A stretch of DNA of 64,000 nucleotides from positions 1,911 to 65,910 of the forward strand of contig JAJXUD010000009.1 in NCBI GenBank assembly GCA_021783235.1. The letters run 5' to 3'. This DNA is from Myxococcales bacterium (GTDB lineage Bacteria; Myxococcota; Myxococcia; Myxococcales; JAKAPL01). Shown here one piece after another: positions 1 to 64,000 of this stretch (its first letter is position 1; the number at the start of each line of letters is the position of its first letter). The notes beneath the pieces are model-generated. The model did not search any database, was not told the DNA's origin, and worked only from the letters and a program-made list of their open reading frames with translations. The translations under genes and the position numbers were made by a program.

Positions 1-74
1 ACGAGGAGATGGGCGGCCAGCGCGGCGCGCCGCAGTGGGAAGAGGATCTGGCGGCCTACCGGCTCGCGGGGGGC

Positions 75-245
75 TGAGAGCCTGTGAACCAACCCCTTCC
101 CGTCGCCGAGCGGCCGATCCGGGCCCATCTCCTTCGTTGCGCCAACGGCTCGATACCTCAGCGGGTATCGAGCCGTTGGCGCGCCTCGCAGCTGGACCCG
201 CCTCGGCCGCTGGGCTCGGTCCAGGGATTGGTTCACAGGCTCTGA
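75..245. repeat. MITE/REP-like palindromic intergenic element, copy 1 (~171 bp)
   Basis: Terminal inverted repeats AGAGCCTGTGAACCAA ... TTGGTTCACAGGCTCT. Central long hairpin GCCAACGGCTCGATACC/GGTATCGAGCCGTTGGC. A near-identical reverse-complement copy lies at 6463-6634. Confidence 0.8.
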
Positions 246-253
246 GAGCCCGC

Positions 254-1567
254 GTGCGCGAGGTCGGGATCGGGCTCCTCGGGCTCGGCAACGTCGGCGG
301 GCCGTTCGCGCGGCAGCTCGCCGAGCGGGCAGAGGCGCTCGCGGCCGAGACGGGGGTGCGGCCGCGGATCGCCCGCGCGCTGGTGCGCGATCCCTCGCGG
401 CGGCGCGAGCTGCCGGCGGGGCTCTCGGAGGCGCTCGGGACCGACCCGGCCGCGCTGCTGCGCGATCCCGCCATCGAGATCGTGGTCGAGCTCCTCGGCG
501 GCCTCGAACCGGCCGGATCGCTCGTGGCGGAGGCGATCGCGCGCGGCAAGCACGTCGTCACCGCGAACAAGCTCCTCCTCGCCGAGCGGGGCGAGGAGCT
601 CTTCGGGGCGGCGGCCGCGCGCGGGGTCGCGCTGCGCTACGAGGGGGCGGTCTGCGGGGGGCTGCCGATCGTCCGGATCCTTCGCGAGGCGCTCGAGGGC
701 GACGAGGTGCTCGCGGTCCACGGCGTGGTGAACGGCACCACGAACTACGTCCTCGGCCGCATGGGCGAGGCGGGCGCCAGCCTCGAGGAGGCGCTGCGGG
801 AGGCCCAGGCGAAGGGCTACGCCGAGGCGGATCCCACCCTGGACGTCTCGGGGGGCGACGCCGCCCAGAAGCTCTGCCTCATCGCCGGGCTGGCCTTCGG
901 AGTCCGCGTCCGGCAGGGCGAGCTCCTGGTCGAGGGGATCGAGCGGGTCACGCCGCGCGACTTCGAGGCGGCCCGCGAGCTCGGCTGCGTCGTGAAGCTC
1001 CTCGCGGTGGCGCGGCGGGAGGGCGAGCGGCTCGACCTGCGCGTCCACCCCGCGATGGTGCCGGAGCGCGGGCCGCTCGCCTCCATCCGCGGCGCGCTGA
1101 ACGGGCTGCTCGTCGAGACGCGGGCGCTCGGGCCGCTCGTCCTCTCGGCGCCGGGCGCGGGCGGCGAGGCGACCGCGAGCGCGGTGCTCGCGGACGTGCT
1201 GGACGTGGCGCGCCTCGGCGGCGCGGCGGCGCTCCCCTTCTCGGGTCGCGCCCCGGCCCGGCTCGTGCCGCGCGCCGAGATCGTCTCGGCCTACCACCTG
1301 CGCTTCACGGTGGACGACGCGCCGGGCGTGCTCGCCGGGCTCACCGCGGCGCTCGGGCGGCGCGGCATCAGCATCGCCGCGCTCCACCAGCGCGAGCGGC
1401 GCGAGGCCTCCGAGGGGCCGGTCACCCTGGTCTCGCTCACCCACCGCGCTCGCGAGGGCGACGTCCTCGCGGCGGTGACGGAGATCGACGCGCTCCCGAC
1501 CACCCGGGCCCCGACGCGGCTCGTGCGCGTCGAAGTCGAGGGCGCCCTGGCGCCCTGGCGCCCGTGA
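254..1567 (+). CDS. hom: homoserine dehydrogenase
   Basis: N-terminal NAD-binding motif VGIGLLGLGNVGG, catalytic-domain motifs (VTANK, GVVNGTTNY, EADPTLDVSG) and a C-terminal ACT-like region. GTG 254 was chosen as start because the upstream part of ORF 35..1567 is the repeat element. Confidence 0.85.
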   Translation: MREVGIGLLGLGNVGGPFARQLAERAEALAAETGVRPRIARALVRDPSRRRELPAGLSEALGTDPAALLRDPAIEIVVELLGGLEPAGSLVAEAIARGKHVVTANKLLLAERGEELFGAAAARGVALRYEGAVCGGLPIVRILREALEGDEVLAVHGVVNGTTNYVLGRMGEAGASLEEALREAQAKGYAEADPTLDVSGGDAAQKLCLIAGLAFGVRVRQGELLVEGIERVTPRDFEAARELGCVVKLLAVARREGERLDLRVHPAMVPERGPLASIRGALNGLLVETRALGPLVLSAPGAGGEATASAVLADVLDVARLGGAAALPFSGRAPARLVPRAEIVSAYHLRFTVDDAPGVLAGLTAALGRRGISIAALHQRERREASEGPVTLVSLTHRAREGDVLAAVTEIDALPTTRAPTRLVRVEVEGALAPWRP

Positions 1568-1676
1568 AGCCCTGCTCCGTCGGTGAGGGCGCAAGGTTTC
1601 CTAAGGAGACGCCCGAGGATGCTGCCGCCTCTCGCATGGTAGAATCGGCTTCGCTCGCCGTACTCGAGGTGTCGAG

Positions 1677-3998
1677 ATGCTCCGGATGGGTCTGGCTTCG
1701 GCCGTCACGCTCTGCTTCTCGTTCGCCGGCCCGTGGACCTGTTCGCAGTTCCAGCAGCCCGACGGCGGTACGTCCAGCTTCAACCCGCATCCAGGCGGGG
1801 TGGTCAATTCGGGCGGTCAGGGTGGAACGGTCTCTCTGACCGTCGACGCGGGCGTGACGGCCAGTTGCAGCGGGACGCTCTCGATCTCGCCCGCCAATCC
1901 GACCTTGGCCGTGAACCTCGACAGCGCTGCGCTACCGGCGACCTTGCCCCTCACGGCGGTCTGCACCACCGCCGGCGGGTCCCATCCCGTGAGCGCCAAC
2001 TGGTTCTCGCAGCGCCCGGGCCTGGCCGCGGTCGACTATCAGACGGGCGTCGCCAGCTCCTCTGGCCCCATGGGAGGTCAGGTCGGAATCATCGCGGGAA
2101 CGAGCGGACTGGTCGCCAACGCGACCCTCACGGTGGTCGTGACCCAGACGGTCTTCGAGGGCGTTCCCAGCACTGCTCCGAACGCTTTCCAAGCGCCGCC
2201 GACGCTCGGGGGCTCGACCGCCCCGGCTCTCCTCTATCCGCTCGACCAGGTCATCATCCCGGTCAACCTGCCGCCGATCGACTTCCAATGGCAGCCCGGG
2301 CAGGGGAACGATCTCTTCAGGGTGACCCTCTCTGGTCCGTTCGCGAACCTCATCGCCTATGTGGAGGCCCCCTACTCGGCGCCGCCACAGAATTCGAACG
2401 AGCCGAGCTGGCAGCCGGCCGCGACGGATTGGAGCCACTTCGCCCAGTCGAACGTCGGCCAGAGCGTCACGGTCCACGTCGACGGGGTCGACACCGGTGC
2501 TCCCGGCAGCGTGTACGGATCGACGACTCGCGGCCTCGCGCTCGCGAGGTCTCGGATGGCCGGCGAGATGTACTATTGGTCGGTCAACCTCGGCCGAATC
2601 TTCAAGGTCCCGGCGGGCGCCACCTCGCCGCCCGTGGACATCTACAACAGCAATGGCTGCATCGCCTGCCACGCCGTGAGTCCAGACGGCACCAAGCTCT
2701 CCGCCGAGCTCTGGGGTGGCGGCCAACCTGGGACCGTGCTGAACCTGACGTCCAACCCCGCGTCGCCGATCGTTCGAGTGGGTCCGGATTGGGACTTCTC
2801 CACCTTCGATCCCAGCGGGAAGTACCTGGTCGTCTCTCACGATGGGGATCTCACGCTGCGCAGCGCCACGACCGGAAGCCCGGTGCCGAGTGGCACGGGG
2901 GAAGGGAACCTCGCGCCCATCGGCTGCGGCTGGGGCGGAGAGTGCACCCAGCCGGCCTGGTCTCGAGACGGCCACTTCCTCGTGTTCGTGAAGGGCAAGC
3001 CCTGGGGCTGGGGCTCGGATTGGGACTTCTCCGCTTCGCAGCTGATGCTGCTGACCTGGCTCGGCGGGACCTCCTTCGTCGGCCCAACCGTCCTCGCCAC
3101 GGGCGACTTCGATGGACAGTGGCTCGCGGACGTCTACCCGACGATCTCGGTCGACGACAGCTTGGTGGCCTTCACGCGCAGCCCCTGCTCCTACGGGAGT
3201 AACTGCCCGAACAGCTCTCGGCTGGATCTCGTCCCGACGGCCGGCGGGCAGCCCATCGAGCTGGGGCACGCCGAAGGGGGCGATCGCAGCAACCGCTTCC
3301 CGAGCTTTTCGCCCTTCAAAGAAGGGGGCTACCACTGGCTGGCCTTCTTCTCGCAGCGCGATTACGGCTGGGTCACGGCGCAGACGAGCCGGCGCCAGAT
3401 CTGGGTCGCGGCCGTCGACGACAACGGAGCGCCGGTCTCGGACAGCTCACACCCCGCCTTCTGGTTCCCTGGGCAGGATTTCACCTCGGAAAACGACAAG
3501 GCCCAGTGGGCGACGCTCCCCTGCGAGGGCGCGGGCCAGCCTTGCCAAGGAGACATCGACTGTTGCCAGCCGCTCCTCTGCGGCGGCGCGAGCACGGGCG
3601 CTGCGCCGACGTGCATGACGCAGTCGCAGGCCTGCACTTTCAGCTGGGATTTTCGGCAGGTTTTCCAGGGCGGCGGCGGCGCGCCGGAATTCACCCGCTG
3701 GGATGGCCTGGGCTTCACCTATCAACCGAACCCGATTCCGTCGACCGACGACTTCTCGGTGAGCGTCCGGGTGGCCAACCAGCAATCGCTGCTCGCCTCG
3801 GCCACGCCGATAGCGCTCTGCGACATGAATACGCCGCCGTCCTGCGCGAACCCGATCGACTTGACGGGCTACAACCTCGTCGGGGCCTTCCTCGAGGTGG
3901 ATTTCAAGTTCCAGCAGACGAGCTGCTCGCCGCCCGCCGCGGGGCAGCTCCTGAGCCTCGGGACGGTGACCGTCACGCAGACCAACGCCGGAAACTGA
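1677..3998 (+). CDS. secreted TolB/WD40-like beta-propeller protein with a CxxCH motif and a Cys-rich C-terminal region
   Basis: 773-aa ORF with a hydrophobic N-terminus. Contains SPDG/SRDG propeller-like repeats, the motif NGCIACHAVSPDG, and a C-terminal cystine-rich block CEGAGQPCQGDIDCCQPLLC. Confidence 0.6.
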   Translation: MLRMGLASAVTLCFSFAGPWTCSQFQQPDGGTSSFNPHPGGVVNSGGQGGTVSLTVDAGVTASCSGTLSISPANPTLAVNLDSAALPATLPLTAVCTTAGGSHPVSANWFSQRPGLAAVDYQTGVASSSGPMGGQVGIIAGTSGLVANATLTVVVTQTVFEGVPSTAPNAFQAPPTLGGSTAPALLYPLDQVIIPVNLPPIDFQWQPGQGNDLFRVTLSGPFANLIAYVEAPYSAPPQNSNEPSWQPAATDWSHFAQSNVGQSVTVHVDGVDTGAPGSVYGSTTRGLALARSRMAGEMYYWSVNLGRIFKVPAGATSPPVDIYNSNGCIACHAVSPDGTKLSAELWGGGQPGTVLNLTSNPASPIVRVGPDWDFSTFDPSGKYLVVSHDGDLTLRSATTGSPVPSGTGEGNLAPIGCGWGGECTQPAWSRDGHFLVFVKGKPWGWGSDWDFSASQLMLLTWLGGTSFVGPTVLATGDFDGQWLADVYPTISVDDSLVAFTRSPCSYGSNCPNSSRLDLVPTAGGQPIELGHAEGGDRSNRFPSFSPFKEGGYHWLAFFSQRDYGWVTAQTSRRQIWVAAVDDNGAPVSDSSHPAFWFPGQDFTSENDKAQWATLPCEGAGQPCQGDIDCCQPLLCGGASTGAAPTCMTQSQACTFSWDFRQVFQGGGGAPEFTRWDGLGFTYQPNPIPSTDDFSVSVRVANQQSLLASATPIALCDMNTPPSCANPIDLTGYNLVGAFLEVDFKFQQTSCSPPAAGQLLSLGTVTVTQTNAGN

Positions 3999-4089
3999 GC
4001 CATCCCCGTCTCGAGCGCGGCCGTGGCGCCAGCCCGCGCTTGCCTCGGGCGGCACGATGGACTAGTTAGGCCTCGTCGTTCAGTCGGAC

Positions 4090-4166
<77 letters not shown>

Positions 4167-4213
4167 GGAGAAGGGGGCGAGGGAGCCGAGCGGGAGGAGA
4201 CTCGGGCCGCGAA

Positions 4214-4287
4214 GCGCCAGTAGCTCAGTTGGACAGAGCAACGGCCTTCTAAGCCGTGGGTCGTGGGTTCGAATCCCGCCTGGCGCG
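4214..4287 (+). tRNA. tRNA-Arg (anticodon TCT)
   Basis: Manual cloverleaf: acceptor GCGCCAG/CTGGCGC, anticodon stem ACGGC/GCCGT, loop CTTCTAA, T-loop TTCGAAT. Confidence 0.9.
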
Positions 4288-4384
4288 CAAGAGAGTAGCC
4301 TCGTGGGGCCGCCGAGACGGCCCGAAGATGCGAGGCGCAGGTCGAACGCTGCAGCAGATGGGGCCGTCCCGGCGGCCGACATAT

Positions 4385-4457
4385 GGTGGATGTAGCTCAA
4401 AGGTAGAGCACCGGACTGTGGCTCCGGGTGTTGTGGGTTCGAATCCCATCTTCCACC
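4385..4457 (+). tRNA. tRNA-His (anticodon GTG) with extra 5' G(-1)
   Basis: G-1 followed by GTGGATG, anticodon stem CCGGA/TCCGG, loop CTGTGGC, T-loop TTCGAAT. There is one acceptor-stem mismatch. Confidence 0.85.
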
Positions 4458-4563
4458 CCCAGAGGCTTTTCGAGGTCGATGCGGGCCGGCGCGGTCCTGG
4501 CGGCGGCTCGCGGGGCGGGAGTGCCCTGAAGGCCTCCCGCCGAGGCCTCGTCTTCGAGAAGCC

Positions 4564-6459
4564 TCAGCCCTGCGCGCTGAGGTCCTGAAGCTCCTGCCAG
4601 CGGGCATAGAGCCGATCGATCTCGGCGCCGGCCCGCTCGAGCTCGGCGCGCAGCGCGGGAACCCGCGCGGCCGACTCGCTGTAGGTCCTCGGATCGGCGA
4701 GGGCCGCCTCGGCCGCGGCCTTTCGCCCCTCCGCGGCCTCGAGCGCGGCCTCCATCCCCTCGAGCTCGCGCTGCTCCTTGTAACCGAGCCGCCTCGGCTT
4801 GCCCTTCGCCGCCGCTGCCTCGGGCGGGCGGCGCGCCGCGGCGGCCTCGGGGGGCTGGGCGCCGGCGCGCTCGCTCTGCGCCCGCAGGCTCCGGTAGGTC
4901 TCGAAGTTGCCGGCGTGGCGGACGATCCGGCCGTCCCCTTCGAAGGAGAGGATCGCGGTCGCCACCTTGTCGAGGAAGTAGCGGTCGTGGGTGACGAGGA
5001 GCACGCTCCCGCCGAAGTCGAGGAGCAGCCGCTCGAGGACGTTCAGCGTCACGAGGTCGAGGTCGTTCGTCGGCTCGTCCAGGACGAGGAGGTTCGCGCC
5101 CTGGAGGAAGAGCCGCGCGAGGAAGAGCCGGTTGCGCTCGCCGCCCGAGAGCGCCGAGACCCGCTGGCGCTGCATCGGCACGGGGAAGAGCAGCTCCTCG
5201 AGGTAGTCCCGCAGGAGCAGCTCCTTGCCGCCGACCCGCACCCGCTCCTCGCCCCCCGCGGCCTCGTAGACGGTCTCGTCGGGGTCGAGCTGGGCGCGCG
5301 CCTGGTCGTAGTAGGCGATCACGGTGCGCGGCCCCAGCGCGACCGTCCCCGCGTCGGGCGGGAGCTCGCCGAGCAGCAGCCGCAGGAAGGTGGTCTTGCC
5401 GACGCCGTTCGGCCCGACGAGGCCGACCCGCTCGCCGCGCTGCAGGACGAAGTCGAGCCCGCGAACGAGCGTCCGATCGCCGAAGCGCTTCTCGAGGCCG
5501 TGCGCCTCGAGGACGATCTGGCCGAGCCGCGGGGCGCTCGCGAGCGCGAGGCCGGCGGTGCGGGGCGGCGCGAAGCCGCGCTCGGCCATCAGCCGCTTCG
5601 CGCGCTGGATGCGGGCCTTGCTCTTGGTACGCCGCGCCTCGACGCCGCGGCGAAGCCAGGCGACCTCCTGCGCGATCCAGCGCTGGCGTTTGTGCTCGGC
5701 CACCGACGCCGTCTCCTCCTCCTCGACCTTCTGGACGAGGTAGGCCTCGTAGTTGCCGGGGTAGGAGCGGAGGCCGCCGCCAGGGGTGATCTCGACGATC
5801 CGATCGACGAGGTCGTCGAGGAAGTAGCGGTCGTGGGTGACGAGCAGGAGCGCCCCCGCGAGCTGATCGAGCGCCTCCTCGAGCCAGTCCACCGTGTCGG
5901 CGTCGAGGTGGTTCGTCGGCTCGTCGAGGAGCAGGAGATCGGGGGCGGTGAGCAACGCTCTGGCGATCGCCACCCGCTTGCGAGTCCCGCCCGACAGCTC
6001 GGCGATGGGCCGCTCCCAGGCGGTGACCCCGAGCCGCTCGAGCAGCTCGCGGGCCCGGTGGGCGGTGCTCCAGCCCCCCAATCGCTCGATCGCGTCGGCC
6101 ACCCTCGCCGCCCGCTCGAGCGCCTGGGAGGTCCCCTCGGCCGAGAGGCGCGCGTGCTCCGAGAGCGCCGCGCGCAGCTCGGGATCGGGCACCGCGAGCT
6201 CCGAGGCCACCGTGGCGCCCGCCGGGAACTCGGGCTCCTGCGGGAGGTAGGTGACGCGCGCGCCCCGGCGAAGCTGCAGCTCGCCGTGATCGGGCGGGAG
6301 CACGCGCCCGAGCATCTTCATGAGCGAGGACTTCCCCGAGCCGTTGACGCCGATGAGCCCGACCCGCTCCCCCTCCTCGAGCGTGAGCGTGAGCCCCTCG
6401 AAGACGCGCCGGCTCCCGAAGGCGAGGCCGAGCGAGTCGGCGTGGAGGAGGGTGGGCAT
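4564..6459 (-). CDS. uup: ABC-F family ATPase (Uup-like, two ABC domains plus C-terminal coiled coil)
   Basis: Two Walker A motifs (GVNGSGKSS, GPNGVGKTT), two ABC signatures (LSGGTRKR, LSGGERNR), and a C-terminal coiled-coil tail. No TM domain. Confidence 0.85.
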   Translation of the reverse strand: MPTLLHADSLGLAFGSRRVFEGLTLTLEEGERVGLIGVNGSGKSSLMKMLGRVLPPDHGELQLRRGARVTYLPQEPEFPAGATVASELAVPDPELRAALSEHARLSAEGTSQALERAARVADAIERLGGWSTAHRARELLERLGVTAWERPIAELSGGTRKRVAIARALLTAPDLLLLDEPTNHLDADTVDWLEEALDQLAGALLLVTHDRYFLDDLVDRIVEITPGGGLRSYPGNYEAYLVQKVEEEETASVAEHKRQRWIAQEVAWLRRGVEARRTKSKARIQRAKRLMAERGFAPPRTAGLALASAPRLGQIVLEAHGLEKRFGDRTLVRGLDFVLQRGERVGLVGPNGVGKTTFLRLLLGELPPDAGTVALGPRTVIAYYDQARAQLDPDETVYEAAGGEERVRVGGKELLLRDYLEELLFPVPMQRQRVSALSGGERNRLFLARLFLQGANLLVLDEPTNDLDLVTLNVLERLLLDFGGSVLLVTHDRYFLDKVATAILSFEGDGRIVRHAGNFETYRSLRAQSERAGAQPPEAAAARRPPEAAAAKGKPRRLGYKEQRELEGMEAALEAAEGRKAAAEAALADPRTYSESAARVPALRAELERAGAEIDRLYARWQELQDLSAQG

Positions 6460-6462
6460 CGG

Positions 6463-6634
6463 TCAGAGCCTGTGAACCAATCCCTGGACCGAGCCCAGCG
6501 GCCGAGGCGGGTCCAGCTGCGAGGCGCGCCAACGGCTTGATACCCGCTGAGGTATCAAGCCGTTGGCACAACGAAGTAGATGGGCCCGGATCGGTCGCTG
6601 GGCGACGGGAAGGGATTGGTTCACAGGCTCTCAG
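6463..6634. repeat. MITE/REP-like palindromic intergenic element, copy 2 (inverted relative to copy 1)
   Basis: Reverse complement of 75-245 with only a few mismatches. Its right terminal repeat contains the stop codon (6631-6633) of the upstream methyltransferase gene. Confidence 0.8.
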
Positions 6635-8445
6635 CCGCGCTTGCGGGCGACGACGCGGTAGGCGTCGGACATGCCGGGGAGCCCCTTCGCGAGCCGGAGG
6701 GCGGCGTCGACGGCGAACGCGGCGGCGAGGGGGGCTGCGCCGAGGGCGAGCGTCGCGGTCCGACGCGCCCGCGAGAGCGCGCCGCCGGGCGCGCGCCAGG
6801 GGAGATCCGCGGGGGGGGCCCAGCCGTCGAGGGTCAGCCAGGTGGCGAAGAAGACGTTCGAGCCGACGTGCGCGGGGCCGCGCTCGACGCGAGTCACCTC
6901 GAAGCCGAGCTCGTCCAGGACCCGGGAGAGGTTTCGCACCGAGAGCAGCTGCTGGTGCTGCGGCTGGAAGTAGGGCATCCAGCGCGTCCCGAGGACGTGG
7001 CGCATGCTGCACTCGGGGTCTGGGACCTCGATGACGAGCTGTCCATTTGGGCCGAGCACGCGGTGGGCCGCGGCCAGGTCCGTGCGCGGGTCGCGGGTGT
7101 GCTCGAGGCAGTGGCTCAGGCTCACGACGTCGTAGCGCCCCTCGAGCGAGGGGGCGAGGTCTGGGAGGAAGCCCTGGAACGCCTCGTCGATCCAGCCGCG
7201 CCGCAGCCCCTCGCGCACGCTCTCCCCGACGTCCAGGCAGTCGAAGCGCGTCTCGGGCCAGCGCTCGCGGGCGAGCAGGCAGAAGTGGCCGGTGCCGCCC
7301 CCGACGTCGAGCCAGCGGCGCGGCTCCCCCGTCGCGAGATCGGCGCGGGCCCGGTAGCTCTCCGCGGCGAAGCCGAAGACCGCCTCGAGCCAGGCCTCGG
7401 AGAGGCCGTCGTAGAAGTCGCGGTAGTAGAACGAGAGTCCTTCGAGGGAGAGGCGCGGGTTCTGGAAGAGGTGGCCGCAGTCGCGGCAGCCCTCGAGCAC
7501 GAAGGTCCCCGGCTTGTGCTGGAGCCGGTCGGGAGTCCGGAGGACGGGGGCGAGCCGCTCGCCGTCGCAGACGGGGCAGCGCGTCCGGCGCGGCTCGAAG
7601 AAGCGCGCCGTCCCACCCGCCAGCTCGGCCTCGTAGGCCGGCCGCCGCGCCGCCACCGCGGCGGCCCGCTCGTCGTCCGGGGCGTTCGCGAAGAGCGCGG
7701 TGGCCCAGTCCCAGATCTGGAGCGGCAGCATCAGCAGGCTGGTGGGCCAGAGATCGTCCGCCTCGATTGGGCTGCCAGAGAGCGCGACGAGCGGCTGGAG
7801 GTGGAGCGCGAAGAGACCGAGCGCGCCCGCGAGGCCGCCGCGCAGCGCCGCGAGGAGGGTGAGCGCCCAGAGCACGGCCTGGCCCGCGGCGATGGTCGGC
7901 GTGAAGTCGGAGAGGACCTCGCGCAAAACGGCGCTCCGCTCGAGGGCGCTCGGCCGGTGGGGGATGAGCCCGTCTGCCACCGCGAAGCCGACGCCGGTCG
8001 GCGCGTAACGTTTGAAGCGGCGGGCGAGCCGCAAGAGCTCGGCGGGCGTCCGCGGCGAGAAATCCGAGACCGCCGCCCGCTCGAGGAGCGCGCGCGAGAC
8101 CAGGATCGCCTGCCCGGCGCTCGCGCCGGGCGCGAGCTGGCTGCGGCGGAAGCTCCTCGGGTCGACCTGCTGCACGAGGCCGAGGGCGGGGAGCGCCTTC
8201 CAGCGGGCGGGAACGAGGTCGAGCGCGAGGAGCTGCTCGCCCCGCGCGAAGGACTCGGCGGCGGCCCGCGCCTCGGGCGGAAGCGTCGCGCCGCGGCCGA
8301 GGATGAGCTCGTAGGCGACCTCCGGCGCGCCGACCGCGCCGCTCTCGCTCGCCCGTGGCAAGGCGCGCAGCCGCCCGCGCAGCCGGAGCGCGTCCCCGAG
8401 GTAGATGAGCGCGAGGAGAAGCCCGAGGGCCGCCCAGATCGTCAC
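6631..8445 (-). CDS. membrane-anchored class I SAM-dependent methyltransferase with zinc-ribbon (last gene of the PKS operon)
   Basis: The GTG start overlaps the GT1 stop (GTGA). The N-terminal ~270 aa carry hydrophobic segments. These are followed by CPVCDG...CRDCGH and the SAM motif LDVGGGTGHF ... YDVVSLSHCLEHTRDP. The upstream part of ORF 6631..9141 is Arg-rich and overlaps the GT gene. Confidence 0.75.
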   Translation of the reverse strand: MTIWAALGLLLALIYLGDALRLRGRLRALPRASESGAVGAPEVAYELILGRGATLPPEARAAAESFARGEQLLALDLVPARWKALPALGLVQQVDPRSFRRSQLAPGASAGQAILVSRALLERAAVSDFSPRTPAELLRLARRFKRYAPTGVGFAVADGLIPHRPSALERSAVLREVLSDFTPTIAAGQAVLWALTLLAALRGGLAGALGLFALHLQPLVALSGSPIEADDLWPTSLLMLPLQIWDWATALFANAPDDERAAAVAARRPAYEAELAGGTARFFEPRRTRCPVCDGERLAPVLRTPDRLQHKPGTFVLEGCRDCGHLFQNPRLSLEGLSFYYRDFYDGLSEAWLEAVFGFAAESYRARADLATGEPRRWLDVGGGTGHFCLLARERWPETRFDCLDVGESVREGLRRGWIDEAFQGFLPDLAPSLEGRYDVVSLSHCLEHTRDPRTDLAAAHRVLGPNGQLVIEVPDPECSMRHVLGTRWMPYFQPQHQQLLSVRNLSRVLDELGFEVTRVERGPAHVGSNVFFATWLTLDGWAPPADLPWRAPGGALSRARRTATLALGAAPLAAAFAVDAALRLAKGLPGMSDAYRVVARKRG

Positions 8446-9596
8446 AGAAGTGCCTCCAGCGCCCGGACGGCCGCCGGGGTTCCGCCGGCCGCCTCGAACG
8501 AGCTCCGAATCCGATCCGCGGCCGCCCGAAAGGACGGCTCGCCCAGCACGCGGCGGACCGCGTCGCGCAGCTCCACGGGGCTCGTGCGGCCGAAGCGGAG
8601 CCGCAGCCCGGCTCCCGCGCTCGCGATCTGCTGGGCGATCACCGGCTGATCGTCGCGGATGGGCGCGACGAGGAGCGGCAGCCCGTGGGCGAGCGACTCG
8701 CAGACGGTGTTCTGGCCGCCGTGGCAGAGGACCGCCGAGACGCGGGGCAAGAGCGCGAGCTGCGGCACGCGCGGCACGACGAGGAAGTTGTCCGGGGCGG
8801 GGCCGAAGGCCTCGGGCGGCGCGGCCACGACGACCTGCAGGGGCTCCTCGGCGAGCGCCTCGACGAGCGCGCGGTAGAGCGGGCCGCCGTGGCCGGCGTT
8901 CACCGTCCCGAGCGAGACGAAGAGCAGCCGCCCCTCGCGCAGCCGCTCCCAGGGGAACGGTGGCTCCGTCGCGCGGGGCGAGAAGCAGGGGCCGATCCAG
9001 CGGAGCTGCGGCGGGTAGGGGCCGGGGCCCGCGAGCTCTGGAGTCGAGAAGACGAGCACGAGCTCGGGCGAGAGCTCGGCCTCGGGCCGCGGCGCGAGGC
9101 CCGCCTCGCGCTCGAGCTCTGCCTTGCGGGCCACCATCCACTCGCGGACCTTGGGCAGGTCGGCGAGCGAGTCGACGACGCCCGCGGCGGTGGTGGCGAG
9201 CGTCGCCCAGCGGATCCCGAGCCGGCGGGCCGCGAGCGCCCCGGCGAGCGCCTGCTGGTCGACGAGGAGCAGATCGGGCCGCAGCTCGCGCGCCGCGGCC
9301 TCGACGCCGGGCAGCATGGAGCGGCCGAGCGGGAGGAAGAGCTCCTCCCAGAGCTCCTTGAAGGCGAGGAGGCCACGCGCCGGCGAGAGGCCTCCGAGCG
9401 ACCGGTCGCGCCGCGCCATGACCTCGCGCTCGTCGAGGGGGAAGAGGCGCGCCCCCTCGGGGAGCAGCGGCCTCACCGCGCCCGGGTGGCCCACCCAGGC
9501 GACCTCGTGGCCGCGCGCCCGGAGCGCCGCGCCGAGCGAGGCGCTCGGATTGACGTGGCCCGTCAGCGGCGGGACCACGAAGAGCAGCCGCGCCAC
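8442..9596 (-). CDS. GT1-family glycosyltransferase (MGT/UDP-glycosyltransferase type)
   Basis: N-terminal LLFVVPPLTGHVNP and C-terminal donor-binding region HGGQNTVCESLAHGLPLLVAPIRDDQP. The GTG start overlaps the upstream stop by 1 nt. Confidence 0.85.
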   Translation of the reverse strand: MARLLFVVPPLTGHVNPSASLGAALRARGHEVAWVGHPGAVRPLLPEGARLFPLDEREVMARRDRSLGGLSPARGLLAFKELWEELFLPLGRSMLPGVEAAARELRPDLLLVDQQALAGALAARRLGIRWATLATTAAGVVDSLADLPKVREWMVARKAELEREAGLAPRPEAELSPELVLVFSTPELAGPGPYPPQLRWIGPCFSPRATEPPFPWERLREGRLLFVSLGTVNAGHGGPLYRALVEALAEEPLQVVVAAPPEAFGPAPDNFLVVPRVPQLALLPRVSAVLCHGGQNTVCESLAHGLPLLVAPIRDDQPVIAQQIASAGAGLRLRFGRTSPVELRDAVRRVLGEPSFRAAADRIRSSFEAAGGTPAAVRALEALL

Positions 9597-10372
9597 TAGG
9601 CTCGCTCCCGGAGCCAGCGGAGCAGCTCGTCGCGCACGTAGTCCGTCTCCTCCCAGAGGAGCGAGTGGGTGCTCCCCGGCCGGACGAGGAGCCGCGCCTG
9701 GGCGAGGCGCTGGGGCAGATCCTCGGCCTGCGGCCGAAGGTCGGAGCGCTCGCCGTAGAGCGCCAGCGTGGGGCAGGCGATCCGCCGGAAGCTCTCGTCC
9801 GAGAGCGGCGGGCTCGCGGCGAGATCCGCGAGCAGGGAGGTGCCCTCGACGAGGGCGCGGGCGTTGTCGGCGAGCCGGCTGCGCTTGCGCTCGCTGTGGC
9901 GGCCGAGCCAGTGCTGGAAGCTCTCGGCGATGCGCCGGTCGCGCGCCTCTCCCTGGAGCGCGAGCGTCTGGACCATGGCGTCTCCCCAGCCGGCTGCGCC
10001 GAGGTGCGCGTCGATGAGGAAGAGGGAGGCGACGCGCTCGGGTCGGATGGAGGCGTAGGCGAGGGCGAGCAGCCCGCCGAAGCTGTTGCCGACGAGGTGG
10101 ACGGGCGCGCGGACGTCGAGCGTGGCGAGCAGCGCGTCGAGATCCCGGGTGAAGTCGGCGAGCGCGTAGCCGCTGGTCGGCCGCTCGCTGCGGCCGTGGC
10201 CGCGCAGATCGTAGAGGAGCGCCTCGGCCACCCGCGAGACCGGGCTCGCGAGCGTGAAGTAGAAGCTCGAGAGGTTGTCCATCACGAGGCCGTGGAGAAA
10301 GACCACCGTGGGTGGGCCGGCGCCGATTCGCTGGACGTGCAGCCGGACGCCGTTGACGACCGCGTCAGCCAC
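9596..10372 (-). CDS. alpha/beta hydrolase
   Basis: HG oxyanion motif VVFLHGL and nucleophile elbow VGNSFGG. Overlaps the upstream gene by 8 nt. Confidence 0.8.
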   Translation of the reverse strand: MADAVVNGVRLHVQRIGAGPPTVVFLHGLVMDNLSSFYFTLASPVSRVAEALLYDLRGHGRSERPTSGYALADFTRDLDALLATLDVRAPVHLVGNSFGGLLALAYASIRPERVASLFLIDAHLGAAGWGDAMVQTLALQGEARDRRIAESFQHWLGRHSERKRSRLADNARALVEGTSLLADLAASPPLSDESFRRIACPTLALYGERSDLRPQAEDLPQRLAQARLLVRPGSTHSLLWEETDYVRDELLRWLRERA

Positions 10373-11120
10373 GGAGCCACCCTTCGAGCGAGGCCGTGAG
10401 GGCGGCGGTCGAGTCGAGGTGGAGGTTGTGGCCGCCCGGCAGCACGACGAGCCTCGCCCCCGGCATCACGCGGGCGAGCCGCTCGCCGACCTCGCGGCAG
10501 GACGACTGCTCGCCGTAGACGAGCAGCGGGTCCCTCACCCGGGCGAGCTCCGCGTCGGGGGGATCGGGCTCGCGCCGGACGTCCTCGAGGAGCGAGGTCT
10601 CGAACGACAGCTCGGCGAGCGTGTGGAGGAGCTTGTCGGCCTGCCGGCCGCGCCGGTCGAGGAACTGCCGCGTGACCTGGGGCAGGGCCTCGGCCATCTT
10701 CGAGCGGTCGAGGGCGAAGAACGCCTGGAGATCCGGCAGCCGCGAGGGGGGCAGCGGCGCCTCGACGAGCGCGAGCTTCTCGACGCGCTCGGGCCACTCG
10801 AGCGCCAGCCGCAGCGCCACCAGCGCGCCGTAGCTGTGGCCGACGAGCGCGATCGGGCCGCCGAAGCCCATCGCGTCGAGGACCCCGACCACGTCCCGGG
10901 CCATCGTGCGGGAATCGTAGCCCTCGCGCGGCCGGTCGCTGCGGCCGTGGCCGCGCAGGTCGACGAGCAGCACGCGGTGGCCGCGCGCCAGCGTCGGCGC
11001 GCTCGTGAAGTACCAGGAGGCGCTGCTGCCGACGAGGAGCCCGTGCAGCATGACCACGGGCCGGCCGTCCCCGAGCTCGACGGCGTTGAGCCGGAGCCCG
11101 TTCGTCTCGATCAGGGGCAC
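10365..11120 (-). CDS. alpha/beta hydrolase
   Basis: VVMLHGLL and nucleophile elbow VGHSYGA. GTG 11120 was chosen as start (VPLIETNGLRLN...); it overlaps the ACP stop region by 10 nt. Confidence 0.75.
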   Translation of the reverse strand: MPLIETNGLRLNAVELGDGRPVVMLHGLLVGSSASWYFTSAPTLARGHRVLLVDLRGHGRSDRPREGYDSRTMARDVVGVLDAMGFGGPIALVGHSYGALVALRLALEWPERVEKLALVEAPLPPSRLPDLQAFFALDRSKMAEALPQVTRQFLDRRGRQADKLLHTLAELSFETSLLEDVRREPDPPDAELARVRDPLLVYGEQSSCREVGERLARVMPGARLVVLPGGHNLHLDSTAALTASLEGWLRG

Positions 11121-11392
11121 TGGGCGATCAGCTCCACGAGATTCCCCACCCGAAGCGCCAGGATCTCGTCCAGCTCCTTGCCCGAGAGCCAGCCGACGAA
11201 GTCGACCCCTCCGCCGTAGCGGCTCTGGAGCTTCTCGCCGAGCGCGACGAACTCGATGCTCTCGAGCTCGAGGTCCTCGCTGAACGAGGTGTCGAGGCCG
11301 ATCTCGGCCTCCTCGATCCAGGCCTCTCCCACCACCTCGCGGATGAGGCGGGCGACCTCCTTCAATATCTCTTCGCGCGCGGCCGCCGTCAC
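11111..11392 (-). CDS. stand-alone acyl carrier protein
   Basis: 93 aa with the phosphopantetheine-attachment-like motif EDLELESIEFVAL. The GTG start overlaps the PKS stop (GTGA). Confidence 0.75.
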   Translation of the reverse strand: MTAAAREEILKEVARLIREVVGEAWIEEAEIGLDTSFSEDLELESIEFVALGEKLQSRYGGGVDFVGWLSGKELDEILALRVGNLVELIAQCP

Positions 11393-14300
11393 GGCTCGAG
11401 CCTCCAGGCGACGACGAACGGCCCGTCGCGATCCGTCTGCGCCCATTCACCATCGATCCGGAACCGTTGTCCATCTACCTCTTGCACGGGGAGGCGGCGC
11501 GGGTCGCCGCCGAGGCCCGTGCCGCGGGCCTTCGCGACCGCCTCCTTGGCGCAGAAGGCGCGGGTGAGCCACTCGTCGCCCGGGGGGAGCAGGCGACGCT
11601 CCTCGGGGGCGCAGACCAGCTCGGCGAAGCCCTCGGCGCGCGGCTCGACGCGATCGAGGTCCACCCCCACGTCGGCGCCGAGCGCGGCGAGGGCGATGGC
11701 CGCCCCCTCGACGTGCGCGAGCGAGACCCGCACGTCGAAGGAGAAGGGGCCGCGCACGGTGGGCCGGCCCCGCTCGTCGTTCTCGACCTCGATCTGGACC
11801 GGGTGGAGCGGGCCCGCTCCCCGCTTCCAGAGGAGCTCTCGGACGGCGTCCTTGACCGCGATGCGGCCGTTCAGCCACTGCCCCTGCCGGCGGGGGTGGA
11901 TCCCGTCGAGCTCCGCCCGCTCGCGGGCGCCGAGGAAGCGGCGGGCGATGAGCTCGCGGGAGGGGGCGTTCGTCCAGGAGTCGGCGACGAAGAGGTAGCC
12001 TTGCGGCCGCGGAACGGCGAGGAGGTTCCGCTCGGGGAAGCGCAGGACCTCCCAGAGCCGCGCGTCGCTGTCGAAGCGCCGGTCCTCCCACGCCTCGATG
12101 CGGCAGAACGGGCGGCCGTCCGCGTGGGAGAGCCAGAGGTCCGCGGTGACGGCTTGCGGCCCGAGCTCCCGGATTCGGACCGCGCAGCGGAGCCGCTCAC
12201 CCGGGCGTGGCTCGGGCCCGTGAAAGGAGACGCGGCCGAGGCGAAAGGGGAGCGCGAGCCGGTCGACCTCGGTTCGGAGCATCACCCAGAGGCCGAAGAG
12301 CTGGCCGGCGTTGTCGAGGAGCGCCCCGGGCGCCGCGAGCGCCTCGAGCTCGCCGTCGATGCCACCGGGACCGTAGGCCGAGACCGAGCGGACGCCGCGG
12401 AAGCTCGGGCCGTGGAACATCCAGCGGTCTTCGTAGAGCGTCTCGATCCGGACGGGGAGCGGCTCCTCGCGGCCGAGCGGCGGCGGCGGCTCGAAGGGGG
12501 CGGGCGGGCCCGCGCGCGCGACGGCCTGGGCGTAGCCGTCGAGGGCGACCTCGGCGCGGTCGGGGCCGAGGCGCCGCGCCCGGAGGTTCGCCTCGACGGG
12601 CGGCGCCACCGCGATCCAGCGGAGGGCGAGGACGTCCTCGAGGGTCGAGATGGGACCCATGACCCGCTCGGCCGCCTCCCGCAGCCAGGCGAGGGAGGTG
12701 GTCATCGGCACCACGGGGAAGCGGTCGGAGATCTCCGGCCAGCCGTCGGGCTGCCGGTAGAAGCAGTGGTCGAGGAGGTACGGCTGCGCCTCGACCGAGA
12801 GCCGCCGCCGCTCGGACCAGCTCTCGGGAGGGGCCGGCGCGGGGGAGGGGCTGCCGGCGGCGAAGGCCGCGACCACCTCCGACTGGAGCTCGGAGAGGCG
12901 GCGCAGCGACTGGGCGAGCTCGGCGAGGATCGGCGAGTTCGTCTCGCCCGGCGCGGCCTCTGGGACGACCGGGGTGGAGAGCGGCAGCATCGGCGGCAGC
13001 CGGACGAGCGGTACGCCGAGATCGAGCAGCCGCTCGGCGCTGGCCGGGCCGACGCGCGAGAGGTCGACCTCGCGCCCCGCGACGAAGGCGGCGGCGAGGA
13101 CGCGCCGGAGCTGCGCGAGCCCCGGGCGCCGCATCGCGCCGGCGCTGACGGCGACGTGCTCCGCGCCCCTCAGCGTGTCCTGGGCGAAGGCCGTGAGCGT
13201 TCCCCCCGCGCCGACCTCGACGAACGTCCGGAAGCCGGCGTCGTGCATCCGCGCGACGAGCTCGCGGAAGCGGACGGGCTCGACCAGGTGGCGGGCGGCG
13301 AGCTCGCGGACCTCCGCGGGGGAATCGGGGTAGGGGGCGCAGGTCGTCGCCGACCAGAGCGGCAGTCGGGGGCGCTGGAGCGGCAGGGCCGCGAGCCGCG
13401 CGCGGTGGGGCCCGAGGTGGGGCGAGAAGAGCGGGGAGTGGAAGCCCGAGCGAAACGGCAGCTCCTGCGCGAGGATCTGGGCCGCGCGGAGCCTCTGCAG
13501 CGCCGTCGAGATGCGGTCGGCCCGGCCGCAGAGGACGACCTGGTGGGGGCAGTTGTCGTGGGAGAGCGCGATGTCCGAGAGGCCCGCGATGGCCTCCAGG
13601 GCCCTCTCGGCCCCGCAGCCGGCGGCGGCGAAGAGCACGTCGGGGACCTCGAGCGTCCCGGGCGTGAGCGAGCGGATGAACGGCTCGGCCTCGGCGGGCG
13701 GGATGAGCTCGGAGGCGACCATCCCGGTCCACTCGCCGATGCTGTGGCCGGCCAGGGCGTCGGGCGCGAGGCCGGCACGGCCGAGCGCGTCGAAGAGGAG
13801 ACGGCTCGTCGCGACGACCGCGAGCCCGGTCGCCTCGATCCCGTCGGGCCGTTCGTCGGGCGGCTCGCGCGAGAGCCAGGCGGCGACGTCGCGCACGCGC
13901 GGCTCGAAGGTGGGCTCGAGCCCGGGAAAGAGGAAGGCGACCTTTCCGCCGCTCGGCCTCGGCGAAAACCAGACGTCGTCGTGGCCGAGCCAGGGCCGCT
14001 CGCCGAGGACGATCTTGCGCGCGAGCGCCCGCCGCTCGGGCGTCGGGTCGAAGAGGACGAGCCGCAGCGGCCCGCGCGCGCTCGTGGCGCCGCCGCCTTC
14101 GAGCGCGGCGAGGAGGGACGCCGCGTCGGGGGCGGCGAGGGCGAGCCAGCGCTCCCTCGAGGGCGCCGCGGGGGCGTCGGCGGCGTGGCGGCTCGGTCGG
14201 CGCCGCGGGGCCGGCTCGTCGCCCGACTCCTCGAGCACGACGTGGGCGTTGATGCCGCCGAAGCCGAAGGCGTCGACGGCGGCGCGACGCGGCCCCGCCC

Positions 14301-15606
14301 CGAGCTCGGGCCACGGCTCGGCCCTCGCGGGGACGCGAAAGCGCGTCTCCTCGAGTCTCGGGTGCGGCTCCTCGCAGTGGAGGCTCGGCGGCACGACGCG
14401 GTGCTCGAGCGCGAGGACGGCCTTGAGGAGCCCCGCGGCCCCCGCGGCCGGCATGGCGTGGCCGATCATCGACTTGACCGAGCCCGTCAGCGCGCGCGGC
14501 CCGTCGCCGGCCGGGCCGAAGAAGCGGGCGAGCGTCGTGAGCTCGGCCTCGTCGCCCTGCACGGTCCCGGTGCCGTGGGCCTCGAGCAGCCCGAGCCGCT
14601 CGGGCGCGACGCCGGCCTCCTCCCAGGCGCGGCGCAGGGCGAGGAGCTGCCCCTCGACGGCGGGGTTCACGAGGGCGGCGCCGCGGCCGTCGCTCGAGAG
14701 GCCGACGCCGAGGAGCCGCGCGTGGACCCGGTGGCCGAGCCGGCGCGCGTCGGAGAGCCGCTCGAGGACCACGATGCCGGCCCCCTCGCCGATGAGGAGG
14801 CCGTCGGCCCGCCGATCGAACGGGCGAATCTGGCCGTCTCGACTCAGGGCGCCGAGCGAGCTGAAGACGCTCCAGAAGGTGACGTCGTGGCAGAGGTGGA
14901 CGCCGCCCGCGAGCGCCACGTCGCAGCGGCCGCTCCGCAGCTCGCGGGCCGCCTGGTCCAGGGCGACGAGCGAGCTCGCGCAGGCCGCGTCGACGGTGTA
15001 GGCCGGCCCCCGCAGGTCGAGCCGGTTCGCGATGCGCGAGGCGGCGAGGTTCGGCACGAGGCCGATGGCGCTGTCCGGGCCGTGGGCGCCGAGCCGGGCC
15101 TGGAACGCCTCCTTGAGCGCCCGAAGGGACTCCTCGGGCACGCCGGGGAGCTGGGAGCGCAGGATCGCGACGAGCTGCTCGGCGGTCCGAACCCGCTCGG
15201 CGAGGCGCGCGATGCCGGCCGTCAGGTAGCCGCCGCGGCCGAGGACGACGGCGGTCCGCTCGCGCCAGGCGCCCTCCGCGAGCCCCGCGTCGGCGAGCGC
15301 CGCCTGGGCGACGGCGAGCGCGAGGAGCTGGTCGGGCTCGGCCCCCTCGGCGGCGCGCGGCGGGATGCCGAACTCGAGCGGATCGAAGCTGGCCTGCCCG
15401 TCGACGAAGCCGCCGCGCCGGCAGTAGAAGCGGTCGGCCGAGGCCGCGGCCGGATCGAAGAAGACCGGATCCCAGCGCCCCGGCGGGACGTCGCTCGTCG
15501 CGTCGACCCCCTGCTCGAGGTTTCGCCAGAAGGTCGCGACGTCGGGCGCGCCGGGGAAGACGCAGCCCAGCCCGACGATGGCGACGGGCTCAGGAGGCGA
15601 CGGCAT
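11389..15606 (-). CDS. type I PKS-like protein: KS-AT-DH with fused C-terminal 4'-phosphopantetheinyl transferase
   Basis: KS motifs: VAIVGLGCVFPGAPD, DAACASSLVAL, EAHGTGT, SVKSMIGHAMPAAG. AT motifs: GHSIGEW, FRSGFHSPLF. PKS-type dehydratase motif: LLDHCFY...FPVVPM. The last ~190 aa resemble Sfp/AcpS-type PPTases (GVDLDRVEP, FCAKEAVAKARG). Confidence 0.85.
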   Translation of the reverse strand: MPSPPEPVAIVGLGCVFPGAPDVATFWRNLEQGVDATSDVPPGRWDPVFFDPAAASADRFYCRRGGFVDGQASFDPLEFGIPPRAAEGAEPDQLLALAVAQAALADAGLAEGAWRERTAVVLGRGGYLTAGIARLAERVRTAEQLVAILRSQLPGVPEESLRALKEAFQARLGAHGPDSAIGLVPNLAASRIANRLDLRGPAYTVDAACASSLVALDQAARELRSGRCDVALAGGVHLCHDVTFWSVFSSLGALSRDGQIRPFDRRADGLLIGEGAGIVVLERLSDARRLGHRVHARLLGVGLSSDGRGAALVNPAVEGQLLALRRAWEEAGVAPERLGLLEAHGTGTVQGDEAELTTLARFFGPAGDGPRALTGSVKSMIGHAMPAAGAAGLLKAVLALEHRVVPPSLHCEEPHPRLEETRFRVPARAEPWPELGAGPRRAAVDAFGFGGINAHVVLEESGDEPAPRRRPSRHAADAPAAPSRERWLALAAPDAASLLAALEGGGATSARGPLRLVLFDPTPERRALARKIVLGERPWLGHDDVWFSPRPSGGKVAFLFPGLEPTFEPRVRDVAAWLSREPPDERPDGIEATGLAVVATSRLLFDALGRAGLAPDALAGHSIGEWTGMVASELIPPAEAEPFIRSLTPGTLEVPDVLFAAAGCGAERALEAIAGLSDIALSHDNCPHQVVLCGRADRISTALQRLRAAQILAQELPFRSGFHSPLFSPHLGPHRARLAALPLQRPRLPLWSATTCAPYPDSPAEVRELAARHLVEPVRFRELVARMHDAGFRTFVEVGAGGTLTAFAQDTLRGAEHVAVSAGAMRRPGLAQLRRVLAAAFVAGREVDLSRVGPASAERLLDLGVPLVRLPPMLPLSTPVVPEAAPGETNSPILAELAQSLRRLSELQSEVVAAFAAGSPSPAPAPPESWSERRRLSVEAQPYLLDHCFYRQPDGWPEISDRFPVVPMTTSLAWLREAAERVMGPISTLEDVLALRWIAVAPPVEANLRARRLGPDRAEVALDGYAQAVARAGPPAPFEPPPPLGREEPLPVRIETLYEDRWMFHGPSFRGVRSVSAYGPGGIDGELEALAAPGALLDNAGQLFGLWVMLRTEVDRLALPFRLGRVSFHGPEPRPGERLRCAVRIRELGPQAVTADLWLSHADGRPFCRIEAWEDRRFDSDARLWEVLRFPERNLLAVPRPQGYLFVADSWTNAPSRELIARRFLGARERAELDGIHPRRQGQWLNGRIAVKDAVRELLWKRGAGPLHPVQIEVENDERGRPTVRGPFSFDVRVSLAHVEGAAIALAALGADVGVDLDRVEPRAEGFAELVCAPEERRLLPPGDEWLTRAFCAKEAVAKARGTGLGGDPRRLPVQEVDGQRFRIDGEWAQTDRDGPFVVAWRLEP

Positions 15607-18600
15607 GCAGCGGGGGCGCGGGCGTCGAGGCCGGATCGGCCGGCGGGGGGCGGGGGCGATCGGCGAAGAGGGAGGGGGGCGCGGCGGCGAGGAAGAGCTG
15701 GAGGGCGCCGCCCCGCGGCGGCGCGCCGTCGGCGGGGGCGTCGAAGAGGGCGGCGAGGACGGCGTCCATCCCGGCCGCGAGCGGGAGGAGCGGGAGGCCG
15801 CGCCGCTCGTACTCGCGCGCGAGCTCGGGCGTCACCATTCCAGCGCCCGCCCACGGCCCGAAGTCGAGCGCCACCGCGGGTCCCGCGATCCGGCCGTCGA
15901 GCGTTCGGACGAGCCGATCGAGCGCGTCGTTTCCCGCGGCGTAGTCCACCTGGCCGCGGTTGCCGAAGAGGCCCGAGACGCTGCCGAAGGCGACGAAGAG
16001 CCGCGTCTCCGGGCGCAACTGGCGCGCGAGCGCCATGGCGCCGTGGAGCTTCGTCTCGACCACCCGCTCGAAGGCCGCCCGCTCCTTGCCCTCGAAGGCC
16101 CGGTCGTCGGTGACGCCGGCGGCGTGGACGACGGCCTCGACGGGCCCCTCGCGGCCGAGCCGCTCGAAGAGGGCCGCGACGCCCTCGCCCGAGCGGACGT
16201 CGAGCGCGTGGTAGCGGGCGCGGCCGCCGGCGGCGCGGATCTCGGCGAGCGTCCGGCGAACCTCGCGGGCGGCGAAGGCGGCCTGGGCCGCGGCCTCGAC
16301 CTCCGCGAGCCGGCCGCCGCGCCGGACGAGCGCCTGGCGAATCCCCGCGAGGTCCGCGGCGCCGGCGAGCTCGGCGGGCTCGTCGTCCGGCACGGCGCGG
16401 GAGCCGACGAGCTCGAGCGCGCAGCCGAAGCGGCGCGCGATCCCCACCGCGAGCCGGGCGGTGATGCCTCGGGCTCCCCCGGTGACGACGACGACCGAGC
16501 TCTTGGAGAGCGCGACCCCGAGCCGCGGCGGCTCACCCTCCCGCAGCTCGACCCTCCGGCGCGCGCCGGCCTTCCAGCGGCTCTCCGGGGGACCGGCGGG
16601 GTCGGTGAGCTCGAGGGCGAGCTCTTCGGCGAGCCGCTCCGGGGGCTCCGCGGGATCGAGATCCACCGCGCGCGCCGAGAGCTCCGGCCGCTCGCGGCCG
16701 AGGCTCTGGAGGAGCCCCGCGAGCCCCGCGCCGTCGAGCGGGCCCCCGCCGGCGCCACCGAGCCCCCCGAGCGCCGAGGCGGCGAGCAGCTGCTTCGCTC
16801 CCGCGGCGACCGCCTCGCGGCAGCGGGCGAACGCCTCCCAGAGGGCGGAGCCGCTCCAGGCGCCGGCGGCGAGCGAGGTCAGGTCGACGAGCCGCTCGAT
16901 CGGGCCTTCGGGGCGGGCGAGCGAGAGCCGAACCTCGGCGCCCCGCTCGGAGAGGAGCGCCGCGAGCCGCGCGGCGACGGGCGAGCCCTCGGGGGCGGCG
17001 ATCCAGCTCCGGCCCGAGGTCCGGCGGAGGGAGAGCTCGGGGGCCGCCTCGAGTTCGGCAGTCGCCCAGTGGAGCAGGGCCGCGGACGGCGTCTTCGGCG
17101 GCAGCGCGCCCGCCGTCGCCGGCGCCGCGGCCTCGCCGGACGGGCCCGCGGCGAGCCGCTGCTCGATCCAGCTCGAGATGCCCCGCAGCGTCTTGACCGA
17201 GGAGAGCTTCTCGAGCGATCCGTCCGACCCGCCCGAGGCCCCCTTGCCGATCCCGAGCCGCTGCGTCAGGGCGCCGAGGATCTCGATCCGCTTGATCGAG
17301 TCGATGCTGAGCTCGGCCTCGAGGTCGGCGTCGAGACTGAGCATCTCCGGGGGATAGCCCGTCCGCTCGCTGACGAGCCGCAGCAGCAGCTGGGCCACGT
17401 CGACCGAGGCGGCGCCGAGCGCCTCGGCGCTCTCCGGGGCCGGCCCCTCTCGGACCGCCTCCGACTTCGCCGTCGGCCGCGCCTCGATCCGCTCGAGCGT
17501 CCGGACGGGCGCGGCCTCGCCGGCCGGGGCGCCGAGGTAGCGGAGCATCACCTCGCGCTGCGCCTCGGCGAGCTCTCGCATCCCCTGGAGGTAGGCCATC
17601 ACCGAGCCCTCGCGCTCCGAGGAGGGCGCCGCCGGGGAGAGGATCGCGATCGGCGCCGCGTTGGGCTTGAGCGAGTGGCGCGGCAGCTCGCCCGTCGCCG
17701 GTCGCGCGAGCTGGCCGTCGACGAGCCAGAGGGCGGCGGGCTTTCCGGGCGGGGCCGCGTCGAGGTCGAGCCTTCGGACCTGGCGGCCCGCGAAGAGCGG
17801 CGCGAGCTGCACCGGGACGCCGTGGACCGCGAGCTCGGCGAGCAGCTCGAGGAGCTGCGGGAGGCCGCCGCCGCCGTCGCGCGAGAGCGGCAACGCGAGG
17901 TGGGGCCGCTCGCCGAGCGTCCGCCCGACGAGGCGGGTCAGCACCTGGCCGGGCCCGACCTCGACGAAGGTCCGGGCGCCCGCGGCGTACATCGCCTCGA
18001 CCTGCGCGGCGAAGCGGACCGGTGAGACGAGCTGCTTCGCGAGCAGCGCCCGGACGTCGCCCGCCGATGGGGCGTACGGCGCCGCCGTCACGTTGGAGTA
18101 GACGGGCAGCGCCGGGGCGCGCAGCTCGACCCCCGCGAGGGCGCGGGCGAACGCCGCGTCGGCGCCGGCGAGGAGCGGGCTGTGGAAGGCGCAGGCGACC
18201 GGGAGCCGCTGCGCCGAGAGCCCCTCGCGGGAGAAGCGCTCGAGCGCGGCCTCGAGCGCCGCCCGGGGGCCGGCGACGACTCCCTGGGACGGCGAGTTCT
18301 CGTTCGCGAGGACGAGCCCCGTCCCCTCGCAGAGGGCGCGGAGCCGGTCGAGCGGGGCGGCCACGGCCGCCATGGCGCCGGGCTCGTCCCCGACGGCGTC
18401 CAGGATGCAGCGCGCCCGCTCGGCGCTCAGCAGGATGAGCTCCCGCTGGGAGAGCGCGCCGGCCGCGCAGAGGGCGACGAGCTCGCCGTAGCTGTGGCCG
18501 CCCGCGAGGTCGGGGCGGACCCCGAGCGCCGAGAGGAGTTCGAGGGCGGCGAGCTCCACCATCCCGAGCGCCGGCTGGGCGATCCGGGTGTCGGTGAGAG

Positions 18601-21600
18601 CGGCGGCCTGCGCGGCGCGCTCGTCGTCGCCAAAGCCCGGGGCCGGCAACGCCACGCCGGCGACTCGGCGATCGAGCTCGAGGATCCGCTGGAGCTGGGG
18701 GAAGGCGACGAAGAGCTCGCCGAGCATCCCGGTCCGCTGGCTGCCCTGGCCGGGGAACAGGAAGGCGACGGGCCCCTGCGGCGCGCGGGCGGCGAACACT
18801 CCGTCGCCCGCCTGGTCGGCCCGCGCCCGCGCGAGCTTGCGGCCGAGGTCGCCCAGATCCTGGGCGACGATCGCGAGCTGGACCGGGCCGCGCCCCTGCC
18901 CGTTCACGGTGAAGGCGAGGTCGGCGAGCGTGCCCGGGAGCGGTCGCTCGAGCCGCTTCTCGAGCTCCCCGGCGCGGGCGGCGGCCTCGGCGCGCGTTCC
19001 GGCCCGCAAGAGGAAGAGCTCCGCGGGAAAGCGCGGGCCGCCCGTCGCGGGCGGCTCGGCGCGCGGGTACTCCGCGAGCACCGCGTGGAAGTTGGTGCCG
19101 CCGAAGCCGAAGGCGCTCACCGCGGCCTTGCGCGTCCCCCCGGCGGCCGGCGGCAGCCAGGGGCGCGCCACGGTGGAGAGCACGAAGGGGCTCTGGGCCC
19201 GGTCCCAGCCGGGGTTCGGCCGCCGGACGTTGATGGTGGGCGGCAGGACGTGGTGGTGGAGCGCGAGCGCCGCCTTGACGATGCCGGCGAGGCCGGCGGC
19301 GCACTTCGTGTGGCCGATCTGCGACTTCACCGAGCCGAGCGCGGTCTCGCCCACTGGCGCGCCGGCGCGGCCGTAGACCTCGGTCAGCGTCGCGAGCTCG
19401 GTCCGATCGCCCACCACCGTGCCGGTGCCGTGGGCCTCGACGAGCCCCACCTCCGCCGGCGAGACGCCCGCCTGCCGGTAGGCCCGCTCGAGCGCCCGGA
19501 CCTGCCCCTCCTTGCGGGGCGCGGTCAGCCCGAGGCTCCGGCCGTCGCTCGATCCGCCGACCCCGCGCAGCACGGCGTAGATCCGGTCGCCGTCCCGCTC
19601 GGCGTCGGCGAGCCGCTTGAGCACGAGGCAGGCCACCCCCTCGCCGAGGACGATGCCGTCGGCCTCGGCGTCGAAGGTGCGGCAGTGGCCGCCCTTCGAC
19701 AGCGCGTGGACCGAGGAGAACATGAGGTAGTCGTTGATCCCGTTGTGGAGGTCGACGCCGCCGCAGAGCACGACGTCGCTCCCGTGGGTGACGAGCTCCT
19801 TGATGCCGAGGTCGACCGCCGCGAGCGAGCTCGCGCAGGCGGCGTCGACCGTGAAGTTGAGGCCGCCGAGGTCGAGCCGGTTCGCGATGCGGCCCGCGAC
19901 CACGTTCGAGAGGACGCCCGGGAACGAGTCCTCGGTGAGCGAGGGGAGGTGCTCGGCGAGCTTCTCGGGCAGCGGGCCGAGGAGCTGCGGGTAGAGGTTG
20001 CGGAAGCCGTAGGCGTTCGAGAGGTCGTTGCCCCCCTCGGCGCCGAAGATCACCGAGGTGCGCTCGCGGTCGAATTCGCGCTCGTGGTAGCCGGCGTCCT
20101 GGAGGGCGCGCCGCGCCGCCTCGAGCGCGAGGAGCTGCGCCGGATCGATGGCCGGCAGCGAGCTCGGCGGGATCCCGTACGAGATCGGGTCGAAGGGGAT
20201 CTCGGGGAGGAAGCCGCCCCACTTGCAGGGCGTCTTGTCGCCGCCCGTCGAGGCCGGGTCGTAGTAGAGCTCCGCGTTCCAGCGGGCGCGGGGGACCTCC
20301 CGCACCGAATCGAGGCCGCCGAGGACGTTCGCCCAGAAGGTCTTCAGGTCGGGGGCGTCGGGGAAGATCGCGGACATCCCCACGATGGCGACGTCCGCCG
20401 GACGCGAATCGCCCGGGCTCGGCGGCGGCGGCGCCGGCAGGGCGCGCAGGAGCCGGTCGCTCCCCTCGCTCACCTCGCGGTGCAGCTCCTCGATCGAGAC
20501 GACGGCGGACCGCAGGGCGGCCAGCTGGCCGATCATGAACATCCCCTCGCGCCGCTGCGTCTGCGGGTCCAGGGCGACGAGCTTCGAATCCTCGCGCCGG
20601 ACCCCCTTCGCGGCGATGCGGAGCCGGCCGAGGTTCAGCCGCTCGAGCTCCTCCCAGACCTCGCCGGGCGCCTTCCCCGCCGCCTCGAGCTCGGCCCGCC
20701 GGGCCCGGAAGGCCTCGACGTAGTCGCTCTCGACGCAGCGGGTGGCGTGGCCCGGGGCGGTCTCGAGCAGGACGGTCCGCTCGCAGCGGAGCGCCGCCTC
20801 CTGGAAGGCGCGGCCGATCGCCCCGGTCGCGACCGCCTCCTCGGTGAAGAGGTAGGCGGTGCCGAGGAGGACCCCGAGGCGGGCGCCGCGCGCCGCGAGC
20901 GGCGCGGCGAGCGCGGCCACCATCGCCGCCGAGCGGGCGTCGTGGATGCCGCCCGCGAAGAAGACCGAGAGCTCCTCGGGGGCGGGGTGCGAGAGCAGCC
21001 GCTCCACCGCCTGCTCCCAGAGCAGGAGGCTCGATCGCGGCCCGACGTGGCCGCCGCACTCGCGCCCCTCGAAGACGAAGCGGCGCGCCCCGTCGGCGAG
21101 GAAGAGGTCGAGCAGGGCGGGCGAGGGGACGTGGAGGTAGGTCTCGATCCCGAGCTCCTCGAGCGAGCGCGCCTGGTCGGGGCGGCCGCCGGCGATGAGC
21201 GCCACCTTCGGCCGGAGCTCCTCGACGACGCGAAGCTGCTCGGCCCGCAGCTCGGGCGGCACGAAGCCGAGGATGCCGACGCCGAAGGGCCGTCCGCCGA
21301 GCTGCGCCCGCGTCTCCTCGAGGAGCCGGCGGACCTCCTCGCCCCGCGAGAGGGAGAGCGCGAGGAACGGGAGGCCGCCCGCCTGCGCGACGGCGAGCGC
21401 GAAGGCGGCGCGGTCGCTGACCCGGGTCATCGGCCCCTGCGCGATGGGGAAGCGGAGGCCGTGGGCCCGCGCCAGGGGCGAGTCGGGCGAGAGCGGCGAG
21501 AGGTCCCGGGCCTGGCGCAGCTGCTGGTCGCTCGCGCGGGCGAGGCCGCGCACCACCCCCCCGGCGGTCCGGTAGCGGCGCGCCATCGAAGCGGCGAGCG

Positions 21601-22375
21601 CGCCCTCCTGGCCGACGGGGAGGAGCTGGCTCTGGAGGTCCCGCCCCCCCAGCCGGGCGAGCAGCTCGGCGCGGCTCGACTGGCCGGGCTTCGGGAGGAC
21701 GAGGTCGGGGCGGGTGAAGACGCGCTGCCCCTCGAGGAGCGTCGTCTCGCTGCCGTCCATCGAGGCGAGCGCCGCCTTGACGGCCTCGGGGGCCGCCGAC
21801 TCGCGCACGAGCGCGAGCTGCGCGTCGAGGAGGACGCCCCGGGCCCCGGCCGCGCGGGCCGCGGCGAGGCCGTTCCTCCCGACGCCCCCCTGGAGCCAGA
21901 TCGGCAGCCCCAGCTCCGCCTGCAAGAGGAGCTGGAGCAGGATGAAGCCGGTCTCCTCGCCGACGCGGCCGCCGCTCTCGGAGCCCTTCGCGACGAGCCC
22001 CGCGGCCCCCGCCGCCCGGGCCTCGCGCGCCTCCGCGACCGTGACCACCTGGGCCAACACCGGCCTTCCGGCGGCGCGGGCCACGAGCGGGGCGACCTGT
22101 CCGGGCGTCGCGGCGAGGAAGGCCCCCACGCTCGCCGGCAGGTCGAGCGTCTCGAGGGAGACGCCCTCCGGGACCCGGACGCCGAACTCGCCGGGGGCCT
22201 GGGCGGCCAAGGCGGCGAGGGCGCTGCGGGCGAGCCGGGCGTCGCGGCCGAGGTCGAGGATCCCGAGGGCGCCCGCGCGGCAGAGCGCCACGCAGAGGGC
22301 GGGGTCCGGCTCCTCGAACGGGGTCAGGCCGAGGAGGCTGCGGGAGAGGAGGCTCGGATCGGGGTGCGCGGGCAT
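15590..22375 (-). CDS. type I PKS/PUFA-synthase-like megasynthase: tandem NMO/PfaD-type enoyl reductase regions - KS - AT - ACP - KR
   Basis: ER-like: aa ~1-290 and ~305-640 are TIM-barrel nitronate-monooxygenase/PfaD-like (FPIAQGPMTRVSD, FEGRECGGHVGP). KS from aa ~660: VAIVGMSAIFPDAPD, DAACASSLAAV, EAHGTGT, GHTKCAAG. AT: FLFPGQGSQ, GHSYGE, CAFHSPLL. ACP: LSIDSIKRIEILG. KR: VVVVTGGARGIT. Confidence 0.85.
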   Translation of the reverse strand: MPAHPDPSLLSRSLLGLTPFEEPDPALCVALCRAGALGILDLGRDARLARSALAALAAQAPGEFGVRVPEGVSLETLDLPASVGAFLAATPGQVAPLVARAAGRPVLAQVVTVAEAREARAAGAAGLVAKGSESGGRVGEETGFILLQLLLQAELGLPIWLQGGVGRNGLAAARAAGARGVLLDAQLALVRESAAPEAVKAALASMDGSETTLLEGQRVFTRPDLVLPKPGQSSRAELLARLGGRDLQSQLLPVGQEGALAASMARRYRTAGGVVRGLARASDQQLRQARDLSPLSPDSPLARAHGLRFPIAQGPMTRVSDRAAFALAVAQAGGLPFLALSLSRGEEVRRLLEETRAQLGGRPFGVGILGFVPPELRAEQLRVVEELRPKVALIAGGRPDQARSLEELGIETYLHVPSPALLDLFLADGARRFVFEGRECGGHVGPRSSLLLWEQAVERLLSHPAPEELSVFFAGGIHDARSAAMVAALAAPLAARGARLGVLLGTAYLFTEEAVATGAIGRAFQEAALRCERTVLLETAPGHATRCVESDYVEAFRARRAELEAAGKAPGEVWEELERLNLGRLRIAAKGVRREDSKLVALDPQTQRREGMFMIGQLAALRSAVVSIEELHREVSEGSDRLLRALPAPPPPSPGDSRPADVAIVGMSAIFPDAPDLKTFWANVLGGLDSVREVPRARWNAELYYDPASTGGDKTPCKWGGFLPEIPFDPISYGIPPSSLPAIDPAQLLALEAARRALQDAGYHEREFDRERTSVIFGAEGGNDLSNAYGFRNLYPQLLGPLPEKLAEHLPSLTEDSFPGVLSNVVAGRIANRLDLGGLNFTVDAACASSLAAVDLGIKELVTHGSDVVLCGGVDLHNGINDYLMFSSVHALSKGGHCRTFDAEADGIVLGEGVACLVLKRLADAERDGDRIYAVLRGVGGSSDGRSLGLTAPRKEGQVRALERAYRQAGVSPAEVGLVEAHGTGTVVGDRTELATLTEVYGRAGAPVGETALGSVKSQIGHTKCAAGLAGIVKAALALHHHVLPPTINVRRPNPGWDRAQSPFVLSTVARPWLPPAAGGTRKAAVSAFGFGGTNFHAVLAEYPRAEPPATGGPRFPAELFLLRAGTRAEAAARAGELEKRLERPLPGTLADLAFTVNGQGRGPVQLAIVAQDLGDLGRKLARARADQAGDGVFAARAPQGPVAFLFPGQGSQRTGMLGELFVAFPQLQRILELDRRVAGVALPAPGFGDDERAAQAAALTDTRIAQPALGMVELAALELLSALGVRPDLAGGHSYGELVALCAAGALSQRELILLSAERARCILDAVGDEPGAMAAVAAPLDRLRALCEGTGLVLANENSPSQGVVAGPRAALEAALERFSREGLSAQRLPVACAFHSPLLAGADAAFARALAGVELRAPALPVYSNVTAAPYAPSAGDVRALLAKQLVSPVRFAAQVEAMYAAGARTFVEVGPGQVLTRLVGRTLGERPHLALPLSRDGGGGLPQLLELLAELAVHGVPVQLAPLFAGRQVRRLDLDAAPPGKPAALWLVDGQLARPATGELPRHSLKPNAAPIAILSPAAPSSEREGSVMAYLQGMRELAEAQREVMLRYLGAPAGEAAPVRTLERIEARPTAKSEAVREGPAPESAEALGAASVDVAQLLLRLVSERTGYPPEMLSLDADLEAELSIDSIKRIEILGALTQRLGIGKGASGGSDGSLEKLSSVKTLRGISSWIEQRLAAGPSGEAAAPATAGALPPKTPSAALLHWATAELEAAPELSLRRTSGRSWIAAPEGSPVAARLAALLSERGAEVRLSLARPEGPIERLVDLTSLAAGAWSGSALWEAFARCREAVAAGAKQLLAASALGGLGGAGGGPLDGAGLAGLLQSLGRERPELSARAVDLDPAEPPERLAEELALELTDPAGPPESRWKAGARRRVELREGEPPRLGVALSKSSVVVVTGGARGITARLAVGIARRFGCALELVGSRAVPDDEPAELAGAADLAGIRQALVRRGGRLAEVEAAAQAAFAAREVRRTLAEIRAAGGRARYHALDVRSGEGVAALFERLGREGPVEAVVHAAGVTDDRAFEGKERAAFERVVETKLHGAMALARQLRPETRLFVAFGSVSGLFGNRGQVDYAAGNDALDRLVRTLDGRIAGPAVALDFGPWAGAGMVTPELAREYERRGLPLLPLAAGMDAVLAALFDAPADGAPPRGGALQLFLAAAPPSLFADRPRPPPADPASTPAPPLHAVAS

Positions 22376-22562
22376 GGCGGGGCGGGCATGGCTGGCGGTC
22401 GCTCAGTCTAGCACGGCTCGGGCGCGGCGCTCGCCCGGACGGATCAAGAGGTGGGACAACCCCGCACCTTTACGAGCGAAATCCGCTCTTCTAGGATGCG
22501 CGCGCGCGATCCGTCCGAAAACTTTCGGCGGGCGCGCGCGTCATCCATCCGTGAGGAGCTCC

Positions 22563-23726
22563 ATGCGTCTCGAGAAGTTCGGCCCCACGCTCGCGGGAGT
22601 CGCCCTGGTCGCCTTCGGCTGCGGCCGGAAAGGGCCCGCGGGCGGCCCGAAGGAGTTCGCCGTCCCGGTCCAGACCGTGGCGGTCGCGCGCAAGGACGTC
22701 CCCATCTTTCTCGACGGCCTCGGCAACGTCGTCGCCTTCCAGACGGTGACGGTGAAGCCGCAGGTCGACGGAAAGCTCGAGCGGGTGCTCTTCCGCGAGG
22801 GGCAGGCGGTGCGGAAGGGCGAGCTGCTCGCGCAGATCGATCCCCGCCCCTTCCAGATCGCGCTCCACCAGGCGCAGGCCGGGCTCGCGCGGGACGAGGC
22901 GCAGCTCGCGGGCGCCCAGCGCGACCTCGTCCGCTACCGAGATCTCGCCCAGAAGAAGCTCGCCCCGGAGCAGCAGGTGGACGACCAGGCCGCCATGGTC
23001 GGGCAGCTTCAGGGCGCGGTCGGGGGCGACCGGGCGGCCATCGAGAACGCGAAGCTGAACCTCGAGTACGCGAGCATCGTCTCGCCCATCGACGGCGTCA
23101 CCGGCGTCCGGCAGGTCGACGCCGGCAACCTCATCCACCAGGCCGACCCGAACGGCCTCGTGGTCGTCGCGCAGCTCGACCCGGTGGCGCTGCTCTTCTC
23201 GCTCCCCGAGGACGACCTGCCGCGGGTCTCGCGCCGCATGGCCGATGGACCGCTCGTGGTCGACGTCTACGACCGCGAGGGCACCCAGAAGCTCGGCACG
23301 GGGCGGCTCGAGCTCGTGGACAACGAGATCAACCAGTCGACCGCCTCGCTGCGGCTCAAGGCGATCCTGCCGAACCCCTCGCGGCTCCTCTGGCCGAACC
23401 AGTTCGTCAAGGCGCGGCTGCTCCTCGAGGTGCGGCGCGGCGCGCTGGTCGTGCCGCAGGCCTCGGTGCAGCGGGGCCCCAAGGGGCCGTTCGTCTACCT
23501 CGTCGACGCGCAGAGGCACGCGCAGCTCGTGAACGTCGAGGTCGAGCTCGCCGAGGGCGACGACGCGGTGGTGGCGGGCCAGCTCGCCGAGGGCGATCGG
23601 GTGGTCGTCGAGGGGCAGAACCAGCTCAAGCCGGGCGCGCTCGTGGCGCCGCGCGCCGAGGAGCGCAAGAAGGCGCCCGGCCCGACGGAGGTCTCCTCCG
23701 GGAAGCTCGGCGGAGCGCCGGGTTGA
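22563..23726 (+). CDS. mdtA: RND efflux periplasmic adaptor (MdtA-like)
   Basis: Lipobox-like N-terminus (LVAFGC). HlyD/MFP-family sequence (VKPQVDGKLERVLFREGQAVRKGELLAQIDPRPF). GAGGAG RBS upstream of ATG 22563. Confidence 0.8.
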   Translation: MRLEKFGPTLAGVALVAFGCGRKGPAGGPKEFAVPVQTVAVARKDVPIFLDGLGNVVAFQTVTVKPQVDGKLERVLFREGQAVRKGELLAQIDPRPFQIALHQAQAGLARDEAQLAGAQRDLVRYRDLAQKKLAPEQQVDDQAAMVGQLQGAVGGDRAAIENAKLNLEYASIVSPIDGVTGVRQVDAGNLIHQADPNGLVVVAQLDPVALLFSLPEDDLPRVSRRMADGPLVVDVYDREGTQKLGTGRLELVDNEINQSTASLRLKAILPNPSRLLWPNQFVKARLLLEVRRGALVVPQASVQRGPKGPFVYLVDAQRHAQLVNVEVELAEGDDAVVAGQLAEGDRVVVEGQNQLKPGALVAPRAEERKKAPGPTEVSSGKLGGAPG

Positions 23727-26700
23727 GCATCTCGGAGCCCTTCATCCGGCGGCCGGTCGCGACGACGCTCCTGATGGTGGGGCTCACGCTCGCGGGGCTC
23801 GTCGGCTACCGGATGCTCGCGGTCTCGGCGCTGCCGCAGGTCGACTACCCCACCATCGTCGTCGCGACCCAGCTCCCGGGCGCCTCGGCGGAGACGATGG
23901 CCTCGGCGGTGACGACCCCGCTCGAGCGCGAGTTCGGCCAGATGCCCTCGCTCACCGAGATGACCTCGGTCTCGAGCTTCGGCACCTCGCAGATCACGCT
24001 CCAGTTCAACCTCGACCGGAGCATCGACTCGGCCGAGCAGGACGTCCAGCAGGCGATCAACGGGGCGGCGACGCTCTTGCCGCCGACGCTCCCCGCGCCG
24101 CCGAACTACAGCAAGAGCAACCCCGCCGACACGCCGATCCTGACGCTCGCGGTCTCCTCCGAGACGCTGCCGCTCGACCAGGTCGACGACGTCGCCGACT
24201 CGATCCTCGCGCAGAAGATCTCGCAGGTCTCGGGGGTCGGCCTCGTGACCATCGGCGGCGGCCAGAAGCCGGCGGTCCGCGTCCAGGTGGACCCCGAGGC
24301 GCTCGCGGGCAGCGGGCTCTCGCTCGAGGACGTCCGGCTCGCCATCGCGGCCGCGAACGTCGACCAGCCCAAGGGGAACCTCGACGGCCCGCGGCAGGAC
24401 TACACCCTCGAGGCGAACGACCAGCTCTACCGCGCCGAGTCGTTCCGGCCGCTCGTCATCGCCTACCGGAACGGCTCGCCGGTGCGGCTGCGCGAGGTCG
24501 CGACCGTCCTCGACGGGGTGGAGAACGACCAGCTCGCCGGCTGGGCGAACGGCCAGCGGGCCATCATCCTGAGCGTCCAGCGGCAGCCGGGCGCGAACAG
24601 CATCGAGACCGCCGACCGGGTGAAGGCGCTCCTGCCCCGGCTGCGGACGGCCATCCCGCAGGGGATCGACGTGACGATCCAGAACGACCGGACCGAGACC
24701 GTCCGCGCCTCGGTCCTGGACGTGCAGTTCACGCTCGTCCTCACGGTCCTCCTCGTCGTGCTCGTGATCTTCCTCTTCCTGCGCAGCGTGCGGGCCACGA
24801 TCATCCCGGGCGTCGTCGTGCCGCTCTCGCTCGTCTGCACCTTCGGCGTGATGTACCTGCTCGGCTACAGCCTGGACAACCTGTCGCTCATGGCGCTCAC
24901 GATCTCGACCGGCTTCGTCGTGGACGACGCCATCGTCATGATCGAGAACATCGAGCGCTTCATCGAGGGCGGGACGCGCCCCTTCGAGGCGGCGCTCCTC
25001 GGCGCGAAGCAGATCGGCTTCACCATCATCTCGCTCACGGTCTCGCTCGTCGCGGTCCTCATCCCGCTCCTGTTCATGGGCGGCGTCATCGGCCGGCTCT
25101 TCCGGGAGTTCGCGGTGACGCTCGCCGTCGCCATCTGCATCTCGGCGGTCCTCTCACTGACGCTCACCGCCACGATGTGCGCGCACCTGCTCCGGCCGAA
25201 GCAGCCTGAGGAGGAGGGGGCGCTCGCGAGGCTCTTCGAGCGCGGCTTCTCCGCGATGCTCGCCTTCTACGAGCGGACGCTCCGGGCCGTGATGCGCCAC
25301 CAGCCGCTCACGCTCGCGGCGACCGTCGGCACCCTCGGGCTCACCTTCTGGCTCGCCTGGCTCGTGCCGAAGGGCTTCTTCCCGCAGCAGGACACGGGGC
25401 TCCTGACCGCCGTCACCGAGGCGCCGCCCGACGTCTCCTTCCCGCGGCTCATGGCGCTGCAGCGGCAGGTCGCCGACGCGGTGCTCGAGGACCCCGCCGT
25501 CGCCTCGGTCGCCTCGTTCGTGGGGGCCGACGGCACGAACCCGACCTCGAACAGCGGCCGGCTCTCGATCTCGCTCAAGCCGCGCGAGGAGCGCTCGCCG
25601 CTCCCCGAGCTGCTCGCCCGCCTGAAGGCGCGGCTCGCCGGGATCGCCGGCATCGACGTCTACCTGCAGGCGGTGCAGGACCTCACCGTCGAGGACCGGG
25701 TGAGCCGGACCCAGTACCAGTACACGCTCGAGAGCGCGAGCTCGAAGGACCTCGCCCGCTGGGCCCCGCTCCTCCTCGCGAAGCTCGAGGCGCTCCCCGA
25801 GCTGCGGGGCGTCGCGAGCGATCAGCAGCTCTCGGGCCTAGAGCTCTCGCTCGACATCGACCGGGACACCGCGGCGCGGATGGGGGTCGACCCGCAGCAG
25901 ATCGACGACGTGCTCTACGACGCCTTCGGGCAGCGGCAGATCTCGACGATCTTCACCCAGCTGAACCAGTACCGGGTGATCCTCGGGGTGACGCCGGAGC
26001 TGCAGGAGAGCTCGAAGGTGCTCGACAAGCTCTACGTCCGCTCGTCCACCGGCCAGCCGGTGCCGCTCTCGTCCTTCACGCGCCGCCGCTGGGGCACCGC
26101 GCCGCTCTCGATCAACCACCAGGGGCAGTTCCCCGCGGTGACGCTCTCGTTCGACCTCGCGCCGGGCCACTCGCTCGGCGACGCGGTGGCCGCCATCGAC
26201 GCCGCGAGGCGTGAGATCGGCCTGCCGCCGAGCATCCGGGCGAGCTTCCAGGGGACCGCCCAGGCCTTCCTCACCTCGCTCTCGAGCGAGCCCATCCTGC
26301 TCTTGGCCGCGGTCGTCACAGTCTACATCGTCCTCGGGATCCTCTACGAGAGCTTCATCCACCCGGTGACGATCCTCTCCACCCTGCCGTCGGCGGGCGT
26401 GGGGGCCATCCTCGCGCTCCTCGCGACGCGCACCGAGTTCTCGGTGATCGCGCTCATCGGCATCGTCCTGCTCATCGGCATCGTCAAGAAGAACGCCATC
26501 ATGATGATCGACTTCGCCATCGAGGCCGAGCGCGAGGAGCGGCTGCCGCCCGCGGACGCGATCTTCCGCGCCTGCCTGCTCCGCTTCCGGCCCATCATGA
26601 TGACCACCCTGGCGGCGCTCTTCGGCGGCATCCCGCTCGCCGTCGGCACCGGCATCGGCTCGGAGCTGCGGCGGCCGCTCGGCATCACCATCGTCGGCGG

Positions 26701-26836
26701 GCTCCTCATCTCGCAGCTCCTCACGCTCTACACGACGCCCGTCGTCTACCTCTACATGGAGCGGCTCGCCCGCTGGATCCGCCCGAAGAAGGCGGCCTCG
26801 CAGGGCGCCGCCCCCGGCGACGAGCTCGCCGCCTAG
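23723..26836 (+). CDS. mdtB: RND efflux permease (MdtB-like)
   Basis: SISEPFIRRPVATTLLM N-terminus typical of AcrB/MdtB-family pumps, ~1037 aa. The TTG start overlaps the mdtA stop. Confidence 0.8.
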   Translation: MSISEPFIRRPVATTLLMVGLTLAGLVGYRMLAVSALPQVDYPTIVVATQLPGASAETMASAVTTPLEREFGQMPSLTEMTSVSSFGTSQITLQFNLDRSIDSAEQDVQQAINGAATLLPPTLPAPPNYSKSNPADTPILTLAVSSETLPLDQVDDVADSILAQKISQVSGVGLVTIGGGQKPAVRVQVDPEALAGSGLSLEDVRLAIAAANVDQPKGNLDGPRQDYTLEANDQLYRAESFRPLVIAYRNGSPVRLREVATVLDGVENDQLAGWANGQRAIILSVQRQPGANSIETADRVKALLPRLRTAIPQGIDVTIQNDRTETVRASVLDVQFTLVLTVLLVVLVIFLFLRSVRATIIPGVVVPLSLVCTFGVMYLLGYSLDNLSLMALTISTGFVVDDAIVMIENIERFIEGGTRPFEAALLGAKQIGFTIISLTVSLVAVLIPLLFMGGVIGRLFREFAVTLAVAICISAVLSLTLTATMCAHLLRPKQPEEEGALARLFERGFSAMLAFYERTLRAVMRHQPLTLAATVGTLGLTFWLAWLVPKGFFPQQDTGLLTAVTEAPPDVSFPRLMALQRQVADAVLEDPAVASVASFVGADGTNPTSNSGRLSISLKPREERSPLPELLARLKARLAGIAGIDVYLQAVQDLTVEDRVSRTQYQYTLESASSKDLARWAPLLLAKLEALPELRGVASDQQLSGLELSLDIDRDTAARMGVDPQQIDDVLYDAFGQRQISTIFTQLNQYRVILGVTPELQESSKVLDKLYVRSSTGQPVPLSSFTRRRWGTAPLSINHQGQFPAVTLSFDLAPGHSLGDAVAAIDAARREIGLPPSIRASFQGTAQAFLTSLSSEPILLLAAVVTVYIVLGILYESFIHPVTILSTLPSAGVGAILALLATRTEFSVIALIGIVLLIGIVKKNAIMMIDFAIEAEREERLPPADAIFRACLLRFRPIMMTTLAALFGGIPLAVGTGIGSELRRPLGITIVGGLLISQLLTLYTTPVVYLYMERLARWIRPKKAASQGAAPGDELAA

Positions 26837-26839
26837 GCG

Positions 26840-29800
26840 ATGAACCTCTCGGGCCCCTTCATCCGCCGGCCGGTGGCGACGACGCTGCTCGCGACGGCCA
26901 TCCTGCTCGCGGGCGGCGCGGCCTACTTCTCGCTCCCCATCGCGCCGCTCCCGCGGGTGGACTTCCCCACCGTGGCCGTGGGCGCGGGGCTGCCCGGCGC
27001 GAGCCCCGAGACCATGGCCTCGGCGGTCGCCACCCCGCTCGAGCGCCGCTTCGGCCGGATCGCGGGGCTCGCCGAGCTGACCTCGACGAGCTCGCTCGGC
27101 AACAGCTCGCTCACGCTCCAGTTCGACCTGGCCCGCGACGTCGACGCCGCGGCGCGCGACGTGCAGGCCGCCATCAACGCCGCGGGCGGCGACCTGCCGC
27201 AGAACCTCCCCTTCAAGCCGCGCTTCTCGAAGGTGAACCCGGCCGACACGCCGATCCTGATCCTGGCGCTCAGCTCGGACGCGCTGCCGCTCACCGCCAT
27301 CTACGACGCCGCCGACACCGTCCTCGCCCAGAAGATCGCGCAGGTGGACGGCGTCGGGCAGGTCTTCGTCGGCGGCGGCCAGCAGCCCGCCGTCCGCATC
27401 GAGGTCGATCCCGAGGCGCTCGCGGGCCGGGGGCTGACGCTCGAGGACGTGCGGGCGGTGGTGTCGCGTCAGACCGCGGACCAGCCGAAGGGCTCCCTGC
27501 AGGGGCCGCTGCGTTCGCAGAGCCTCGCGGCGAACGACCAGCTCCTCGTCGCCGACGGCTACCGGCCGATCGTCCTCGGCTACCAGCAGGGGGCGCCCGT
27601 TCGGCTCGGGGACGTGGCGCGGGTCTACGACGACGTCGTCAACGGCCGCACCGCGGGCTGGGTGGACGGCCACCGCTCCATCCCCGTCATCATCCGGCGG
27701 CAGCCGGGCGCCAACATCCTGGAGACCATCGACCGGATCGAGCGGCTCATGCCGCAGCTCGCCTCGTCCGTCCCGCCGTCGATCCGGATGACCATCGCCT
27801 ACGACCACGCGAAGACGATCCGCGCCTCGGTGCACGACGTCGAGGTGACGCTCTTCCTCTCGGTCGTCCTCGTGGTGCTCGTGGTCTTCCTCTTCTTGCG
27901 CAGCGGGCGGGCCACCTCCATCCCGAGCGTGGCGGTGCCGCTCTCGCTCGTCGCCACCTTCGGCGTGATGTACCTGCTCGACTACAGCCTGGACAACCTC
28001 TCGCTGATGGCCCTCACGATCTCCACCGGCTTCGTGGTGGACGACGCCATCGTCGTCACCGAGAACATCGCCCGCTTCATCGAGCTCGGGATGCGCCCCT
28101 TCGAGGCGGCGCTCGAGGGGGCGCGCCAGATCGGCTTCACCATCGTCTCGATCACGGTCTCCTTGCTCGCGGTCTTCGTGCCGATCCTGATGATGGGCGG
28201 CATCGTGGGGCGGCTCTTCCGCGAGTTCGCGGTGACGCTCTCCATCGCGGTGGGCGCCTCGGCGCTCATCTCGCTCACGCTGACGCCCATGATGGCCGCG
28301 CGGCTCCTGCGCCACGAGCCGCCGGGGCAGGCGCGCGGCTTCTTCCGGCTGCTCGAGCGGGGCTTCGAGGGGCTGCTCGCCCTCTACGGCCGGACGCTCG
28401 GCTGGGTCCTGCGCCACCGGCGGTTCATGCTCTTCGTCGCCATCGGCACGGTCGTCTTGACCGTCTGGCTGCTCGGCGCGATCCCGAAGGGGCTCTTCCC
28501 GCAGCAGGACACGGGCTTCCTCATCGGCTTCTCGGAGGCGCCGCAGGACATCTCGTTCCCCGCCATGAAGAAGCGGCAGGAGGCCTTGAACGCCATCATC
28601 GGCGCCGACCCGGACGTGGGCCACTTCGTCTCCTTCATCGGCTCCTTCAACGGCTCGGCGGGCAACGCCGGCACCTTCTTCATCGATCTGAAGGACAAGC
28701 CGCCGCGCAAGGTGACCGCGGACGAGATCATCGCGCGGCTGCGGCCGAAGGTCGCGAAGGTCCCGGGCATCCGGCTCTTCATGCAGTCGATGCAGGACAT
28801 GCGGATCGGCGGCCGGATCGCCCGCACCCAGTACCAGTACACGCTCGAGGACGCCGATCTGAAGGAGCTCGCCCGCTGGGCGCCGAAGGAGCTCGCGAAG
28901 CTGAAGACGCTGCCCGAGCTCAAGGACGTCGCGAGCGACCAGCAGACCGCCGGGCTCGCGCTCGACGTGGACGTGGACCGCGACAGCGCGGGCCGGCTCG
29001 GCGTGCCGATGCGGCTGGTCGACGACACCCTCTACGACGCCTTCGGCCAGCGGCAGATCGCGGTCACCTACACCGAGATGAACCAGTACTGGGTGGTCAT
29101 GGAGGTGGCGCCCGACTTCCAGCGGCCGGAGGCGCTGCGGCAGATCTACGTGCGGGGGCAGGACGGCGGCCTCGTGCCGCTCTCGTCCATCGCGAAGGCG
29201 CGCCCCGACCAGGCCTCGCTCTCCATCAACCACCAGGGGCAGTTCCCGGCGGTGACGCTCTCCTTCAACCTCGCCCCGAAGGTCGCGCTCAGCCAGGCGG
29301 TGGCCGCCATCCACCGGGCCGAGGCGGAGGTCGGGTTGCCGGCCACCATCCACGCGAGCTTCCAGGGGACGGCGCAGGTCTTCCTCTCGTCGCTCTCGAG
29401 CGAGCCGTGGCTCGTGCTCGCCGCGCTGCTCGCGGTCTACATCGTGCTCGGCATGCTCTACGAGAGCTTCATCCACCCGATCACGATCCTCTCCACCCTG
29501 CCGTCGGCCGGCATCGGCGCCTGCCTCGCGCTCCTCGTCTTCCACATGGACTTCAGCGTCATCGCGCTCATCGGCGTCCTCCTCCTCATCGGCATCGTCA
29601 AGAAGAACGCCATCCTCATGATCGACTTCGCCATCGAGCTCGAGCGGGACGAGGGGCTCCCTCCCGAGGAGGCCATCCGGCGCGCCTCGCTCCTGCGCTT
29701 CCGGCCGATCCTCATGACGACGCTCGCCGCCATGCTCGGCGCCCTGCCGCTCGCCGTCGGCCACGGCATCGGCTCGGAGCTGCGCCAGCCGCTCGGCGTC

Positions 29801-29929
29801 ACCATCGTCGGCGGCCTCGCCATCTCGCAGCTCCTCACGCTCTACACGACGCCGGTCATCTACCTCGCGCTCGACCGCTTCACGAGCCGCCGCCGGGCGC
29901 TCGGGAGGCTCCCGGAGGTCGCCGCTTGA
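26840..29929 (+). CDS. mdtC: RND efflux permease (MdtC-like)
   Basis: MNLSGPFIRRPVATTLL N-terminus, 1029 aa. Paralogous to the preceding gene, the arrangement typical of MdtBC heteromeric pumps. Confidence 0.8.
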   Translation: MNLSGPFIRRPVATTLLATAILLAGGAAYFSLPIAPLPRVDFPTVAVGAGLPGASPETMASAVATPLERRFGRIAGLAELTSTSSLGNSSLTLQFDLARDVDAAARDVQAAINAAGGDLPQNLPFKPRFSKVNPADTPILILALSSDALPLTAIYDAADTVLAQKIAQVDGVGQVFVGGGQQPAVRIEVDPEALAGRGLTLEDVRAVVSRQTADQPKGSLQGPLRSQSLAANDQLLVADGYRPIVLGYQQGAPVRLGDVARVYDDVVNGRTAGWVDGHRSIPVIIRRQPGANILETIDRIERLMPQLASSVPPSIRMTIAYDHAKTIRASVHDVEVTLFLSVVLVVLVVFLFLRSGRATSIPSVAVPLSLVATFGVMYLLDYSLDNLSLMALTISTGFVVDDAIVVTENIARFIELGMRPFEAALEGARQIGFTIVSITVSLLAVFVPILMMGGIVGRLFREFAVTLSIAVGASALISLTLTPMMAARLLRHEPPGQARGFFRLLERGFEGLLALYGRTLGWVLRHRRFMLFVAIGTVVLTVWLLGAIPKGLFPQQDTGFLIGFSEAPQDISFPAMKKRQEALNAIIGADPDVGHFVSFIGSFNGSAGNAGTFFIDLKDKPPRKVTADEIIARLRPKVAKVPGIRLFMQSMQDMRIGGRIARTQYQYTLEDADLKELARWAPKELAKLKTLPELKDVASDQQTAGLALDVDVDRDSAGRLGVPMRLVDDTLYDAFGQRQIAVTYTEMNQYWVVMEVAPDFQRPEALRQIYVRGQDGGLVPLSSIAKARPDQASLSINHQGQFPAVTLSFNLAPKVALSQAVAAIHRAEAEVGLPATIHASFQGTAQVFLSSLSSEPWLVLAALLAVYIVLGMLYESFIHPITILSTLPSAGIGACLALLVFHMDFSVIALIGVLLLIGIVKKNAILMIDFAIELERDEGLPPEEAIRRASLLRFRPILMTTLAAMLGALPLAVGHGIGSELRQPLGVTIVGGLAISQLLTLYTTPVIYLALDRFTSRRRALGRLPEVAA

Positions 29930-29961
29930 TCCCCTCTCGCCTTCTGGGCGAGAAGAGCGGG

Positions 29962-30687
29962 ATGCGCCAGACGAAGAGCCTCCCGGTCCGCGGGGCCCCG
30001 CCGCCCGAACCCCCAAAGACGCTCACGCCGAGGGTCGCGAAGCTGCGGGCCCGGCTGCCGAAGCGCAAGCTCTTCGTCGCGCTCGCGGGCAACATCGGGG
30101 TGGGCAAGACCACCGCCGCGAAGCTCCTCAGCCAGGCGTTCGGCTTCGAGCTCTTCGACGAGCCCGTCATCGACAACCGCTTCCTGCGCGACTACTACGC
30201 CGACATGCGGCGCTGGTCGTTCACGCTGCAGCTCGAGTTCCTGTTGCGCCGGGTCGAGCACCACGAGCTCATCGGCACCGTGAAGAAGAGCTGCGTGCAG
30301 GACCGGAGCCTCTACGAGGACCCCGAGATCTTCGCGAAGTACCTGCACGGCCTCGGCCACCTGACCGACCCCGAGCTCCAGCTCTACCTCGAGTACTTCC
30401 AGCGGCTCTCCGCCGGCGTCCGGAGGCCCGACAAGGTCGTCTGCTTCGACGTGCCCGACGTCGACGAGCTGCTCCGCCGCATCCGCGAGCGCGGCCGCGA
30501 GGAGGAGAAGGGGATCGCCTCCTCGTTCTTGCGCGGGCTCGCGAGCTACTACCAGACCTTCCCGATGGTGCTGCGCAGCAAGTACGAGATCGACACCCTC
30601 ACCATCGACGTCACCGCGACCGACATCCGCTCGGGCCGCGGGCGCGAGGAGTTCCTCGACCGGGTGACGGGCTTCCTCGCGGGCTGA
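29962..30687 (+). CDS. deoxynucleoside kinase family protein
   Basis: P-loop GNIGVGKTT followed by EPV..N..L..YY and an ERS/DRS-type motif (VQDRSLYED). ATG 29962 was chosen within ORF 29407..30687. Confidence 0.75.
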   Translation: MRQTKSLPVRGAPPPEPPKTLTPRVAKLRARLPKRKLFVALAGNIGVGKTTAAKLLSQAFGFELFDEPVIDNRFLRDYYADMRRWSFTLQLEFLLRRVEHHELIGTVKKSCVQDRSLYEDPEIFAKYLHGLGHLTDPELQLYLEYFQRLSAGVRRPDKVVCFDVPDVDELLRRIRERGREEEKGIASSFLRGLASYYQTFPMVLRSKYEIDTLTIDVTATDIRSGRGREEFLDRVTGFLAG

Positions 30688-30709
30688 CCTCTGGGGCGAC
30701 GGGCGCGCC

Positions 30710-31903
30710 TCACGGGGGGGAGGTCGTCGCGTGGGGCGCGGCGCCGCGGCGGGCGCTCCAGAGCTCGAGCGAGCTTCCGACCACCGTGGTGAGGATCGCC
30801 CCGAAGGCCACCGCCGCCGCGCGCTCGCCGCCGGCCCAGCCGGCCGCGATGGGGAGCTGGGCCACCACCGCCGCGACGAGCCCGCGCGGCCCGAGCGCCC
30901 GGGCGGCCCGTCGATCGGCGGCCGGCAGGGACCGGAGCGCGAGCTGCGTGAGCGGCTGGCGCATGGCCACGAGCGCCACGCCGAGCCCGGCGCCGAAGAG
31001 GAGCGCGGCCGGGCGCCCGAAGGGGATGACGGCCCCGAGGTAGGTGAAGAAGAAGACCTTGAGGAGGAAGCTCAGCTCCGCGAAGAAGAGCCGCTCGGCG
31101 TCGGTGAGCGCGAGATCGCCCGTGGCCTTGCGGCGCAAGAGTCCCGTGGCGTTCCCGAGCGAAAGCCCGAAGGCGAAGGTCCCGATGGCGCCGCTCAGGC
31201 CGAGGCGGACGAGCAGGGCGTAGAGGATGAGGAGGGTGGCCACCGTGGGGAGCAGCGAGGTCCGCCCCTCGCGCAGCGGCCGCAGCGCCAGCGCCCAGGC
31301 GAGTCCGGCGGCGGCGCCGACGCCGAGCGAGGCGACGAACTGGAGCTCGACCTGGCGGCCGAGGGTCGCGAGCGAGAGGGAGCCCGAGCGCGCGGCGCCG
31401 AGGATGGTGAGGGCCCCCACCACGGAGAGGACGTCCCCCAGGGTGGATTCGAGCGAGAGCAGCGCCTCGGCCCGCGCGCCCAGCCCGAGGCCGGGCAGGA
31501 GCGGCAAGACCACGGTCGTCGAGGTCGCGCCGAGGGCGAAGCCCAAGGAGAGCGCCACCGGGAGCGCGAGGCCGAGGAAGAGGCCGACCGCGGTGGCGAG
31601 GATCGACGCGGGGAGGAAGTTCAGGAGCGCCAGGAGGCTCGCCCGGCCGAGCACTTGCCAGAGGCGGCGCAGCTCGAGCCGCACGGCCCCTTCGAAGAGG
31701 ATCACGACGAGCGCGAGCGCGCTCAGGATCTCGCCGAAGAGGCCGAGCTGCTCGGGCCGCACGGCGCCGCCGAGGTGGAGGCCGAGGCCGAGGAGCATGA
31801 GCAGGAGGACGTCCGGCAGGCCGAAGCGGCGAAAGATCAGCTCCGCGAAGTAGCCGGCGAGCAGGAGCGCGCCCGCCGCCCCGACGAGGTAGGCCGCGTT
31901 CAT
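30710..31903 (-). CDS. cation:proton antiporter (Na+/H+ exchanger family)
   Basis: Polytopic membrane protein. Its N-terminus MNAAYLVGAAGALLLAGYFAELIFRRFGLPDVLLLMLLG is typical of the CPA family. ATG 31903 was chosen as start. Confidence 0.75.
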   Translation of the reverse strand: MNAAYLVGAAGALLLAGYFAELIFRRFGLPDVLLLMLLGLGLHLGGAVRPEQLGLFGEILSALALVVILFEGAVRLELRRLWQVLGRASLLALLNFLPASILATAVGLFLGLALPVALSLGFALGATSTTVVLPLLPGLGLGARAEALLSLESTLGDVLSVVGALTILGAARSGSLSLATLGRQVELQFVASLGVGAAAGLAWALALRPLREGRTSLLPTVATLLILYALLVRLGLSGAIGTFAFGLSLGNATGLLRRKATGDLALTDAERLFFAELSFLLKVFFFTYLGAVIPFGRPAALLFGAGLGVALVAMRQPLTQLALRSLPAADRRAARALGPRGLVAAVVAQLPIAAGWAGGERAAAVAFGAILTTVVGSSLELWSARRGAAPHATTSPP

Positions 31904-32083
31904 CGCGCCACCATGCCCGCCGCCCGAGCGGGATTCAATCCCCGACTCGACCGGCTGCGGCGCGGTGAGGGCGCGGCGCTGCGCGAGCGGAGGCGGGCCG
32001 CGTCCGCGGCCCCGTGCCTTCATCGGGTTCGGGCCCCCGGGCCGACTTCACCCGGGAGCCCTCTCCCTACTGACGCGCCGGGG

Positions 32084-32596
32084 CTACTTCCCCGTCGCGC
32101 CGCCGGCCGGCGGGATCACCCCGCCGATCGGCTTCCCGTCGGGGCCGACGAGCTGCACCGTCACGGGGCCGCCCACGATGGAGAGCTTCTGCTTCTTCCC
32201 CATCGTGCCGCGGGCCTCGCGGGTGAGCTTGCGCTTGGCCGCCGCGGCCGCCTTCTGCTCGGCGGTGCGCGGCGGCTGCTGCTTGGCGGGGGCGTACCCG
32301 AGCTCCGTGAGGAGCGGGTTCGCCTTGCCGAGCAGCCCCTTGAGGGCCTGCCCCAGCTCCACGTAGAACACGTGGCCCTGGGGCAGGGCGGCCCGCTGGG
32401 CCGAGAGCGCCGGCTGGAGCTGCTGCCGGAGCTGGTCGACCGCGTCGAGCACGGCGTACAGGTCGCCCAGGGTCTTCAGGACCTCCTGGACGGAGTACGT
32501 CTTGCCGTTCACGGGGATCGACGTGGTCGCCGGAACGACCGCCGCGATCCCGTCGCGGGCCTGCTTCACCTTCTGCTTGAACTTCGTCATGGTCAT
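32084..32596 (-). CDS. small basic protein of unknown function (paralogue A of 61383..61910)
   Basis: 170 aa with a strong RBS (AAGGAGG) 7 nt before ATG 32596. The architecture is alignable with 61383..61910: N-terminal NG(K/T)x(Y/F)(S/T)VQ, a helical middle, a Lys/Arg/Ala-rich segment, then LVGPDGKPI. Confidence 0.7.
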   Translation of the reverse strand: MTMTKFKQKVKQARDGIAAVVPATTSIPVNGKTYSVQEVLKTLGDLYAVLDAVDQLRQQLQPALSAQRAALPQGHVFYVELGQALKGLLGKANPLLTELGYAPAKQQPPRTAEQKAAAAAKRKLTREARGTMGKKQKLSIVGGPVTVQLVGPDGKPIGGVIPPAGGATGK

Positions 32597-32736
32597 CGTC
32601 ACCTCCTTTCCGGGCCTGTCCGCGCCCTTCACCTCCATGGGGGCCAGGAGACCGCGAAAGTGCGGCGAGAAAAGTGACGTCGGGGGCTCGAACGCGACTT
32701 TCCCGGGCGTTTCCGGGGCCTTCGACGGCCGGAGAG

Positions 32737-33020
32737 GCGCTTTGACGACCTCGAGAGCGGCTCTCGAGCCCTCGATGAGCGCTTTGACGACCCCGAGAGC
32801 GGCTCTCGGGCCCTCGATGAGCGCTTTGACGACCTCGAGAGCGGCTCTCGAGCCCTCGATGAGCGCTTTGACGACCGCGAGAGCAGCTCTCGAGCCCTCG
32901 ATGAGCGCTTTGACGACCGCGAGAGCAGCTCTCGAGCCCTCGATGAGCGCTTTGACGACCGCGAGAGCGGCTCTCGGGCCCTCGATGAGCGCTTTGACGA
33001 CCCCGAGAGCAGCTCTCGAG
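32737..33020. repeat. 42-bp tandem repeat array, ~6.75 copies, each with a 15-bp palindrome
   Basis: Units start at 32737, 32779, 32821, 32863, 32905, 32947 and 32989. Consensus GCGCTTTGACGACCnCGAGAGCnGCTCTCGnGCCCTCGATGA, with the internal inverted repeat CGAGAGCnGCTCTCG. Variation is confined to 3 positions. Confidence 0.95.
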
Positions 33021-33323
33021 GTCCCCGAAGCGAGAGCGGCCGTCCCCCCGAGGAGGACGGCCGCCGTCGAGGAGGCGTCCACTCCCGTCCTCGAGAGGCG
33101 GGCGCCTGGAGGCCAAGCCGACCGGTGGCGTAGAATCCTCGGTGCATCCGAGGAGGGGAGATGGAATCCAGAACTGGCGAGCCTCCGACCCCCGTGGACC
33201 GCGGCGGTCTCGTCCGGCGTCCGCCCCACCGGGTCGCGAACGGGAAGGTCTTCGTCGCGAGCGGCTTCGGATCCGCCGGGGCGAGTCCCGTGGTTCACGT
33301 CTTTGGCCTCCTCCATCGCTGAG

Positions 33324-34541
33324 ATGCGCCCGCAACCTTCCAGAGCGCTCGCGCTGCTGCTCCTGGCTGCCGCCGGCTGCTGCTCGAACCCGACCGCCCG
33401 GCTGCCCGGAGGAGACGCGGGCGCGGCGGACGGCGGGGCTGGCGGCGGCTCGGCTTCGACGACCGGCGGCTCGTCAGGCGGGGGCGCCTCTTCGGGGACG
33501 GGCGGCTGCGTCCCAGACTCGCTGACCTGTGGCAGTCCAGGCAATCCGGGCTGCTGCGAGCCCAGTCAGGCGGTCTGCGCTTCCAGGGATGGAGTGGGCA
33601 CGGCATGCGTCTTTGGCGTCGACGGCGGGATGGGATGTCCGGCCGGCGATACTTGTCTTCCAGAGCCGAGCGCCTTCCCGCTCGGGATCTGCGAGGCAAG
33701 ATGCCAGAATCCTGGAAACGCCTGTAGACCTGGTGGCGGAGGACCGGGCGCTTGTCTTCTCGTCAATGGGCAGGCCGTCACCACCTGCGTGAACGCGACC
33801 TACGCGGGCGTGCCCCTCTCGGGGCCGCCGCTGCCGAGCCCGGATTGGGGCGTGGTCGGGACCGCCGCGAACGGGCAGTGCGACTGCATCGAGGACTTTC
33901 CGCATTACGAGTTCGCGCCTTGCCCGGGGCCGGTCACGCAGTCGCAGGTCCAGGCCGAGTGCGGCTGCCCGCTCCAGTGCGTGGGGCCCGACCCCTACGA
34001 CCACTTCTGCGAGCTGCCGTGCCATGGCGAGGACGACTGCCCCTGGAACTCGACCTGCCAGGGCTATCCCGACGGCACCACGGGCTGCGCCCCCACCCCC
34101 GAGTGCACGGACGCCGGCGCGCTCTGCGATCCGCACGCGGGCAACCCGGGGACCTGCCTGCCGATGTGGACCTACCTCGGCCCGAAGCTCTACTGCTTCG
34201 AGGGGGGCGGGCAGATCGGCCCCTGCGATCCCGATCCCCTGGCCTCGCGGAGACACTCCTGGTGCCACGCGGGGTCGTACTGCCTTTCGACGGGCCCCGA
34301 CGGCGGGAGCTGCGTGCCGGTCTGCGATCCCTCGAAGCCGGGCGGCGCGCAGTGCCCGAGCGGCACGCACTGCGGCGTCGTCTTCGACGGGATGCCGTCG
34401 TTCGGGGCCTGCGTCGCCTGCCTGCCGCCCCGGGCGCCCTGCCAGACGGGCGCCGACTGCTGCGACGGCGACTGCGAGCCGGGCTGCAGCTTCGACTACA
34501 CCCCGGACGGCTGGGGCGCGGGCTGCAGGGAGTGCCGGTAG
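33324..34541 (+). CDS. Cys-rich secreted lipoprotein
   Basis: Lipoprotein signal MRPQPSRALALLLLAAAGC, a Gly/Ser linker, then ~400 aa with very many Cys. Ends ...CQTGADCCDGDCEPGC...GCRECR. Confidence 0.7.
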   Translation: MRPQPSRALALLLLAAAGCCSNPTARLPGGDAGAADGGAGGGSASTTGGSSGGGASSGTGGCVPDSLTCGSPGNPGCCEPSQAVCASRDGVGTACVFGVDGGMGCPAGDTCLPEPSAFPLGICEARCQNPGNACRPGGGGPGACLLVNGQAVTTCVNATYAGVPLSGPPLPSPDWGVVGTAANGQCDCIEDFPHYEFAPCPGPVTQSQVQAECGCPLQCVGPDPYDHFCELPCHGEDDCPWNSTCQGYPDGTTGCAPTPECTDAGALCDPHAGNPGTCLPMWTYLGPKLYCFEGGGQIGPCDPDPLASRRHSWCHAGSYCLSTGPDGGSCVPVCDPSKPGGAQCPSGTHCGVVFDGMPSFGACVACLPPRAPCQTGADCCDGDCEPGCSFDYTPDGWGAGCRECR

Positions 34542-34573
34542 TCAGCCCTTCGCGCGCTCGTACTGCACCGGCC
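34518..34573. repeat. 56-bp direct repeat, copy 1 (contains a duplicated 3' end of the OYE gene)
   Basis: GCGGGCTGCAGGGAGTGCCGGT(A/C)GTCAGCCCTTCGCGCGCTCGTACTGCACCGGCC recurs at 35359-35414 with one mismatch. Confidence 0.95.
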
Positions 34574-34602
34574 CCACTGGAATTCGACGAGAGGTCGTGA
34601 TG

Positions 34603-34675
34603 AGCGAAATGACGACCGCGAGAACGGCCCTCGAGCCCTCGATGAGCGCTTGGCGACCCCCAGCCCGAGAGCGAC
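34603..34675. repeat. solitary degenerate copy (~1.5 units) of the 42-bp repeat
   Basis: AGCGAAATGACGACCGCGAGAACGGCCCTCGAGCCCTCGATGAGCGCTTGGCGACC resembles the 32737-33020 unit. Confidence 0.7.
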
Positions 34676-34989
34676 TACGGGCAGGGGCCGCCGTCGCGAT
34701 AGACGCAGTCCTGGCAGCACTTCCGGTCGATCCCCGCCGAGGGCAGGGGGCCGGAGCAGAGGCAGTAGCAGGTGACCTCCGCGCAGTCCTTCGCAACCTG
34801 CACGGCGCTCGGCGCACCGACGCGGCCAGTGTCGCAGTATGCTGGAAAGAGGGAGCCAGCATCGAGAAAGACGATGCCTGAATCCGTCGAGGCGTCCGCG
34901 CAGGCGCTCGACGCAGGCGCGCCGGCGCAACCGAGGCCGAGCGCGACGATCGCGCTCGCGAATGCACCAATTCGTAGAGGCGTCGGCAT
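34675..34989 (-). CDS. small Cys-rich lipoprotein
   Basis: MPTPLRIGAFASAIVALGLGC lipobox and ~10 Cys in the mature part. The start is uncertain (ATG 34989 or 35001). Lies inside the direct-repeat-flanked insertion. Confidence 0.45.
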   Translation of the reverse strand: MPTPLRIGAFASAIVALGLGCAGAPASSACADASTDSGIVFLDAGSLFPAYCDTGRVGAPSAVQVAKDCAEVTCYCLCSGPLPSAGIDRKCCQDCVYRDGGPCP

Positions 34990-35028
34990 GGCGTGGGTCA
35001 TGGAGGGCAAGCGCTCGTGTTCCATTCG

Positions 35029-35355
35029 ATGATGCTGCGCTGCCGTCACAGCTACCTTTGGGTCACCGCAATCGTTGTCCTGGCCGCCTGCGCGGCTGGT
35101 TGCTCCCCTGGCCCACAGATCTGTCCGCAGGGCGCAGGCGGGGTCAACGCCTGTGAGTGCCTGGAGGGGCTCTTCTGTCCGCTGGCTCCTTGTCAGACGA
35201 GTTCGGACTGCCCCAACACGGAACCCCAGGGGTGCTGCTCACCCTTGCACCATTGCACGACCTGTGGCTGCCTTCGCAATGCTTCCCCCGATGGAGCCTA
35301 CGGCTGTTCGTCACAGACATCATGCCAGCAGTTCACCGCAGATTCAGGGTGCTGA
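35029..35355 (+). CDS. small Cys-rich lipoprotein
   Basis: MMLRCRHSYLWVTAIVVLAACAAGC lipobox and many Cys. Third-position GC is visibly lower than in neighbouring genes. Lies inside the direct-repeat-flanked insertion. Confidence 0.45.
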   Translation: MMLRCRHSYLWVTAIVVLAACAAGCSPGPQICPQGAGGVNACECLEGLFCPLAPCQTSSDCPNTEPQGCCSPLHHCTTCGCLRNASPDGAYGCSSQTSCQQFTADSGC

Positions 35356-35358
35356 TCG

Positions 35359-35414
35359 GCGGGCTGCAGGGAGTGCCGGTCGTCAGCCCTTCGCGCGCTC
35401 GTACTGCACCGGCC
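35359..35414. repeat. 56-bp direct repeat, copy 2 (overlaps the genuine 3' end of the OYE gene)
   Basis: See 34518-34573. Confidence 0.95.
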
Positions 35415-36447
35415 ACTTCACGTCGACGCCGAGCGCCTTCGCGGCGTGGAGCGGCCAGTGGGGGTCGCGCAGGAGCGCGCGGGCGAGGAAGACGGCGTCG
35501 GCCTTGCCCGAGGCGACGATCTCCTCGGCCTGCTGGGCCTCGGTGACGAGCCCCACGGCGCCGGTCGGCACCTTCGCCTCGCGCCGCACGGCCTCGGCGA
35601 AGGGGACCTGGTAGCCCGGGCCCACGGGGATCTTCTGCTGGGGGACGAGGCCGCCGCTCGAGCAGTCGACGAGGTCGACGCCGGCCTCGCGCAGCCTTTT
35701 GGCGAGCTCGATCGTCTGCGGCAGATCCCAGCCGCCCTCGGCCCAGTCGGTCGCGGACAGGCGGGCGAAGAGCGGCAGCTCGGCGGGCCAGGCGGCGCGG
35801 ACGGCGCGGGCGATCCGCAGCGCGAGCCGCATCCGGTTCTCGAGCGAGCCGCCGTAGTCGTCGCCCCGTCGGTTCGAGAGCGGCGAGAGGAACTCGTGGA
35901 TCAGGTAGCCGTGGGCGAAGTGGAGCTCGATCACCCGAAAGCCCGCGGCGCGCGCGAGCCGGGTCGACTCCTCGAAGCGGCCGACGAGCTCGTCGATCTC
36001 GGCGAGGCCGAGCTCGCGCGGCATCGGGTAGCCCTCGGCGAACGGCACGGCGCTCGGCGCGACCGTCTGCCAGCCGCCGCGCTCCCTCGGGACCTCGCCG
36101 TTGCCCTGCCAGGGCACGGCGGTGGAGGCCTTGCGGCCGGCGTGGGCGAGCTGGATGCCGGCGACCGACCCCTGTGCCTCGATGAAGGCGGTGATCCGCC
36201 GGAAGCCCTCGGCGTGGGCCTTCGACCAGAGCCCGGAGTCCGCGGGGCTGATGCGCCCCTCGGGGGAGACGCCGGTCGCCTCCACCACGACGAGCCCGGC
36301 GCCGCCCACGGCGCGGCTGCCGAGGTGGACGAGGTGCCAGTCGTTCGGCATCCCGTCGTCGCTCGAGTACTGGCACATCGGACTCACGAAGATCCGGTTC
36401 TTGAACCGGACCTCCCGCAGCTTCAGCTCCGAGAAGAGAACGCTCAT
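35383..36447 (-). CDS. NADH:flavin oxidoreductase, Old Yellow Enzyme family (YqjM/NamA-like)
   Basis: MSVLFSELKLREVRFKNRIFVSPMCQYS...WHLVHLGSRAVGGAGLV...HFAHGYLIHEFLSPLSN. The ATG overlaps the hemF stop (ATGA). Confidence 0.85.
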   Translation of the reverse strand: MSVLFSELKLREVRFKNRIFVSPMCQYSSDDGMPNDWHLVHLGSRAVGGAGLVVVEATGVSPEGRISPADSGLWSKAHAEGFRRITAFIEAQGSVAGIQLAHAGRKASTAVPWQGNGEVPRERGGWQTVAPSAVPFAEGYPMPRELGLAEIDELVGRFEESTRLARAAGFRVIELHFAHGYLIHEFLSPLSNRRGDDYGGSLENRMRLALRIARAVRAAWPAELPLFARLSATDWAEGGWDLPQTIELAKRLREAGVDLVDCSSGGLVPQQKIPVGPGYQVPFAEAVRREAKVPTGAVGLVTEAQQAEEIVASGKADAVFLARALLRDPHWPLHAAKALGVDVKWPVQYERAKG

Positions 36448-37463
36448 GCCCACTCCTTGGGGTTGCGCAGGACGTCGAGAAGCTTCGCCTCCTCGCCGCC
36501 CGGCGAGGGCTCGGCCGCGCTCGACCAGCGGGCGAGCGGCGGGAGCGACATGAGGACGCTCTCGATCCGCCCGCCCGTCTCGAGGCCGAAGAGGGTCCCC
36601 CGGTCGTAGACCAGGTTGAACTCGACGTAGCGGCCGCGCCGCAGGAGCTGCCAGCTTCGCTCGCGCTCGCCGAACGGGGCGTCCTTGCGCCGCTCGAGGA
36701 CGGGGAGGTAGGAGGGCAGGAAGGCCTCGGCGCAGCGGCGGACGAGGTCGAAGAGGGCGTCGCGGTCGCCCTGCAGGTAGTCGAAGAAGATCCCGCCCAC
36801 GCCGCGCCGCTCGCCCCGGTGGCGGATGAAGAAGTAGTCGTCGCAGGCCCGCTTGAAGTCGGCGTAGCGCTCGCCGCAGGCGTCGCGCAGCGTCCGGTGG
36901 AAGTGGCGGGCGTCCTCCTCGAACAGGTACGCCGGGGTGAGGTCCGCGCCGCCGCCGAACCAGAGCGCCTCGCCCTTCTGAAAGCAGCGGTAGTTCGCGT
37001 GGACCGTGGGGGCGCGGGGGTTTCTCGGGTGGAGGACGAGCGAGAGGCCGGCGGCGTAGAAGGCGCGGCCCGAGCCGGGCAGGGTGGCGGCGAGCTTCTC
37101 GGGCAGCTCGCCGTGGACCTCGGAGAAGTTGACGCCGCCGCGCTCGAGGACGGGCCCCTCCTCGACGAGCCGCGACCGGCCGCCGCCGCCGCCCGGCCGC
37201 TCCCAGCGCTCCTCGCGAAAGGGCGTGCCGTCGACCCGCTCGAGGGCGGCGCAGACGCGCTCCTGCAGATCCCGCAGGTAGGGCGCGAAGTCGCGCCGGG
37301 AGTCGAAGCTCAAGGCCGCTCCTCTGCGCTCGGGCAGCAGAGCGCGGGGAGCCGCCGCCAGATCCGCTCGGGAGGGGTCCACATGGCGGTCCAACTGATA
37401 GCACGGCCGCCCGCCATGCGCCGATGGCCGCGCGCCTCTCGGGGTGGTAGAACGGGCGGGCAT
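36444..37463 (-). CDS. hemF: oxygen-dependent coproporphyrinogen III oxidase
   Basis: Motifs RPGGGGG, GGVNFSEVHG, LVLHPRNPRAPTVHANYRCF, WFGGGADLTP, RHRGERRGVGGIFFDY. The true start may be internal to the ORF. Confidence 0.8.
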   Translation of the reverse strand: MPARSTTPRGARPSAHGGRPCYQLDRHVDPSRADLAAAPRALLPERRGAALSFDSRRDFAPYLRDLQERVCAALERVDGTPFREERWERPGGGGGRSRLVEEGPVLERGGVNFSEVHGELPEKLAATLPGSGRAFYAAGLSLVLHPRNPRAPTVHANYRCFQKGEALWFGGGADLTPAYLFEEDARHFHRTLRDACGERYADFKRACDDYFFIRHRGERRGVGGIFFDYLQGDRDALFDLVRRCAEAFLPSYLPVLERRKDAPFGERERSWQLLRRGRYVEFNLVYDRGTLFGLETGGRIESVLMSLPPLARWSSAAEPSPGGEEAKLLDVLRNPKEWA

Positions 37464-37465
37464 TC

Positions 37466-37539
37466 GCGCCCATAGCTCAGCTGGATAGAGCGTCGGGCTT
37501 CGAACCCGAAGGCCGCAGGTTCAAGTCCTGCTGGGCGCG
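37466..37539 (+). tRNA. tRNA-Arg (anticodon TCG)
   Basis: Manual cloverleaf: acceptor GCGCCCA/TGGGCGC, anticodon stem TCGGG/CCCGA, loop CTTCGAA, T-loop TTCAAGT. Confidence 0.9.
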
Positions 37540-37635
37540 CCGAAAAAGAGGGTTGGAGTTCGAGGGGGTTGTACGTCTCTGCCCGATGGTCATTGGCCCC
37601 TCGCCCCCGTCGGGTAGCGGTCTGCCGGGAGGCGC

Positions 37636-37770
37636 TCAGGCCGTCTTGTGCTGCTCGCGGCGGAGGCGGTCGAGCTTCTTGCCGATCCGGTAGGCAGCGA
37701 AGAGGCTCACCAGGCCGATGAGGGCAATGACCCCGAACCCGCCGCCGACGATCGCTAGTGCTCGGTCCAT
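37636..37770 (-). CDS. small single-TM protein (hypothetical)
   Basis: MDRALAIVGGGFGVIALIGLVSLFAAYRIGKKLDRLRREQHKTA. Lies in the lower-GC segment between the tRNA-Arg and its 3' duplicate. Confidence 0.3.
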   Translation of the reverse strand: MDRALAIVGGGFGVIALIGLVSLFAAYRIGKKLDRLRREQHKTA

Positions 37771-38042
37771 CGCCTCTTCACCTCGGCCAGGCCCCATTCG
37801 AGGCCGACACCAACCGCCCACAGGATAACGCCGAGGGCAGAGATTCTCCAGGGCCACTCCTCCGTCTGCTTGCCCTCCCCCAAGAAGTAATCCAGCAGGC
37901 CGAAGACTACCACCAGCATCCCACCCTCCCGGAGGGCCTCTCCGGCCCGCTCCACGGCGAGCCAGACGAGGCTCTGCACCCGTTCGAGCGGAGCGATCGC
38001 GGACGCACTGGCCTTCTCAGCCACGGGTGCGGACCCTAGCAT
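37755..38042 (-). CDS. small two-TM membrane protein (hypothetical)
   Basis: 95-aa ORF with two hydrophobic segments. Overlaps the start of the downstream small ORF. Sits in the lower-GC segment. Confidence 0.3.
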   Translation of the reverse strand: MLGSAPVAEKASASAIAPLERVQSLVWLAVERAGEALREGGMLVVVFGLLDYFLGEGKQTEEWPWRISALGVILWAVGVGLEWGLAEVKRRWTEH

Positions 38043-38384
38043 GTAGCCCTGACTCGCCAGCCGGACGACGCGCGGTCGCTACCACGCCAGCGGAGGCGAG
38101 GGCAAAGGGGCCCTGCGGCCGCGGCAGAGCGCGCCGCTTCCACCGCCAGAGCCAGATTGCCTCACCGACGATCCCGCGTCCGCCGATCGCGCCGACCGCG
38201 ATCGCCTCGGGTGCGATCCGGATCGCATGGCTCACGCGGGAGTGCGGCAACTGCCGCGGTCGCGGAGTCGGTGGAGGAGATCTCCCCAAGTAGTGCAGCG
38301 CGGTCCCCAGGCAAGCCCAGCGGAATCATTCACTTGCACGAGCGGCATGACTGAGGGTACGGAGTGCGAAGCGCCCGGCCGCCC

Positions 38385-38430
38385 CTTCGAACCCGAAGGC
38401 CGCAGGTTCAAGTCCTGCTGGGCGCGCCGA
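38385..38430 (+). repeat. 46-bp exact duplicate of the tRNA-Arg(TCG) 3' part (anticodon loop to 3' end +4)
   Basis: CTTCGAACCCGAAGGCCGCAGGTTCAAGTCCTGCTGGGCGCGCCGA is identical to 37498-37543. It is preceded by GCGCCC, resembling a tRNA 5' end without a D arm. Confidence 0.9.
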
Positions 38431-38467
38431 GGACGAGCTGCTGATCGAGGGCTCGCGGAGGAGCCTC

Positions 38468-39190
38468 ATGGCAGACGTTCGCATCGAGAGCGCGGGGGGA
38501 GAGCTGAGCGCGTACGTGGCCACGCCCGCCGGCCCGCCGCCCTGGCCGGGGGTGGTGCTGCTCCACGACGTGTTCGGGATGAGCGAGGTCCTTCGGCACC
38601 ACGCCGACTGGCTCGCGAGCGAGGGCTACCTCGCCGCCGCCCCGAACCTCTTCCGCTCGGGGGGCAAGATCAGCTGCATCCGGGCCGCCCTTCGCGACAC
38701 CGCCGCCGGCCGCGGGCCGACGTTCGACGATGTCGAGGCGACGCGCCGCTGGCTGGTCGCGCAGGCCGGCTGCAGCGGCCGGGTCGGCGCCATCGGCTTC
38801 TGCCTCGGCGGCGGCTTCGCCCTCCTGCTCGCCGCGAACCACGGCTTCTCGGTCTCGTGCAGCAACTACGGGAGGCTCCCGAAGGACGCCGAGGCCGCCC
38901 TGGAGGGCGCCTGCCCCATCGTCGGCAGCTACGGCGGCAAGGACCGCGGGCTGCGCGGGGCGGCGGCCCGCCTCGAGGCGATCCTCGAGGCGAAGGGCGT
39001 GCCCCACGACGTCAAGGAGTACCCGGGCGCGGGCCACTCGTTCCTGGACGACTTCACGATGGGCGGCGTCCCGAAGCCGCTCCTCGTGCTGATGAAGCTC
39101 ATGGGCACCGGCTACCAAGAGGCCGCCGCGGCCGACGCGCGGCGGCGCATCGTCGCCTTCTTCGACGCCCAGCTGAAGGCGGCGGGATAG
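38468..39190 (+). CDS. dienelactone hydrolase family protein
   Basis: GVVLLHDVFGMS..., nucleophile region IGFCLGGGFAL, and C-terminal YPGAGHSF. Confidence 0.8.
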   Translation: MADVRIESAGGELSAYVATPAGPPPWPGVVLLHDVFGMSEVLRHHADWLASEGYLAAAPNLFRSGGKISCIRAALRDTAAGRGPTFDDVEATRRWLVAQAGCSGRVGAIGFCLGGGFALLLAANHGFSVSCSNYGRLPKDAEAALEGACPIVGSYGGKDRGLRGAAARLEAILEAKGVPHDVKEYPGAGHSFLDDFTMGGVPKPLLVLMKLMGTGYQEAAAADARRRIVAFFDAQLKAAG

Positions 39191-39286
39191 CCCGCCGCGG
39201 CCTCGGCGATCCGCGCCTCGCCTCGATGCCTCGCCTCGTCGATCGAAGCGTGGCGCGCGTCGGGCCGGGAAGTTAAGCTCGAGGCC

Positions 39287-39898
39287 ATGGCCACGACGCT
39301 CGAACTCTTCTTCGACTACGCCTGACCCTGGTGCTACCTGAGCACGGTCCGTGCTCGACGGCTCATCCAGGCCTACGACCTGGCGCCGCGCCTTCGCGCC
39401 TACCCCTTGCACCCGGAGCTGCCGGTCGGCGGGGTGGCGCTCGCCGACCTCTTCCGGGGGCGCGGCATCGACCTCGGTGCGGCCCACGCCCGCCTGAAGA
39501 GGCTCATGGACGCCGAGGGGCTGCCGTTCGAGCCGCGCGAGCGGACCTACGGCACGCGGCTCGCCCAGGAGCTCGGCAAGTGGGGCGAGCGGCAGGGCAA
39601 GCCCGAGATCCACGACGCGCTCTACCGCGCGGTCTTCGTCGAGGGCGCGGCGGTCGACCGGCCCGAGACGCTCGTCCGGGTCGCCGAAGGGGTGGGCCTC
39701 GACCCGGTCGAGGCCGCCCGGATCCTCGAGGCGCAGAGCCTCTCGGACGAGGTCGACGCCGACTGGAAGCGGGCCCGGGAGCTCGGCGTCACCGGGGTCC
39801 CGACCTTCGTCGCGGGCGGCGAGGCCGTGGTCGGCGCCCAGCCCTACGAGCTGCTCGAAGAGCTCGTCCGCGCGGCGGGCGCGCAGCCGCGCCGCTGA
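39287..39898 (+). CDS. DsbA/FrnE-family thiol oxidoreductase with in-frame TGA at the first redox Cys (candidate selenoprotein, UxxC)
   Basis: ATG 39287 gives MATTLELFFDYA-TGA-PWCYLSTVRARRL.... The TGA (39323-39325) sits exactly where the family has the first Cys of the CPWC motif. The frame stays open to 39898. The C-terminus GVTGVPTFVAGGEAVVGAQPYE is typical of DsbA-FrnE. A SECIS-like hairpin follows the TGA. Confidence 0.7.
39340..39356 (+). promoter_or_regulatory. candidate bacterial SECIS hairpin
   Basis: GAGCACG-GTC-CGTGCTC is a perfect 7-bp stem starting 14 nt after the TGA codon. The apical sequence GGUC(C) begins ~23 nt after the U of UGA, resembling the GGUC apical loop of E. coli fdhF SECIS. 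Confidence 0.55.
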
Positions 39899-39908
39899 AG
39901 GGCGCCCG

Positions 39909-40112
39909 CTAGTTCGGCGAGGTGCAGCAGATCGGCGTGCCCGCGTCGGCGTTGCAGGTCGGGTACATCGCCTGCATCTCCTGAACGGAGGTCACGGGGG
40001 CGGTCCCCGAGGGGCACTGCGCGCCCTCGGCGACGCAGGCGTTGCAGGTCTTCGGGTTGCACGCCCCGAGCGCCAACAGCGCGACCGCGAATCCAGCGAA
40101 CCAGCTCTTCAT
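39909..40112 (-). CDS. small Cys-rich lipoprotein
   Basis: MKSWFAGFAVALLALGAC lipobox preceded by a GGAGGAGG RBS. There are 7 further Cys in a 49-aa mature part. Confidence 0.55.
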   Translation of the reverse strand: MKSWFAGFAVALLALGACNPKTCNACVAEGAQCPSGTAPVTSVQEMQAMYPTCNADAGTPICCTSPN

Positions 40113-40163
40113 CAGAAACCTCCTCCTTCGTGGGACCAAGAGAGCCTGGAAGGCCACTCACCG

Positions 40164-40781
40164 TCAACCCGTCGACCTCGCGGGGCGCCAGCCGAAGCCG
40201 ATCGCCCCGATGCCGACGGCCGCGGCGGCCATCGCGAGCCCGGTGACGACGTGGAGCCAGTAGCCGAACGTCACGCGCCGCCGCAGCGACTCGCGGACCG
40301 CCGGGTCGCACTCCGGGTGGGTGAAGCTGATGCCGCCCTCGGCGCCGGGCGGCGCTCCCTTCATGAGCTCCTGGAGCGGGATCTTGGTCCAGCCCGAGAT
40401 CCCGGGCGAGAGGACGTGCCACGGCTCCTTCTGCCCCGACAGGTCGGCCGCCAGGTAGCCCACGAGCGCCGCCGCCGAGAGGACGAAGGTCGCCCATCGC
40501 CGGCGACTCTGGCTCGATCGCTGGCCGGCGGCGGCGCCAAAGGCGATCGCGACGCCGACGCCGGCGACGACGACCCAGTTCGCGAGGGTGTGGAGGCGGC
40601 GAACCCGGGCGTCGTGGAGGGCCCGGTCGATCGAGATCTGGAGGCTCTGATCGCAGAAGGTCCCCGGGCGAACGTCCTTCATCAGGAGCAGTCCGCTGAC
40701 GGTCGCCGGGAGCGCCGCGCCGGCAATGGCGAGCCCGAGAAGCGGCCCGAGCCAGAAGGGGGCCTTCGCCTTCAGATCCAC
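40164..40781 (-). CDS. membrane protein of unknown function
   Basis: 205 aa with ~4 hydrophobic segments. Overlaps the stop of the P-II-like gene by 10 nt, so it is probably co-transcribed with the RND operon. Confidence 0.55.
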   Translation of the reverse strand: MDLKAKAPFWLGPLLGLAIAGAALPATVSGLLLMKDVRPGTFCDQSLQISIDRALHDARVRRLHTLANWVVVAGVGVAIAFGAAAGQRSSQSRRRWATFVLSAAALVGYLAADLSGQKEPWHVLSPGISGWTKIPLQELMKGAPPGAEGGISFTHPECDPAVRESLRRRVTFGYWLHVVTGLAMAAAAVGIGAIGFGWRPARSTG

Positions 40782-41059
40782 TGCTCGGTGCTCCAGGCGA
40801 AGGCGCGCAGCACCTGGTGGGGGCTCGTGCCCTGGATCTCGTCGAGGGCGGCGTGGACCTGCTCGGCCTTCAGCTCGTCGACGCCGACGAGCAGCGCGCA
40901 GTTGAGGCCCGGGAAGGCGCTGGTGTTGGCGTGCGACCGGCTCTCCCCCCGTCCGAGCACCTTCGGGATGAGCGTGTAGGTCTTCGCCCCCGCGCCCTCG
41001 AGCGCGCGGGTCACCATCGAGACGTCGACCTCGTCGCAGATGATCAGGATGAGCTTCAT
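40772..41059 (-). CDS. P-II-like small protein (nitrogen-regulatory P-II superfamily fold suggested)
   Basis: 95 aa. MKLILIICDEVDVSMVTRALEGAGAKTYTLIPKVLGRGE matches the beta-alpha-beta start and T-loop-like region of P-II-like proteins. Confidence 0.5.
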   Translation of the reverse strand: MKLILIICDEVDVSMVTRALEGAGAKTYTLIPKVLGRGESRSHANTSAFPGLNCALLVGVDELKAEQVHAALDEIQGTSPHQVLRAFAWSTEQWI

Positions 41060-41072
41060 GACGTCACCGCCT

Positions 41073-42509
41073 TCACTGTTGAATCGGGCTGCTGATCGCG
41101 AGATCGAGGAACGCCCTCGCCCGCCCGGCCTGGTACCTCGAGCGGACGTCCTGGTCCTCGGCCGAGACCGCGGTCGCCTGGGCGATGATGAGGTCGAGGA
41201 TGGAGCCGAGGCCGTTGTTGTAGCGTCCCTCCACGACGTGAAGCTGCTCCTCGGCCGCCTGCTGGTTCGCGTCCGCGGCGGCGACGGCCTCGAGCGCCGA
41301 CTTGAAGTCGACGAACGCCTCGCGGACCTGCTCGATGATCTTGAGCTTCAGCTCCTCCTGCTGCTGGACGACCTCCGAGAGCTTGGCCTGGGCCTCGCGC
41401 GCCTGGTGAGTCGTCAAGTAGCCCTCGAAGATCGGGATCGCGAGGACGGCGCCGATGTCCCAGTCGGGCACCGCGGAGATGGAGGTCGGCAGCCCCGGGT
41501 CGACGCCGGTCACCTCGATGCTGGCCTGCCCCCAGAGGCGGGGCAAGAACTCGGAGTTCACCTCCGCGACGGTGGCGTCCGACTGGCGGCGGCGGGCCTC
41601 GAGCTCCGCGTAGTCGGGTCGCTGGTGGTAGGCGAGGTCGAGGAGCGCCTCCTCCGTCTGGGGGATGTCGGCGGGGACCTCGCGGGGCGCGACGTCGATG
41701 TGCCGGCCGTGCTCTTCGCCGATCGCCTCGAGGAGCCGGACCCTCCCGATGCGAACCTCTGCCACGGCGCGCACGAGCTGGAGCTCGGCCTTCGTCACGT
41801 CCGCCTTCGCCTGGAGCTCGTCGACCGGCGGACGCAGGCCGTCCTTGACGGCCTCGTGCGCCCAGGTGAAGTGCTCCTTCGCCTCGGCGAGCATCTTCTC
41901 GGCGGTGACGTTCAGGGCCTTGCCGGCGAGGAGGCCGTAGTAGGCGCTGCGGATCTGGTAGAGCACCGCCTCGGCCACCACCGACTGGTCGGCGGTGGCG
42001 GCGTCGAGGCCGGCCTCGGCGACCCGCAGGCCGTTCGCCCGCCGGCCGAAGTCGTAGATGTCGTACTGGGCGACGACCGCGCCGGTGTAGCTGTCGTTCG
42101 AGCCCCAGGAGAGCGGAGGCTCCTGGAAGCCCGAGAGCTGGCCCGCCGGGACCCGGGTCCCGTCGACCGAGGAGTAGCCGCCGATGCTCGGGAACCAGGG
42201 GACGGAGAGGAAGGTCGAGACGCTGTTGTTGTAGGTCGCCCGGACGTACTCGGCGTAGGCGTTGACGGTCGGGAGGTAGGGCGCGAACGCCTCGCCCTTG
42301 CGCTCCTTCGCGGCCCTCGTCGCCTCGATGGACGCCTTGATCCGCGGCTGGTTCGCGAGGCCGATCTTCTCGAGCTCCTCGAGCGTGTAGAGGTGGCCCG
42401 CCTGCAGCGTGGGCGGGCCCGGCGTCTCCTCGGCCGACAGCGGCATCGCGACCGCGAGCAGCGGACAGGCCAACAGGGCTGCCATCCTCGGAAAGTTCCG
42501 TGAGGTCAT
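41073..42509 (-). CDS. TolC-family outer membrane efflux protein
   Basis: 478 aa with a signal peptide and two repeated alpha-helical/beta halves typical of OEP proteins. Overlaps the RND gene stop by 4 nt. Confidence 0.8.
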   Translation of the reverse strand: MTSRNFPRMAALLACPLLAVAMPLSAEETPGPPTLQAGHLYTLEELEKIGLANQPRIKASIEATRAAKERKGEAFAPYLPTVNAYAEYVRATYNNSVSTFLSVPWFPSIGGYSSVDGTRVPAGQLSGFQEPPLSWGSNDSYTGAVVAQYDIYDFGRRANGLRVAEAGLDAATADQSVVAEAVLYQIRSAYYGLLAGKALNVTAEKMLAEAKEHFTWAHEAVKDGLRPPVDELQAKADVTKAELQLVRAVAEVRIGRVRLLEAIGEEHGRHIDVAPREVPADIPQTEEALLDLAYHQRPDYAELEARRRQSDATVAEVNSEFLPRLWGQASIEVTGVDPGLPTSISAVPDWDIGAVLAIPIFEGYLTTHQAREAQAKLSEVVQQQEELKLKIIEQVREAFVDFKSALEAVAAADANQQAAEEQLHVVEGRYNNGLGSILDLIIAQATAVSAEDQDVRSRYQAGRARAFLDLAISSPIQQ

Positions 42510-45500
42510 TCATCCGCTCCTGCGGGGCTCGCCGACCCTTCGGGGGGGAGCTCGAAGCTCGTGTCCCGCAGGATGGGGTCGAGCTCGACCGGCTTCTCGT
42601 ACTTCGCCGTCAGCTCGTACATCGCGGGCACGACGAAGAGGGTGAGGAACGTCGAGACGGAGAGGCCGCCGATGACCGCGCGGGCGAGCGGCATGTTCGC
42701 CTCGCTGCCGACCTCGAGGCCGAGCGCCACCGGCATCAGTCCGGCGACGGTCGCGATGGCGGTCATGACGATGGGGCGCAGCCGCGTGCGGCCGGCCTTC
42801 ACGACGGCCTCGTGGACTCCGAGCCCCCGCTCGCGCAGCACCTTCGCGAAGTCCACGAGCAAGACCGAGTTCGAGACCACGATGCCGACCATCATGATGA
42901 TGCCCATGAAGGATTCGATGTTGAAGGTCGTGTGGCTCGCCCAGAGGGTGATGAAGACTCCGGTGAGGCCGAGCGGGACCGCCAGCATGATGACGAGCGG
43001 CGAGAGGAGCGATTTGAACTGCGACGCCATGAGCATGTAGATGAACATGAGCGCCATGGCGAGCATCCCGCCGAGGCCGCCGAAGGTCTGCTTCTGCTGC
43101 CGGACCTGAGCGCCGTAGCGGAGCTCGAAGCCCTTCGGCAGGTGGATCTTCTCGGCGAAGGCCTTGCGCAGCTCCGCGGTGACGTCGCCGAGGTCGCGCC
43201 CGACGTTGTTCGCCGAGATGTAGATCACCCGCTCGAGGTAGCGCCGCTCGATCTGGATGGGGCCCTCGCTCCGGCGAATCTTCGCCATGTTGGCGAGGTA
43301 GAGCGCCTGGCCGTTCTTCTGGTTCGTGACGAAGGTCTGGCGGAGGTCGTTGATGTGGCTTCGCCAGGGGTCGTCGTACTGGGTGACGAGGTAGTAGGCG
43401 TTCCCTGTCTTGGGATCCACCCAGACGCCGGGGGTGTTGATGTTCCCGTTCGACATGTCGAGGAGCGCCTGGGCGACCTGGCTCTCGGAGAAGCCCATCA
43501 TGGCCGACTTGGTCCGGTCGATGTCGACGTCGAACTCGGGGTAGTCGTCCTCCCGGCTGATCCGGACGTCCTTGAGCCCGGGGGTGTGCCGCATGATGTA
43601 GCCGATCTCCTCGGCGTACTTGTGGCCGATCTCGAAGTCGTCGCCGACGAGCTCCATCGTGATCGGCGCCATCGCGCCGAAGTTCATGACGCCGCTCACG
43701 AGGCCGCCCGGCTGGAAGGTGAACTGAACGCCCGGGAAGGCGTCGTGGAGCGGCTTGCGGAGCATGGCGACGACCTGGGCCTGGGTCACCTCGCGCTTGT
43801 CGGGATCGCTGAGGCCGATCTGGACGAAGCCCGAGTGCGGGCCGGTGTTGACGGCGTAGATCGCCGCGCGGCCCTGCACGGGGATGCCGATGTTCGACAG
43901 CAGCATCTCGAGCGCGTTCTTCGGGAGGACCTCGCGGATCTTGTCCTCGATCTTCCCGAAGATCTTGTCGGCCTCCTCGATTCGGGTCCCGATGGGGGTC
44001 CGGACGTTCAAGGTGATCGTGCTCTCGTCGGTCGAGGGGAAGAACTCGGAGCCGATGAACGGGATGAGGAAGCACGAGGCGACGAAGCCGCCGAAGACCA
44101 CGGTCAGGATCATCCCGCGCCGCGCGAGGACCCACTCGAGGGTGCCCTCGTACTTCTCGTCGAGCCAGTGGAGCATCCGCTCGCAGTGGTAGAAGAAGCG
44201 CGGGAAGAACCAGGGGGAGCTGGCCGTGTAGGGGTCGTGCCTGCGCAAGAACGTCATGCAAGCGACGGGGGTGACGAGCTGGCTGACCGCGTAGGAGGCG
44301 AGCATCGAGAACGAGACGGCGAGCGCCAGCGGGGTGAAGAGCTTCTTCGCCATGCCCTCGAGGAAGATGACGGGGACGAAGACCGCGATGGTGGTCAGGG
44401 TCGAGATGAGGACGGCGAGCGCGACCTCCTGCCGGCCCTTGAGCGCCGCCTCCGCCGGTCGCTCGCCCTCCTCGAGGTGGCGGTTGATGTTCTCGGTGTC
44501 GACGACCGAGTCGTCCACGAGGCGCCCGAGCGCGAGCGTCAGCCCGCCGAGCGTGAAGTTGTTGATGGTGTTCCCCGTGAAGTAGAGGACCACCATGGCG
44601 GCGGCCATGGAGAGGGGGACGGCGATCGAGACGATGAGCGTGCTGCGCCAGCTCTGCAGGAAGAGCAGGATCACGAGGATGACGAGCAGAAGCCCCTGGA
44701 CCACCTCGTGCTCGAGCCCCGCGATGGCCTCGCGGATGAACTTCGACTGGTCGAACACGACGTGGAGCTCGAGGCCGGGGGGAAGGCCGACGAGGTGCGG
44801 GATGGCCGCCTTGACCTCGTCCACGATGGCGATCGTGTTTCCGCCCGGCTGCTTGAGGACGTTCAGGTAGACGGCGTACTTGCTGTTCGCCCGGACGATC
44901 TGGGTCTGGATGGCGAAGCCGTCCTCGGCGCGCCCGATGTCCTGGAGCCGGACCGGCGTCCCCGTCTTCTCGTTGTACTTGACGACGATGCCGTTCAGCT
45001 CGGTGGCGGCGTCCACGAGCGCGTTCGAGTAGAGGTTGTAGTCGATCTTCCCGATCTTGATGTCGCCCGCGGGCATCATCAAGTTTGCCTGGTTCGCGAT
45101 CCGCGAGAGCGAGAGCACGTCGACGCCCGCGGCCATGGCGCGGGGCCGGTTGACGAAGACGTTGATCTGCCGGACCTTGCCGCCGTTGACGGTGGCCGAG
45201 GCGACGCCGGCGAGGTGCTCGATCTGCGGCTCGATCGTGTTGAACGAGAGGTCGTAGAGCTGGGTCTGGTCGAGGCCGCCGCCCGAGACGGTGATGAGGC
45301 AGACCGGCTGGTTCGAGATGTCGTACTGGACGACGAAGGGAGGCAAGACGCCGAGCGATTTGGGCACGGCGGCCATGGCCATCTGGAGCTGGGCCATGAC
45401 CATGACCTCGCCGCCGGCGATGTCGGCCCCCCAGTTGAAGACGATCTGGATGATCGAGAGGCCGACCCGCGAGGTCGACTGGACGTAGCTCACGTCCGGG

Positions 45501-45715
45501 ACCGAGCTGATGTACTTCTCGAAGCGGTAGGTGATCGTCTTCTCGACGTCGCGGACGCTGAGGCCCGGGATCAGGGTCCCGACGAGCACGGCGGGGATCC
45601 CGAGGTTCGGGAAGAGATCGACCGGCATCCGCCGGACCGTGAGGTTGCCGAGCACCATCACGGCGATGCAGCACATCAAGATGGCGATTGGGTTTCGGAG
45701 CGCGAACCTGGTCAT
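42506..45715 (-). CDS. RND efflux permease (AcrB/CzcA superfamily)
   Basis: 1069 aa. N-terminus MTRFALRNPIAILMCCIAVMVLG...FPNLGIPAV. 12-TM architecture with two large periplasmic loops. Confidence 0.85.
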   Translation of the reverse strand: MTRFALRNPIAILMCCIAVMVLGNLTVRRMPVDLFPNLGIPAVLVGTLIPGLSVRDVEKTITYRFEKYISSVPDVSYVQSTSRVGLSIIQIVFNWGADIAGGEVMVMAQLQMAMAAVPKSLGVLPPFVVQYDISNQPVCLITVSGGGLDQTQLYDLSFNTIEPQIEHLAGVASATVNGGKVRQINVFVNRPRAMAAGVDVLSLSRIANQANLMMPAGDIKIGKIDYNLYSNALVDAATELNGIVVKYNEKTGTPVRLQDIGRAEDGFAIQTQIVRANSKYAVYLNVLKQPGGNTIAIVDEVKAAIPHLVGLPPGLELHVVFDQSKFIREAIAGLEHEVVQGLLLVILVILLFLQSWRSTLIVSIAVPLSMAAAMVVLYFTGNTINNFTLGGLTLALGRLVDDSVVDTENINRHLEEGERPAEAALKGRQEVALAVLISTLTTIAVFVPVIFLEGMAKKLFTPLALAVSFSMLASYAVSQLVTPVACMTFLRRHDPYTASSPWFFPRFFYHCERMLHWLDEKYEGTLEWVLARRGMILTVVFGGFVASCFLIPFIGSEFFPSTDESTITLNVRTPIGTRIEEADKIFGKIEDKIREVLPKNALEMLLSNIGIPVQGRAAIYAVNTGPHSGFVQIGLSDPDKREVTQAQVVAMLRKPLHDAFPGVQFTFQPGGLVSGVMNFGAMAPITMELVGDDFEIGHKYAEEIGYIMRHTPGLKDVRISREDDYPEFDVDIDRTKSAMMGFSESQVAQALLDMSNGNINTPGVWVDPKTGNAYYLVTQYDDPWRSHINDLRQTFVTNQKNGQALYLANMAKIRRSEGPIQIERRYLERVIYISANNVGRDLGDVTAELRKAFAEKIHLPKGFELRYGAQVRQQKQTFGGLGGMLAMALMFIYMLMASQFKSLLSPLVIMLAVPLGLTGVFITLWASHTTFNIESFMGIIMMVGIVVSNSVLLVDFAKVLRERGLGVHEAVVKAGRTRLRPIVMTAIATVAGLMPVALGLEVGSEANMPLARAVIGGLSVSTFLTLFVVPAMYELTAKYEKPVELDPILRDTSFELPPEGSASPAGADE

Positions 45716-45757
45716 CGTCGAAGAGGTCTCCGGTGCTGCCGGTGGTGGGGCCGCGAA

Positions 45758-46891
45758 TCAGTCGCTGATGGCTTTGCTGAGCGAGAAGTGCAGCGCCGTC
45801 GGCACCGGCTTCACGCGCTCCCCGAGCTTCACGAGGTCCCGCCCCGCGATCACGATGTCCTGGCTCGGATCGAGGCCGCTCGTGACCTGGACGAAGCGGC
45901 CGAGGTCGTAGCCGAGCTCCACGGGGGCCCGCTCCATCCGGCCGTCCTTCACGGGGAAGACCGCCGCGCCGCGCGTGGAGGTCGCGAGGGCGGTGTCCGG
46001 GACGAGGATCGCCCCCTTGATGTGGCCGACGACCACCCGGACGTTCGCGTACATGCCGGATCGCAGCCCGCCGTCCTTGTTCGGGATGTCGGCCTCGAGG
46101 CGCATCGTCCGGGTGTCCGGGGCGACGGCCTGCGCGATGTAGGTGACGGTGCCCGGGAAGACCCGGGTCGGGAAGGCGTCGACCTGGATCTCCACCTCCT
46201 GGCCGATCTTCACGAGCGGGATGTCGTGCTCGATGACGTCGATGAAGACGCGCAAGGTGTCGATCTTCTGGACCAAGGCGACCGGGGGCCCCTGGGGCGA
46301 GATGTACTGGCCCGGGTCGAGCAGACGGTCGGTCGTGTAGCCGGTGAAGGGCGCCCGGATGTCGCAGAAGTCGAGGTAGACCTTCGCGAGGTTCTGCTGG
46401 TCCCTCGCGTGCTTGAGCTTCGCCTGCGCGACCTCGAGGGCGGTCTCCTGGTTGTCGAAGTCCTGCTGCGCGATCAGCTTGGACTTCAGCATCATCCCGT
46501 AGCGCTCGACGAGGAGCTCGTGGTTGTGCACCTCGGCGCTCGCCTCGGCGAGCTGCTCGCGGGCCTCCTCGAGCTTCTGGATGTAGGGCGACTTGTCGAT
46601 CGAGGCGAGGATCTGCCCCTTCTGGACGAACTGGCCGTTCTCGAAGTCGACGCTCGTCAGGTAGCCCGAGACGTCCTCCGGCACGGCGCGCTCCTGGAAG
46701 ATCGCCTGGACGTTCGCCGTGTACTGCAAGGAGATTGGGATGTCGGCCACCACCGGCTTCGCCACCTGGACCTGGGGGATCTCGCTCGTCTCCGCGCCCT
46801 TCGCCTCCTCGCCACCGTGGCAGCCGGTGAAGAAGGCGAGGGCGACGGCGAGCGTCGCGAAGAGGCGAATGGGGCTGAGAGAAGGGACCAT
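45758..46891 (-). CDS. RND efflux periplasmic adaptor (HlyD/MFP family) lipoprotein
   Basis: MVPSLSPIRLFATLAVALAFFTGC lipobox, GAGGAG RBS, biotinyl-lipoyl-like and beta-barrel segments. Confidence 0.8.
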   Translation of the reverse strand: MVPSLSPIRLFATLAVALAFFTGCHGGEEAKGAETSEIPQVQVAKPVVADIPISLQYTANVQAIFQERAVPEDVSGYLTSVDFENGQFVQKGQILASIDKSPYIQKLEEAREQLAEASAEVHNHELLVERYGMMLKSKLIAQQDFDNQETALEVAQAKLKHARDQQNLAKVYLDFCDIRAPFTGYTTDRLLDPGQYISPQGPPVALVQKIDTLRVFIDVIEHDIPLVKIGQEVEIQVDAFPTRVFPGTVTYIAQAVAPDTRTMRLEADIPNKDGGLRSGMYANVRVVVGHIKGAILVPDTALATSTRGAAVFPVKDGRMERAPVELGYDLGRFVQVTSGLDPSQDIVIAGRDLVKLGERVKPVPTALHFSLSKAISD

Positions 46892-47012
46892 CGGGGCAAC
46901 TCCTCGGGCTCGGGTGAGCCGTCGATCGGAAACGACGAAGGAAAGGAGACGAATGTGAGGGGTCGACATTCAACCGGCGGCGGAGACTCACCGGCCGCGA
47001 GGGGCCGGCGGC

Positions 47013-47348
47013 CTAGATGCGGCGGATGGGCGGCGCTCGCCCTGGGGGTGGCGTGCTCGCGAGAACCGCGGCGGGTTCGAAGGCCGTCCTCTGTGGGGCG
47101 AGGTCGATTCGCAGCGGATGCCCGCTGGGGGCCGAAGCGTTCGCCTGCTCGCCGCCCGCGGTGACGAGCGCCCGCGTGGTGCTGCCGCCGACGCCGCTCT
47201 GCGTCGGCTGCTGCTCCTCGCGGCGGCGCTTGCCCACGTGGTGGAGCGCCAGCCGGTCCTCGTGGCGGGCCGCGCGCGCCTGTTGCACCCGCGTCTGGGC
47301 GGTGACGAACGAGGCGGAGAGCAGCCCGCAGAGGAGGAGGCGCACCAT
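47013..47348 (-). CDS. small secreted protein (hypothetical)
   Basis: MVRLLLCGLLSASFVTAQT signal-like N-terminus and high third-position GC. No recognisable domain. Confidence 0.3.
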   Translation of the reverse strand: MVRLLLCGLLSASFVTAQTRVQQARAARHEDRLALHHVGKRRREEQQPTQSGVGGSTTRALVTAGGEQANASAPSGHPLRIDLAPQRTAFEPAAVLASTPPPGRAPPIRRI

Positions 47349-47407
47349 GACGCCGTCGTATCTACAACCCCCGCGTCTCCGCCGCAAGCCGAGACGCGCG
47401 GTGGGCC

Positions 47408-49072
47408 TCAACCGGGGATGTCGCGCCGCTTGAAGCGCGCCCCGAGCGCCTCGCCCACCCGGAAGCTGTTCGCCATGATCGTCAGCGTCGGCGGCACGCC
47501 GCCGGGGTTCGGCATGAAGCTGCCGTCGACCACGTAGAGGTTGTCGACCTCGTGGGCGCGGCACTCGCGGTCGAGGACCGAGGCCTTGGGATCGGCGCCG
47601 AACCGGCAGGTGCCGTACTGGAGGATCATCGACTCGCCGAAGCCCCAGGGCGACCAGGTCTCGTCGGGCTCGAGCGCCTTCAATATCTCCATCCCCCGGT
47701 CGTGCAGCGCCTCCGCGGCCGCGATGTCGTGCGGGTGGTGGGCGGTGGTGATGCGCGCCGAGGGGATGCCCCAGCGGTCGCGCACCTCGGGGTCGATCGT
47801 GACGTGCATGTCGGGGTTCGGCAGGCTCTCGCAGAAGCTCTCGAACGAGATCGTCACCGAATCGCGGATCCGCTCGCGCAGCCGGTTCTTGAGGCCGAGG
47901 CCGAAGGTGAGGTCGCCCTTGCCGCTGATCGCCTGGATCTCGGCGCCCGCGATCGGGTTCTCGTGGGCGAAGAGGAAGGAGAGCGTGCCGCCCTTCGGCA
48001 CGTCCTTCGTCGGCCAGAAGTAGAAGTCCTGCACGCAGCGGTGGATGAACGGCTCGGTGCTCGACATCCACGGTCGCTCGGCGATCCGCTTGTGGCGGTC
48101 GAACCGGGCGAAGCCGTCGCGGTGGTTCGAGAAGGTGAGGTTCCGCCCGACCTGGCCCGAGCGGTTCGCGAGCCCGTCCGGGAAGAGCGACGATCGCGAG
48201 TTCAAGAGGAGGCGGGCCGACTCGATCGCGCTGCACGAGACGACGACGACCCGCCCGCGCGCCCGCTGCTCGCGCCCCTGGCCGTCGAAGTAGAGGACGC
48301 CCTTCGCCCGCCCGCGCGAGTCGACCTCGACCGAGTAGGCCATCGAGTTGGGCCTGATCTCGCAGCGGCCGGTCGCCTCGGCGGCCGGCAGGACGCTCGC
48401 GGCGCTGCTCCCCTTGGCGCCGGTCTCGCAGCCGTAGCTGCCGCAGAGCGCGCAATAGCTGCAGATGCCGCGGTCGCCCATGGGGCGGGTCAGGATGGCG
48501 CGCGGCAGCGGAAACGCGTGCCAGCCGAGCCGCCCGCAGGCGCGGTCGATCTCCTTCGAGATCGGATGCTCGTCGAGCGGCGGGAATGGGAACGGGCCCG
48601 AGCGCGGCTCCTCGAACGGGTTGACGCCCGCCTTCCCGGAGACGCCGACGACGCGCTCCACCCGGTCGTAGTACGGGGCGAGCTCGGCGTACGAGATGGG
48701 CCAGTCCGCGACGCTGGTGCCGTCGACGGGGCCGATCTCCGAGCGCAGCCGGAAGTCCTCGGGCTTGAGCCGCAGGAAGAAGCCGCTCATGTGGACCGTG
48801 CCGCCGCCGACGCAGTTCGCGATCCAGCCCTGGCGGCTGCGGACGGGCTTGCCGCCCGGGTAGGCGAGCACGTGCGGCTCGTCCTCCTCGAACGGGACGA
48901 ACATGTTCTCGCGGCAGACCGCGAGCTCGTCGTGGACGAGCTCCTTCTTCTCGAGCCGCCTCCCCTTCTCGAGCACGAGCACCCGCGCCCCCGCGTGGGA
49001 CAGCTCGTAGGCGAGCGGGCCGCCGCCCGCGCCGCTCCCCACCAGCACCACGTCGTAGAGATCGTCGGCCAA
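47408..49072 (-). CDS. GMC-family FAD oxidoreductase (gluconate 2-dehydrogenase flavoprotein-like)
   Basis: N-terminal FAD motif DVVLVGSGAGGGPLAYEL and C-terminal GMC region (HEVDNLYVVDGSFMP). Confidence 0.85.
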   Translation of the reverse strand: MADDLYDVVLVGSGAGGGPLAYELSHAGARVLVLEKGRRLEKKELVHDELAVCRENMFVPFEEDEPHVLAYPGGKPVRSRQGWIANCVGGGTVHMSGFFLRLKPEDFRLRSEIGPVDGTSVADWPISYAELAPYYDRVERVVGVSGKAGVNPFEEPRSGPFPFPPLDEHPISKEIDRACGRLGWHAFPLPRAILTRPMGDRGICSYCALCGSYGCETGAKGSSAASVLPAAEATGRCEIRPNSMAYSVEVDSRGRAKGVLYFDGQGREQRARGRVVVVSCSAIESARLLLNSRSSLFPDGLANRSGQVGRNLTFSNHRDGFARFDRHKRIAERPWMSSTEPFIHRCVQDFYFWPTKDVPKGGTLSFLFAHENPIAGAEIQAISGKGDLTFGLGLKNRLRERIRDSVTISFESFCESLPNPDMHVTIDPEVRDRWGIPSARITTAHHPHDIAAAEALHDRGMEILKALEPDETWSPWGFGESMILQYGTCRFGADPKASVLDRECRAHEVDNLYVVDGSFMPNPGGVPPTLTIMANSFRVGEALGARFKRRDIPG

Positions 49073-49075
49073 GGC

Positions 49076-49621
49076 TCACTCGCAGCGGGGGTTGGGACAG
49101 GGGGCGTCGAAGCCGACGAGCTTCCAGCCGGCGCGGTCGCGGTTGCCGCCGTAGACCGGATCGGCGAAGGCGCCCTCGAGGGTGAGCAGGACGAGCTGCC
49201 GGACGGTGGCGTAGGCCTTGTCTCCCCCTTCGGCCGCGAACGACGCCATCGCCACGTCCTGGTCGCCGGGCTTCAGATCGACGAAGTGGCGCCCGTGCCG
49301 CTTCCAGGCCCAGTCGGAGAGGGCGTGGAGCCCCCGCCGGAGCCGGGCCGCCGAGCGGCCCGCGCGCTTGCCGGGGCGGGCGAGGCGGCGGTCGATGAAG
49401 TCGACGACGCCGAGCTCCTTCGCGCCGGGCTCCTCGTCCTTCGGCAGGACGCGCTCGCAGGCCGCGGCGCAGAGCGCGAGCTCCTCGCCCGAGAGCGACT
49501 TGCCCGCGGGGCCGAAGTCACGGGGCGGCGGGTGGTCGGGCCTGCGGCAGCCGACGGCGAGGCCGCCGCTCGCGGCGGCCGCGAGCCCGAGGAAGCGTCG
49601 GCGCGTCAGGGAGGAGGGCAT
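49076..49621 (-). CDS. gluconate 2-dehydrogenase subunit-3-like small subunit with Tat signal
   Basis: Twin-arginine signal TRRRFLGLAAAASGG, 181 aa, immediately upstream of the GMC flavoprotein gene. Confidence 0.7.
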   Translation of the reverse strand: MPSSLTRRRFLGLAAAASGGLAVGCRRPDHPPPRDFGPAGKSLSGEELALCAAACERVLPKDEEPGAKELGVVDFIDRRLARPGKRAGRSAARLRRGLHALSDWAWKRHGRHFVDLKPGDQDVAMASFAAEGGDKAYATVRQLVLLTLEGAFADPVYGGNRDRAGWKLVGFDAPCPNPRCE

Positions 49622-49642
49622 CGATGGGGTCTTACCGGACCC

Positions 49643-50701
49643 TCAGCCCGGAGGCAACGCGGGCGCCGGGGGCGGGGGCCGGTTTGCCGAGAGGGAGCGC
49701 AGAAAGGCGACGAGGTCGCGCTTCTCGTCCGCGGTCAAGCCGAGCGGACGGATCCTCGGGTCGACGCCGAGCCCCGCCGTCCCGCCGATGCCGCCGCGGG
49801 CGTAGTACTCGACCACCTCGTCGAGGCTCGTGAAGCTGCCGTCGTGCATGTAGGGCGCGGTCTCGAGGAGCTCGCGCAGGGTCGGCGTCTTGAAGGCGCC
49901 GCGGTCCTCGATCCGGTGGGTCACGTTGAACCGGCCGAGCTCCGGGAACTCGGGCTTGTCGCGCGGGTCCGGCGCGTAGAAGCGCCGCTCGGGGTCGTCC
50001 TGGCCGATCCCGATGTCGTGGAACTGCTCGTCCGTGAAGTTCGGCCCCGAGTGGCAGCTCGCGCAGCCGGCCTTGCCGAAGAAGAGCTCCCGTCCGCGCT
50101 GCGCCTCGGCGGAGAGCGCGCCGCGGTCGCCCGCGACCCAGCGATCGTAGGGGGAGTCGCCGGCCAGGATCGTCCGGCAGTAGGTCGCGATGGCCTGCAC
50201 GACGTTCTCCTGGTCGGGGCCGCGGCCAAAGGCCCGCTCGAAGGCCGTCCGGTAGCCGGGGATGGCCGCGAGCCGCTCCCAGTAGGGCGTCTTCGCCCGC
50301 CACTCGACGAAGCGGAGCACGCCCGCGACGAGATCCTCGAGCGACTGTCCCGCGGAGCCGTCCCAGAACTCCCAGTGGCCGTAAGCGCGGTTGAAGACCG
50401 TGGGGGAGTTGCGGTGGAAGCCCATCGTCGGCTCGCGCCCCGCGTAGCCGTGATCGGGGGGATGGCAGTCGGCGCACGAGCTGTGCCACTGCGTCGCCAG
50501 CCGCCGGTCGTAATAGAGCAGCCGGCCGAGCTCGACCTTCTCGACGGTCATCGGGTCGTCCGCCGGGACGGGAACCGCCGGCAGGCCGAGAGGGGGCTGC
50601 CCCGCGTCGGGGGTCCGGCTCTCCCGGGCGGGCGGCGCGGCCCCCGTTCCCCGCGCGCAGGCGGCGAGCGCCAGGAGCGCTGCGGCGAGCGGGCCTCGCA
50701 T
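49643..50701 (-). CDS. di-haem cytochrome c peroxidase / MauG family
   Basis: Two CxxCH motifs (CADCH, CASCH) with CCP-family spacing and flanks (FFGKAGCASCHSGPNFTD). A signal peptide is present. Confidence 0.85.
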   Translation of the reverse strand: MRGPLAAALLALAACARGTGAAPPARESRTPDAGQPPLGLPAVPVPADDPMTVEKVELGRLLYYDRRLATQWHSSCADCHPPDHGYAGREPTMGFHRNSPTVFNRAYGHWEFWDGSAGQSLEDLVAGVLRFVEWRAKTPYWERLAAIPGYRTAFERAFGRGPDQENVVQAIATYCRTILAGDSPYDRWVAGDRGALSAEAQRGRELFFGKAGCASCHSGPNFTDEQFHDIGIGQDDPERRFYAPDPRDKPEFPELGRFNVTHRIEDRGAFKTPTLRELLETAPYMHDGSFTSLDEVVEYYARGGIGGTAGLGVDPRIRPLGLTADEKRDLVAFLRSLSANRPPPPAPALPPG

Positions 50702-50790
50702 TCGGGGCGTGAATGTACGGGCGCCATCGAGCGTCGGTCAATCGTGTAAGGGGATGGATCGGCCGGCCAGGCCGCGATAGGAGTAAAGCC

Positions 50791-51258
50791 ATGAGAGCGA
50801 TTCTGCTGAGCGCCTTGCTCGCCTCGTCGTCCTGGGCTTGGGCGGCGGAGCAGCCGGCGCCGGATCTCGGGAGCTGGCCCTCCCGCCACGCGGCGGCCGC
50901 CCAGTCGTTCGAGGCGTGGCTGCGGGCCTACCCGCTCGCGGCGCGGCGGCTCTTCGCCTGGGACCACGGCCATCCGCTGCGCGCCCAGAGCTTCGTCGAG
51001 TGGGCGGCGGGCCACCCGAACGAGGGGCTCGACGCCTTCGCCGCAGAGCACGGCGAGTGGCCCGTGGTCCAGACGCTCTTCAGCCGCCACCGCCCCGCGC
51101 TCGAGGCCTTCGTCGTCTGGGCCGAGGCCCACCCCGACGCGGCGCGCGAGCTCGTCGCGAAGCCGCGCGGCCTCGCCTGGATCGGCAATCACTACGCGGA
51201 CGACTGGAAGCCGGAGCTCGAGCCGGCGGCTCCTTCGAGCCCCGTTCAAGGAGGCTGA
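50791..51258 (+). CDS. secreted helical-repeat protein, unknown family (module 1, gene 1)
   Basis: Signal peptide MRAILLSALLASSSWAWA. Three internal repeats of the form H(P)xAAxxFxxW(A)xxHPxAAxxL. Paralogue at 52058..52567. Confidence 0.65.
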   Translation: MRAILLSALLASSSWAWAAEQPAPDLGSWPSRHAAAAQSFEAWLRAYPLAARRLFAWDHGHPLRAQSFVEWAAGHPNEGLDAFAAEHGEWPVVQTLFSRHRPALEAFVVWAEAHPDAARELVAKPRGLAWIGNHYADDWKPELEPAAPSSPVQGG

Positions 51259-51259
51259 A

Positions 51260-51643
51260 ATGCGCGCGACCCTTCTATTGGCGGCCGTCCTCGGCTTCGG
51301 CGCGGCGGGCTGCATCTACCCGGCGAACGGCGGCTACCAGACCCGCACCTACCGCTGCAACGCCGACGGCGGCTGCGTCATCAGCCGCAGCGGGGTCGCG
51401 ACGACCTACGGCTACGGCGCGGTCGTCCCCTACGCCTGCGGCGCGGGAGTCATCGCCATCGGCTGCGGCGGCCCGACGGTGGTCTACACGCCGGGCTACG
51501 GCGGAGCCGGCTGCGGGGTCAGCTGCGGCGGAGTCGTCGTCTCCTGCGGCGGAGTCGTCGCCTCCTGCGGCGCTTCGTGTGGAGCCTCCTGCGGAGCTTC
51601 CTGCGGCGGTGGCTGCGGCGGCGGTTGTGGCGGCTGCGGCTGA
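51260..51643 (+). CDS. lipoprotein with Cys/Gly-rich C-terminal tail ending CGGCG (module 1, gene 2)
   Basis: Lipobox LGFGAAGC. Conserved core YRCNADGGC...YGYGAVVPYACGAG...GCGGP. Tail SCGGVVVSCGGVVASCGASCGASCGASCGGGCGGGCGGCG. The start is 2 nt after the upstream stop. Paralogue at 52564..52887. Confidence 0.65.
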   Translation: MRATLLLAAVLGFGAAGCIYPANGGYQTRTYRCNADGGCVISRSGVATTYGYGAVVPYACGAGVIAIGCGGPTVVYTPGYGGAGCGVSCGGVVVSCGGVVASCGASCGASCGASCGGGCGGGCGGCG

Positions 51644-51712
51644 GAGGGCCTCCGATCGTTCCCGCGCACCTGTCCCCGTCACTCGAGTGATCTCATGCTG
51701 AGAGGAGAAGCC

Positions 51713-51949
51713 ATGAAGAAGATGCTCCGCCGACTGTCGCTGCCGCTCTTCCTCGCCCTCGCCGCCGCGCTCCCGGCGCGCCCCGCGAAGGCGCAGGTCG
51801 TCGTCTACCACCCGTTCTACCGCCCCTGGGTCTACCGGCCGGTGGTCGTCGCTCCGCCGATCTACCGCCCGATGGTCGTCGGGCCGGTCTACCACCCGTG
51901 GGTCTACCGGCCCGTCTACCGGCCGGTCTACCGCGGGTGGGATCGCTAG
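51713..51949 (+). CDS. small secreted Tyr/Pro/Val repeat protein
   Basis: GAGGAG RBS and signal peptide MKKMLRRLSLPLFLALAAALPARPAKA. The mature ~50 aa are made of (V/W)(V)Y(R/H)P repeats (VYHPFYRPWVYRPVVV...VYRPVYRPVYRGW). Confidence 0.55.
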   Translation: MKKMLRRLSLPLFLALAAALPARPAKAQVVVYHPFYRPWVYRPVVVAPPIYRPMVVGPVYHPWVYRPVYRPVYRGWDR

Positions 51950-52057
51950 CCGTCGAAGTCGAGCCACGACGGCGTTGACAGGGACGGAGACGGGGCGCTA
52001 CCGTTCCAAGGGCTCGGTCGGCGAGAAGACGCCCGACCGGGAGGAGGATTCTTCGCA

Positions 52058-52567
52058 ATGATCGGCAAGCAGGCACTCGTTCCGCTCGCTCTCCTGGCGC
52101 TCGCGGCCCCGTCGCGCGCCTCGGAGGCGCCGGTCGCGCCGCCCGAGCTCACGGGCTGGTCGCAGTCCCACCCGGACGCGGCCGCCGCCCTGGAGCAGTG
52201 GATCCGTCAGTACCCGAACGCCGCCCATCGGCTCTTCGTCTGGGATCGGCAGCATCCGCGGCGCGCCCAGACCTTCGTCGAGTGGGCGGCCGCCTCGGCC
52301 GGGCAAGGGCTCGACGCCTTCGACCAGGGCCATCCCGACTGGCCGGTGGTCGGCGATGTCTTCCGTCCGTTCCGTCCGGCGGTCGAAGGGCTCGTCGCCT
52401 GGGCGCAGGCCCACCCGCGGGCCGCGAAGGATCTGATGGTGAAGCCGCGCGGGCTCGCCTGGGTCGGCTTCCACCTCTTCCGCTCCGACTGGGAGCCTGA
52501 AATCGCCCCGGCCGGCGACACCGCGGCGACCGCGGCGCCGGCCCCTCGCTCGCAGGTGACGCCGTGA
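52058..52567 (+). CDS. secreted helical-repeat protein, unknown family (module 2, gene 1)
   Basis: Signal peptide and the same HPxAAxxxxxW repeat architecture as 50791..51258, with alignable blocks (RAQSFVEWAAGHP vs RAQTFVEWAAASA; KPRGLAWIG vs KPRGLAWVG). Confidence 0.65.
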   Translation: MIGKQALVPLALLALAAPSRASEAPVAPPELTGWSQSHPDAAAALEQWIRQYPNAAHRLFVWDRQHPRRAQTFVEWAAASAGQGLDAFDQGHPDWPVVGDVFRPFRPAVEGLVAWAQAHPRAAKDLMVKPRGLAWVGFHLFRSDWEPEIAPAGDTAATAAPAPRSQVTP

Positions 52568-52887
52568 CCCGCGCTCTCTTCCTCGCAACCGTCCTCGCCT
52601 TCCCGCTGCTCGGCAGCTGCGTCGTGGCGCCGCCGGCGGCCGTCGGGGCCCGAAGCTACCAGTGCCAGCAGAACGGCGGCTGCAACGTCGTCGTCAACGG
52701 CGCGCCGGCCTACTACGGCTACGGAGCCGTCGTGCCGGTCGCCTGCGCGGGCGTCGTGGTCATGGGCTGCGGCGGCCCGGTGGTGGCGGCCTGCGGCGCC
52801 GTGGCGTCCTGCGGGGCCGTGGTCGTCTCCTGCGGCGTGGCGTCCTGCGGCGGCGCCTCCTGCGGCGGCTGCGGCGGCTGCGGCTGA
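52564..52887 (+). CDS. lipoprotein with Cys/Gly-rich C-terminal tail ending CGGCG (module 2, gene 2)
   Basis: Lipobox LLGSC. Conserved core YQCQQNGGC...YGYGAVVPVACAG...GCGGP. Tail ...SCGVASCGGASCGGCGGCG. The start overlaps the upstream stop (GTGA). Confidence 0.65.
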   Translation: MTRALFLATVLAFPLLGSCVVAPPAAVGARSYQCQQNGGCNVVVNGAPAYYGYGAVVPVACAGVVVMGCGGPVVAACGAVASCGAVVVSCGVASCGGASCGGCGGCG

Positions 52888-52917
52888 GGGCCATGGGCGG
52901 CTCGCCCGCCCGCTGGC

Positions 52918-54069
52918 CTAGACCACCCAGACCGGCACGATCAGCGCGGAGTCGTTCGCGTACTGGATCCGGTCGGGGCCCGAGCGGCTGCGCGAGCGGC
53001 CGCCCTCTTCATCGCTCTGGAGCGGCTGCGAGTTGCCCGCCCGATCGGTGGCGCGCGCGAAGAGCAGCCGGGGGCCGCGGGTCGCCGGGGTCCAGCGCCA
53101 GTGGAAGCGGCGCCAGGCGAAGGGGTTCGGCGGATCGAGCAGCTCCGCCTCGTGGAACGTCCGGCCGCCGTCGACGCTGATCTCCATCCGGGCGGCGCCG
53201 CCGCGACCGCCCCAGGCGGCGCCGATGACGTCGACCTCGAGCCCCGCCGGCAGCCGCGCGCCGGGGCGCGGCCGGCCGATCTCCGACTGGATGCGCAGCT
53301 CGCCGAGCGTCCGCCCGTCCGGGGCGTCATCGGAGACCCGCACGTAGCGGCGCCGCTGGTAGAAGCCCTCGAACGGCTTCGAGACGACGATGAGCCGGCG
53401 CAGCCACTTGACCGAGTCGGTCGCGTAGCGGCCCGGGAAGATCGCCCGCAGCGGGCCGCCGTGGAGGGCCGGCAGGGGGCCGCCGTTCATCCGCGTGGCG
53501 AGCAGCGCCGAGGGGGCGAGCGCGGCCTCGAGCGGCACGCTCCGGGCGAAGGGGCGACGCGCCGGGTCGCCGCTCTCGCTGCCTTCGTCCGCGCCGACCG
53601 AGACGACCTCGACGGCGCCCGGCCGGGGCTTCGCGCGGCCGAGGAGCCCGGCGAGCGAGACGCCGGCGAAGCTGCCGGTGCTGGCGCCGCTGAAGGCCCG
53701 CCCCGCGCCCGGCGGGCCGAGGCCGTTGCGGCCGGCGTTGCCGGCGCACTCCAGCGTGACGGGTAGCTCGACGGGAGTCTGCGAGAGCTCGGCGAGCGAG
53801 AGCGAGAGCGGCGCCTCGACCTCGCCTTCGATGGAGAGCCTCCAGCCGTCCGCGCGCCCGGCGACCTCGGGCAGGCCGAAGTGGTCGCGGACGAAGAACT
53901 CGTCGAGCGGCGTCAAGAGCGCGTCGACCCGCGCGATGGGGAAGCCGTCGAAGCGGGCGCGCGAGCGGGGCCCTGGGCGCCGGCAGGCCGACAGGCCGAG
54001 CGCCCCTTCGGCGAGCAGCCGCAGGAGGCGCCGCCTCGTCCAGCCGTCGATCACGGATGGCTCGGCCAC
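52918..54069 (-). CDS. sulfite-oxidase-family molybdopterin oxidoreductase (Tat-exported)
   Basis: RRRLLRLL twin-arginine-like signal. Oxidoreductase molybdopterin-binding-type region (VTLECAGN, LRAIFPGRYATDSVKWLRRL) and a C-terminal Ig-like dimerisation-type domain. Confidence 0.75.
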   Translation of the reverse strand: MAEPSVIDGWTRRRLLRLLAEGALGLSACRRPGPRSRARFDGFPIARVDALLTPLDEFFVRDHFGLPEVAGRADGWRLSIEGEVEAPLSLSLAELSQTPVELPVTLECAGNAGRNGLGPPGAGRAFSGASTGSFAGVSLAGLLGRAKPRPGAVEVVSVGADEGSESGDPARRPFARSVPLEAALAPSALLATRMNGGPLPALHGGPLRAIFPGRYATDSVKWLRRLIVVSKPFEGFYQRRRYVRVSDDAPDGRTLGELRIQSEIGRPRPGARLPAGLEVDVIGAAWGGRGGAARMEISVDGGRTFHEAELLDPPNPFAWRRFHWRWTPATRGPRLLFARATDRAGNSQPLQSDEEGGRSRSRSGPDRIQYANDSALIVPVWVV

Positions 54070-54193
54070 GGCGGCGAGGCTAGCACCGGCGCCCCCTCAC
54101 TGAACAGTGGACGCGCTGGTCCCTCGTGCGGTAGAACTCTCGACCGGACAGGGTGCGGACAGCCACCACGGCGCGCCCCGGGAGGTCGTCGAC

Positions 54194-55861
54194 ATGCTGA
54201 CGTCGTTTGCCGCGCTCGCTCTCTGGAGTGCCGCTGGAGCCGCCCAGAACCCCTGCGAACGCACCGCCGGCCACCGCGGCTACACGATCCTCGTCGAGGA
54301 GAGCGGCCACTTCGTCCACTGCCGCGGCGGGGAAGAGACCGAGTCGGAGCCGCTCTCGCACGAGCGGGTCGTCCTCCAGTTCCCGCCGCTCCGCCCCGAC
54401 CAGCCGTACCGCTACCGGCTCGTCGAATCGGGCGGCGCCGTCGTCCCCTCGCACCACCCGAAGATCTTCACCCGCCAGCTCGCCATCGCCGACGATCTCG
54501 AGGGCGCGTTGCGCGACCTCGAGCGGGCGCCCGAGAGCATCGGCGAGGCGCTGCAGCACCTCGAGCCGGCGGGTGGGGCCGCCGCCGAGGAGGGCGCCGG
54601 CGCGCGCAAGGCCGCGCCGGTTCGCGAGCTTCCGACGACGCCGAAGCTCGAGGCAGCCAAGGCCAAGTACCTGAGCGTCGCCACGCCGGCCTTCGTCGAC
54701 GCCCTCCACCGGCTCAAGGTCGACCTCGGCCACATCGGGGAGATCGCGGACCAGGCGGCGTTCGCCTGCAAGATGGACGGTTCCAACGTCGCCGAGGGGC
54801 TCACCGATCTCGTCGCGGCCCGCTGCGCGGGCGGCGGGCCGGGCGTGCCGCTCGAGCAGGCGCTCTCGCCGCTCGCGAGCGACCTCGAGCGGTTCATGCG
54901 CGCGCGCAAGGAGGCCCGCGACGCCCTCTTCGACGCCTCGCTCGCGCCGAGCTCCGAGTCGGAGGCCGAGGCGATGAGCACGAAGGCGAAGGAGGCGCTC
55001 ACCCGGGCCACCGCCGCCGCGGAGAAGCTCGTCGACGACGCCGGCCCCGCCGCCCAGGCGGCCACCAAGGCCGCGACCGACCTGCGCTTCCTCCAGGCCG
55101 CCCTCTCCATCCCGGCCCACGCCGGCGAGGGGCGTCGGCTGCTGCTCGGCCGCTTCCCGGCGAACGGCCTCTTCGCGGCGCCGGACCTCTACCAGATCTC
55201 GGTGGCCCGCGAGCCGTCGCCGCTCTTCGACCTCGGCGAGGAGGAGGAGGGGCAGGCGGCGCCCAAGGAGAAGAACGAGGTCCTGACCGACCGCTTCCAG
55301 CCGCAGCCGCGCGACTGGTTCGACATCGGCATCGCGCTGCTCTACTCCGCCGGCCTGCCGGATCACCCGGATCTCTCCGGTCGCGAGGGGCAGCAGACGC
55401 TCGTGCAGGTGCCGACCGCCGGCTTCGTCGGCGGCATCCTCGCGAGCCTCGAGCCGATCGGGCTCTTCGCCCCCGCGAGCGAGTGGGGGCCGATCCTCCG
55501 CTTCCCCACCATCATCGTGCCGTTCACGATCGATCCGCTCTCGAACTACTTCATCGGCGGCGGCATCGGCTGGGGCGAGATCGGCGCCATCAACGTCGGC
55601 GCCCACCTCGCGATCACCCGCGATCCGGCCTCCGGCGTCTACTACGGGGAGACGTTCAAGACGACGCCGATCTACCTCGACCACGTCACCCAGCCGGGTC
55701 CCATCGAGGCCGGCTACTTCGTGAGCTTGAGCCTCGATCTCGTCGGCATCGCCCACCTGATCATGGACGAACGGCATCCGACGATCCGCGACGCGCACAC
55801 CGGCAAGCCGCTGGAGTCGGGCAGCGCGCCCGCGCCCGCGCACGCCTCCGCCGCCCCCTGA
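54194..55861 (+). CDS. secreted protein of unknown function
   Basis: GGAGG RBS and signal-like MLTSFAALALWSAAGAAQ. The helical Ala/Glu-rich middle is followed by a Gly/aromatic-rich C-terminal third. No recognisable motif. Confidence 0.55.
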   Translation: MLTSFAALALWSAAGAAQNPCERTAGHRGYTILVEESGHFVHCRGGEETESEPLSHERVVLQFPPLRPDQPYRYRLVESGGAVVPSHHPKIFTRQLAIADDLEGALRDLERAPESIGEALQHLEPAGGAAAEEGAGARKAAPVRELPTTPKLEAAKAKYLSVATPAFVDALHRLKVDLGHIGEIADQAAFACKMDGSNVAEGLTDLVAARCAGGGPGVPLEQALSPLASDLERFMRARKEARDALFDASLAPSSESEAEAMSTKAKEALTRATAAAEKLVDDAGPAAQAATKAATDLRFLQAALSIPAHAGEGRRLLLGRFPANGLFAAPDLYQISVAREPSPLFDLGEEEEGQAAPKEKNEVLTDRFQPQPRDWFDIGIALLYSAGLPDHPDLSGREGQQTLVQVPTAGFVGGILASLEPIGLFAPASEWGPILRFPTIIVPFTIDPLSNYFIGGGIGWGEIGAINVGAHLAITRDPASGVYYGETFKTTPIYLDHVTQPGPIEAGYFVSLSLDLVGIAHLIMDERHPTIRDAHTGKPLESGSAPAPAHASAAP

Positions 55862-56640
55862 CGGCGGGCGGCCCGAAGCTCGCCCGCCGTGAAGAAGAAG
55901 GCGAGCGTCACGAGCATCAGCCCGTAGAGCTGGCGGATCCGGGCCGGCGGGATCGCGAGCGTCAGCCGCGCGCCCAGCCAGGCCATCGGGATCATCGCGA
56001 TCGCGAGCGGTAGGAGCAGCGCGTAGTCGACGTGGCCGAGCCACGCGTGGACGATGCTCGTGGGCAGCGCCGTGCCGATGACGACGACGAGCGAGGTGCC
56101 GAAGGCCTCCTTGGTCGCGAGCCGCAAGAAGAGCACGTAGGCGGGGACCAAGAGGACGCCTCCCCCGTTGGCGAGCAGCCCCGAGAGCAGCCCGATGATC
56201 GCCCCGATGGTGAGCACGCGGCCCCGTTGCAGGGGGCGCGGCTGCCGGGCGGCCGGGCCGGCGGGTCTCGGGCGGCCGGCGCGGAGGAGCGGCTGGACGA
56301 AGAAGACGACGCCGACCACGGCGACGAAGAGCCCCGTCAAAAACATCAGGGCGCCGCTCGGCACGTCCGCCGAGAGCAGCGAGCCGACGACGCCGAAGGG
56401 GAGCGCGGTGACGAGCGTCCAGAGCCCCACCCGGCCGTTGACGAAGCCGCCGCGGGCGTAGGTCAGCGCCGCGACGATGGAGCCCGGGACGACCACGGGC
56501 AGCGGCGTGCCGAGCGCGAGCAGCGGCGCGAGGCCGAGGAGGTCCCGCAGCAGCGGCGTCGCGACGGACGAGCCGCCGAGCCCGAAGAAGCCCGAGAGGA
56601 GGCCGAGCAGGGCGCCGATGCCGATGGCCTTGGCCGTCAC
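55714..56640 (-). CDS. TSUP (TauE/SafE, DUF81) family anion permease
   Basis: Repeated GxGGG-type motifs (GLLSGFFGLGGSSVATPLL; GLLSGLLANGGGVLLVPAY) and ~8 TM segments. The start is uncertain (GTG 56640). The 3' end overlaps the convergent gene by ~148 nt. Confidence 0.7.
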   Translation of the reverse strand: MTAKAIGIGALLGLLSGFFGLGGSSVATPLLRDLLGLAPLLALGTPLPVVVPGSIVAALTYARGGFVNGRVGLWTLVTALPFGVVGSLLSADVPSGALMFLTGLFVAVVGVVFFVQPLLRAGRPRPAGPAARQPRPLQRGRVLTIGAIIGLLSGLLANGGGVLLVPAYVLFLRLATKEAFGTSLVVVIGTALPTSIVHAWLGHVDYALLLPLAIAMIPMAWLGARLTLAIPPARIRQLYGLMLVTLAFFFTAGELRAARRQGAAEACAGAGALPDSSGLPVCASRIVGCRSSMIRWAMPTRSRLKLTK

Positions 56641-56845
56641 CCCGGGATCATCGCCATGGGCGAGAGCCTCGCGCAGGGCCCCGCGCCCGGCCGAGCGCCC
56701 TCGCCAGACCGTTCGCCCGTTCGCCCGTTCGAACGAAGCGCTCGGCCGGGCGGCTCGCGCTGGGCGCGCGCCGCGCGGCTCCCTAGCGTTACACCCGAAA
56801 CGGGGCCGGCGAGGGCGCCGGTCCATGCACGAGGGAGGTGGAGCG

Positions 56846-57238
56846 ATGAGGACCGTCAAGGCTTGGCTCGGGGCGCTGGCTTCGCTGTCGCTGCTCTTCT
56901 CGGGGGCGGCGTTCGCCGCCGAGAGCGGCCAGAACGGCAGCGAGGAGATGGGCGCGCAGAGCGCCAACGCCGGCAAGGTGGTGCACGGCAAGATCACGCA
57001 GCTCCTCAAGAGCGACCACGAGATCCTGCTCAGCGACCACGCGACGCCGCTCGTGGTCTCGCAGGACGCGAAGATCTGGCGCGACGGCAAGTCGGTGAGC
57101 TTCGGCGACCTGAAGCCGGGCGACGAGGTTCGCGCGAGCTTCGACGTCGACGGCGCCAAGGTGATCTCGATTCAGGCGGAGTCGAAGATGAAGAAGGGCG
57201 AGAACGGGAGCCCGGGCGGCGAGAAGACGGGCTACTGA
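56846..57238 (+). CDS. small secreted protein (hypothetical)
   Basis: GAGGGAGG RBS, signal peptide MRTVKAWLGALASLSLLFSGAAFA, 130 aa. Confidence 0.6.
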   Translation: MRTVKAWLGALASLSLLFSGAAFAAESGQNGSEEMGAQSANAGKVVHGKITQLLKSDHEILLSDHATPLVVSQDAKIWRDGKSVSFGDLKPGDEVRASFDVDGAKVISIQAESKMKKGENGSPGGEKTGY

Positions 57239-57260
57239 GCCCAAGGGCCGCTCGGCTGGA

Positions 57261-57300
57261 GGGCGGGGGGCGGGGGCCGAGGGGGCCGCCGCCCCCGCCC
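57261..57300 (+). terminator. GC-rich hairpin downstream of 56846..57238 (possible terminator)
   Basis: GGGCGGGGGGCGGGGGCC...GGCCGCCGCCCCCGCCC is an imperfect inverted repeat. There is no T-tract. Confidence 0.3.
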
Positions 57301-57302
57301 GC

Positions 57303-57331
57303 TTGCTCGCCCGGGAGGCGGGTGGCATATT
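57303..57331 (+). promoter_or_regulatory. candidate sigma-70-type promoter for ssrA
   Basis: TTGCTC - 17 nt - CATATT, ~50 nt upstream of the mature tmRNA 5' end. Confidence 0.35.
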
Positions 57332-57381
57332 CGGGGCCGGTCGTCGGTTCTGCCATCGACGATCGGTTGTTCTTTCTCATT

Positions 57382-57744
<363 letters not shown>

Positions 57745-57902
57745 TCTTGTCGGCCGCGGATACGGGCGCATCTGCTGCGTTGTCGGGCCGGCTGCGCTGC
57801 TCATTGCCCAGCCGCGGCAACTCCGCTGCTCGCCGGCCCTCCGCCTTGCAGCTGCACCCGTCTCCGCGGCCTCCGCGTGGGGGGGGTTCTCGTGGAGGGG
57901 GT

Positions 57903-58046
57903 CGCGCCCGCTTCGCTTCGCTCGCGGGCGAGAGTGTCCCGCTTCGCTTCGCTTGCGGGCGAAAGTGTCCCGCTTCGCTTCGCTTGCGGGCGAGAGTGTC
58001 CCGCTTCGCTTCGCTCGCGGGTGCGAGTGTTTCGCTTCGCTTGCGT
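57903..58046. repeat. 31-bp tandem repeat array (~4.6 copies), each unit a hairpin
   Basis: Units are phased at 57936, 57967, 57998 and 58029 (31-nt spacing), plus a degenerate first unit at ~57905. Unit GTCCCGCTTCGCTTCGCTTGCGGGCGAGAGT contains the stem CCCGC...GCGGG. It lies between the convergent ssrA and a minus-strand ORF. Confidence 0.9.
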
Positions 58047-58292
58047 TCAGCCTTCGAGTTTTGGTGGGCGGTACTCGGGGAAGATCCAGCGGAGGGCGAG
58101 GCGGCGGAGGCGGTTCTGGGCGGCGAGGAGCCGCTCGGCTGGCGTCCCTCTGGGGAGGAGGGCGGCCGCCGCGCAGGCCCAGGGCGCCAGCGCCACCTCT
58201 GCGGCCAGGACCACGGAGGTCTTGGCCAGTCGCACCAGGGTGTGCCGCTGGCGCAGCTCGCGCGCCACGGCGGCCAGGCGTGCCCGGTTCAC
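58047..58292 (-). CDS. small hypothetical protein, translationally coupled to the upstream methyltransferase
   Basis: 81-aa ORF whose ATG overlaps the methyltransferase stop (ATGA). High third-position GC. Confidence 0.4.
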   Translation of the reverse strand: MNRARLAAVARELRQRHTLVRLAKTSVVLAAEVALAPWACAAAALLPRGTPAERLLAAQNRLRRLALRWIFPEYRPPKLEG

Positions 58293-59281
58293 GGGCTCTC
58301 CTTGCGGGCCACGGCGAGGAAGCCGTTCCCGTGGTCGAAGCGCCAGAGCGGGTAGTCGAGCAGGTCGAGGAGCCGGTACGCGAAAGCCGGCGGCGCGTTG
58401 TAGAGGTAGTACTCCGCGAAGAGGGTCCAGAAGCCGTGGTACGCGCGCAGGCGCGCGACGGAAAGCCCCACCTCCGCGGCCACCGCGCGGAAGCGGTCGG
58501 GGTGGATGAAGTTCTCCCAGCGGTGGCCTTCCCCGTCGTCCACCCCCACGCGACCGCCCGAGATCTGCCGCAACGTCTCGTGGAGGGTGAAGCGGTCGTT
58601 CTGCGAGACGACATAGACGAGCAACGCGCCGCCCGGGGCGAGCACGCGCGCCACCTCGCGCATGGCCTGCTCGAAACCTCCCTGGCCCAGATGCTCGAAG
58701 ACGTCGAACGAGAGGACGCAGTCGACGCTGCCGTCGCCCACGGGCAGCCGGTCGGCCTGGCCCACGTGGAAGGCGTTGCGGTCGCCCCGTGGCCGGGCCT
58801 CGAGGGCCTGCTGGACGGCCGCGGCAGAGATGTCGAGGCCGATCCCGCTGCCACCGGAGAGCGCGCTCGCCACGAAGAGGTAGCGGCCGTCGTTGCAGCC
58901 GATCTCGAGCAACCGCGGGGCGGGCGGGAGCCGCAGGTCGCGGAAGGCCGAGAGCAGCAGCTGCTCCTTGGCCTTGACCCGGCCGCGCACGCGCCGAGAG
59001 ACGAAGTCGCGCATGAAGCGCGCCTTGTCGTCCTGACCCTGGCCGCTGTAGCGGTTCGCCTGCCCGTCGTCATAGGTGGCGCGCTGGAGCGCGGCGTTCG
59101 AATCGAACGTGGTCTCGTCGCTGAAATCCGCGAAGGCGCCGCCCGCCCAGCGCCGCAGCGGGAAGCGGTGCCCCGCCGCGCAGGAGAGCTCACCCTCGAC
59201 GGCCTGCAAGGCGCCATGATCGCGCGGGCAGACGAGCCCTTCGGTGGTCTCCGCCGTCATTCGGGAGCGATGATCAACCAC
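58289..59281 (-). CDS. class I SAM-dependent methyltransferase with N-terminal Trm112-like zinc-ribbon segment
   Basis: LVCPRDHGAL...LSCAAGHRFP, then the SAM motif LLEIGCNDG and VDCVLSFDVFEHL. The start may be at the internal Met (MTAETTEG). Confidence 0.75.
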   Translation of the reverse strand: MVDHRSRMTAETTEGLVCPRDHGALQAVEGELSCAAGHRFPLRRWAGGAFADFSDETTFDSNAALQRATYDDGQANRYSGQGQDDKARFMRDFVSRRVRGRVKAKEQLLLSAFRDLRLPPAPRLLEIGCNDGRYLFVASALSGGSGIGLDISAAAVQQALEARPRGDRNAFHVGQADRLPVGDGSVDCVLSFDVFEHLGQGGFEQAMREVARVLAPGGALLVYVVSQNDRFTLHETLRQISGGRVGVDDGEGHRWENFIHPDRFRAVAAEVGLSVARLRAYHGFWTLFAEYYLYNAPPAFAYRLLDLLDYPLWRFDHGNGFLAVARKESP

Positions 59282-59353
59282 GGGAGGCGGCCGGCCTCAA
59301 GTCGGTCAACCCTCCGCCGGCCCCGATCGACCGGCCGCGAGGGCCGGGACGGC

Positions 59354-60694
59354 TCAGGCGCGCGGGCCTTCGCGGGGGAGGCGGGCGCGGAAGGTCGTGC
59401 CCTCTCCCTCGGAGGAGCGGACCTCGAGGCTGCCGCCGTGGGCCTCCACGAGCGCCTTGCAGATGTAGAGGCCGAGGCCGAGGCCGGCGTCGCGGCCGGC
59501 GCCGGCGTGGCCTCGACGGAAGGGGTGGAAGAGGCTCGGCAGGAGCTCGCGAGGGATCGGCTGGCCGCCGTTGCGGACCTCGAGCGTCACCTGCTCTCCC
59601 TCGCCTCGCACCTCCGCCACGACGGGCGGCTCGCCGTGCCGGAGCGCGTTGCCGAGGAGGTTCGAGGCGACCTGTCCGAGTCGCTCGCCGTCCCAGCGGC
59701 CGACGGGATCTCCGAGCAGCCGCAGCCGGATCTCGCGCTCGGGGTGGGCGAGCCGCAGCTCGTCCGCCACCGCCGCCACGACCTTCGAGAGATCGGTGCC
59801 CGGCCGCGGGGCGATGGGGATGCCGCCGCCCACCCCGGCGCGCGTCGCGTCGAGGAGCTGGTCGACCATGTTCTCCATCCGCGCGGCGCTGCGCGCGATG
59901 GCGTCGACCGCCTTCACGCGGATGCCGTCGTGGGCGCCGGGCGCGCGCAAGAGCGAGGTCCCGATCTTCACGGCCGCGAGCGGGGTCCGCAGGTCGTGGC
60001 CGAGGACGCCGACGAACCGCTCGCGCAGCGCCGCCGCCTCGAGCAGATCCGCCTCGAGCAGCTCGCGCCGCCGCAGGTCGCGCGAGAGCGCCGAGAGCGC
60101 GAAGGCGAGCCAGACGACCCCGAGGCCGGCCGAGAAGTGGAAGGCGCCGGCGAAGAGGAGGTTGTGCATGGCGCGCGTCGAGCGGCGCTCGAGGATCCGC
60201 CCCTCCTCCCGCCGCGCCGTCGTGATCGCCGCCTTCGCCCCGTCCATCAGCGCCTTGCCGACGCCGCTCTCGATCCGATCGAGGGCCGTCCGGCTGTCGC
60301 CCGCGCGCTCGAGCGACACCGTCTCGTCGAGATCGGCGAGCTTCTGCGCCGCCAGCTGGGCGAAGGTCGCGAGGCGCCGCCGCTGCGCCGGGTTCTCGGT
60401 GAGCTGCGCGGCGCGCCCGAGGTCCCTGGGGAGCCGCTTCTCCGCCCGCTCGAGCGGCTCGAGGTAGCTCTGGCGGCCCGTGAGGACGAAGCCGCGCTCG
60501 CCGGTCTCCGCGTCGGTCAGCTCGATCCGGAGCCGATCGAGGAGGAGCTCCTCCTCCTCGGCCCGCTCGAAGCCTCGCCCCGAGCTGAAGAGCTGCCAGA
60601 GCGAGACCAGGTCCGCGAGGACGAGCGCGAGTACCGCCGCCGCGGCGAGCAGGGCCAGTCTCGGGACCTTGGGGCGGCTCGGGCCGTCACGCAC
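59354..60694 (-). CDS. sensor histidine kinase with CHASE3-like periplasmic domain
   Basis: A TM segment, then a CHASE3-like region (ETGERGFVLTGRQSYLEPLERA), a second TM, the HisKA H-box FVGVLGHDLRTPL, and HATPase N/G boxes (NLLGNALRHG, GLGLGLYICKALVEAHGG). The start is uncertain; GTG 60694 was chosen because the upstream ORF part is Arg-rich and covers the repeat array. Confidence 0.75.
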   Translation of the reverse strand: MRDGPSRPKVPRLALLAAAAVLALVLADLVSLWQLFSSGRGFERAEEEELLLDRLRIELTDAETGERGFVLTGRQSYLEPLERAEKRLPRDLGRAAQLTENPAQRRRLATFAQLAAQKLADLDETVSLERAGDSRTALDRIESGVGKALMDGAKAAITTARREEGRILERRSTRAMHNLLFAGAFHFSAGLGVVWLAFALSALSRDLRRRELLEADLLEAAALRERFVGVLGHDLRTPLAAVKIGTSLLRAPGAHDGIRVKAVDAIARSAARMENMVDQLLDATRAGVGGGIPIAPRPGTDLSKVVAAVADELRLAHPEREIRLRLLGDPVGRWDGERLGQVASNLLGNALRHGEPPVVAEVRGEGEQVTLEVRNGGQPIPRELLPSLFHPFRRGHAGAGRDAGLGLGLYICKALVEAHGGSLEVRSSEGEGTTFRARLPREGPRA

Positions 60695-60869
60695 GGGGTC
60701 CGAAGCTAGCACGGCGAAGGCCGGCGGAGGCAACAGCTCACCATGGCCCGAACCGCCGAGGGCCGTCCGGGCTTCCTGCCGCGGGGCCCGTGGGGTGGCG
60801 ACGGGGCCCGCGACCCTCGCGAACGGGCGCGCGAAGCCGATCGGTGGGGCCGCGAGGCGCTCCCGCCCG

Positions 60870-61130
60870 CCGAGAGGGGAGGATCGCCGGCCGAGAGGGG
60901 AGGATCGCCGGCCGAGAGGGGAGGATCGCCGGCGATCGATCGAAGATCGCCCGCGAGTCATCCCGCTCGGCCGGCCAGCCACGAAAGATCGCCGGCGGAT
61001 CATCCAGCTTCGCCCGCGAGTCATCGAAGATCGCCCGCGAGCCATCCCAGCTCACCGCCGAGTCGTCGAAGATCGCCGGCGAGCCATCCCATTTCACCGC
61101 CGAGTCATCCCGGGAATCGCTCGATCCATT
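60870..61130. repeat. phased 21-bp (42-bp super-period) tandem repeat array, ~12 units
   Basis: Three perfect 21-bp units CCGAGAGGGGAGGATCGCCGG occupy 60870-60932. The core (A/G)GATCGCC then recurs at 60944, 60986, 61028, 61070 and ~61112 (42-nt spacing), with degenerate half-period copies in between. Confidence 0.85.
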
Positions 61131-61382
61131 CCCAGGACGGCGCGTCGCGACGCCGGGGTCGGCTGGTCGCCCCCTGTCCTTTCGCACGCTTGCTCTCGAT
61201 CGAAGAAAAGTGAGTCACGCAGCGAGGCCTCGTACCCCCTGTTCTGTGGGCAGGGAAGGACGAGCGCGAGAGCGGCGCCGCTGAAACGTCGCCTTCCGGC
61301 GCCGCGGGCGATGGGGCCCGCGGGTGGCAGACGCTCTCGCGGCGAACCCGGGTCGCCAGCCCGGGAGAAAGGAAAGAGAGTC

Positions 61383-61910
61383 ATGGTGCTCGAGAACATC
61401 CTGCAGAAGCTGGTCGACAACCTGGGGAAGGTGATCCCGGGGAACGTCCAGCTCGTCCTCAACGGCACCGCGTTCACGGTGCAGGCGCTGGTCCAGAAGC
61501 TCGGCCAGCTCCTCGCCCTGTATGCGGCGGTCGACGAGGCGAAGCAGCAGCACCTGGTGGCGGTCAAGCAGCTTCACGCGGCCGTGCCGGACGCTCGCCA
61601 GCTGGTGTCGGCGCTCGGTTCGGTCCTCCGTGGGCAGCTCGGCTCCGGCAATCCTCTGCTCGCGCAGCTCGGGCTGAAGACCGGTGCTCGCTCGAAGCCG
61701 TCGGCGCTGAAGAAGGCGCAGGCGGCGGCGAGCGGGCTGGCCACGAAGAAGGCTCGCCACAACTCGGGGAAGAAGTCGCGCCTCGCGTTGTCCGAGCCGG
61801 TGCAGGTCGACGTCGTGCTCGTGGGCCCGGACGGCAAGCCGATCCAGCAGAGCGGGTCGGCCCCGAACGGGAACGGGAGCGGCGGCGCCGGCCAGCCAGA
61901 GAAGGGCTGA
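61383..61910 (+). CDS. small basic protein of unknown function (paralogue B of 32084..32596)
   Basis: 175 aa with a purine-rich RBS. NGTAFTVQALV..., helical middle, KKAQAAASGLATKKARHNSGKKSR, then VVLVGPDGKPI. Alignable along its length with paralogue A. Confidence 0.7.
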   Translation: MVLENILQKLVDNLGKVIPGNVQLVLNGTAFTVQALVQKLGQLLALYAAVDEAKQQHLVAVKQLHAAVPDARQLVSALGSVLRGQLGSGNPLLAQLGLKTGARSKPSALKKAQAAASGLATKKARHNSGKKSRLALSEPVQVDVVLVGPDGKPIQQSGSAPNGNGSGGAGQPEKG

Positions 61911-62049
61911 GCTGCAAGAGCGCCCCCCGGGGCTTTGCCCGGGGGGCGCGGGGGCGGTGGGCGGCACGGTGCGGCCGCCCGGGGCGCCGGTTCGACTTTG
62001 ACGCTGGAAGGCGAGGAGGCGATGTTCCGCGGAGACCGGGAGGGACGCA

Positions 62050-62832
62050 GTGGACGAGAACGAGACGGATTCGCCGCCGGCCGAGCCCTCGGAGCTCGAG
62101 GCGGCGCGAAAGAGGAAGGCGGAGCTCGACGAGCGCGACCGCGAGCTGATGGAGCGGCTCCTCGCGGGGGATCGGCAGGCGTCGGGCGAGGCGTGCCTGC
62201 GGCTCAATGGGCTGATGGAGCGGGCCTGCGCGAGGGACACGCCGAAGCTCCTGCGGCGCTTCGCGGCGCTGCGGGGGGCGGCCTTCGAGCTCCTTGGCCG
62301 CTGGCTCTTCGAGAAGCGGAACCTGCGGCCGGACGAGCCGTTGCCGTTTCTCGCGCGGCGGCTCTGGAAGCAGGCGATGGAGGCGGAGGCGCGGGCGGAC
62401 GCTCGGGCCGCGAGGACGGTCTCCTTGGACCAGGGCTGGGAGGAGGCGGACCCGGGCGAGGCGAGCCGCCTCGCCGGGAGGCGGGAGCAGCTCGAGCGGA
62501 AGATCGGCGCGGCGGCTCCGCCCGCGGATCCCGAGCGGCTCTACGCCCAGAGAGAGCTTCAGGCGTGGCTCGAGCGGGCGCGGGAGCGGCTCTCGGAGAC
62601 GGACCGGGCGACCTGGGAGGCGATCGAGCGGGTCGAGGACGGCGCGGCCGGCTCGCTCGGGGAGGCGCTCGGCGTGACCCTCGTGGCCGCGCGGCAGCGG
62701 CGCCGCCGGCTGCGGGTCGCCCTCGTCGAGCTGGCGCTCGCGGACGGCATCGAGGAGATCGTCGAGCGGGCGAAGCGGGCGCGCGCGGTGCGGAGCGACC
62801 AGGGAAAGAAGAGGACCGGCGATGACGATTGA
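62050..62832 (+). CDS. divergent ECF-like sigma-70 family protein (putative)
   Basis: Region-4-like HTH LSETDRATWEAIERVEDGAAGSLGEALGVTLVAARQRRRRLRVAL. Overlaps the downstream anti-sigma-like gene by 11 nt. Assignment is tentative. Confidence 0.45.
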   Translation: MDENETDSPPAEPSELEAARKRKAELDERDRELMERLLAGDRQASGEACLRLNGLMERACARDTPKLLRRFAALRGAAFELLGRWLFEKRNLRPDEPLPFLARRLWKQAMEAEARADARAARTVSLDQGWEEADPGEASRLAGRREQLERKIGAAAPPADPERLYAQRELQAWLERARERLSETDRATWEAIERVEDGAAGSLGEALGVTLVAARQRRRRLRVALVELALADGIEEIVERAKRARAVRSDQGKKRTGDDD

Positions 62833-63220
62833 GAGAGAGACGAAGGGCGGCCACCGGGCCGAGGAGCTGGTCCGCTTCCACGACGGCGAGCTGGAGCCGG
62901 CCGAGCGGGCCGAGTTCGAGCGGCACCTCGCGGGCTGCGACGACTGCCAGGCGACCTTGCGGGCGGCCGGGGCGGCGCTTGGGGCCTTCGACGATCTCGT
63001 CGCGAGCCCGGCGCCGCCGCTCGACGTGGCCGAGGCGATCGCGGCGATGGACCGTGGGGCGACGAAGGCGCGGGCCGAGCGGAGGCGGCGGAGGCTCGCC
63101 GTCGGGATCGCGGCGATCGGGCTCACCGCCGCCGCGGGGATCGCGCTCTACGTCGCGACCCGCCAACACCCGCCCGTCGCCCCCGACCACTACTACGCCC
63201 CGCGGCCGACTCGAAGGTAG
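62822..63220 (+). CDS. zinc-finger (ZAS-type) anti-sigma factor, single TM
   Basis: FHDGELEPAERAEFERHLAGCDDCQ carries the HxxxCxxC motif. Followed by the TM segment LAVGIAAIGLTAAAGIALYVA. Confidence 0.65.
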   Translation: MTIERETKGGHRAEELVRFHDGELEPAERAEFERHLAGCDDCQATLRAAGAALGAFDDLVASPAPPLDVAEAIAAMDRGATKARAERRRRRLAVGIAAIGLTAAAGIALYVATRQHPPVAPDHYYAPRPTRR

Positions 63221-63229
63221 ACTGTCGCC

Positions 63230-64000
63230 ATGACGCTCGAATGCCCGGGTTGCCACAGCCGCTACGAGGTGCCGGCCCGGCCGCCGGGGACGCGGGTCCG
63301 CTGCCGGTGCCAGACGATCTTCACGGTGCCGGCGCCCACGGAGGTCGCGGGCGCCCTGAGCTGCCCGAAGTGCGGCGCCACCGTCTCGCCGGACGACCCG
63401 TCGTGCCGCTACTGCCACGCGCTCCTCGCGACCGCGGCCTGCCCGCGCTGCTTCGGCCTCCTCTTTCAGGGGACGGCCTTCTGCCCCCACTGCGGCGCGG
63501 CGGTGGGCGAGGGCGAGGCGGCCCACGCCACCCGCGCGGGGGCGAGCCGCCGAGTCTGCCCGCGCTGCCAGCCCGCGGCGGAGAACCAGCTCACCGCCCA
63601 CCTCGTCGGCGAGACGCTGCTCGACGAGTGCCACGCCTGCGGCGGCCTCTGGATCGACGCCGCGGCGCTCGAGCGGGTCATCGCGGACCGCGACCGGCAG
63701 TCGGCGCTGCTCTCGGTGGCGGTGGGCGGAGCGGCCGCGCCCCCGGCGGCGGGGCCGGCGTCGATCCCCGAGCTCCGCTACCTGCACTGCCCCGACTGCC
63801 GGGTGCTGATGAACCGCAAGAACTTCGGCGAGCGGTCGGGGGTCATCGTCGAGATCTGCAAGGCGCACGGCGTCTGGTTCGACCACGACCAGCTCTCGCG
63901 GGCGCTGCGCTTCGTGATGTCCGGCGGCCTCGAGGAGACGAAGCGGCGCAAGCTCGAGGAGCTCGACCGCGAGCTCGAGCGGAAGCGGACGGCCATCGCG
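63230..64000 (+). CDS. multi zinc-ribbon protein (MJ0042-type N-terminal finger plus two zf-TFIIB-like CxxC...CxxCxGxWxD modules), 3' end outside window
   Basis: Hand translation from ATG 63230 stays open to the window end: MTLECPGCHSRYEVP...RCRCQTIFTVP; CPKCG...CRYCH; CPRCF...CPHCG; CPRC...CHACGGLWID; CPDC...CKAHGVWFDHDQL. It is absent from the ORF track because there is no stop in the window. Confidence 0.7.
   Translation, partial: MTLECPGCHSRYEVPARPPGTRVRCRCQTIFTVPAPTEVAGALSCPKCGATVSPDDPSCRYCHALLATAACPRCFGLLFQGTAFCPHCGAAVGEGEAAHATRAGASRRVCPRCQPAAENQLTAHLVGETLLDECHACGGLWIDAAALERVIADRDRQSALLSVAVGGAAAPPAAGPASIPELRYLHCPDCRVLMNRKNFGERSGVIVEICKAHGVWFDHDQLSRALRFVMSGGLEETKRRKLEELDRELERKRTAIA

Follow-up and report, generated by a model that had tools for sequence, protein, structure and literature searches.

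Seven minus-strand genes at positions 6631–22375 of the window, by which we mean the whole 64,000-nucleotide stretch of DNA that was analysed, form an operon that probably specifies an iterative, fully reducing type I FAS/PKS of two subunits (a secondary lipid synthase) together with a conserved set of tailoring enzymes. As judged from its domain order, the cluster is a further copy of a synthase core catalogued in 2011 and is not architecturally unique. In several phyla, and also on a plasmid, this core is nearly always accompanied by a tail of ACP, hydrolase, GT1 and methyltransferase genes.

The gene set, designated here g1 to g7, was established from an open reading frame listing and by direct reading of the sequence, and gene calls on three public contigs with an identical locus agree in all seven products and in their lengths. 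The original prediction of a single, translationally coupled operon is borne out by overlaps at every junction, with which the independent gene caller agrees: 17 nt between g1 and g2 (15590–15606), GTGA between g2 and g3 (11389–11392), 10 nt between g3 and g4 (11111–11120), 8 nt between g4 and g5 (10365–10372), 1 nt between g5 and g6 (position 9596) and GTGA between g6 and g7 (8442–8445). The operon is thus real and comprises the seven genes first described. Terminator-like signals inside it are not above chance (4 found against 2.5 ± 1.8 expected), and a search of Rfam returned no riboswitch or other RNA within or beside it. The neighbours in the window are an ABC-F ATPase and RND efflux genes; a 186-bp intergenic region (22376–22561, unstranded, as read from the sequence) between the operon and the divergent RND efflux operon is only presumed to act as promoter, and a scan of it restricted to the sigma-70 consensus gave no match. 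A functional tie between the two divergent operons was considered and rejected, because among the seven contexts with gene tables the RND genes are found only on the identical contigs; an ABC-2 transporter occupies their position in one Myxococcales MAG, and unrelated genes do so in the remaining contexts.

The domain assignments made initially are each backed by Pfam, apart from a correction to the first ER copy. The g1 protein (15590–22375, minus strand, as are all genes and domains below; 2261 aa) is a PfaA/ArsA-like subunit in which Pfam, NCBIfam, FabK matches and motifs identify a degenerate ER-like half-domain, an ER, a KS, a malonyl-type AT, a single ACP and a KR. The order of the Pfam domains is NMO (in two stretches), KS, AT, PP-binding and KR, the motifs DAACASS, HGTGT, KSQIGH, GHSYG, CAFHS and DSI can be recognized, and the match to the NCBIfam PfaA model (TIGR02813) scores 903 bits, under the cutoff of 1010. 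Pfam and motifs delimit the KS-AT didomain (aa 661–1518; 17822–20395) and the sole integrated ACP (aa 1663–1709; 17249–17389; LSIDSIK), and Pfam the KR domain (aa 1961–2176; 15848–16495). One PP-binding stretch and one DSI motif are present, that is, a single ACP and no tandem array. The first description of g1 as beginning with two ERs holds for one of them, a full FabK/PfaD-type FMN enoyl reductase with an ECGGHVG motif (aa 300–590; 20606–21478; Pfam, FabK matches and alignment), but the preceding FabK/NMO-like copy (aa 48–210; 21746–22234) is partial and degenerate, with ESGGR in place of the catalytic His as seen in the FabK comparison and alignment. This His is lost in all five of the aligned sequences (ESGGP in one homologue), and the half-domain is probably non-catalytic.

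The second subunit, g2 (11389–15606; 1405 aa), combines a Cys-active KS, an AT, a PKS-type DH and an integrated Sfp-type PPTase, as identified by Pfam (KS, AT, PS-DH, ACPS) and by motifs (DAACASS, HGTGT, KSMIGH, GHSIG and LLDHCF/LDNAGQ). The strict HxxxGxxxxP motif is absent from the DH. The PPTase contains RGRP (aa 1279), VSLAH (aa 1294) and FCAKEA, and inspection for P0 and (F/S)NxSH motifs found neither. It is followed by g3 (11111–11392; 93 aa), a free-standing ACP (LELESIEF; Pfam PP-binding, E = 2.6e-5) that is found in nearly all related loci. In agreement with the proposal that each large protein has its own AT and its own Cys-active KS, Cys-His-His is intact in both KS domains and GHSxG in both ATs. 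Likewise, Pfam and motif inspection detected none of the elements that had been listed as lacking, namely a CLF, tandem ACPs, FabA-type DH pairs and an AGPAT.

Whether this architecture matched a described cluster had been left to a database search; the core is already present in Table S1 of Shulse and Allen (2011), where Types M, N and O are given as ER-KS-MAT-ACPn-KR / KS-AT-PPTase / ACP with unknown products (PMC3098273). Type M comprises Frankia spp., Streptomyces avermitilis SAV_7360–7362 (the 'pks1' cluster), Actinosynnema and Renibacterium; Type N, Chryseobacterium and Chitinophaga; and Type O, Dinoroseobacter, Parvularcula and Gloeobacter (PMC3098273). The operon shares with these types the ER fused to the N-terminus of the PfaA homologue, the KS-AT-PPTase second gene and the free ACP as third gene, all in the same order. 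Furthermore, the PPTases of Types M–T, including ars, have no P0 and carry P1a x(G/D)xP and P1b' hShxH (PMC3098273), and the g2 PPTase likewise combines a P1a (RGRP) and a P1b' (VSLAH) with no P0. This placement is by domain order, with NCBIfam scores and PPTase motifs serving as proxies for a KS phylogeny. Some differences are apparent: most of the listed M/N/O members have two ACPs as opposed to the single one here (Parvularcula is likewise single), no DH is listed for these types in the 2011 table whereas Pfam finds a PS-DH in g2, the downstream hydrolase, GT1 and methyltransferase genes go unmentioned in the 2011 paper (the word 'glycosyltransferase' occurs 0 times in its text; PMC3098273), and the present copy lies on a metagenome contig of uncultured, Myxococcota-like origin. 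A 2018 paper describes the S. avermitilis SAV_7361 product as unidentified (PMC6042109), and a full-text literature search returned no paper giving a product to this cluster type.

Two α/β hydrolases follow the core, g4 (10365–11120; 251 aa; GHSYG) and g5 (9596–10372; 258 aa; GNSFG), both recognized by Pfam Abhydrolase_1/6 and motif and 37% identical to each other. The CurM TE is among the PDB sequences closest to g4, which is an extra paralogue that the loci of Streptomyces and Pseudonocardiales lack; where actinobacteria have one hydrolase, it is closer to g5 than to g4. The next gene, g6 (8442–9596; 384 aa), encodes a GT1 of the macrolide-GT/UDP-glucosyltransferase family (Pfam UDPGT/EryCIII-like) that scores 156 bits against the NCBIfam MGT model, under the cutoff of 260. 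Its nearest PDB sequences are YjiC, Kcn28 and OleD/OleI, the nearest solved relatives thus being UDP-glucosyltransferases with lipophilic aglycones.

The signature gene of the cassette is g7 (6631–8445; 604 aa), a class I SAM methyltransferase according to Pfam (Methyltransf_23), AF2 models with a pLDDT of 93–94 and Foldseek. From the N-terminus, the protein consists of a transmembrane (TM) helix, a small α/β domain, a TM hairpin, a Cys4 zinc ribbon, the methyltransferase and a C-terminal TM helix, with hydrophobic segments at aa 1–22, 183–223 and 564–583 and invariant zinc-ribbon cysteines (C290/C293/C320/C323). The best Foldseek matches to the zinc ribbon and methyltransferase part are MtmC, KijD1 and TcaB9 (E about 4e-9 to 3e-8), and the matches further include RebM, a sugar O-methyltransferase. 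Like g7, these three NDP-sugar C3-methyltransferases place a Cys4 zinc ribbon N-terminal to a class I SAM methyltransferase fold, but their identity to g7 is 17–19% and their TM-scores are 0.30–0.45, so that the top matches barely beat generic small-molecule methyltransferases (TM 0.26–0.32). In addition, g7 has some 280 N-terminal residues, containing the TM helices and the small α/β domain, and the C-terminal TM helix, all of which these enzymes lack. For the N-terminal domain, Foldseek returned only non-significant matches to the GT-A fold (best E = 0.065, TM 0.33 or lower), a hint in the modelled structure that this domain may be weakly GT-A-like.

The locus in the window is one more member of a family and not a unique system. 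A scan with the g7 methyltransferase that sampled one genome per species yielded 568 confirmed matches in several phyla. The order g1–g2–ACP–hydrolase(s)–GT1–methyltransferase is kept amid unrelated flanks in Myxococcota, Actinomycetota, Acidobacteriota and Oligoflexus; carriers include Myxococcales MAGs, Pendulispora brunnea, an Acidobacteriota MAG, Kofleriaceae, Polyangiaceae, Acidimicrobiales, many Streptomyces, two species of Kibdelosporangium, Embleya and Oligoflexus. A variant copy resides on an IS-flanked Streptomyces megaplasmid, where its annotation is generic; the g7 of this variant is a natural form with no N-terminal domain. Clustering of open reading frames across related loci found no family beyond the seven that is conserved across phyla, which, together with the constant order beside unrelated flanks, indicates that the seven (or six) genes constitute one functional unit. 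In Allokutzneria, ACP, hydrolase, GT and methyltransferase genes occur with no adjacent synthase, suggesting that the tailoring genes may also draw on other acyl sources. The co-occurrence of the seven genes in other genomes, which the original prediction had put forward as a check, is therefore evident, the full cassette recurring in hundreds of species. The label 'orphan' is apt with regard to the product, but not for the cassette itself, given this recurrence.

We infer each step of the following scheme from domain content and conservation. The PPTase domain of g2 would prime two carriers, the integrated ACP in g1 and the free-standing g3. The KS, AT, KR, DH and ER domains would then iterate on malonyl-CoA, yielding a very long, mostly saturated ACP-bound acyl chain that may bear one or a few hydroxyls; the work is probably split by chain length between the two Cys-active KS domains. 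This chain could be passed to g3 or completed on it, and the Ser-His hydrolase g5, perhaps with g4, would release or transfer it. The GT1, g6, would add a hexose from a UDP-sugar onto a hydroxyl or the carboxyl of the lipid, and g7, anchored in the membrane, would methylate the glycolipid there, the sugar being the most likely acceptor. The pathway would presumably end in a methylated glycolipid whose very long alkyl chain suits it to the membrane or cell envelope as its destination. We likewise infer how long and how reduced the chain is and which groups accept the sugar and the methyl; what the second KS-AT, the free ACP and the hydrolases do is a matter of guesswork. The earlier idea of a glycosylated and/or methylated long-chain lipid is a reasonable guess at the product.

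Structures are known for few of the 'secondary lipids' that PfaA-like synthases produce: besides PUFAs, a 2026 paper names heterocyst glycolipids and Azotobacter phenolic lipids (PMC13291983), and the years since 2011 have brought no product assignment for Types M, N and O. The near-constant pairing of the synthase with ACP, hydrolase, GT1 and methyltransferase genes leads to a concrete prediction, a methylated very-long-alkyl glycolipid, that is testable in the culturable carriers S. avermitilis (pks1 region), S. kronopolitis and P. brunnea. If it is true, bacterial lipid biology would gain a widespread lipid of the envelope or membrane that might serve as a biomarker in sediment or soil. More tentatively, and at rather less than even odds, the product may represent an undescribed class of lipids, namely methylated glycosides or glycosyl esters built on a very-long-chain fatty acyl or hydroxyacyl group. 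Its makers would be several hundred species from soil and water, in Myxococcota, Actinomycetota (Streptomyces and Acidimicrobiia among them), Acidobacteriota and Oligoflexus; its spread would be partly horizontal, and g7 would be a new, membrane-embedded fusion of a GT-A-like domain and a zinc-ribbon sugar methyltransferase. That reading, if correct, would reveal what the Type M/N/O secondary lipid synthases make.

Several other products could be assembled from a similar list of enzymes. The pathway might make macrodiolide glycolipids of the fattiviracin/cycloviracin/glucolipsin type, in which the synthase would make long 3-hydroxy (or poly-hydroxy) fatty acids, the GT1 would glucosylate their hydroxyls, a hydrolase would close a dimeric macrolactone by linking the acid through an ester bond with the 6'-OH of a second unit, and the methyltransferase would O-methylate glucose as in cycloviracin. 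The gene set, with a long-chain synthase, a GT1, a methyltransferase and a TE-like hydrolase (the CurM TE lying near g4), would cover this chemistry. The known macrodiolides are C17–C33 hydroxy-fatty-acid glucosides of Streptomyces, Nocardia and Kibdelosporangium, and cycloviracin carries methoxyl groups at C2 of its non-cyclic sugars (PMC4365757); the cassette occurs in two of these genera, and the literature search turned up no gene cluster for fattiviracin, cycloviracin or glucolipsin. However, the likeness is one of gene content, the 568 confirmed matches in several phyla make the cassette much commoner than rare antibiotics, there is one GT only, and mid-chain hydroxyls would need programmed skipping of the DH. 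We consider this pathway unlikely.

Very unlikely, in our view, is a masked starter in the manner of BioC and BioH, whereby the methyltransferase would methylate the carboxyl of malonyl-ACP on g3, the synthase would elongate it and a hydrolase would demethylate it, leaving a long α,ω-dicarboxylic (bolaform) lipid for glycosylation. Such a route would account for the free ACP and for the tight association of methyltransferase, hydrolase and ACP genes, and weak matches exist of g7 to BioC (E = 6e-5, 22.9 bits) and of g4 and g5 to BioH (about 41 bits each), but these scores are far under the curated NCBIfam cutoffs (185 and 207 bits, respectively) and reflect generic class I methyltransferase and α/β hydrolase folds only. 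Moreover, g7 carries a zinc ribbon and a membrane anchor, and its closest structures are sugar and small-molecule methyltransferases.

The characterised relative is the Azotobacter vinelandii arsABCD system (Type P), in which the type I FAS ArsA/ArsD supplies the type III PKSs ArsB and ArsC for the alkylresorcinols and alkylpyrones of the cysts. Comparison with it raises a further alternative, that the operon supplies ACP-bound very long acyl starters to a type III PKS encoded elsewhere, the resulting alkylresorcinol or alkylpyrone lipids being O-methylated and glycosylated. ArsA (ER-KS-MAT-ACP-KR) makes C22–C26 fatty acids that feed ArsB and ArsC (PMC3098273; PMC4824345; PMC6274091), to which the ACP-bound acids can be transferred directly (PMC6274091). 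The g1 protein has the ArsA layout with a single ACP, both systems have a PPTase-bearing partner, and O-methylation is common in phenolic lipids. ArsD carries further FAS domains, which is at odds with its entry in Table S1. That entry reads 'PPTase' alone, as opposed to the KS-AT-DH-PPTase of g2 (PMC3098273). In ars, the type III PKS genes arsB and arsC lie between the FAS genes, whereas no gene of the chalcone/stilbene-synthase family was found in the operon, in the scanned part of the window or among the tabulated genes of seven related contexts, and neighbour clustering in related loci gave no such family; the downstream tailoring genes here are instead those for hydrolase, GT1 and methyltransferase. 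A supply line of this kind is thus a distinctly improbable explanation.

Least probable of all, and hardly to be expected, is that the operon yields an unsaturated chain, as a PUFA synthase or a PKSE-like system of the enediyne/polyene kind would: PfaA is the best-scoring model for g1 and the KS-AT-ACP-KR-DH-PPTase set recalls PKSE, but there is a single ACP, the second KS has its Cys and forms no KS-CLF pair, the only DH is a PS-DH with no FabA-type DH/isomerase, an intact ER is fused to g1, the g2 PPTase motifs are those of the non-PUFA group, and neither a hot-dog thioesterase nor enediyne cassette genes occur among the neighbours of the operon. The relationship to Pfa synthases is real for the KS-AT-ACP-KR part of g1 and for the FabK/PfaD-type ER; in Pfa and the myxobacterial pfa clusters, by contrast, PfaA has 4–9 tandem ACPs, PfaC has a KS-CLF pair and paired FabA-type DH/isomerase domains, and an AGPAT is present, while here the ER sits at the N-terminus of g1 and the PPTase is integrated in g2. 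The resemblance to enediyne PKSE that was noted at the outset is superficial, since PKSE is a single polypeptide with no ER, whereas the operon has a two-protein split, an extra KS-AT, an ER and no enediyne accessory genes.

For the predicted methylated glycolipid, the heterocyst glycolipid synthase (hgl, Type F) offers another comparison, and antiSMASH would presumably label the present cluster 'hglE-KS'. The features listed for hgl in Table S1 (KS-CLF-AT, separate ER and KR, an ACP-TE for reductive release, and two ACPs) are all absent here. The two systems nevertheless have in common a PfaA-like iterative synthase, and in hgl the very long chain that it makes becomes a glycosylated envelope lipid.

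The seven minus-strand reading frames of the operon (g1–g7, window 6631–22375) and all six of their start/stop overlaps lie exactly where the original prediction had placed them, according to an ORF listing and the sequence; in g1-to-g7 order, the overlaps are 17 nt, GTGA, 10 nt, 8 nt, 1 nt and GTGA. Independent gene calls on three public metagenome contigs bearing an identical locus give the same seven genes with equal product lengths, and terminator-like sites within the operon are not above chance. The window, which comes from an uncultured bacterium, has a high GC content (~70–78%), and the nearest relatives of the operon genes are encoded in MAGs of Myxococcales or "Deltaproteobacteria". 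Across the two synthase genes (12001–22000) GC is 76–78%, versus 67–75% for most of the window, and the GC3 of g1 and g2 is 96–97%.

Pfam searches recovered every domain that had been assigned to the seven products, apart from the claimed "ER-ER" of g1. The g1 protein (15590–22375; 2261 aa) contains two NMO matches, KS, AT, PP-binding and KR; g2 (11389–15606; 1405 aa) contains KS, AT, PS-DH and ACPS; g3 (11111–11392) is a PP-binding protein, g4 (10365–11120) and g5 (9596–10372) are alpha/beta hydrolases with GxSxG nucleophile motifs, g6 (8442–9596) is a GT1 of the macrolide-GT/UDP-glucosyltransferase family, and g7 (6631–8445) matches Methyltransf_23. Motif reading indicates that both KS domains retain Cys-His-His and both ATs GHSxG, the g1 AT having a malonyl-type xAFHS motif, while the g2 DH has His (LLDHCF) and DxxxQ. 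One complete FabK/PfaD-type ER is present in g1 (residues ~300–590, His in ECGGHVG). The other copy (residues ~48–210) covers the middle of the FabK/NMO profile alone, with ESGGR where the catalytic His would be; the His is likewise replaced in all four aligned homologues (Arg in three, Pro in one). Given this partial match and the replacement shared with homologues, the first copy is probably a structural relic.

The methyltransferase (MT) g7 has a TM helix at each terminus and a hydrophobic hairpin at aa 183–223, and its C290, C293, C320 and C323 are invariant in an alignment of 40 homologues. In a confident AlphaFold model (pLDDT 93), the nearest structures to the predicted zinc-ribbon and MT part are the NDP-sugar C3-methyltransferases MtmC, KijD1 and TcaB9, in a match list (E about 1e-8 or better, TM 0.26–0.32) that also holds RebM and other small-molecule methyltransferases. 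The first 285 residues, modelled separately (pLDDT 94), gave weak, non-significant matches (best E = 0.065), nearly all to GT-A-fold glycosyltransferases.

Homologues of g2 number in the thousands, with full-length matches at 50–72% identity in Myxococcales, Kofleriaceae, Pendulispora and Acidobacteriota. Six gene tables around such homologues have the same order, ER-KS-AT-ACP-KR / KS-AT-(DH)-PPTase / ACP / hydrolase(s) / GT1 / ~600-aa MT, within unrelated neighbourhoods. An alignment of g7, taken as the signature gene, was searched against 185,579 species (one genome per species) and yielded at least 568 confirmed matches, the best 80 of which include Kofleriaceae, Polyangiaceae, Haliangiales, Byssovorax, Oligoflexus, Acidobacteria, Acidimicrobiales, Microthrixaceae, Iamiaceae, about 30 Streptomyces species, Kibdelosporangium, Embleya, Streptodolium and Allokutzneria. 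Co-occurrence of the genes was examined by tblastn with the seven proteins: the order g2-ACP-hydrolase-GT-MT is kept in nearly all loci with enough upstream sequence, the 10-kb flank excluding g1 in most of them. Two hydrolases occur in Myxococcota, several Acidimicrobiales loci, an Acidobacteriota MAG and Oligoflexus; Streptomyces and Pseudonocardiales loci have one, closer to g5. Clustering of all neighbouring ORFs at the related loci revealed no further gene family conserved across phyla. A leucine-carboxyl-methyltransferase-family (PF04072) gene adjoins the cassette in the Acidobacteriota MAG (locus L008, 20344–21180) and in a Myxococcales MAG (L009, 1919–2803), where the next gene after the methyltransferase is SCP2 lipid-carrier-like.

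Some loci depart from this order. At two loci of Allokutzneria spp., ACP-hydrolase-GT1-MT is present and the g1/g2 synthase genes are absent from the 6.5–7.8 kb upstream, where one of the loci (L089) has an IclR regulator and dihydroxyacetone kinase genes. Synthase and tailoring set are therefore separable. A six-gene variant, known only by generic PGAP names, lies between IS elements (IS3 and IS6 transposase genes come after it) on NZ_CP108492, a mobilizable 869-kb linear plasmid of Streptomyces sp. NBC_01243 (114850–129824). Its synthase architecture is identical, and its MT is a soluble protein of 355 aa that lacks the N-terminal membrane/GT-A-like part; this naturally truncated version could reveal the role of the N-terminal domain in g7. 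In a rearranged locus of an Acidobacteria MAG (WGMB01000003), a g7 homologue precedes a distantly related GT (30% identity), a g1-like synthase gene lies downstream of these, and there are no ACP or hydrolase matches.

The flanks of the operon are not kept in related loci with gene tables. Upstream, a divergent plus-strand operon (~22562–29929), separated from the synthase operon by a shared 186-bp intergenic region, contains the genes for a membrane-fusion protein and for two AcrB-family RND pumps in a row, an MdtABC-like layout; since none of the related gene contexts inspected has this linkage, the efflux operon probably does not belong to the pathway. A second complete RND system (41073–46969, minus strand; outer-membrane factor, AcrB-family pump, HlyD-type adaptor) lies in a region of lower GC, about 67%. 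Downstream of the operon are an ABC-F ATPase gene and, just past it and ~2.2 kb from the operon, a cluster of three tRNA genes (Pro-TGG, Arg-TCT, His-GTG; 4090–4461, plus strand). The plus strand also carries a tRNA-Arg (TCG; 37466–37541), a tmRNA gene (57382–57746; Rfam 160 bits, tag peptide ANDNVELALAA) and a 773-aa ORF (1677–3998) of coding-like GC3, which matches no Pfam family and is likewise called as a gene on public contigs with the identical locus.

Directly observed are the domain content, catalytic motifs that are intact, and six or seven genes that are closely conserved together. Analogy with ArsA, which makes long fatty acids (C22–C26 in PMC3098273) and keeps them on ACP (PMC3098273; PMC4824345; PMC6274091), suggests a pathway that we consider somewhat likelier than not. 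The integrated PPTase would self-prime g1 and g2, which would convert malonyl-CoA to a very long, largely saturated acyl chain; the free ACP (g3) and the Ser-His hydrolase(s) may then hand over and release the chain, GT1 (g6) would add a hexose, and the membrane-anchored zinc-ribbon MT (g7) would methylate the product, probably on the sugar. Compounds of Streptomyces and Kibdelosporangium, 2-O-methylglucose included, provide chemical precedent for a macrodiolide glycolipid of the fattiviracin/cycloviracin/glucolipsin type (PMC4365757), but no link connects the cassette genes to those compounds and we regard this product as unlikely. A BioC/BioH-like masked-starter route to bolaform lipids is more doubtful still, as the family scores fall far under curated cutoffs. 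Slightly less credible again is starter-unit supply to a distant type III PKS; the scanned rest of the window contains neither type III PKS nor other lipid genes. Least probable of all is a PUFA or polyene product; the operon has none of the tandem ACPs, KS-CLF or FabA-type DH pairs of Pfa synthases. The main value of the operon lies in the family-wide pattern of synthase core and tailoring genes, which makes the predicted product, an acyl chain that is glycosylated and methylated, testable.

Among other known systems, the operon differs from PKSE, a single ER-less polypeptide with an enediyne cassette, from hgl, with its KS-CLF-AT and ACP-TE release protein, and from the Azotobacter ars system (Type P, "ER-KS-MAT-ACP-KR" plus "PPTase"; PMC3098273), with its type III PKS genes. 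The text of Shulse & Allen 2011 does not mention hydrolase, GT or MT genes (PMC3098273), and we found no paper in the literature that places them beside the synthase core. A 2018 paper reports no identified product for SAV_7361, a PPTase-bearing type I PKS of S. avermitilis (PMC6042109); sav_7362 is described as pks1-3 of a "pks1" cluster for an unknown metabolite (PMC5107987), and a 2026 paper still gives just heterocyst glycolipids and Azotobacter phenolic lipids as known secondary-lipid examples (PMC13291983). The original interpretation is partly right: the cassette is truly an orphan in having no known product, but its architecture is not novel. Table S1 of Shulse & Allen already lists the core "ER-KS-MAT-ACP(1-3)-KR", "KS-AT-PPTase" and "ACP" for Type M (Frankia spp., Renibacterium, Actinosynnema, S. 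avermitilis NP_828536-38), Type N (Chryseobacterium, Chitinophaga) and Type O (Dinoroseobacter, Parvularcula, Gloeobacter), all with uncharacterised products (PMC3098273). The g2 PPTase, without motif P0 and with P1a (RGRP) and P1b' (VSLAH), has the combination that the 2011 paper reports for Types M–T (Type P among them) but not for Types A–L, which are PUFA-type (PMC3098273). The operon shares every Type M/N/O architecture feature compared, its three-gene core equalling theirs precisely, and is a myxobacterial-MAG representative of this known, uncharacterised kind of synthase.

What the first reader, a model, noticed from the sequence alone, without database searches (positions are those of the whole stretch)
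39287..39898. In-frame TGA replaces the active-site Cys of a DsbA/FrnE-like oxidoreductase and is followed by a SECIS-like hairpin: candidate selenoprotein
From ATG 39287 the frame reads MATTLELFFDYA-[TGA]-PWCYLSTV..., with no further stop until 39898. In the DsbA-FrnE family this position is the first Cys of the CPWC redox motif, so the gene encodes U-P-W-C if TGA is decoded as selenocysteine.

Fourteen nt after the TGA there is a perfect hairpin, GAGCACG-GUC-CGUGCUC. Its apex contains GGUC, like the E. coli fdhF SECIS loop, and sits ~23 nt from the UGA, which is within the usual bacterial SECIS window.

Standard gene callers would truncate this gene at 39407 or call it a pseudogene.
Basis: partly seen in the sequence, partly recalled or inferred. 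Interest (0 to 1): 0.7.

Follow-up and report, generated by a model that had tools for sequence, protein, structure and literature searches.

The report
Known-family DsbA-like selenoprotein gene
This is a real but ordinary selenoprotein gene: a cytoplasmic DsbA/FrnE-type thiol-disulfide oxidoreductase whose first active-site cysteine is replaced by UGA-encoded selenocysteine, from a family described in 2005 and routinely mis-called as a truncated gene.

Summary
ATG 39287 to stop 39896-39898 is one 203-codon DsbA/FrnE-type gene (Pfam PF01323, E 1e-34, domain starts at residue 4). Its codon 13, TGA 39323-39325, sits where homologues and the solved FrnE and SCO1869 structures have the first Cys of CPWC.

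The TGA is neither a sequencing error nor decay. The same 120 nt occur in seven other assemblies of this species. At least 115 distinct orthologues carry TGA at this codon with open frames on both sides; the seven from named genomes are labelled Polyangiaceae, Deltaproteobacteria, Binatia, Chloroflexi and Acidobacteria.

The downstream hairpin meets all four constraints of the published bacterial SECIS model. Across the family its helices are kept by compensatory changes (88% paired, against 41% or less in slid controls). Nine Cys-type homologues lack it.

The gene therefore belongs to the "DsbA-like protein (form 1), UxxC" selenoprotein family, already reported in Anaeromyxobacter. This copy comes from an uncultured Myxococcota MAG, where public pipelines call it as a 163-aa fragment.

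Not tested: selA, selB, selC and selD in this genome. None lies among the 20 window ORFs scanned. Interest is low: a correct call on a known kind.

The parts
39287..39898 (+). Full coding sequence of the DsbA/FrnE-like selenoprotein: 203 codons, Sec at codon 13, own stop TGA 39896-39898.
   Evidence: Translation. Pfam PF01323 E 9.7e-35 covers residues 4-193. PDB FrnE and SCO1869 match residues 5-196.
39323..39325 (+). In-frame UGA read as selenocysteine (U13), in place of the first Cys of the U-P-W-C redox motif (motif 39323-39334).
   Evidence: The same codon is TGA in 7 of 11 genome loci and TGT/TGC in the other 4. It is TGA in 115 distinct full-length orthologues. It aligns to the first Cys of CPWC in 3GL5 and 5CP1.
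39333..39362 (+). SECIS element. Lower helix 39333-39335 with 39360-39362. Upper helix 39339-39346 with 39350-39357. Apical loop G-U-C at 39347-39349, with the conserved G at 39347.
   Evidence: Folds. Family covariation: upper helix 89% paired, 6 of 7 pairs with two-sided changes; lower helix 84% paired; G25 in 111 of 115 sequences. Leave-out covariance model scores 47.6 bits, E 4.5e-19.
39407..39898 (+). The truncated 163-aa ORF (TTG start) that automatic gene callers report instead of the full gene. An annotation artefact, not a separate feature.
   Evidence: ORF list. The exact 163-aa product is in public collections from 24 contigs, including NCBI MAGs GCA_027417845.1 and GCA_027417905.1.
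39791..39808 (+). T-G-V-P-T-F segment (residues 169-174). T169, G170, V171 and P172 are invariant in the family. Inferred to be the cis-Pro loop facing the UxxC site.
   Evidence: Invariant columns in alignment A3. Aligned to GITGVPFF of FrnE. The cis-Pro role is inferred from general knowledge of thioredoxin-fold proteins and was not tested.

Best explanation
The gene encodes a cytoplasmic DsbA/FrnE-type thiol-disulfide oxidoreductase. Residue 13 is selenocysteine, giving a U-P-W-C redox centre that cycles between selenol/thiol and a selenenylsulfide.

During translation the hairpin that starts 8-14 nt after the UGA acts as a bacterial SECIS. SelB carrying Sec-tRNA(Sec) binds the apical loop (G39347, U39348) and delivers Sec to the UGA in the A site. 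The ribosome therefore continues for 190 more codons instead of terminating.

Shown here:
- the intact frame;
- the Cys/Sec alignment;
- conservation of the UGA in the family;
- the fit to the SECIS model and the covariation.

Inferred:
- that this organism has selA, selB, selC and selD;
- that Se is actually inserted;
- the enzyme's substrates. By analogy with D. radiodurans FrnE these would be reduction or isomerisation of protein disulfides under oxidative or metal stress.
For: (1) Domain. Pfam DSBA covers residues 4-193, so the 12 codons before the UGA belong to the fold.

(2) Cys/Sec pairing. U13 aligns with the first Cys of CPWC in Cys-type homologues and in the solved structures 3GL5 and 5CNW/5CP1.

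(3) Conservation of the UGA. TGA sits at the same codon in 7 of 11 genome loci, labelled Polyangiaceae, Deltaproteobacteria, Binatia, Promineifilaceae, Chloroflexia and Acidobacteria. Nearly all of these have an ATG 10-18 codons upstream and 180-200 open codons downstream.

(4) Translation upstream of the UGA. Codons -8 to -4 show codon-periodic variability, with entropy 1.02, 0.65 and 1.68 at positions 1, 2 and 3.

(5) Fit to the SECIS model. The constraints published in PMC13188914 Fig. 2A are a 3-9 nt loop, a 4-16 bp stem, G followed by G/U at the start of the loop, 16-37 nt from UGA to loop, and MFE of -7.5 kcal/mol or lower. The window element has loop GUC, an 8-bp stem, 21 nt spacing and -10.7 to -11.1 kcal/mol.

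(6) Covariation over 115 sequences. 87.6% of cells are paired, against 28-41% when the partner is slid. The covariation score is 0.407 against 0.223 shuffled, with 0 of 500 shuffles as high. Pair 19-33 is AU 67 / GC 34. Pair 21-31 is UA 68 / CG 26 / GC 9. The wobble base of the Cys16 codon covaries with column 39: CG 50 / UA 17 / UG 10.

(7) Cys-form control. Nine Cys-type homologues average 4.0 of 7 pairs in that register, against 6.2 of 7 in the Sec forms.

(8) Not a sequencing error. Seven other assemblies of the same species carry the identical 120-nt ATG-TGA-hairpin segment.

(9) TGA is a normal stop here. It ends most Pfam-verified genes in the window, including this one, so a TGA-sense genetic code is excluded.

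(10) Prior literature. The family is a published selenoprotein family: DsbA-like, COG2761/PF01323, UxxC.
Against: No selA, selB, selD or tRNA-Sec was found in the 64-kb window, and the rest of the genome could not be examined.

No Rfam family matches 39280-39420, even at E up to 10.

Single-sequence folding of 43-63 nt is not significantly more stable than shuffles.

The family covariance model also scores Cys-type homologues at 17-42 bits, against 47.6 for the window. Much of its score is therefore coding homology rather than structure.

No experimental evidence of Se incorporation exists for this gene.
Confidence: 0.9

Rival explanations
1. UGA13 is recoded through the same hairpin and SelB, but the inserted residue is cysteine (or another amino acid). 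This could happen with a non-canonical tRNA(Cys) that SelB accepts, or under selenium limitation. The mature protein would then be an ordinary CPWC enzyme.
For: Recoding of Sec-UGA by Cys with a non-canonical tRNA(Cys) and SelB has been described: Vargas-Rodriguez et al. 2018, cited in the reference list of PMC8762117. Nothing in the sequence distinguishes which aminoacyl-tRNA SelB delivers. The tRNA set of this genome is unknown, because only 4 tRNAs lie in the window.
Against: There is no positive evidence for such a tRNA here. The family is classed as a Sec family in the literature. Keeping a UGA plus SECIS merely to insert Cys would be costly when a single TGA-to-TGC change gives the same product, as in many homologues.
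Confidence: 0.04
2. The gene is a pseudogene or a decaying copy. A nonsense mutation hit the active-site Cys codon (TGC/TGT to TGA) and the hairpin is a coincidence of GC-rich DNA.
For: TGC-to-TGA is a single-base change. Hairpins of this quality follow 1.2% of all TGA triplets in the window. No Sec machinery is seen in the window.
Against: The rest of the frame is intact for 190 codons. The same TGA is present in at least 115 distinct orthologues, those from named genomes spanning several phyla, all with open frames on both sides. The hairpin is maintained by compensatory changes. The closest relatives (59-69% identity) are predominantly N-truncated calls, the two checked being TGA forms.
Confidence: 0.02
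3. Translation really terminates at 39325 or starts downstream (TTG 39407, as annotated). The functional product would be a 163-aa C-terminal fragment without the redox motif.
For: This is what every automatic annotation of the gene reports.
Against: The fragment would lack strand beta-1 and the active-site helix of the thioredoxin fold (Pfam profile positions 1 to about 40). The region between the upstream ATG and 39407 is conserved as protein in the same frame, with codon-periodic variability. The truncated starts differ arbitrarily between orthologues.
Confidence: 0.02

Closest known systems
DsbA-like selenoprotein, form 1 (PF01323 / COG2761, UxxC). Zhang, Fomenko and Gladyshev 2005 (PMC1088965). 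Listed for Anaeromyxobacter dehalogenans, Desulfovibrio desulfuricans and Desulfotomaculum reducens in PMC1794560. Reviewed in PMC13188914.
   Same: Same Pfam domain. Same UxxC motif with Sec replacing the first Cys. A SECIS hairpin with a G in a small apical loop immediately downstream of the UGA. Already found in a high-GC myxobacterium.
   Different: Nothing essential differs. This copy is from an uncultured Myxococcota lineage; its ABC-F marker is at most 69% identical to any cultured genus among the named hits. It is not annotated as a selenoprotein in the public assemblies.
FrnE of Deinococcus radiodurans (DR_0659; PDB 5CNW, 5CP1) and SCO1869 of Streptomyces coelicolor (PDB 3GL5): cytoplasmic DsbA-family disulfide oxidoreductases.
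   Same: Homologous over the whole domain (E 7e-17 and 8e-18). A CPWC-type motif at the same place. No signal peptide. TGVP loop conserved. drFrnE has disulfide isomerase and insulin-reductase activity and contributes to cadmium, diamide and oxidative stress tolerance (PMC8945050).
   Different: Sec replaces the first Cys. The protein ends at residue 203 with only one Cys (C16). It therefore lacks the C-terminal CxxxxC tail that regenerates drFrnE, as do S. roseofulvus and D. maricopensis FrnE. Recycling must work differently.
Escherichia coli fdhF SECIS, the reference bacterial SECIS bound by SelB.
   Same: A hairpin inside the coding sequence just 3' of the UGA. The apical loop presents G then U (G39347, U39348, which are positions 25 and 26 counted from the U of UGA). 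My recollection, not checked here, is that the E. coli loop is GGUC with G23 and U24 essential. The general mechanism is cited from PMC10778597.
   Different: No bulged U in the upper stem. The loop is 3 nt in this copy and usually 5 nt (C-G-U/G-G-C) in the family. The stem sequence is different, and there is a 3-bp lower helix that uses the Cys16 and Tyr17 codons. No Rfam model matches.
Other thioredoxin-fold UxxC selenoproteins of bacteria (Trx, Grx, Prx-like and DsbG-like; PMC1088965, table of redox motifs).
   Same: The same logic: Sec replaces the N-terminal, nucleophilic Cys of CxxC in a thioredoxin fold.
   Different: A different subfamily, since the DsbA type has an inserted helical domain. 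The neighbouring Prx-like selenoprotein seen in locus L014 uses TxxU instead.

Membership tests
Bacterial selenoprotein gene (SECIS/SelB-dependent UGA recoding) | In-frame UGA aligned with a catalytic Cys of homologues (Cys/Sec pair) | tested here: met
   TGA aligns with TGT/TGC of CPWC in L001, L005 and L135-L139, and with the first Cys in 3GL5 and 5CP1.
Bacterial selenoprotein gene (SECIS/SelB-dependent UGA recoding) | TGA-containing orthologues in other organisms with intact frames on both sides | tested here: met
   7 genome loci and about 120 metagenome contigs, giving 115 distinct sequences.
Bacterial selenoprotein gene (SECIS/SelB-dependent UGA recoding) | Downstream stem-loop meeting the bSECIS model: 3-9 nt loop, 4-16 bp stem, G in the first two loop positions, 16-37 nt from UGA, MFE of -7.5 kcal/mol or lower | tested here: met
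   Model quoted from PMC13188914. Window element: loop GUC, 8 bp, 21 nt spacing, -10.7 to -11.1 kcal/mol.
Bacterial selenoprotein gene (SECIS/SelB-dependent UGA recoding) | Structure conserved by compensatory changes, and absent from Cys-type homologues | tested here: met
   87.6% paired against 41% or less when slid; 0 of 500 shuffles as high. Cys forms have 4.0 of 7 pairs (n = 9) against 6.2 of 7. Caveat: the covariance model does not separate Cys forms cleanly.
Bacterial selenoprotein gene (SECIS/SelB-dependent UGA recoding) | selA, selB, selC (tRNA-Sec) and selD present in the same genome | not testable with these tools
   Only 64 kb is available. No tRNA-Sec was found and no sel gene among the 20 ORFs scanned.
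Bacterial selenoprotein gene (SECIS/SelB-dependent UGA recoding) | Selenium demonstrated in the protein (75Se labelling or mass spectrometry) | not testable with these tools
   Requires an experiment.
DsbA-like selenoprotein form 1 (PF01323, UxxC) | DSBA-like thioredoxin domain PF01323 | tested here: met
   E 9.7e-35, profile positions 1-189 of 191.
DsbA-like selenoprotein form 1 (PF01323, UxxC) | UxxC motif at the CxxC position | tested here: met
   U13-P-W-C16.
FrnE subfamily of DsbA (cytoplasmic; cd03024 as described in PMC8945050) | No signal peptide or membrane anchor; domain starts at the N-terminus | tested here: met
   Only 3 residues precede profile position 1. Orthologues likewise start 10-18 residues before U. 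No dedicated signal-peptide predictor was run.
FrnE subfamily of DsbA (cytoplasmic; cd03024 as described in PMC8945050) | CP(W/F)C active site | tested here: met
   U-P-W-C, with Sec in place of the first Cys.
FrnE subfamily of DsbA (cytoplasmic; cd03024 as described in PMC8945050) | C-terminal CxxxxC regeneration motif (present in many but not all members) | tested here: not met
   The protein has a single Cys (C16) and ends at residue 203. According to PMC8945050, some FrnE proteins also lack this motif.
Rfam RNA families (any, including any SECIS models) | Match to a curated covariance model | tested here: not met
   no match on 39280-39420 at E up to 10; none at gathering score. My understanding, not checked, is that Rfam's bacterial SECIS models are lineage- or gene-specific.

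The most novel reading that the evidence does not exclude
In this uncultured myxobacterium the UGA-plus-SECIS might not be used for selenocysteine at all. SelB would deliver a non-canonical tRNA(Cys), or Sec and Cys would be inserted conditionally according to selenium supply. The gene would then be a natural example of SECIS-directed Cys recoding in a new lineage.
Probability: 0.03. Interest if true: 0.55.

Novelty: new member of a known kind. Interest (0 to 1): 0.2.

Why it matters
The main value is for annotation.

The gene is recorded in public MAGs and protein catalogues as a 163-aa fragment without its active site. In addition, 43 of the 120 best database hits are N-terminally truncated in the same way; both that were checked at the DNA level carry the TGA. 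Correcting such calls changes the inferred redox toolkit and the selenium dependence of soil and sediment bacteria.

The family alignment also gives a clean, covariation-supported SECIS consensus for this family:

UGA-CCN-UGG-UGY-UAY, then a 7-8 bp stem, loop (C)G(U/G)G(C), and a 3-bp lower helix.

This consensus could seed a dedicated RNA model. No Rfam family matched the window's element.

It does not open a new biological question. Sec-for-Cys replacement in DsbA-like proteins has been known since 2005.

Tried and rejected
- Rfam. No SECIS or other family matched over the element at gathering score or at E up to 10. This is uninformative rather than negative.

- Single-sequence folding of 43-63 nt. 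z = -0.5 to -1.2, not significant in 73% GC DNA. Only the 19-nt hairpin stands out (z = -4.0).

- Covariance model built without the window sequence. The window element is the only strong hit in 64 kb (47.6 bits; the next is 15.5). However, Cys-type homologues reach 41.7 bits, so the model mainly reads coding homology. I do not use it as evidence for structure.

- Search for Sec machinery. No tRNA-Sec by ARAGORN or Rfam, and no SelA, SelB or SelD domains in 20 window ORFs. ARAGORN on all 139 fetched loci found no tRNA at all, so that run says nothing. A contig walk from the ABC-F gene only returned a shorter contig of a sister MAG.

- Other selenoprotein candidates in the window. Sixteen TGAs have high-GC3 open frames on both sides. 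All but 39323 are off-frame or antisense artefacts, or true gene ends. The same-frame junctions at 45758, 49076 and 49643 (- strand) separate independent genes with their own starts or Tat signal. The junction at 40164 is two stops followed by a separate small lipoprotein gene with its own RBS.

- Structure prediction. The tool refuses the Cys-substituted sequence and the stop-containing translation. The fold assignment therefore rests on the Pfam and PDB sequence matches.

- TGA-sense genetic code. Rejected, because TGA terminates most verified genes here.

Full report
**1. The observation**

From ATG 39287 the frame reads MATTLELFFDYA-TGA-PWCYLSTV..., with no other stop until TGA 39896-39898. 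The in-frame TGA is at 39323-39325.

Fourteen nt later lies GAGCACG-GUC-CGUGCUC (39340-39356). RNAfold adds a U-G pair (39339 with 39357). In the 43-nt fold it also adds a 3-bp lower helix, 39333-39335 with 39360-39362.

The 19-nt hairpin is stable at -10.7 kcal/mol, z = -4.0. Longer stretches are not unusual for this 72.9% GC DNA (z -0.5 to -1.2). A perfect hairpin of 7 bp or more at this distance follows 1.2% of all TGA triplets in the window (11 of 898). On the window alone the hairpin is therefore only suggestive.

**2. The protein**

With Cys placed at codon 13, the product matches Pfam DSBA (PF01323) at E 9.7e-35. Residues 4-193 cover profile positions 1-189 of 191. The 12 codons upstream of the TGA are therefore part of the thioredoxin fold, not a leader.

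The closest solved structures are SCO1869 (3GL5, E 7.6e-18) and Deinococcus radiodurans FrnE (5CNW/5CP1, E 6.6e-17). In both alignments residue 13 faces the first Cys of A-C-P-W-C-Y.

The protein has no N-terminal extension and only one Cys (C16). It ends at residue 203, so it lacks the C-terminal CxxxxC tail of drFrnE.

**3. Relatives**

*Protein search.* A search of 5.8 billion sequences splits the best 120 hits into two groups. Full-length CPWC proteins are 50-60% identical. Forty-three hits are closer (59-69%, one at 98%) but N-terminally truncated, at 156-185 aa.

The truncated ones begin at arbitrary points after the active site. The two that I fetched as DNA have TGA at the Cys position (P0001 = L012/L013 and P0011 = L014).

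*Genome scan.* A scan of one genome per species returned 11 loci. Seven have in-frame TGA at the same codon: Polyangiaceae, a deltaproteobacterium, Binatia, two Promineifilaceae, Chloroflexia and Acidobacteria. Four have TGT or TGC.

Nearly all show an ATG 10-18 codons upstream and 180-200 open codons downstream. This gives 115 distinct UGA-plus-48-nt sequences.

*Coding signal upstream.* In codons -8 to -4, which the search pattern does not constrain, variability is codon-periodic: entropy 1.02, 0.65 and 1.68 at positions 1, 2 and 3. That region is therefore translated in this frame.

This rules out a pseudogene and a downstream start.

**4. Not an assembly error**

The exact 163-aa truncated product of this window is on 24 public contigs, including NCBI MAGs GCA_027417845.1 and GCA_027417905.1 and several SRA runs. 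Seven fetched copies carry the identical 120-nt ATG-TGA-hairpin segment.

One copy (L013) has a 1-nt insertion immediately 5' of the ATG. This fits the ATG being the start.

**5. The hairpin as a SECIS**

The 115 sequences align without gaps (A1), and the hairpin sits in one register. The figures below are unless another call is given.

| Feature | Columns (from U of UGA) | Result |
|---|---|---|
| Upper helix | 17-23 with 29-35 | 89.1% of cells paired; 6 of 7 pairs with two-sided changes |
| Lower helix | 11-13 with 38-40 | 84.1% of cells paired |
| Apical loop | 24-28 | G25 in 111 of 115; column 26 is U (62) or G (43) |
| Whole structure | | 87.6% paired, against 28-41% when the 3' partner is slid by 1-3 columns |
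| Covariation score | | 0.407 against 0.223 shuffled; 0 of 500 shuffles as high |

- **Compensatory pairs.** Pair 19-33 is AU 67 / GC 34, pair 21-31 is UA 68 / CG 26 / GC 9, and pair 22-30 is AU 77 / CG 13 / GC 7.
- **Lower helix.** The synonymous wobble base of the Cys16 codon covaries with column 39 (CG 50, UA 17, UG 10).
- **First trial structure.** The 9-pair version gave the same picture.
- **Synonymous sites.** Variability is depressed inside the hairpin: entropy 0.59-1.39 in codons +5 to +10, against 1.35-1.95 in codons +13 to +20.
- **Cys-form control.** Nine Cys-type homologues average 4.0 of 7 pairs in this register, against 6.2 of 7 for the Sec forms. 99 of the 115 Sec forms have at least 6.

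The published bacterial SECIS model (PMC13188914 Fig. 2A) requires a 3-9 nt loop, a 4-16 bp stem, G then G/U at the start of the loop, 16-37 nt between UGA and loop, and MFE of -7.5 kcal/mol or lower. The window element has loop G-U-C, 8 bp, 21 nt spacing and -10.7 to -11.1 kcal/mol. All four constraints are met.

**6. What did not help**

Rfam has no match at any threshold.

I built a covariance model from 48 family members without the window sequence. It finds 39323-39370 as the only strong hit in the window (47.6 bits, E 4.5e-19; the next is 15.5 bits). It also scores Cys forms at 17-42 bits, so it mostly reflects coding homology.

**7. Sec machinery and organism**

The window holds tRNA-Pro, two tRNA-Arg, tRNA-His and a tmRNA, but no tRNA-Sec. 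Twenty ORFs scanned against Pfam show no SelA, SelB or SelD. No other in-frame TGA in the window looks coding.

TGA is the usual stop codon here, including for this gene. A TGA-sense genetic code is therefore excluded.

The organism is an uncultured member of Myxococcota. Its ABC-F protein is 85% identical to a "Deltaproteobacteria bacterium" MAG, 75% to a "Myxococcales bacterium", and 67-69% to Hyalangium, Anaeromyxobacter and Vulgatibacter.

The rest of the genome could not be reached. Presence of selABCD is therefore inferred, not shown. Anaeromyxobacter dehalogenans, in the same phylum, is a documented Sec user with a DsbA-like selenoprotein (PMC1794560).

**8. Mechanism**

*Shown:* an intact 203-codon frame with UGA at the nucleophilic position of a UxxC redox motif, followed by a conserved, covarying SECIS.

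*Inferred from established knowledge* (PMC10778597):
- SelB binds the SECIS apical loop and delivers Sec to the UGA.
- The enzyme then cycles between selenol/thiol and selenenylsulfide.

By analogy with drFrnE, it would reduce or isomerise cytoplasmic protein disulfides under oxidative or metal stress (disulfide isomerase and insulin reductase activity; mutants sensitive to cadmium, diamide and oxidants; PMC8945050). Without the CxxxxC tail, recycling must use another route.

**9. Comparison and novelty**

"DsbA-like protein" (COG2761, UxxC) was reported as a selenoprotein family from the Sargasso Sea in 2005, with 9 sequences (PMC1088965). It was listed in Anaeromyxobacter, Desulfovibrio and Desulfotomaculum in 2006. 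A 2026 review tabulates it as "DsbA-like protein form 1, PF01323, UxxC".

The window gene meets every sequence-level criterion of that family. It is a new member of a known kind.

The practical points are the systematic mis-annotation and a well-supported family-specific SECIS consensus.

**10. Verdict**

- Observation: confirmed.
- Interpretation: supported, confidence about 0.9. The residual doubt is the unverified Sec machinery and the identity of the inserted residue.
- Interest: 0.2.

Noticed in passing
L014:11345-11902 (- strand); the DsbA-like orthologue is at L014:9926-10534: A Prx/BCP-like (AhpC-TSA) gene lies 1.1 kb downstream of the DsbA-like orthologue. It is called as a 71-aa fragment but has an in-frame TGA at the peroxidatic-Cys position (..FYVLAFTDT-U-SSQLKAY..). 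The frame stays open for 115 more codons and a strong hairpin follows the TGA. It is probably a second selenoprotein (TxxU peroxiredoxin type) in that organism.
   Followed up: partly
Protein search; window 39407-39898: 43 of the 120 best database hits are N-terminally truncated calls (73-88% coverage, 156-185 aa). They are closer to the query than any full-length Cys form. The window's own gene is stored as a 163-aa fragment from 24 contigs. This looks like systematic mis-annotation of the selenoprotein family; the two truncated hits checked at DNA level both carry the TGA.
   Followed up: yes
Alignment of 113 orthologues, codons +5 to +10 after the UGA (window 39338-39355): Third-position variability is depressed inside the SECIS stem (entropy 0.59-1.39, against 1.35-1.95 in codons +13 to +20). 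The encoded residues (L-S-T-V/G-R-I/V-E) change together with the stem. The RNA structure appears to constrain the sequence of the active-site helix.
   Followed up: partly
L136:549-596 and L138:543-590: Two Cys-type homologues still resemble the SECIS. L136 keeps 6 of 7 pairs in the register, and the two score 33 and 42 bits with the family model. These are possibly recent Sec-to-Cys conversions.
   Followed up: no
window 11392-22402 (- strand): Two very large multidomain genes. One is KS-AT-DH-PPTase. The other is NMO (enoyl-reductase-like)-KS-AT-ACP-KR. They resemble a polyunsaturated-fatty-acid or polyketide synthase cluster. They are flanked by alpha/beta hydrolase genes and followed at 22412-29929 (+) by two AcrB-type RND pumps.
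   Followed up: no
window 40772-46969 (- strand): Downstream of the selenoprotein gene and on the opposite strand lie a P-II-like 95-aa gene and a three-gene efflux set: outer-membrane factor 41073-42509, RND pump 42506-45715 and a membrane-fusion-like protein 45758-46969. There are also a 205-aa membrane protein (40164-40781) and a small Cys-rich lipoprotein-like gene (39909-40112) convergent with the DsbA-like gene. No link to the selenoprotein was tested.
   Followed up: no
window 47408-50737 (- strand): Three consecutive genes lie in the same reading frame, each separated by a single TGA (at 49643-49645 and 49076-49078). By eye the products look like a di-haem cytochrome c peroxidase-like protein, a Tat-signal protein and a GMC-type flavoprotein. 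They looked like read-through candidates, but each has its own start. The family names were not checked with Pfam.
   Followed up: partly
window 5492-5510 (+ strand): The hairpin UCGAGGCCGUGCGCCUCGA mimics the family's SECIS upper stem and CGUGC loop (15.5 bits). It lies antisense to the ABC-F gene, and the match does not extend to the UGA-CCN-UGG part of the model. Taken as chance.
   Followed up: no
window 57382-57746 and 4090-4461: A tmRNA with tag ANDNVELALAA, and a cluster of tRNA-Pro(TGG), tRNA-Arg(TCT) and tRNA-His(GTG). A further tRNA-Arg(TCG) lies at 37466-37541, 1.8 kb upstream of the selenoprotein gene.
   Followed up: no
L013:~476 (aligned to window 39286/39287): One assembly of the same species has a 1-nt insertion (an extra A) immediately 5' of the ATG start and is otherwise identical. 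This is consistent with 39287 being the true start.
   Followed up: yes
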